NCBI GenBank assembly: GCA_965644315.1
Contig: CBFFRQ010000004.1
Span: forward strand, 1 to 24,105
Direction of reading: 5' to 3'
Origin: Caecitellus pseudoparvulus
Taxonomy: Eukaryota; Protista; Bigyra: Bicosoecida
Length of the DNA stretch: 24,105 bases
Below the pieces are notes generated by a model that saw only the letters and a program-made list of their open reading frames with translations, searched no databases and had not been told where the DNA came from. Both the position numbers and the translations under genes were made by a program. Below, in pieces: positions 1-24,105 of the stretch (position 1 is the first letter of the stretch; every line of letters starts with the position of its first letter).

Positions 1-3000
1 GACACACCGCTCTGCAGAACGGTGCGAGGCAAGGCGAGAGATGAAGATGAAAGGAGTCCCCAGTCTTGCATGCAGCTTCGCTGCAAAGTAAGGCCACCGT
101 CTTGGTTGCTGGTGAACTCCAGAGCGACTCGCCCTGCTCGAACAGCTGCACCACGTTTGATTGGCACGGTCTGGCACACAACTGCGTGAAGCGAAATGTT
201 CCCAGCACTTGCATCAGTTGCCGATCCGGCCGTGGAAATGTCAAGGTGTGAGCCTGCGTCTGAAAGCTGCACGGTGAGCTGGCTGACATCAGGAGGCGTT
301 GTATCAACCTGCACGCAGGGTGCCTGAACCGCGCCACTTGTCGCTTGCAAAGAGTTCGATACAGTCAACTCGGCGCAGTACGTTCCATCGCTGAGGGAAA
401 GCCCCGAGACAGAAGCGCTTCCAGCAGACGCGAGAACGGTGATGCTGCCAACAGGTGCACTCGTTTCATCCACCCACTGAACTGACACGTCTGCTAGGGA
501 CGAGTGCGGCTCAAGAATCGTGGCCAGCTCCCAGCTTACGGCAAGGGCACTTGAGTCTGCCTGCACCCCAGCATTGACTCCTGCAGAGCTGCTACTGTAG
601 ACCTGCGCAGACGACACGTCGGGCGGCGACCGGTCGATTCGCAGGGGGTCTGAAGTTGCAGTCGTGTTCAGCCCAACGCCGTTCACGACTGTGAGGGTGG
701 CAAACAGCGCATCACCATCAGCGCCGACTCCAAAAGCTAAATCATGCTGCGCTGCCGAGCTCATGAGGGTCTTGGGCATGACGTTGTCTGAATCTGGGGC
801 AGTGCCAATGTGAAGGAAGATGGCATGCACGTCACTTTCCTGGTCAGCGAAGCCCTCCCATGCAACAGCAAGATGGTTCGAAGCAGTTGCGAGCACAGGG
901 TTGAACGTGGCGTCCGTCGTCCCTGCAGCCAGCACGCTCTCCCCGAAGAATACTCGGCCACTTATAGGGGGAGTTGAGTCGATGGTGAAGGCAACGCGCT
1001 CTTCGGATCGCAGGCCCGCGCCGTTCTCACAAGAAACCAGAGTGCTGACACTGGCCAAGCCCTGAGCCGCTCCCAAGCCAAGAGGGATCGACAAAGTGCT
1101 GGACTTGTGCAATACCAACTGCTCTGATCCCAGCTGGGTTTGGTTCGCTGCCGTACCTGTGTGCAGGGAGCAGAAGGTCGGCGGGGTCTCGTCCTCCGCC
1201 ACGGACAACTGCAACACAGCGGCAGACGCGTCCACGACAAAGGAATTCGCCAGGTCTGGGTTGCTGGAGTCCAGCACGGCGGTGTTCGTCAGGACCGGCG
1301 CAGTGGAATCATACGTTGCGCCGTCAGACAGGGCTACAACGCGCTCGCCCAGGGGGTTGCTGGTCACAACAGCTGCAAATACTTGGACTCCCAGTGGGAA
1401 TCCGGGACCCACCTGGTGAACTGCAAAGAGAGCATCATCCACGCTCTTGAGGTTTGTGACGGTGCAGTTGGGTTCCCCACTTGGAAGCAGTGCCACGGCG
1501 CGCGTGAGGCACCACTCGTACGTGAAGTCTCCAGTCTGGAAACGGCCATCTTGCGCAGCTCCCCATGTCAGGTGAACAAGGGTGTCATGCAAGGCAGCAG
1601 TGTCAACTTCCTGCCCGGCTGGGCCGTCACTCACAGTCCCAGGCACGGTGACCGTTGTGCTGACTTTGCGTGGCCTGGAGCTGACGGGGGAAGTGGGCAG
1701 ACCAACTCCGTTGGTGGCTGTGACAACTGCCCTCACTCGTGCACCGTCGAAGACTGTCACTGCTGGGCTTTCAGCCCGCAGAGCGCCCTGTGCGTCAACA
1801 GCAGCATCCACGGTTGCAATGACAACATCCGTCCCGGGCGGCACAGACTCTGCGTCCCACACAAACTGGACGCGGGCAGCAGCGACACCTGACTGTGCAT
1901 CTGCGAAGGGCGTTGCTGCAACTGACAGTACAGCATCCGTTACGACGCCTGGCCACCCGCTCTGCGAGCTGAACCCAGTCGGGAAGGTGATGCGAGGGCG
2001 CAGCAGGCGTGCGCTGTCAGGAGAGACGACGGGTGGCGAAGTCTCCACAGCAACACCGTTGGAGCTGCGCTGACTGAGCAGGCCTGCGGTGTTGCGTACC
2101 TTGAATGTTGCGTAGTACGTGCCCTCTGGCAGGTCAGCGGAGGCTGTAAAGCTGCAGGTGAGCTGATCCTGACCAGCGGACAGAGCCAGGGGAATGACGG
2201 GTGAAGCGTCTGCTGCTCCAGGAGCAGTGCCGAAGAAGCACTCAACCGACTGGATCCCGGACTCGGAATCGATGGGGGCTTGCATGGTAGCGGCAAACTT
2301 CCGCACGCTGCGCTGAACGGCTGCATCGCCTCGAAGCGAAACCCCATCCACAACGGGCCCCAGCACGGGAGGCGTGAAGTCCACGAGAACGCCGTCGCTC
2401 CAGTGCACACTAGTAAGGCCTTGCCTGTTAGTTGCACGCACGGCAATCCTGTAATTCCCCGTGGTGAGCACTTCCACCGCTCCGCACTCGGCACTTGGGC
2501 TGATGGACAACCAGCTTGCTGGTTGCGTCCAATGGCTGCCGTTCAAGCGAGAGAAGCCGAGTTCAACAGCAGTTATAGTGGAGGCGTCTTCACTGCAGCT
2601 CCAGCACACCCCCAGCAGGCCTTGCTGCGCCCACATATCAACGTCTTGCCCTGGCACGGGCCCGTCCGTCGGAGTCTGGCAGGTAGGGGGTGTCACGTCA
2701 ACCGTGACTCCAGACGTCGCAATTTCTGTGCTCAAACCAGCCTTGTTAGTGGCCTTGAACTCGACCTTCAGCTGTGCTCCCTGTGATGCAGGTGGCATGG
2801 GCAGTGTGATGCCAGCTGCTGGGTCCCCTTCAACTGCAGTCCACGCGGTCACTGGCGACACAGCGCCTCCAGCCAAGGTCTCAACCACGCGGGCATCAAC
2901 GCCAGCAATGTTTGTCTCGCCATCAACAAAGGATGCCGTGGCACTCAAGTGGGTGGCGTTGGAGGTGAACTGCACATCCTCAGCCCCTACTCCATCCCGT

Positions 3001-6000
3001 GGCTCGAACAGCGACAGGGGGGGCGTCGAGTCCACGATGACGCCGTCTGAGGTGCAGACGCCCACGCTGCCCGCACCATTCGTGACAACGACCACCGTGT
3101 ACAGCTTCTCACCAGAGGGCAGCAGCACCCCCTGCTCCATGAAGTGGGCAGCTTCCCGAGCACTGGCGGGAGCGTCTTGCAGAGGCAGGAAGTCATCTGC
3201 CCCTTGCAGACGCCCGATGCCGTACTGCACACGCGCGACGCCGGACTCGGGGTCGGTAGCCGACCACTGCAGCCAGGGAAGGAAGGAAGAGGTGAAGTCC
3301 TCGTCAACGCCCTTCACAGGGCCGTCCCATGCGAAACACGAGGGGGGCGTGGTGTCCACACTCACCGGCACGGTGGATACTGCGTGGGACATGCCGATGC
3401 CGTTCACGGCTCGCACGAGTCCGTACACTGTCTGCCCATGCGCCAGATCCAGCCCCACCATGGCGGCCTGGGTGGACAGCGTGCCGCGTGTGAAGAACAC
3501 GATGTCAGCTGCTTCTGGCGTGGAGCCCAGCCCCACATCGTACCGCACAATGCCAGTCTGGTTGTCCGCGAAGCCCGCCCAGTGCAGGGTGAAGGTGGAC
3601 GTGCTGGAGATGAAGGTGCCTGAGGCTGGTGCGGCACCTGCCAGACCCAGACGGGCCCAGGCAGCGCCATCCACAGGCCCCGTATCGTCGATGAAAATAC
3701 CGTTGCTCCAGACACTGGTGGCCTGGCCTGCCTCGTCCACGGCCGTGACGCGCGTGAAATACGTCTGCTGTGGGGTGAGCGGGTCGTCTTGCAGGTCCAG
3801 CACCGTCCACTCTAGCAGCCCGACACTGTGGTCGGGCACGACGTCACAGGGGCCGTCCGCGGCGGTGGCAGCGCAGACACGGTAGTCCACGATGGAACTC
3901 TCCAAGTCCAGGAAGTTGGCCCAGCTGATGACCAGCACCTCCGTCATGCTCTGTGCGACAGCGTCTGCGGCGCCAGGCATGCCGTCCGTCACAATGCCCG
4001 GCAGGGGGGGGCGGGTGTCAATGAGGATCGTGCTGGGCACATCTACAATGCGCACCCCGCTGGCTTCGTTGTCACAGCGAATGTGCGCGTGCAGGGTGCC
4101 AGACTCAGGCAAGCTAGCGCCAGATACCGTGATCCAGTGTGTGCTAGATCGGGCCTGAGCTGCGGTTGGCAGTCGAGTTCGCAGCTGCAGTGCAGCAGAC
4201 AGCGTGTCAGCGAATATACTCCCAAAGCCCGGGTGGTGCACGCGCGGAGGCAAGCTCACAGACCCATCGGCGTATTGGTTCGCCCCCACAGGTGCAGGTA
4301 GCTGGCCTGGGAACAGCACAGCATTGTCTACAATGTCTGTGCCGCGGTAGTATGTTCCGATAGATGCTCTACAGAGCAAGTTGGCACTCTCCAGCTCCTC
4401 AGCGGTCCAAGTCAGAACCACCACATCGCTGCGGTCGACGACGGTGCGCCGACCGAAGGAGCTGTTTGTGAACAGTGCCAGGCCCTTGATATCCGGGGGT
4501 GTAGTGTCAATCGCGAAGCCAGGACTCCGGCTGGTTTGAGAGAGCTGGGCCGCGTTGATGCTTTGCACTGCGAAGCGATACTTGCCACCTTGCAGCAAAG
4601 ACTGGAAGGTAGGGAGAGAAGCTTCGTATGTCGTTGATGCTTGGGAGTTCGGAAGGGCGTAAACCGGCGTGACTCGCTCGCTTGTGGCGGCGTCCTCACC
4701 CCAAATGCGGTACTGAACAATGTCTGATTCGGCATCTGCTGCGGCCTGCCAAGTGCCGTGAAGCACGTTGGGCTCGTCCTGGAAGGTGAGCTGGAGAGAG
4801 GCAGCAGCCGGGTCAACGTTGGGAATGCCGCCTGCGCGGGAGTTGCCGTCTGCCACGGACGTGGAAGCTGGCGGGGTGGTGTCGATGACGACGCCGGACG
4901 TGGACATCCAAGACACCAATCCTGCCAAGTTCGTGGCCTTGATCGTAGTGAAATAGCTGTGGCCGTGCTGTAGGGGCTGGGTCAAATTCGACCAGCTCCA
5001 CTCTGTTGTTGTGCGTGGGAGGCGGACGGGCCCCGCCAGGTCGTGGAAGGACGGCCCGTCCAGGCTCGCAGCACACTCTCCTGAGTCCACTAGCCTGGCC
5101 ACTGTCGCCCGGCGAACCTTGTCACCGTCGAGAATCTCGGGGGAAATATCCCCTCGCTCATACCCGGCAACATCCGCACACTGCTCCACAGCGGCCGAAA
5201 AAGGCGCTCTTCCCAGGAACACTTCGAAGTGGGCGACAAAAGAGTCGGCGTCGAAGAAGCCAGCCGCCCAGCGACTGTGGATGCCGGCGGTGCTGGCCTG
5301 CGCAGCCACATCCACCCGGGGATTGCACAGGGTGGTCGTAAAGTTGCAGTCCAAGAAGCGGTACGGGCGGTCGGTCAGAGGCGGCGTGGTGTCAACCATT
5401 AGCCCGTCGCCCACCATCCACTCCTCTGCCCTGGCGCCGTTGCGCACTCGGACAGTGACAAAGGCCGGCATTTGAGCCTGCAGGTTGACGTTGCGTAGGA
5501 CAACTTCTTGCTGGTTTCGTTTGGGCAGGGTCTGCCAGGGGAGGATGTCGGCGCCACCCGGGGTGATGCCCACTCCCACCAAGATCTCCTCCACGCCTGA
5601 CGTCTCATCCCACGACTGCCATGCAGCGTGCAGGATGGCCCCAGAAGACGTGAAGTCTAGCTCCTGGGACAGGTACTCGGACGGCAGCAACGGGGCCTGT
5701 GTTCGGAAAGGATCGGCCGATGCCGGGTTACGCACAATGTCCGCGTAGTCGACGTCGGGGTCAACCTTCAACTCCCGTACGTTGAGAACACTTGCGCGCG
5801 TGGCGTCCACAATGAAGCCATTGGAGAAAGCTTCATCCCGCACACCTGCGACGTTGGCGGAGATGATGCTCCACCTGTACTCTGTCTCGTGCTGCAACAT
5901 GCCGTCAAGCGGCAGTGTGTACGCCCAAGACCTGGAAGTGCCCAAGTGCACATGCCGGCTCTCTCCGACGCGCGCAGGCACCATCATTCGGGATGGCTCG

Positions 6001-6848
6001 ACTTCCTCGAGGTTGACCCAGTAGTCAGTGACTTCTGAGCCTTCGCGGTCAACGAAGGACTGGAAGGTCACCGCGATGCGCTGTCTGGACGGCCAGAACG
6101 TCACATCTTCCCGCTCGCCCCAGCCCAGCGTGCCGCCGCTCTCGGAGATGATGCGGGGCAAGGCGGGGGTGTGGTCCACAAACAGAGCATGGCTTGTAAA
6201 CACTGCCTGCAAGCCCAAGCTGTTTGTGCTTTCCACATTTACCCAGTAGTATACGCCGTGCTGCAAGTCCAAGCCACCCGCTTCTGCGAAGTACCAGTCC
6301 GCGGACTTGCTGGCCATGAGGTCTTGCGAGCCAGTGTCAGCCCACGGCAGCACGTCATCCACGCCTTCCTGCGTACCGATGGAGAACCGGACCTGGGAGA
6401 TCTCTGCGTGCTCAGCAGGCTCCACGACTTTGAAGCGGATGGACAACACATCAGTGGCATTGATGACTTGGAAGTCGCCGTAGTTCAAGTACTGCCCTGT
6501 CGCCGCGTTCTTCACTTGGATATCCAGCACTTGAGGAGCGCTAGCATCGCAGACAAAGGGCACAGAGATGCCCGATGCAAGCCCTTCCACGTTTGCTGCA
6601 ACGACGCTGACAAAAGCTGGTGCGTCTTCACCTGGGCAGTCCACGCCATTGAAGGTGAAAGTTGTGATGTCTTCATCATCGAAGTACTCGGCAATGTCCT
6701 GCATCATGGGAGTTTTTCCCAGCGCAACAGAGAACTGCCGGACATAGTTCTCATCGTCATAGAAGCCCCCAAACTCCGTCACAACTGTCGTAGCATCCAC
6801 TTGCAGAGCCGAAGCGTAGGCTGCGTCAATTTCAGGTGGAGTCGTGTC
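1..6848 (-). repeat. Tandem array of at least 18 complete (+1 partial) FN3/Ig-like beta-sandwich repeats delimited by D-x-T-P-P linkers
   Basis: Linker Asp/Glu at about 6848, 6548, 6176, 5807, 5393, 4883, 4508, 4019, 3689, 3356, 3032, 2699, 2381, 2045, ~1662 (degenerate), 1310, 980, 635 and 305; spacing 300-510 nt. Recurrent consensus: DTTPP..DG..D..W-x-x-F-x-D-x-ESG[IV]..G-T-x-x-G-x-x-D[IV]..L-x-x-G-x-x-Y..V-x-A-x-N-x-AGL..S[DN]G. The repeat is visible at protein level only. Confidence 0.88.
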
Positions 6849-9800
6849 AGGGGGCAAGTTGCAGATCTTGAACAGCTCGGTGGTGTGCCACGCGTCGCCA
6901 TATGGCTTGTAGCTGGCAATCTCAAAAGTCTTCTCTGCGCACATGACGAGGCTGCACTTCGGCAGCTTGATTGTGGCGAAGCCGATCTTGATGCGGATGG
7001 GGCAGCAGGTGCACTTGATGCAGAGACGGAAGGCAAAGTATGCCTCAATAGTAATGGAGGGGTAGATGATGGCAAGATCCATGCTGAGACACAGGCGCAC
7101 CGCCCCCCCCGGGGTAATGCCGAATGAAGCGGTGGGAATGATGCCAAGCGAGAACAGGCGCACAACTGCTCGCACGCCGGCATACCCCAGTCCGACATCA
7201 ATTTGGATCGCAGCAGAGAAGAAGGGGGTCACAATGGGCACTAATGATGCAGCCAAGAGTTTCTCCTGCAGCAGAAGGGAGATGACGAGGTCCACCTTGA
7301 CCTCCACACCGGCATCGACGATGAGGAAGAGCGGGACGATGGGAACAGGAATGGGGTGCTTGAGGTGGAAAAAAAGGAAGGAACCTTCCATGAGCACCGA
7401 CGTTTCTTGGATGCCCGCGTCAAACTTCGGATCCAGAGCACCAACCTTTGGGGCTTCTGGCGTCAGGCTGGTGACCCCGCCAGGCTGCCCCACCTGCAGC
7501 TCCCGGGACTCGGTCAGGTGCACTGAAGGCTTGTTCAAAGCATCTGCAGCACCCAACAAACCTGGCTCCATCACGTGCGCCATTCGCACTCGCAGCTCGC
7601 GGCCATCCTCCGTCACGATCGTGACTGCTGGCAGAGAACCCTCTGTGCGGCCAGCATGCACCAGTTCAGCTGGAAGAGCAAGGTGCTCGACGTGGGGCGC
7701 CTCTCCAGCCTGCAGACTGCGCCTGTAAGGACTGACAGCGTGTGCCCGCCCCTCTTCGGCCAGGCGCCGGTTGAAGCTGTACTTGGGCCGCTGAGACACC
7801 TCCTTGCAGTAGTCCCCACCAACTGGCAGCAGGCAGCGAGGACCAATGTGAGAAAACAGCATGAACGGGGGCTTGTGCTGGCGCACCTTGAAGTACAGGA
7901 TGTTCTCAGTGAACTGTGGGTTCACATTTCGCACCACAGGCAAGCCCAGTTTGTACACGCTGTCGTCCCGCAGCGCCCCGATCCGCTGCACCTGGTCGTA
8001 CACATGGCTGGATCCAGACGACGTGAGGACAAGCAGGAAGGTCACATCCGTACCATCGTACATAGAGATGGACTCCATGCCTGCCGGCCCTCGCATCTTT
8101 AGTGTGGACGTCCCCAGGGACTGCTTGGACGACTGCCCCTTGGTGGGGGCTGTCTTGGAGGGCTTGGCATTGGGAGTGCGCTGGGCCGTGGAACCCTTGG
8201 TCTTTGACTGCCTGCGTTTCTTGAGCTTGTCAGGCTCTGGTGGCTGCACGAGCTTGTAGTGCTTTGCAGTCAACTGCTTGGAGGTATCCAGGGACAACAC
8301 CTTGCCCAGCACGATGCCGTCCTGGAAGGGCAGCAGTGTCGTGCCATCTGCCAGAGTGTGGAAGTCAAGAGCGCACGTGCTGCCATCACGAGTGTAGGTG
8401 CACCGGTTCACACCAAGATTCTTGAAGCCCAACTGGTCGTACACAATGAGACCCTTGATGCGGGCACCAGCACTGACAACCAAGTTTGGAGCAAGCACCT
8501 CCGTCTCCTCCACGGTGGTGGTCAGCGAGAAGTCTAGCCCACGTGGCATGCCGTTCAAACCGACCGTGTACCCAACCACCCAGCCCTTGTTGCACTTGCG
8601 CCAGTAGTTGTCCTCGCCATACTCGTCATTGCTCGGGCGCCTTGCAGTAGAACCGTGAGAGAACGGCCCGTATGGACCATGCGCACAGGCAGACGAGTCG
8701 TACTCATGCGAAACTGTGTGGTGAGCCGCTACATCCATAGTGTACGTGAAGTAGTTCTCCTGGCTCTCTTCATCGGCAGTGCGGGCGGGAGGGTCCTTGG
8801 CGTCCTCAGTATCTCCTTCAGCAGGGGGTGGCGTGCGTCCAGAAAGGCGCATGCGTGTGCTGGACCGCTGGCGGGGCTTGGCAGGCGGCTTGGGGGCAAA
8901 CTTGGGCTGCTTCGCGTCTCCCGGCTCGTAATACTCCCCGACCCACAGAATGCCTTCCGCATCGAATGACTCCCTGTCATAGAACAGCGAGTTGGCTTTC
9001 ACGTCCACCTCGATCTGCTCGCGCTTCGCGACAAGCTCCGCGAAGAGCGTCGAGTCGTCGCTGACCAAATCCATCAACTCGCTGTAGTCGAACGGCACGA
9101 TGTGGTTCTCACGCGCTGTTGACGGCAGGAACTTGCGCTCCACATCTGCTGCGGACCAGTCCGGCTTGTCAGAGCAGGTCCACAGAATGTCGTGGTCGGG
9201 GTCGATGGCGATGTCTGCCACGGAGCCCGTGTATGGTTCCTCCTCGGACGTCAGCAGGGAGACCACTTTCAGGATCTCCTCATCGTCATTCATGACAACG
9301 AGGATGCTGGCGGCGCCTTCGTTGGCCCCCACGCCGTAATACGACATGATGAAGCGCCGGTAGTCGATGGCCTCCACGCCCTGGGGCATCCAGTCCTCGA
9401 ACAGCCCAGGCACAGTGTACCGCCACTTGTCGTCGCGGCAAGGGTACCCGAAGATCTGGCACGAGCCAAAGGCAGGTGGGAAGTTCTGGTACCAGAAGTG
9501 CGTCATCTTGACGGCCATCAGGCCCGAGTACGTTTCGGCTCGCCGCTTGACGGTGTGAATGCAAGGCACGAACTCCTCGCACGGGGGCTCCAGTGCCTCA
9601 GGGTCCACCTCCCCTTCAGGGGTGCCGTTTCCGAGAAGTCGGCGCGCCTTGGCAACATAGCGTTGAATGATGTCAGCATAGCTCTCGACCTTGTCGCGCA
9701 CAGGCCGCACTCGGTCAACGACGCTTGTGGCGCCCTGCAGCACTTCCAGGGCAAGCTCCGGGATGCGGATGAACTTGTCTCGGGCAAGCAAGGCAAGCTT

Positions 9801-12800
9801 CTTCGAGAAGCCCCTGGCAAAGTCCACGACGTCATTAAGCTTCGTGATGACGCCTGAGCGGAACTTCTTAAAGTACTCCAGTGCTAGGCGGACGGGGGAC
9901 AGGACGAAGTCTGTCACCTGCTTGATGCGCGCAGCCACCCACGCGCCTGGGTTGAAAGTCTGCAGGGCTGTGATGACTGTGCGGACGCCCTTGGAAATGG
10001 GGCTCAGGAAGTCGCTGACTTTGTACACCAAGTCCCGCACGAACTCCGTGCCGGACACGACAAGGTTGGCGAACTTCAGCGCAAAGCCGCTCACACGAGC
10101 GAGGACTGACCGCACGCTCAGAGACCTGGGCGCGAGGGGCAGGGACAAGTGCCGCCCATGCTGCTGCACCACCCCTTCAAGACGGCGGGTGCCAGCTAGT
10201 GGATCGAACAGCATCTTCACGCTGCGCACCACCGTCGCGCCAGCTTGGAGCAAGGCGTCCTTGGCTCCGAAGATAGCCTGACTGAGCGCCTTCCCCTCGT
10301 TCTTCATCAGCTTGATGAAGTCCTGCACGCCCTTGACGCCGTCAGCGTAGACGCCTGCCTCACCAATGAGGGTGTCCATGGTTGCCTTGAGCACTGCCTT
10401 GATACACACGCTGCCTGTCATGCAGGCTTGCAAGTCGAAAGTGTTGACCAGGGCCGGCAGGCGCTCCTTCAGCTGAGCGATCACTTCAGCGTGCTTCTCC
10501 GTGTCTGCCAGCATGTTGCGAGCATTCTCCGCCGCGTCAAACAGCGTCACAGCGCTGTTCACACTGCTGGAAATGGCGACTGGCACGGCCTTGACAGCCT
10601 GCAACGCCGCGGCGACGTCGGAAAACACCTTCACCACGGCCTTGCGCGCGTCCAGGAAGTCAATGGCGTCCTGGCCGTAGTCCAACAGCTCCCGGACGCT
10701 GCGCGCCACCCGGGCAACAAACTCGAAGACGCCAGCCAGCTTGTCAAGGATGTAGGAGAGGAGTTTGCTGCTGGTCTCTTCCAGGAACGCCTGCCCCTTG
10801 TCCAGCAGCCTGGAGATGGTGTCGGGGACAAAGTTGGCGAAGGAGACGGCGTAGCTTCGCAGGACCTCCACCCACGAGCTGATGAGGCCCTCCAGACGGT
10901 CAATGAGGCCCTGCACCAGCCCGCGAATCATGTCCACGACCGCGCTGGCATCCACCATCTTTGATGCCACCTGCTGCACCTTTCGAGCTGTGGTAAGTAT
11001 GTCCTTCGCCTTGGTGGCCACCTCCACGAGCAGCTCGCCAGCTTCGAAGACAGTACCCGACACGGATTCCGGCATGCCCTGCGCCATGCCGAGGGCGGCT
11101 GTGCCGACCTCCTTCACAAGGTCCACCACGGGGAAGGCCTTGTCAAGGAGTGTGTCGGTGACATTGGACACCTTCTGCACGAAGCGCAGGGCCTTGTCCA
11201 CCGTCGAGCTGTTGGACGCGAAGGATTCCACCTTGTCCAGAATGACGCCAGTGAAGTTGCTCAGCTTTTCGATGCCGAGGTCCACAACACCCTGCACCTC
11301 GTCGGCGATGCGGTTCGCAAGACTGACCAGGACAGTGCGCAGGTCCTCCACATACTCGTCAGCCAGGGACCGCATGTTTGCGATGAGCTGGTACATGCGC
11401 GGCTCCACCTGTGCGCGAACAAAGTCGGCAATCGCATCGGAGTCGGTCAACACATCGAAGACATCGTTGGCAATGTCCATGTAGCCTTGCAGCTGAGCCT
11501 GCACGTCTCCTACAACAGCGTCGATGTTGGCGGACAGGGATAGGATTTGACTCGTCCACCCGTCCAGCGTGTCGATGGTGGGCCCCAGCACTGCGTCCAG
11601 TCGTTCAGCAATGCCCTGCACCACAGGCTTCACTCCCAGGACTGCGTCCACTGCCTTGAGAAGTGGCGCTGGGGAGGGGAGTTTGGACACGACCTTGGAC
11701 ACCAGGTCCTCAGCCATGGCCAGCACACGGTTCTTCAAGTTAATAACGCGGCCACCCACCGCGTCTGCCAGCTGCTTGATCTCGTCCCGCGCCAGAGTCA
11801 GCTGTGCTGCGGACGACGCACCCGCAGCCTTCATCTTCGCCACCTGCAGGGCTTTTGCCGCAGAGGCCTCAAATGCCGCTAGATCCCCCAGAGCCAGGGA
11901 CAAGACGTCTGTGGACTGGGCCGGCACGGACAAGAGCGCCGTCTGCGCCGAAGCCAGAAGCGGGCCCAGTCCAGGTGAGGCCGCAAGTGTGCTTGGCGTG
12001 GCAGCTTGAACAACTGCTGCAACACGCTGCAACATGGCAACAGCTTGGAGCGCTTCGTGCCCGTCTGGAGGGACAGTTGCGAAGAGGGAGGCTTCCTCGG
12101 TGTCGTCCAGTGCCGCCTCTGCTGCGTTGAGGTCGACGGAAACGCTGGCCCACTGCGCTTGGGAGTCCTCAGGCAGGCTGGCCAGGGCATCTTCACTGTC
12201 CACCAGCCCACTGGCAAGCAGGAAGAGGGCATCAGAGAGGGTGCCAGCTTCATCATTCGCCAGAGCAAGGGTGGATGTGGACGCTGCTTCAGCCACTGGC
12301 TTCAGCGCCCCAGCCGCAGCCTGCAATGCTTCGATGAGAATCCCAGAGCGCTGTGGAATGCTGACTTCCTCATCTCCCAGGGTATCCAGTGCGAGGATCA
12401 CTGCCGTCGCGGTCTGGACAGCCCCAGCTGACACTGAAATGTCGGACACCGCTGCAGCTGTCGCGCAGTGCAGCAGAGCAATCTCAGCAGCCCGCACACC
12501 AGCAAGCTGGGCTGACAGCTCCAGCGGCGTGGGCCCTGTCGCGGACAGAACGTCTGACGCGTCTGACACTGCGGCATGCACACTCTGGAGCGCAGCAAGC
12601 AATGCATCTCGAGCGTCAGTTGGGACGCTGGAGAGAGGCAGGGGAGGGAAGTTGGCCAAGGGGGATGCCGCTTGGATGCCGGCAAGAGCCTCGACAGCAG
12701 CCGAGGCAGACTCATCGGCCGCCAAGATCAGTGCGCCTTCCTCAGAGTCATCGTCGGGCGCAAGCCCTGTCGCAGGAGGACCGGTGAAGGCCTTGAGCGT

Positions 12801-15800
12801 GTCCAAGGATGCCTTGAGCTCGTGCAGGTCCAGTGCTGTGGCGGGGCCACCCGCCACCACAGCGTGCGAAAACGCAGCAGCTGACGCCAACGCCCCCGCG
12901 AGGTCCTCTGCGAATTCGGATGCAGACGCAGCATCTTCCACTGCCGCGACGTCGGCCAAAGCCTGGTTGCTGGCAAGCGTCGCTGCAGCCCCTGCCGCTA
13001 TCGTCGACGCTGACGCGGGGTGCAGGGGGCTAGAGGTGTCAAGGCCCGGGACCTCAGGCAGCTCTGCGCCTGGGGCGGCAGTGGCGGCAAAGTACGTTGC
13101 CAGGTACCCAACCAGAGCAGGCACATCTTCACAGTCGCCAAATCGCAGGGGCATGGCGCTCAATGCGTCCAGTCCCGCCTCGGACGCATCCCAAGCGATT
13201 GGGATGCCAGTGTCCGCAGGGGCGGCCTCTGCAGCGGCGCTCAGCCAAGCAGCCAGTGCCGTGCTGGCCTGCACATGTGCGTGTGCAGCTGCTTGGGCGA
13301 CAGGCAGCGCTGCAGCCCAGATAGCAGCGCAGTCATCGGTTTCCCCAGTCCCAGCGCACATGCCAAGGATGGGGGTCGCATCCATGCTGTCCACGTACGC
13401 AGTCAGCGCGTCTGCGAGTGGCTGTAGGTCCTCCTGAGGCATGCTCTGCACTGCAGCGAGCACTGCTGATCCAGTGGCGGTAGCAGCGGCGCAAGCGCCG
13501 CCGTCGCTGGCCAGAGCGGCCACGTGAGCCATGGCAGGTCCAAACGTTGGCGACAGTCGCAGCGATGCCAGGGCAGTCTCCGCGAAGAACGACTGCAGCA
13601 AGGCAGCAGCAGCAGAGGTCTGGCTGGCGGCGGTGTCGATGAATAGGGGGTCGGCGTCATCTCCCAGAGCATCGTTGCAGGCAAGCGTGGAGTCCAGGAA
13701 GTCCGCAAGACGCGCGATGGCCCGCACCTGGCGCTGAGCTGTCAGAGACGTGGGCATGGTGGTGAGCTGGTCATCCGTGGTGGTGCCGTCAGAGCCAACA
13801 CGCTCGACAGCTTGCATCACCAGGGCAGACTCGGCGCAGAGGCCGGAACACGCAGCGACGGTGCTGTTGCACATGGTGTCAAGGCCGACCCGCACGAAAA
13901 CGCTTGGGTTGAGAATGGGGCCTGCCAGCGGCTGCAGGCGCGTGATTTCTGCCACGAGAGCTGCCTGGGCAGCATGCAGTGTGTCCATGACAGCAGGCAC
14001 GGTGTCTGCCGCGCCAGCTGCACCTTGCAGCGCGGCTTCTTCCAGCGCAGTCCCGAGCGACTCGGACGACTCCAGCATGAGACTGGCAAAGTCCAGAGCT
14101 TGGCCAATAGTGCCGACAGAACCAAGTGCGTCAGTTGTCAACTGTGTGTCGAGCATACTTGTTGCAATGGCGGCGTCCAACGTGTCCAGTGGGGGCACCT
14201 CCACAGAGCCCGTGTCGCCGCCCAGCGCAGCGGCAAGAAGCTCCACCTCTTCCAGCGGCAAGGCGAGCCCAGCACTCTGCACCGCCAGCATGTGGGGTAG
14301 AATACGCAGAACGTCGCCTTCGGGGTCTTCTTCGCCCGCTGTGGTGACGCTGCACTGCGTGAGGGCATCAGAGAAGGCGACACCCTCGTCGGTGGCGCCG
14401 AATGACGTGTCGTCTGCAGCCACGGCATCCAAAAGCTCCGCACATAGTGCGGGGACGCTCTGCACCAGCGCCAGTGTTGGGGCGTGGGAAGCAGCAACAC
14501 CGGCGTCAAAGGTCACCCCCTTGCTTGCGATTGCGGACAGGGCGGCGGCAGACGCCTCAGACACCAACTCCTGCGACACGGCCAGCCACTCCACAACATC
14601 CCCCGTGGTGGTGGCCAGCGACAGCTCAACCAGCTGCGCGGAGAGGCCGTCAATGGACTCCACTGTGGCAGCTGCAGCGTCCACATCTGCAGCTGCGGCA
14701 GTCTGGTGCCCGGTGGAGAGCAGAGAGAGGTGCAGGAAGGCGCCGCCAAGCTCCCAGGCCGCCACTGCTGCGCCCAGGTGTGCGCCCCACTGTACCTGAC
14801 TCAGGCACGACACGCAAGGCACATCGGCCAACCCAGCACCGTGCAAGGCCAAGGACTCGACGGGCAAGCTGGTTGACTCAGACGTCGCACCAGCTCGGTG
14901 CGCATACCCTGCCTCGGCGAACGTGCGCAGCACTGCAGGCTGCATGCTCGCAAGCCACACAGAACCTGCTGCGGCAGCCAAGCCCTCATGGTCAGCGCAA
15001 GCTGCTGTCACGGCGGACAAAGACGACAGAGTAACAGGTGCTCCGGCGCCAGTTTGTGGCGTGTCGGGGGCCACAGTCGCAGCAAGCTGGCTGGCGTGCA
15101 AGCTACCGAGCGTCGCATCGCATGCCTCCAGAGGTGTGGCCGACATGGCCGCAGCCAGCGCACCTGCTTCGACTGGCGACGACAGCAACGGCCCGTGCAG
15201 GGCCAGCATGGCGTCCTCCCACCCCTCCGGCATGGAGGCAGCCCACACTGCAGGCAAGGTTTCGGGGGCCTCAGTAGTGGTGGACTCACCCTCAGGCTGC
15301 AGCACCGCCAGTGCCCCCGTCGCGAGAATGTCGGAGACGGCCATGGGCAGCAGCTGCACTGCGACGACGGCAGCTGCCGTGTCGTGCACTGCCCGCAGCC
15401 AGGCTGTGTCGGCGGCGGCGGGAGACACGGCACGCAGCGCAGCTTGAGCAGCTGACAGGAGCTCAGCGAGCTCTGCCGCCTGCGCTGGCTGCACAGAGGC
15501 CACGGAAGTTCCAGCCCGCACCCACACGTCCAACGCGGCCAACACCGCCCCTAGTGCCTCGCTGGCCTCCAGCATGCCCGGCTCCGCATCAGCCAGTGTG
15601 GATGTGGCGGCATGGGCTGCTGTCAACGCGTCCACCGCATCAAGAATGTTCAGGCCTGCTCCGGTCAGCGAAGAGCTGGGCGTGGAGCTGCCGGAGGTGC
15701 CAGACCCCGGCGTCGTCGCAGTTGTCGTGGTCGTGGTCGTTGCGGTGGGCTCTGGTGACTCGGCCTCCGTACCGCCAGTGGTTTCCTCCTCATCACCACC

Positions 15801-18800
15801 AGTGCCAGTGGGCGACGTGGGGCTCGTGCCCTCAGTCGCGGTCGCACCCGTCTCGGTGCCGGTTGAGGAGGGCGTCGTGGAGGTGATGGGGTTGCCAGCC
15901 ACAGGCTCAAAGAAGGCGGTCGCCGCATCCATCACAGCGCTCTGAGCGAAGTCTGCACGTTGCAGCCCTGTGCTGGACAGGTACTGCAGCAGCAGGCCTG
16001 CTGGAGACTCAGAGTGCGGGAAGCCCAGCACTGCGCTGGAGGTGAAGGCCAGCACTGTGGCGGGCGCAAAGGCGCCCTCACCGTGTTCCTCCGTCAGTCC
16101 GGAGGTGCGAGCTGCCAGGGCGGAGCGCAGGGCCTGGCCCACATCAACAAGGATGTGTTCCTCCACCCCCGCAGCGACGAAGTGCAGGCAGCGAGTGAAG
16201 CTTGCCAGGCCGCTTGTCTGGGCCCACTCACCGGCCTGGTCGGCGATTGCGACGAGGTCGCCAGGCGACTGGGGAAAGTCGACCACGGGCTCGCCAAGCT
16301 CTGCGTCAAGCGGCTCAGGCTGCGTCACGGGCTCGCTGGCATCCAACCGCAGATGCACGGAGTCGGGGCTGAGGGCCGCCACTTCAAACACGCGCACAGC
16401 TTCCCAGTCCACTTCCACGTGCAGGGTCGCAGTCCACGCACAGTCGGCAGTGCACACTGTAAAGGCCGCTGCAGTGGGCCCGTCGCCCACGGCAGCAAGC
16501 CACGCAGGGGCGCTGTCTTCAAAGCCTGACGAGGACGCGAGGCCTGCAACAGTCAGCGCCTCCGGCACGAGCCAGGTCCGATCCAAGGTGAAGGCGCTCG
16601 CACAGGCTGAGGAGGCACACTCCCTGTCCAGAGCCAGAACGGTGCCGATGGGGAGCTGCCCCCAGGCCTCCAGCCCCGCCGAGCCCATGTCGTACGCCGT
16701 GGTGGGGGCCGTGAACACTTCCTCTGAGTCTGTCGGCGTCAGCACCTCCACTTCAACCGAAGCCGCGCCGAGGGCCAGCAACACGGCAAGCGGGGTATCG
16801 GGGAAGGACGCCAGGTCCACGCGCACGGCCGTGTGGGTGGAGGGGCCTGACAGGGCGGCTTGCAGGGCCATTGCAGCTGCCTTCAGAGACAAGGCACCAG
16901 ACAGGCCGCCTTCCCCGGCAGTGGCAGCGGCAGTTGCCGTCCCAGGCCCCGTCGCCACCGCCCCCACCAGGGCTGCCATGTCGTCGGCGAATGCGGAGAG
17001 GGCGGCGGTGCCCACGGTGGTGCCCAGGCCCACCATGTGTGGTGCATAGGCCGATGACAGCAGCGCAGCATGTGTGTGGGAGAGAGCGGATCCTGCGACC
17101 GAGTGGTCGGCAAGGGCGACCCGCCCAGCGACGCCGGCGCTCGTGAACTGCACTGAGGAGGCAAGCAAGAAGCGCTGCGCCGACACGGTGGCCATGTGGT
17201 GGGACACCTGTGCGACAGTGGCCGCAGCTTCTGCCAGGTCCGCCGTCTGACCTGCCAGGTGCGCGTGCAGTGCCGCGGCGATGAGAGGGGCAGGGCACTG
17301 TGTGCATGCGAGCAGGGTGTCGGCGGTGCTGGGCTGCAGTGCCTGGCCGCTGCTCAGTGCCCCAGCCAGCGCTGACATGGCGGCAGACTCCTGCGAGGAA
17401 GCCCCGGGCCAGGCCTGCGCCAGGGCGGTCTGCATCAACGCGGAAACTTCAGGTGCCGCCTGGGTGCTCGTGAACACGCCCCACGCAGCCGCTGACAGCT
17501 GCGTCGCAGTGGCGTGGCTGGCTTGCGTGAAGCCGGTCGCTTCCACAGCTTCGCCACCCGAGAGCTCTGCAAAGTTTGTGATGAGCCGCTCAGCCCAGGA
17601 TCGAGAGTTGAACTGGGCGGCAGCGGCCTGTGCCAAGGCCGCCCCATGCACGCGGGTGCTGAGGAAGACAGAGTCAGCATCGCCGCTTGCCGCAAGGTGG
17701 GCCAGGGCTTGCCGCAGCATGGGCAGATCCCCCAGCACCAACTGCACTTCTGAGTCGGAGCCCCAGCGGCCCAGAGCACTGGCGGCGACATTGGACAGTG
17801 TCGACACCAAGACTGCCTGCCTGTGCGGCAGGGCAGCTGTGGCCACAGACGCCAGGAAGCCCGCTGAGGCGAGGAAGCCAGAACAGGCTGCACTGACGCA
17901 CTGCAAGTCGCCCTCCGACACTGCGCCCAGCAGTTCGCTCTGTGCCTTGGCCCAGAGGCGTGCGTCGCCAGCGAGGGCAGCGGCAGAGGCCACTTGCCCT
18001 GCGGGCATGTGAAGGTGGGCGGAAGCGGCGGGCCTGCAAGCCCACTCGAGGCTGGCGCCGAGAACGGTGACCACTTGGTGCGCCACCTCCCACGGCAGGT
18101 CGAGTTGCTCAGGGCATACCACCTTCTCGTCCACCTTTGTGAAGGATACAGTTTCGACGCCCGGCGCCGAAAAGCCCTTGGAGGACGTCTTGCCCAGAGA
18201 TGCCTGCACGGTGCAGGAGTCGAGGTCCACTTCAGCACTGGCGGCGGTGCCTGAGGCCACGAGCTGCTCCAAGGCGCTGTGCGACTCGTGCAATTCCGTG
18301 CATGTGCCCGGTGCCCCTGCAAGGGCCAGCTTGGCGGCTGAGAGGATCTCGTGCATGCCAAGCGCAGTTGCCTGCTCCGTTGGGATGGAATCCAGCCACG
18401 CGAGTACAGACTGCGACACGCCGTGTCGGTGGGCCTCTGAAAACTGCGTCTGGGTCTGTAGCGCACCCACCATGCTCATTATCCCAGCCACATTGGCGGC
18501 ACCCTGCAGCGTTACCAGGGCGGGTTGACCGGCGTGGTCGGGGCCGGGCAGCACTGCCCACAAGGCGCTCTGCAGCGCAGACGCCGCCCCGTCGTCCCCC
18601 GCATCCACTTGCTGCACAGCCACAGCGTCCAGCACGAGGGAGTTCATCACCGATGTGCCCAAGGCCGCGCTGGCGCCGGTGGGGGCAACCAGCGTGCCGG
18701 GGTTTGATAGCAGCCAAGCCGACGCCACAGCCAACCGGCCAGCCACATCGGCACCCACTGCACATGGCCCCGCTGCGCAAGCTTCGGCAGCCAGCGAGAT

Positions 18801-19676
18801 CTGGGCCAGGCGCTGCTGTGCGGTGGCAACGTCGTTTGTCAAGGTGTCGGCCAGGTACTGCCCGGCCCAGTGAGCTGCGCTGGCCAGTGTTTCTGGGCGC
18901 AGGCTTGCAGCGTGCACGCCAGAGTGCGGCACGAGGAACACGCGCAGAGCCAGGGTAGCGGGAGCCATGATGTCCACCCACGGTGGGCTGCAGGTGAGGG
19001 TGGGGCAGTCTGCCCCGCCGACCAGCCCGCGGAGGCCACTGGTCACAGCTTCCCCGGCACTGCCCATGCCAGCAATGTCGGCCGCAATGAACTCAGGGCG
19101 AAGGGTGGCCTGGGCACGCCACACGGCACTGATGAATGCCCGCATGGCGTCTGCCAGGGCTGTCAGCGTGGAGGGACCAGCCTTGAGTGCGACAGAGGCA
19201 GGGAAGCCGTCTGCACAGACACCGGTGCAGGGCAGTGCAGCGGCGAGGGAGGTGGACACGGTGGTGCCGGCGCTGACCAGGTCTGCCACGCCGTCCATCA
19301 CGGCTTGCAGGTCTGCCGAAATGCCGTACTCCCCGATGAAGTGCTCTGTCAGCTGGCTCTGCGTCTCCCTGGCCAGCTGCAGGAACGCCTGCACTGTGGC
19401 CTTCACCTGTAGCTCGCGGAAGGCGGCGGCGAGGCCCTCTGCCGCCTGCAGCTGCACTGACGCAGACAGCAGGGCAGCTGCACTGGTCAGGCGCTCGGCG
19501 CTTTCGGCGCTGGGGCTTGTCCATGTCGGCACGTGTGAGTTGACAATCGCGCCAGCGGCGGCGGCATCCAGCGCTTCCGTGGCGCCAGCAGCCTCCGCAG
19601 CGGCCTTCAGGCCAGCTGCCACCAGGTGGTTGTGCAGCGCAACGTGCATGGGCTGCATGGCGAGGGCGCCCACTTG
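1..19676 (-). CDS. Downstream segment of the giant gene: stop-free frame of 6,558 codons running off the left edge (absent from the ORF track)
   Basis: Hand translation found no stop. The ORF track lists no minus-strand ORF in this frame below 19704, whereas an in-frame stop would have produced one. The translation gives coherent domains, e.g. YTVPGLFEDWMPQG, LWVGEYY, VDTTPP, WAGFADNQTGI, ATNLAGL. Confidence 0.93.
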
Positions 19677-22600
19677 CCCCCGAACACCAAGCCGGCCACA
19701 ACTTCAGCCAGCGTGCCCTGCTCTGTGGGAAGCCCCAGTGCAGTGAGCACTCCATCCGGCACGGCATTGCCGCCCAGCAGCGCTGCGCCACCGACGAACT
19801 CTGCGTTGCCCAGACGTCGGAACGCCTTTGTTTCCGCTGCCGCCAGAACGTGGGCGGCATCCTGTGTCAGTGCCAGGAGAGGTCCCATGTCCACCGGCAC
19901 GGGATCCGTCAGCGTCACCATCAGCTCGACACTCCAGTGCTCGGCTTGACCACCTGCACTCAGCTCCACCAGCTGCTGCGTGAACGTCGCAGCCTCCTCC
20001 ACGCTGGCGACCGCCATGGCTTCGACGCGGAAGGGGGGGGACAAGTCTGGCCACAGCGCTGTGAGGTTCCCTGCCAGACTGGCTGACAACTGGAACAGGT
20101 GAGCCACGGAGCCGCCGATGGCGGGACTCAGGGGCGAGACTGCAGTCAGTGTGTCTGCAGCCAGGAAGGCGTCCACTGTGTCTGCCAGCAACATGCTCTG
20201 GGCTGCCCCGCCTTCCAGCGCCACACTGCCCTCGCCGGCCTCCAGCGCGCTCACCACCGACGCGGCGGTGGATGTCAGGATGTGGCTGGCCACAAGGGCC
20301 GCCTGCACAGCAGGCACGTCTGTCAGCAGCGCCACCAGCGGCGACGCAGCGAACGTCGACAGGGCTGCTTCGGCTGCACCAGGACTGCTCGCCGCTGCCT
20401 CACCGTCAAACAAGTCTTGCAGCGTCAAGAGCAGTGAGTGGGACACGGTGAAGTTCTTGCTGCGGTACACATGCACCTGTCCTGCATGGGCGCACTGTGA
20501 GAATTCAGGGGCCTCCAGCGGAACTGAGGTGGCGTTGACTGCCACCTGCGCAGCCGCCGCAATGGAGCGCAGGCTCTCAAATGCGTCCGCAATGCACGGC
20601 CGGTGCTGCGCAACGTGCGGGAAGTAGCCACTCACGGTGTCCACAGCAGCCAGGACCGCCGCCTCGTCCAACACCTCGGGCTGCTCTGCGTCCTGTGCGT
20701 TCGTGTCCCAATCCTGCAGCAGCGCCAAGGCTGTCAGCGCAGCCGGGTGGGACTGTGCCTCGACCAGAGCGGCTTGAGTAGAGGTCAAGTCGCCCACAGC
20801 GGAACACACAGCGTGCCAGAATGGCTCAGACTCAGGGGTGGAGGGGACGCCCCCGCCGCATTCGGCTGGCAGCGCCGATGCAATGGCTGTTTCGACTGCC
20901 CCTGCTGCAGTGCTGATGGCGTCTGTGAGGCCGGCGATGCCCAGATCATCTGCCGCTGCAGGCGTGTTGAAGACCTCAAGCAGCGCACGGGGTGCGTCCA
21001 GTGGCGTGATGGCATCCTGTGCTGCAGCGCAAACTCCGGCCATGCCCGAGGCAGCGTTTGCTGAGCGCGCGCCCACCGCACGCAGCGACAGGGGCACCAT
21101 GCTCGCCGTGCTGGAGCCCTGCAACCACGTGCCGATGCGCACAGCGCCGTCCAGCAGCCCTGAGCCAAACTCCAGAGAAGCATGGTCCAGCACTGCGGCG
21201 ATGGTGTCAGCTGCCACCTGCATGGCACTGCCAATGGCTTGGATGTCAGAGCAGCTGTCTGTAGCTGTCGGCACCGCCGCGAGGGTCGCAGAAGCGACCA
21301 CTGCGTCCCTGGTCACATTCTGTGCGACTTCCAGCTGGTGGGTGAGGTATTGGGCCAGGTTCCCAGCCGCGTTTACGCCCACCGCGGTGGCAGCTGCGCG
21401 GAACTCGGCTGTGGCCGTGCCTCGTGCGATTCGGCGCCCAATGGTCGCTGACCACTCCTGCCCGAACGGGGCCGCAGGGAACGACGTTGTGCTGAGCGCA
21501 ATGCATGCGGCGCTGATCACACCACGCTTGTGAGGCGCTGAGCCGCTGCACGGCTCCGCAGCGGGGAGGGGTGTGACGCTTTGAGCTGGGAGCTGGGGCT
21601 GGACGCCACCAGGCCGCACGTCCATCAGCTGCGCGGCGATGCTCCCCAACTCCTGAGTCGCAGCTCCCATGGACTGCAGCGTCGCATCGTGTGCTTGGAT
21701 CGCGGCCAGGCCAGATGGGGCTGCCAGTGAAATGAGCATTGCGGGGGTCAGCCCCAAGTCCACGAGGAGCGTCTCATGCACCGGGAACTGCTGCTCGGCG
21801 TCGTTCTGGTGCGCGAGGTGCAGGAGCAGCAGTCTGTCCAGCTGCTCAGCCCAAGCGTCGGCACCTTGGGTGAGGGCGGCGACTGAAGGCTGGAGATCTC
21901 CGAAGCGCCCGGCTGCAGCACGAGGGAAGGATGCAGCGGGGACCTCTGCCAGTTGAAGTGCGAGCGGCATGATGTCCACTCCTGTCTCCAGTACAGAGCG
22001 CGTCGTGTCGAGCTGCAGGAGCCACTCGAGAAAGTGCCGGTCGTCAACACTGGCGGAATAACGGGTGACAGTGGCAGCTGACGTGAACACATTGCCCCTG
22101 GCGACGGAGCAACCTGGCGTGCGAAGCAACGAATGAAAAAAGCGGAAGCACAGCAGAGCGCCCTGCAGGGCGGCAGCGGCGCTGGACTGCCAGTCTGCCA
22201 GCGCGGAGGCGCAGGCAGCCGCCAGCACTGCAGAGGCGTTCCCTGCTGCTGCACGGTGGTTCACGCCGCACTGCACGGTGGACGGTGACAGGGCATCGAA
22301 CGTGGCCGAGCTGTTGCCTCCGATGACTTGAGCGAGATCCCAAGCGGTCTGCACGCCAGGCTGCACGCTGCTTGCACTGGCGCCAGGATTGCCCCAGGCT
22401 TCGATGGTGTCAGCGACCAAAGCAGTCGCATTGGACAGCGCGCCGATGTAGCCATCGTAACTCACGATGGGCTCGCTCAGAGTTGCATCCTCGGGCGTTC
22501 CACTCGTCCACAGCACCATGGTACGCAGCACTGCCGCATGCAGCGACATGGAGGCAATGATTTCCCCACATCCCTGGGTTGTGCAGTCGGACTGCAGAAC

Positions 22601-24105
22601 GCCCAGCGCCGATTCAGCCAGATCTGCCGAGCCTTGCAGCTCCAGCAGCTTCTTGTTGCCACCATCTGCAAGCTTCTTCAGATCCTTCACGTGGGTCTTC
22701 TTGCGGTCTTGCTTGTTCAGGAGCCCCAAGTTGTACTTGACCTGCGGTCCCAGACGCTCCATAAGGGGCACCGTCAAGTTGCGAGCTTGCTGGACGAGGG
22801 CAGTCAGCGACAGCATGGCGGCGTCCAGACTTGGCGAGAACGTTGCCAACTCCGATCGCAGAGCCAGAGCGCTCGCCTTGAAGTCAGACTCTGCTGCAGA
22901 AAGAGTGACCCGCACCGGTGCGACTGGCACCGCCCATGCAGCGGCGGCAGCCAAAGCCGGGGCATTCTCCGGCGCGAACTGCTGCAAGACCTGATCTTTC
23001 GTGCCTTCCAGCGTGTCTTGCGTTACTTGCAAATCCGCCAGTGCTTGGACCGCAGCGCGTGCAGCTTGACTGGCAGCCGACGCAGTCGCCCCGTGCAGCG
23101 CAAGCGACGAGCCAGCAGCACCAGCTGCCTGAACTGCCGCGTCCAGAACGTCGCTGGCTGCCCGCAACAGGGCAGGCTGCAGATTCCTCCACTGCTGCAC
23201 CAGCGTGCTGTGGGTCCACTCGCGCAAGGCGCCCTCCAAGCGTGCCAAAGCTGAGCGAAGGGACGTGGCAGTGTGCAGAATACGTGCAGGCGCGCCGTCC
23301 ACAGCAACAGGGGTGGAGAGGACACTGGCCCCAGACATGGCTTCCTCTGCTGCAGACAGCAAGGCCGCCGCTTGGCGGGCGACACTGCGCAAGTTGAGAG
23401 AAGGCAGCGTGGCCAGCACAGAGCGCACGAGCGCCAGGGCATCCTCGGCGAATGCAGCGGCGGTTACGCGAAGCCCGTCAATGGCCACAAAGAGGGTATT
23501 GTCCAGGGCGCCACTTGCGAATGCCTCAGCTTGGACGGCAGCGGCCCAGTCTTCTGCAGCTGCCAGCGCAGATTCTGTGGAAGACGCCAGGGACGCTTGC
23601 GCTGTGCCCAGTTGGTCGACGTAGCGCGGCCTGAACTCGGCGATGAGGGAGCCGACCAGAGCCCCGAACGGATCTGCCGCCATCTCTTCTGCTGTGCCCA
23701 CTTCCAGAGTTGTCGCGTGGGTCTTGAACTCCACCATGGTGTCAGCTAGGAAGCCGTCCAGCGCTGCGAACTGGTCATTGTACGCGTCCAGCTCGTTGCC
23801 GCTGGCGCCGTTCATCACTTCCAGAGCACCAGTGACATCATCACCGATGACAGCGGCGAGGGTGCCAGCAATGTCGTCCAGCAGGGAACCCGATCCACTG
23901 AGCACCTTGTGCACAATCTGGATACCATTGCGAACCAGGGTTGCGTTGGACACCAGTCCGTCAGTGAACTCTCTCCCTCGCAAGATGACCTTGTCCACGA
24001 CATCCAGCACCGACAGCACCCGATCCCCGTATGACGTGATATTTGAGTACCACTCATTCAAATCGTCCAGGTGGCCCTGGATCATCTCGATCACGGGGGG
24101 TCTGC
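1..24105 (-). CDS. Giant (~8,030 aa or more, partial at both ends) putative extracellular/cell-surface protein: helical stalk + beta-propeller + beta-sheet domain + tandem FN3-like DxTPP repeats; one apparent frameshift at ~19679
   Basis: Two long overlapping minus-strand frames (24103->19607 and 19703->left edge) cover the whole window. The protein reads naturally across the junction (...AEVVAGLVFG|GQVGALAMQPMHVALHNHLVAAGLKAAAE...) with the same Ala-rich composition on both sides. The frame is open at both window edges. Confidence 0.85.
6849..7400 (-). other. Hydrophobic long-stranded beta-sheet domain with Cys-rich C-terminal hairpin
   Basis: FLFFHLKHPIPVPIVPLFLIVDAGVEVKVDLVISL...IQIDVGLGYAGVRAVVRLF...RLCLSMDL...ITIEAYFAFRLCIKCTCCPIRIKIGFATIKLPKCSLVMC...FKICNLPPDTTPP: alternating hydrophobic pattern, 8 Cys. 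Confidence 0.6.
7935..9430 (-). other. Beta-propeller-like domain with two low-complexity insertions
   Basis: Ordered motifs YTVPGLFEDWMPQGV, FIMSYY, SILVVMN, YTGSVADIAID..ILW, ANSLFYD..LWVGEYY, GWVVGY, ARIKGL, GPAGMESI..LLVLTSSGS..DDSVYKL: short strands with WD/YWTD-like blade character. Fold assigned by pattern recognition, not by search. Confidence 0.6.
9645..11850 (-). other. ~730-aa amphipathic alpha-helical (apolipoprotein/helical-bundle-like) region
   Basis: Continuous i/i+3/i+4 hydrophobic periodicity, rich in V/L/I/D/K with few Pro, e.g. LRTVLVSLANRIADEVQGVVDLGIEKLSNFTGVILDKVESF and VVDMIRGLVQGLIDRLEGLISSWVEVL. Confidence 0.65.
15660..15900 (-). repeat. Thr/Ser/Gly/Pro/Glu-rich mucin-like low-complexity linker (~80 aa)
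   Basis: GNPITSTTPSSTGTETGATATEGTSPTSPTGTGGDEEETTGGTEAESPEPTATTTTTTTATTPGSGTSGSSTPSSS. Confidence 0.85.
19674..19684 (-). other. Apparent 1-nt frameshift in a G5 homopolymer (coding strand TTC GGG GG CAA GTG)
   Basis: The upstream frame stops at TGA 19609-19607, and the downstream frame opens after TGA 19706-19704. Adding one G at 19677-19681 gives F-G-G-Q-V-G-A-L and fuses the two frames. Confidence 0.75.
19679..24105 (-). CDS. Upstream segment of the giant gene (listed 1495-aa ORF; frame open to the right edge; last ~23 aa KWAPSPCSPC... probably off-frame)
   Basis: ORF 19607..24094 is Ala/Leu-rich and helical with many N-x-S/T sequons (NIT, NAT, NLT, NSS, NAS, NVT, NFT). The GTG 'start' at 24094 is preceded by in-frame AGA CCC CCC, so it is not a demonstrated start. 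Confidence 0.9.

Follow-up and report, generated by a model that had tools for sequence, protein, structure and literature searches.

A 24-kb window from Caecitellus pseudoparvulus covers the middle of a gene for a putative membrane-anchored giant protein

The window, i.e. the whole stretch of 24,105 nucleotides analysed here, is the middle two-thirds of one gene, which encodes a protein of ~12,500 residues (~1.3 MDa). The main exon is a single open frame of 37.3 kb (12,430 codons) on another contig of the same assembly, C34 (G000:C34:141007->103718). The original prediction had called for one protein of ~8,030 amino acids or more, with a mass of ~0.8 MDa or more. That a single giant is encoded holds true; its size, however, is ~12.5k residues according to the C34 frame. 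Anchoring at the cell surface, which had also been proposed, is supported by the continuous C34 frame, a C-terminal transmembrane (TM) helix with a tail and a candidate signal-peptide exon upstream. The window contains the following features:

3..24103, minus strand: coding sequence for residues ~1064-9098 (giant exon of 12,430 codons), from stop-free frames and codon-position bias
23696..24103, minus strand: end of the conserved N-terminal head, residues ~1064-1199, with long helices in the AF2 model
19677..19681, no strand assigned: C5 homopolymer (G5 on the coding strand), apparent frameshift site; C6 in C34 and three other data sets
11994..23695, minus strand: paralog-specific region, residues ~1200-5100 (~3,900), rich in Ala/Leu/Ser/Thr, acidic, moderately helix-biased and non-repetitive
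9630..11993, minus strand: conserved bundle of long amphipathic helices, residues ~5101-5888
8235..9521, minus strand: six-bladed beta-propeller-like domain, residues ~5925-6353, AF2 pLDDT 64-93
6849..8234, minus strand: beta-rich, Cys-containing region between propeller and repeat array, residues ~6354-6815, from composition
3..6848, minus strand: first 18 of 31-32 FN3-like repeats, residues 6816-9098, with DxTPP boundaries; the array extends past the window

Reading frame, homopolymer run and exon structure

A six-frame stop count revealed two frames without stops, both on the minus strand (24103->19610, 1,498 codons; 19703->3, 6,567 codons), while the remaining four contain 101-234 stops each. 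The two open frames meet at the C-run, which bears out the predicted uninterrupted coding stretch of ~24 kb. Splitting them there gives 1,474 and 6,560 codons, in agreement with the 1,475 and 6,558 given beforehand, and the 19676->3 frame has no in-frame stop. The remark that this frame is mostly invisible in the ORF track is likewise correct, as the ORF list omits frames running off the window ends, and both ends are open, as expected, within the complete frame of C34. GC1/GC2/GC3 periodicity is even throughout the coding frame. The 40 strain differences listed comprise 23 synonymous and 17 non-synonymous ones; codon position 3 holds 23 of the 40. Contigs with 95-99% identity to the window occur in 22 of 30 bins of a marine RNA library, although they could be DNA carry-over.

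At the CCCCC of the window, contig C34 reads CCCCCC and its frame stays open. The window corresponds to C34:113715-137821 and is identical over 24.1 kb except for this indel, the sole internal difference, and the contig's five terminal bases. An extra C behind position 19676 is also present in X5, X7 and X15 (marine metagenome, related organism, marine metatranscriptome). The frameshift most likely arose from an assembly error of one base in a homopolymer, and the affected contig, that of the window (C4), would be best explained as a redundant fragment of the assembly with the unique middle part of one gene. A genuine frameshift in the strain, by which this copy would be a broken or truncated allele or represent two genes, is very improbable. 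The window itself carries C5, and run X3 from the same organism shows C5 at a depth of ~63 without the C6 form. However, the X3 contigs have many further 1-nt deletions, as is typical of homopolymer errors, and C6 is read both in C34, in otherwise identical sequence, and in three other data sets; moreover, the surroundings of the junction show neither a start codon nor a signal peptide nor a TM helix. Two separate genes were rejected on account of the continuous C34 frame, its C6 and the extra C in the other data sets. As a practical warning, the assembly was broken up by repeats between paralogs, which left redundant contigs that contain homopolymer errors.

Outside the window, a TM helix at residue 12,236 is followed by WRSGRAR and a tail of 168 residues. 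A signal-peptide-like exon candidate lies 386 nt upstream of the giant exon, in another frame, in both the gene of the window (giant1; candidate ATG at C34:141393) and its paralog g2. A similar one upstream of paralog C66 has the motif V-x-[VE]-Y-E-W in common, and a search of the 2.5-3 kb upstream of paralog C2 revealed none. Many GT..AG pairs are compatible with an intron between signal-peptide exon and giant exon. Where giant1 and g2 differ, the differences are concentrated in ~150 nt that separate the two exons, and this clustering supports the putative splice. The predicted product is acidic (pI 4.55) and, judging from its sequence, a putative type I single-pass surface protein: the short upstream exon would supply the signal peptide, and the positive residues beyond the TM helix would place ~12,200 residues on the outer side of the membrane and the 168-residue tail in the cell. 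Elsewhere in the genome, the actin match is split, i.e. introns are present.

Domain order and the paralog family

From the N- to the C-terminus, the protein consists of a conserved head, the paralog-specific region, the amphipathic helix bundle, a six-bladed beta-propeller, the beta/Cys region, FN3-like repeats and PKD-like domains. This agrees with the order outlined from the sequence at first sight (alpha-rich region, long amphipathic helices, beta-propeller, beta/Cys region, DxTPP-bounded FN3-like repeats). What had been termed a helical stalk is a paralog-specific, moderately helix-biased region, whose role as a stalk is conjectural. The AF2 models are low in overall confidence (mean pLDDT 51 and 56). 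In the helix bundle, which has an alpha hydrophobic-moment ratio of 3.3-3.6, AF2 places helices of 40-115 residues at pLDDT 50-75; a sequence search of PDB with it gave helical-bundle noise only. The beta/Cys region is collinear and conserved among the paralogs.

No other part of the family is as widely conserved as the propeller, on which the remote HMMER matches centre. Every top match in a Foldseek search with its model is a propeller. VIA superposition on solved six-bladed propellers gave Z 10-12 and rmsd 3.3-5 A (~4 A) for 170-220 aligned residues, over a model range of ~760-1190 with low-confidence loops, which leaves the blade count provisional. On the strength of the model, the domain is thus predicted to adopt a six-bladed beta-propeller fold. 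No Pfam propeller family (YWTD/kelch/NHL/WD40) matched, even at E 10.

An iterated repeat HMM delineated 31-32 units of ~105 residues each at residues 6,816-11,287, plus two later units. With 18 of them inside the window, the proposed count of 18 or more is confirmed. The repeat at residues ~7,492-7,601 matches Pfam fn3 (PF00041) with 46.7 bits (cut-off 25; E 3.8e-12). Near the TM helix and outside the window, residues ~11,900-12,000 match K319L-like_PKD (PF22352) with 60.3 bits (cut-off 27). Pfam REJ reached 20.5 bits, under its cut-off of 25, and inspection of the ~200 residues before the TM helix disclosed no Cys-rich HL-T-like GPS motif; on these two grounds, membership in the polycystin-1/PKDREJ family was rejected.

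The upstream exon and the giant exon served as individual queries. Across all tiles, Pfam returned fn3, PKD-type domains and weak Ig matches only. A PDB sequence search with four tiles and two profiles gave no match or helical-bundle noise, and an ESM Atlas feature search with two tiles gave no usable match. In a protein-homology search whose scope is limited by the length window of the tool, the propeller tile had one match, the head alignment none, and the tile from the paralog-specific region no relative among 5.8 billion proteins. As had been anticipated, no characterised protein with the full architecture turned up in PDB sequence, protein-homology and literature searches, the last of which yielded no description of such a protein; the suggested resemblance to uncharacterised giant proteins of marine invertebrates was not found. 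At the level of these comparisons, ~6,300 residues, about half of the protein length, appear to be without a characterised relative.

The 30.6-Mb genome harbours four collinear giant paralogs, each with a TM helix, which form a small, uncharacterised family. The end of the head is conserved in g2, C2, C66 and the Porphyra-assembly scaffold. Giant1 and its inverted neighbour g2 form an identity mosaic: near-identical segments flank the window on both sides, and these arms stop exactly at the window borders. Gene conversion between the inverted neighbours would keep their common parts nearly identical. Pieces of the same genes are found in public databases under algal names and misannotated, e.g. 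as "rad50".

The paralog-specific region is still coding according to codon-position bias and GC periodicity. It is low in entropy, cannot be aligned between paralogs and has no similarity to any paralog or to the homolog on the Porphyra scaffold; permissive phmmer comparisons between the paralog-specific regions gave scattered, non-collinear compositional matches only, and nothing was found in Pfam, PDB or Atlas. Divergence of this module between strains is modest (~2.2% at the DNA level), with more synonymous than non-synonymous changes, and thus gives no indication of diversifying selection in this species.

Proposed function and competing readings

We consider it fairly probable that the protein is a membrane-anchored giant in which an Ig stalk carries distal modules with a role in adhesion or recognition, the paralog-specific modules giving specificity and gene conversion maintaining the common parts. 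About 36 Ig-like domains, FN3-like and then PKD-like, would form the membrane-proximal stalk and hold the propeller, the helical bundle, the ~3,900-residue module and the alpha-solenoid head far from the surface, on a filament that may be hundreds of nanometres long. From this architecture we infer a likely role in adhesion to, or recognition of, surfaces, prey or other cells. The four paralogs, with a common scaffold and each with a middle module of its own, might then each have a different specificity.

A mainly structural protein of the surface coat or matrix (as spacer, in the glycocalyx, or for attachment of a wall or scales), lacking a particular ligand and with the paralog-specific region as a fast-drifting spacer, would fit the acidic pI, the long Ig-like stalk and the low-entropy, Ala/Ser/Thr-rich middle region that cannot be aligned across paralogs. 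Yet the middle region is kept between strains with a synonymous excess, and the conservation of propeller and head is suggestive of binding modules. We therefore regard a purely structural role as improbable.

The head could also point to another function. If it were truly related to the large lipid transfer proteins (LLTPs: apoB, vitellogenin, MTP), adhesion would give way to the binding or capture of lipids by a protein tethered to the membrane, which seems doubtful to us. The AF2 model of the head has N-terminal beta strands and then an alpha-solenoid (barrel region at pLDDT 50-66), followed by a highly conserved, beta-amphipathic-looking block (alignment A1 positions ~805-955, giant1 residues ~850-1,000) modelled at pLDDT 22-26. 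Foldseek ranks lipovitellin 1lsh at 6 (E 6.5e-4) and honeybee vitellogenin at 17 and 32. When 48,161 chains were scanned without bias, lipovitellin 1lsh came at rank 20 (Z 10.3), the beta-alpha-1 part of apoB-100 (9bd1) at rank 26 (Z 9.9) and MTP (8eoj) at rank 31 (Z 9.6); lipovitellin and apoB-100 are the only rows of the scan that start at model residue 1. In addition, MTP 6i7s spans model residues 9..761 (Z 12.2), and Vitellogenin_N is present in two Atlas HEAT clusters. However, generic ARM/HEAT solenoids outscore the LLTPs with Z 12-14.7, and the alignments have rmsd values of 14-17 A, or 4.5 A for MTP over the solenoid only. Pfam Vitellogenin_N (PF01347) matched none of five heads, even at E 10, and had no match in the whole genome, the latter a weak test with control genomes equally silent. 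The modelled likeness of the head to apoB and vitellogenin is thus only a lead.

Returning to the adhesion and recognition reading, a bolder version of it would be a modular surface-receptor system in which a gene-converted scaffold (head, helical bundle, propeller and Ig stalk) carries, in each paralog, a module of ~3,600-4,900 residues for which neither the paralogs nor billions of public proteins offer a detectable relative. This module would be a specificity cassette that either diverges extremely fast or was acquired independently, and the head would be the first LLTP-type lipid-binding module known outside animals. We judge this version unlikely as a whole. The pattern itself, conserved and presumably gene-converted scaffold parts around huge paralog-specific modules, is unusual and may illustrate a way in which surface recognition is diversified among protists. 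The gene is also a concrete, checkable case of a putative megadalton, single-exon surface protein from a marine protist with a small genome.

Comparison with known giant and modular proteins

A putative type I topology and membrane-proximal, PKD-like Ig-fold domains are shared with KIAA0319/K319L-like and polycystin-1/PKDREJ-type proteins. The giant differs from the polycystin type in having one TM helix rather than a channel-like C-terminus, and its N-terminal part of 6,300 residues has no counterpart in PKD-domain ectodomain proteins. With LLTPs it has N-terminal beta strands, an alpha-solenoid and a secreted or lumenal context in common, all of them predicted, and all solved LLTP representatives rank within the top 31 of 48,161 chains against the head model; LLTPs lack the TM anchor and the Ig stalk predicted for the giant. 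They have been described as animal proteins (PMC1783640). Should the head prove to be LLTP-like, the superfamily would extend beyond animals.

As for the propeller, its likeness to the six-bladed propellers of receptors (LDLR/LRP6 YWTD, NHL, paraoxonase-like) is at the level of the fold, whereas its consensus motifs (alignment A2) differ from YWTD and kelch. In animal usherin, ADGRV1 and hemicentin and in bacterial adhesins of the MpIBP/SiiE type, the distal binding modules are carried far away from the cell surface by Ig-fold domains in tandem, tens of them per protein. The giant resembles such Ig-like/FN3-stalk adhesion proteins in its tandem Ig-fold domains and its megadalton size range; PDB sequence, protein-homology and remote HMMER searches revealed no sequence relationship to them. 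Its solenoid head, paralog-specific module, helical bundle and propeller differ from the distal modules of the FN3-stalk adhesins, and in place of the bacterial secretion and anchor system of MpIBP/SiiE-type adhesins it would use a eukaryotic type I anchor.

Two open frames and one homopolymer run

The minus strand of the window carries two long open frames, one running without stops from 24103 to 19610 (frame 1, 1,498 codons) and the other from 19703 to 3 (frame 2, 6,567 codons), whereas each of the other four frames contains 101-234 stops. The uninterrupted 24-kb coding stretch of the original prediction is thus confirmed, and it is mostly absent from the ORF track because that listing leaves out frames running off the window ends. 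Chance can be ruled out as the origin of the open frame, since a run of 6,567 open codons would be vanishingly improbable even if stops occurred only once in 80 codons. The GC1/GC2/GC3 pattern (~0.7/0.5/0.7-0.8) is even throughout the frame, and 23 of 40 listed strain differences are synonymous, with 23 of 40 at codon position 3 of the proposed frames.

Frames 1 and 2 overlap where the window has five consecutive C (19677-19681). The window is the full contig C4 of a 30.6-Mb, 215-contig genome, and C34:113715-137821 on another contig is identical to it over 24.1 kb apart from this run, where C34 has six C, and a difference within the final five bases of C4. With six C, C34 holds a single uninterrupted frame of 12,430 codons on the minus strand (141007 to 103718), so that both window ends are indeed open and the protein is longer, as had been proposed. 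The run was checked further with public contigs aligned to window 16800-22600. The sixth C recurs in X5 (marine metagenome), X7 (related organism) and X15 (marine metatranscriptome); one X7 contig covers the whole interval with 130 substitutions and the C-run as its sole gap. The data set from the window's own organism (X3) has five C, alongside numerous other 1-nt deletions, which are the signature of homopolymer errors. We are therefore highly confident that the frameshift arose in assembly and that the frame is a genuine coding sequence under purifying selection.

Giant paralogs and a redundant contig

The gene spanning the window (giant1) is one of four collinear giants in the genome, each a single open frame ending with a transmembrane helix and a tail.

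Giant genes of the Caecitellus pseudoparvulus genome
C34:141007-103718, minus strand: giant1, 12,430 codons
C34:179230-214746, plus strand: g2, 11,839 codons
C2:37519-78039, plus strand: C2 giant, 13,507 codons
C66:357311-394330, plus strand: C66 giant, 12,340 codons

All four align collinearly over the head (~300-1,200) and from ~5,100 to ~11,700, while giant1 residues 1,200-5,100 gave no alignment to any paralog, even at permissive settings. The inverted paralog g2 lies ~38 kb from giant1, with which it shares 95-97% DNA identity in three segments (C34 137763-141922, 116622-117753 and 106181-113722). The window is exactly the interval separating the outer two segments, and C4 is therefore a repeat-bounded redundant unitig. 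Another contig, C172, appears to play the same role for g2; that it duplicates the g2 unique stretch (~C34:182.4-202.4 kb) was deduced from identical search scores. C4, with its homopolymer error, and C172 are each flanked by near-identical segments common to the inverted paralogs. Gene conversion would hold the shared parts of this pair uniform. Between the two giants lies a further open frame of 5,367 codons (C34:159943-176043, minus strand), with a C-type lectin domain in its first 1,014 residues (Pfam Lectin_C, E 8.7e-12) and, in its later part, weak FN3-like repeats in common with giant1.

Gene ends and architecture of giant1

In the long giant1 frame, the sequence after the earliest Met codons does not resemble a signal peptide. 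A candidate signal-peptide exon begins at an ATG at C34:141393, 386 nt upstream and in another frame, and encodes MNILNRLPLALLACCCLLWAAQG followed by VEVYEW. The same exon is present in g2, and the C66 giant has a similar one at a distance of 467 nt upstream, which opens like a signal peptide and continues with VWEYEW; a search of the 2.5-3 kb upstream of the C2 giant found none, and exon 1 searched by itself matches no Pfam family. Giant1 and g2 differ little in the upstream exon and at the start of the long frame, their differences being clustered in the ~150 nt between (10, including one 3-nt indel). This sequence pattern fits a putative intron of ~110 nt, and together with the g2 and C66 exons the clustering supports a two-exon gene. 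The mature protein would comprise ~12,500 residues (~1.28 MDa, pI 4.55). Directly upstream, an open frame resembling Ser/Thr protein kinases (HRDLSLENVVL ... DFG; C34 ~142064-142915, minus strand) marks the upstream limit of the gene.

Architecture of giant1 (residues of the long exon, minus strand of C34)
~46-1,200: conserved head, AF2 mean pLDDT 50.6, confident stretches 70-88
~1,200-5,100: paralog-specific region, non-repetitive, Ala/Leu/Ser/Thr-rich, acidic
~5,100-5,890: helical bundle, strongly amphipathic helices of 40-115 residues
~5,925-6,353: beta-propeller, pLDDT 64-93
~6,354-6,815: beta/Cys region
6,816-11,287: FN3-like array, 31-32 units of ~105 residues each, DxTPP at the boundaries
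as far as ~12,100: PKD-like domains (K319L-like_PKD, 60.3 bits)
C-terminal end: transmembrane helix and cytoplasmic tail

This architecture matches the domain order predicted from the window (helical part, amphipathic helices, propeller, beta/Cys, FN3-like), and 18 of the 31-32 array repeats fall there, in agreement with the 18 or more expected. Every top Foldseek match of the propeller region is a propeller, and six-bladed propellers (paraoxonase, NHL, YWTD) gave VIA Z 10-12 at an rmsd of ~4 A. REJ scored below the Pfam cut-off in giant1. Near the C-terminus, at residue 12,236, lies a hydrophobic helix; behind it come WRSGRAR and an acidic tail of 168 residues rich in Ser and Pro.

The predicted structure of the head begins with N-terminal beta strands, followed by an alpha-solenoid (model 213-820), a CxxxC-rich helical stretch, a low-confidence conserved block and long helices. 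The head could be a true homolog of the large lipid transfer proteins (LLTPs; apoB/vitellogenin-like), which we regard as unlikely. Foldseek with the head model placed lipovitellin at rank 6 (E 6.5e-4) and honeybee vitellogenin at ranks 17 and 32. Lipovitellin, apoB-100 beta-alpha-1 and MTP ranked 20, 26 and 31 in a scan of 48,161 chains, where the former two were the sole rows taking in the N-terminal strands, and the MTP 6i7s alignment spans model residues 9-761. The motif after the candidate signal peptide (V-x-Y-E-W ... G-L-x-C) is reminiscent of the first strands of LLTPs. However, generic ARM/HEAT solenoids outscore the LLTPs against this model, the LLTP matches have large rmsd values, and Pfam Vitellogenin_N has no match in any head; nor has it any in the whole genome, a weak test, as control genomes are equally silent.

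The most conserved head block (giant1 ~850-1,000; positions 805-955 of the head alignment; on C34, outside the window) has dozens of residues invariant in the four paralogs and a homolog on a Porphyra-assembly scaffold. It looks beta-amphipathic, at an AF2 pLDDT of just 22-26.

Relatives, variation and probable role

Judging by sequence searches, the family is rare outside this genome. Tile 5,164-6,363 has 24 matches among 1.84 billion representative proteins, four of them strong. Two of these (CAE7529749.1 and CAE7856105.1, 96-97.5% identical to g2 and giant1) carry the organism name "Symbiodinium sp. KB8", and one of the two is annotated as "rad50, partial"; another, at ~50% identity, lies on Porphyra umbilicalis assembly scaffold KV919277.1 (70% GC), collinear with giant1 on either side of an unalignable middle region. 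The giant on this scaffold is frameshifted. All three are probably wrongly annotated DNA of associated or contaminating protists. Distant relatives (25-30% identity) occur on metagenomic contigs, one adjoining typical eukaryotic genes. In a search of 5.8 billion proteins that was restricted by protein length, neither the paralog-specific tile nor the head alignment had a match.

A 21.7-kb ENA metagenome scaffold encodes, within a compact co-directional gene array, a 4,031-residue protein combining HEAT repeats, a relative of the helical-bundle/propeller region and an fn3 array; the scaffold may be bacterial, viral or eukaryotic. On a 52.9-kb Logan contig of SRR23287145, two gene calls of 2,884 and >5,498 residues divide a distant family member between them, and an Ephrin_rec_like/fn3 gene of 3,110 residues and a RINGv-FHA gene adjoin it. 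The contig points to giants of this type in a second lineage of eukaryotes.

Between strains, the paralog-specific module differs by ~2.2% at the DNA level with synonymous changes in excess, and is therefore paralog-specific rather than hypervariable within the species. In a marine RNA library, 22 of 30 bins include contigs 95-99% identical to the window, a finding consistent with expression, with DNA carry-over as the alternative source. Given its long Ig-like stalk and membrane topology, the protein would form a surface filament with its propeller, paralog-specific module and head displayed far out from the membrane. As read from the sequence, its most likely role would be adhesion or recognition, with specificity set by the paralog-specific modules.

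Giant surface proteins on Ig stalks are an already known kind, and the giant1 family gives no sign of a new mechanism. New here are an N-terminal part of ~6,300 residues that has no characterised relative and the unusual pattern of a constant scaffold combined with a paralog-specific module.
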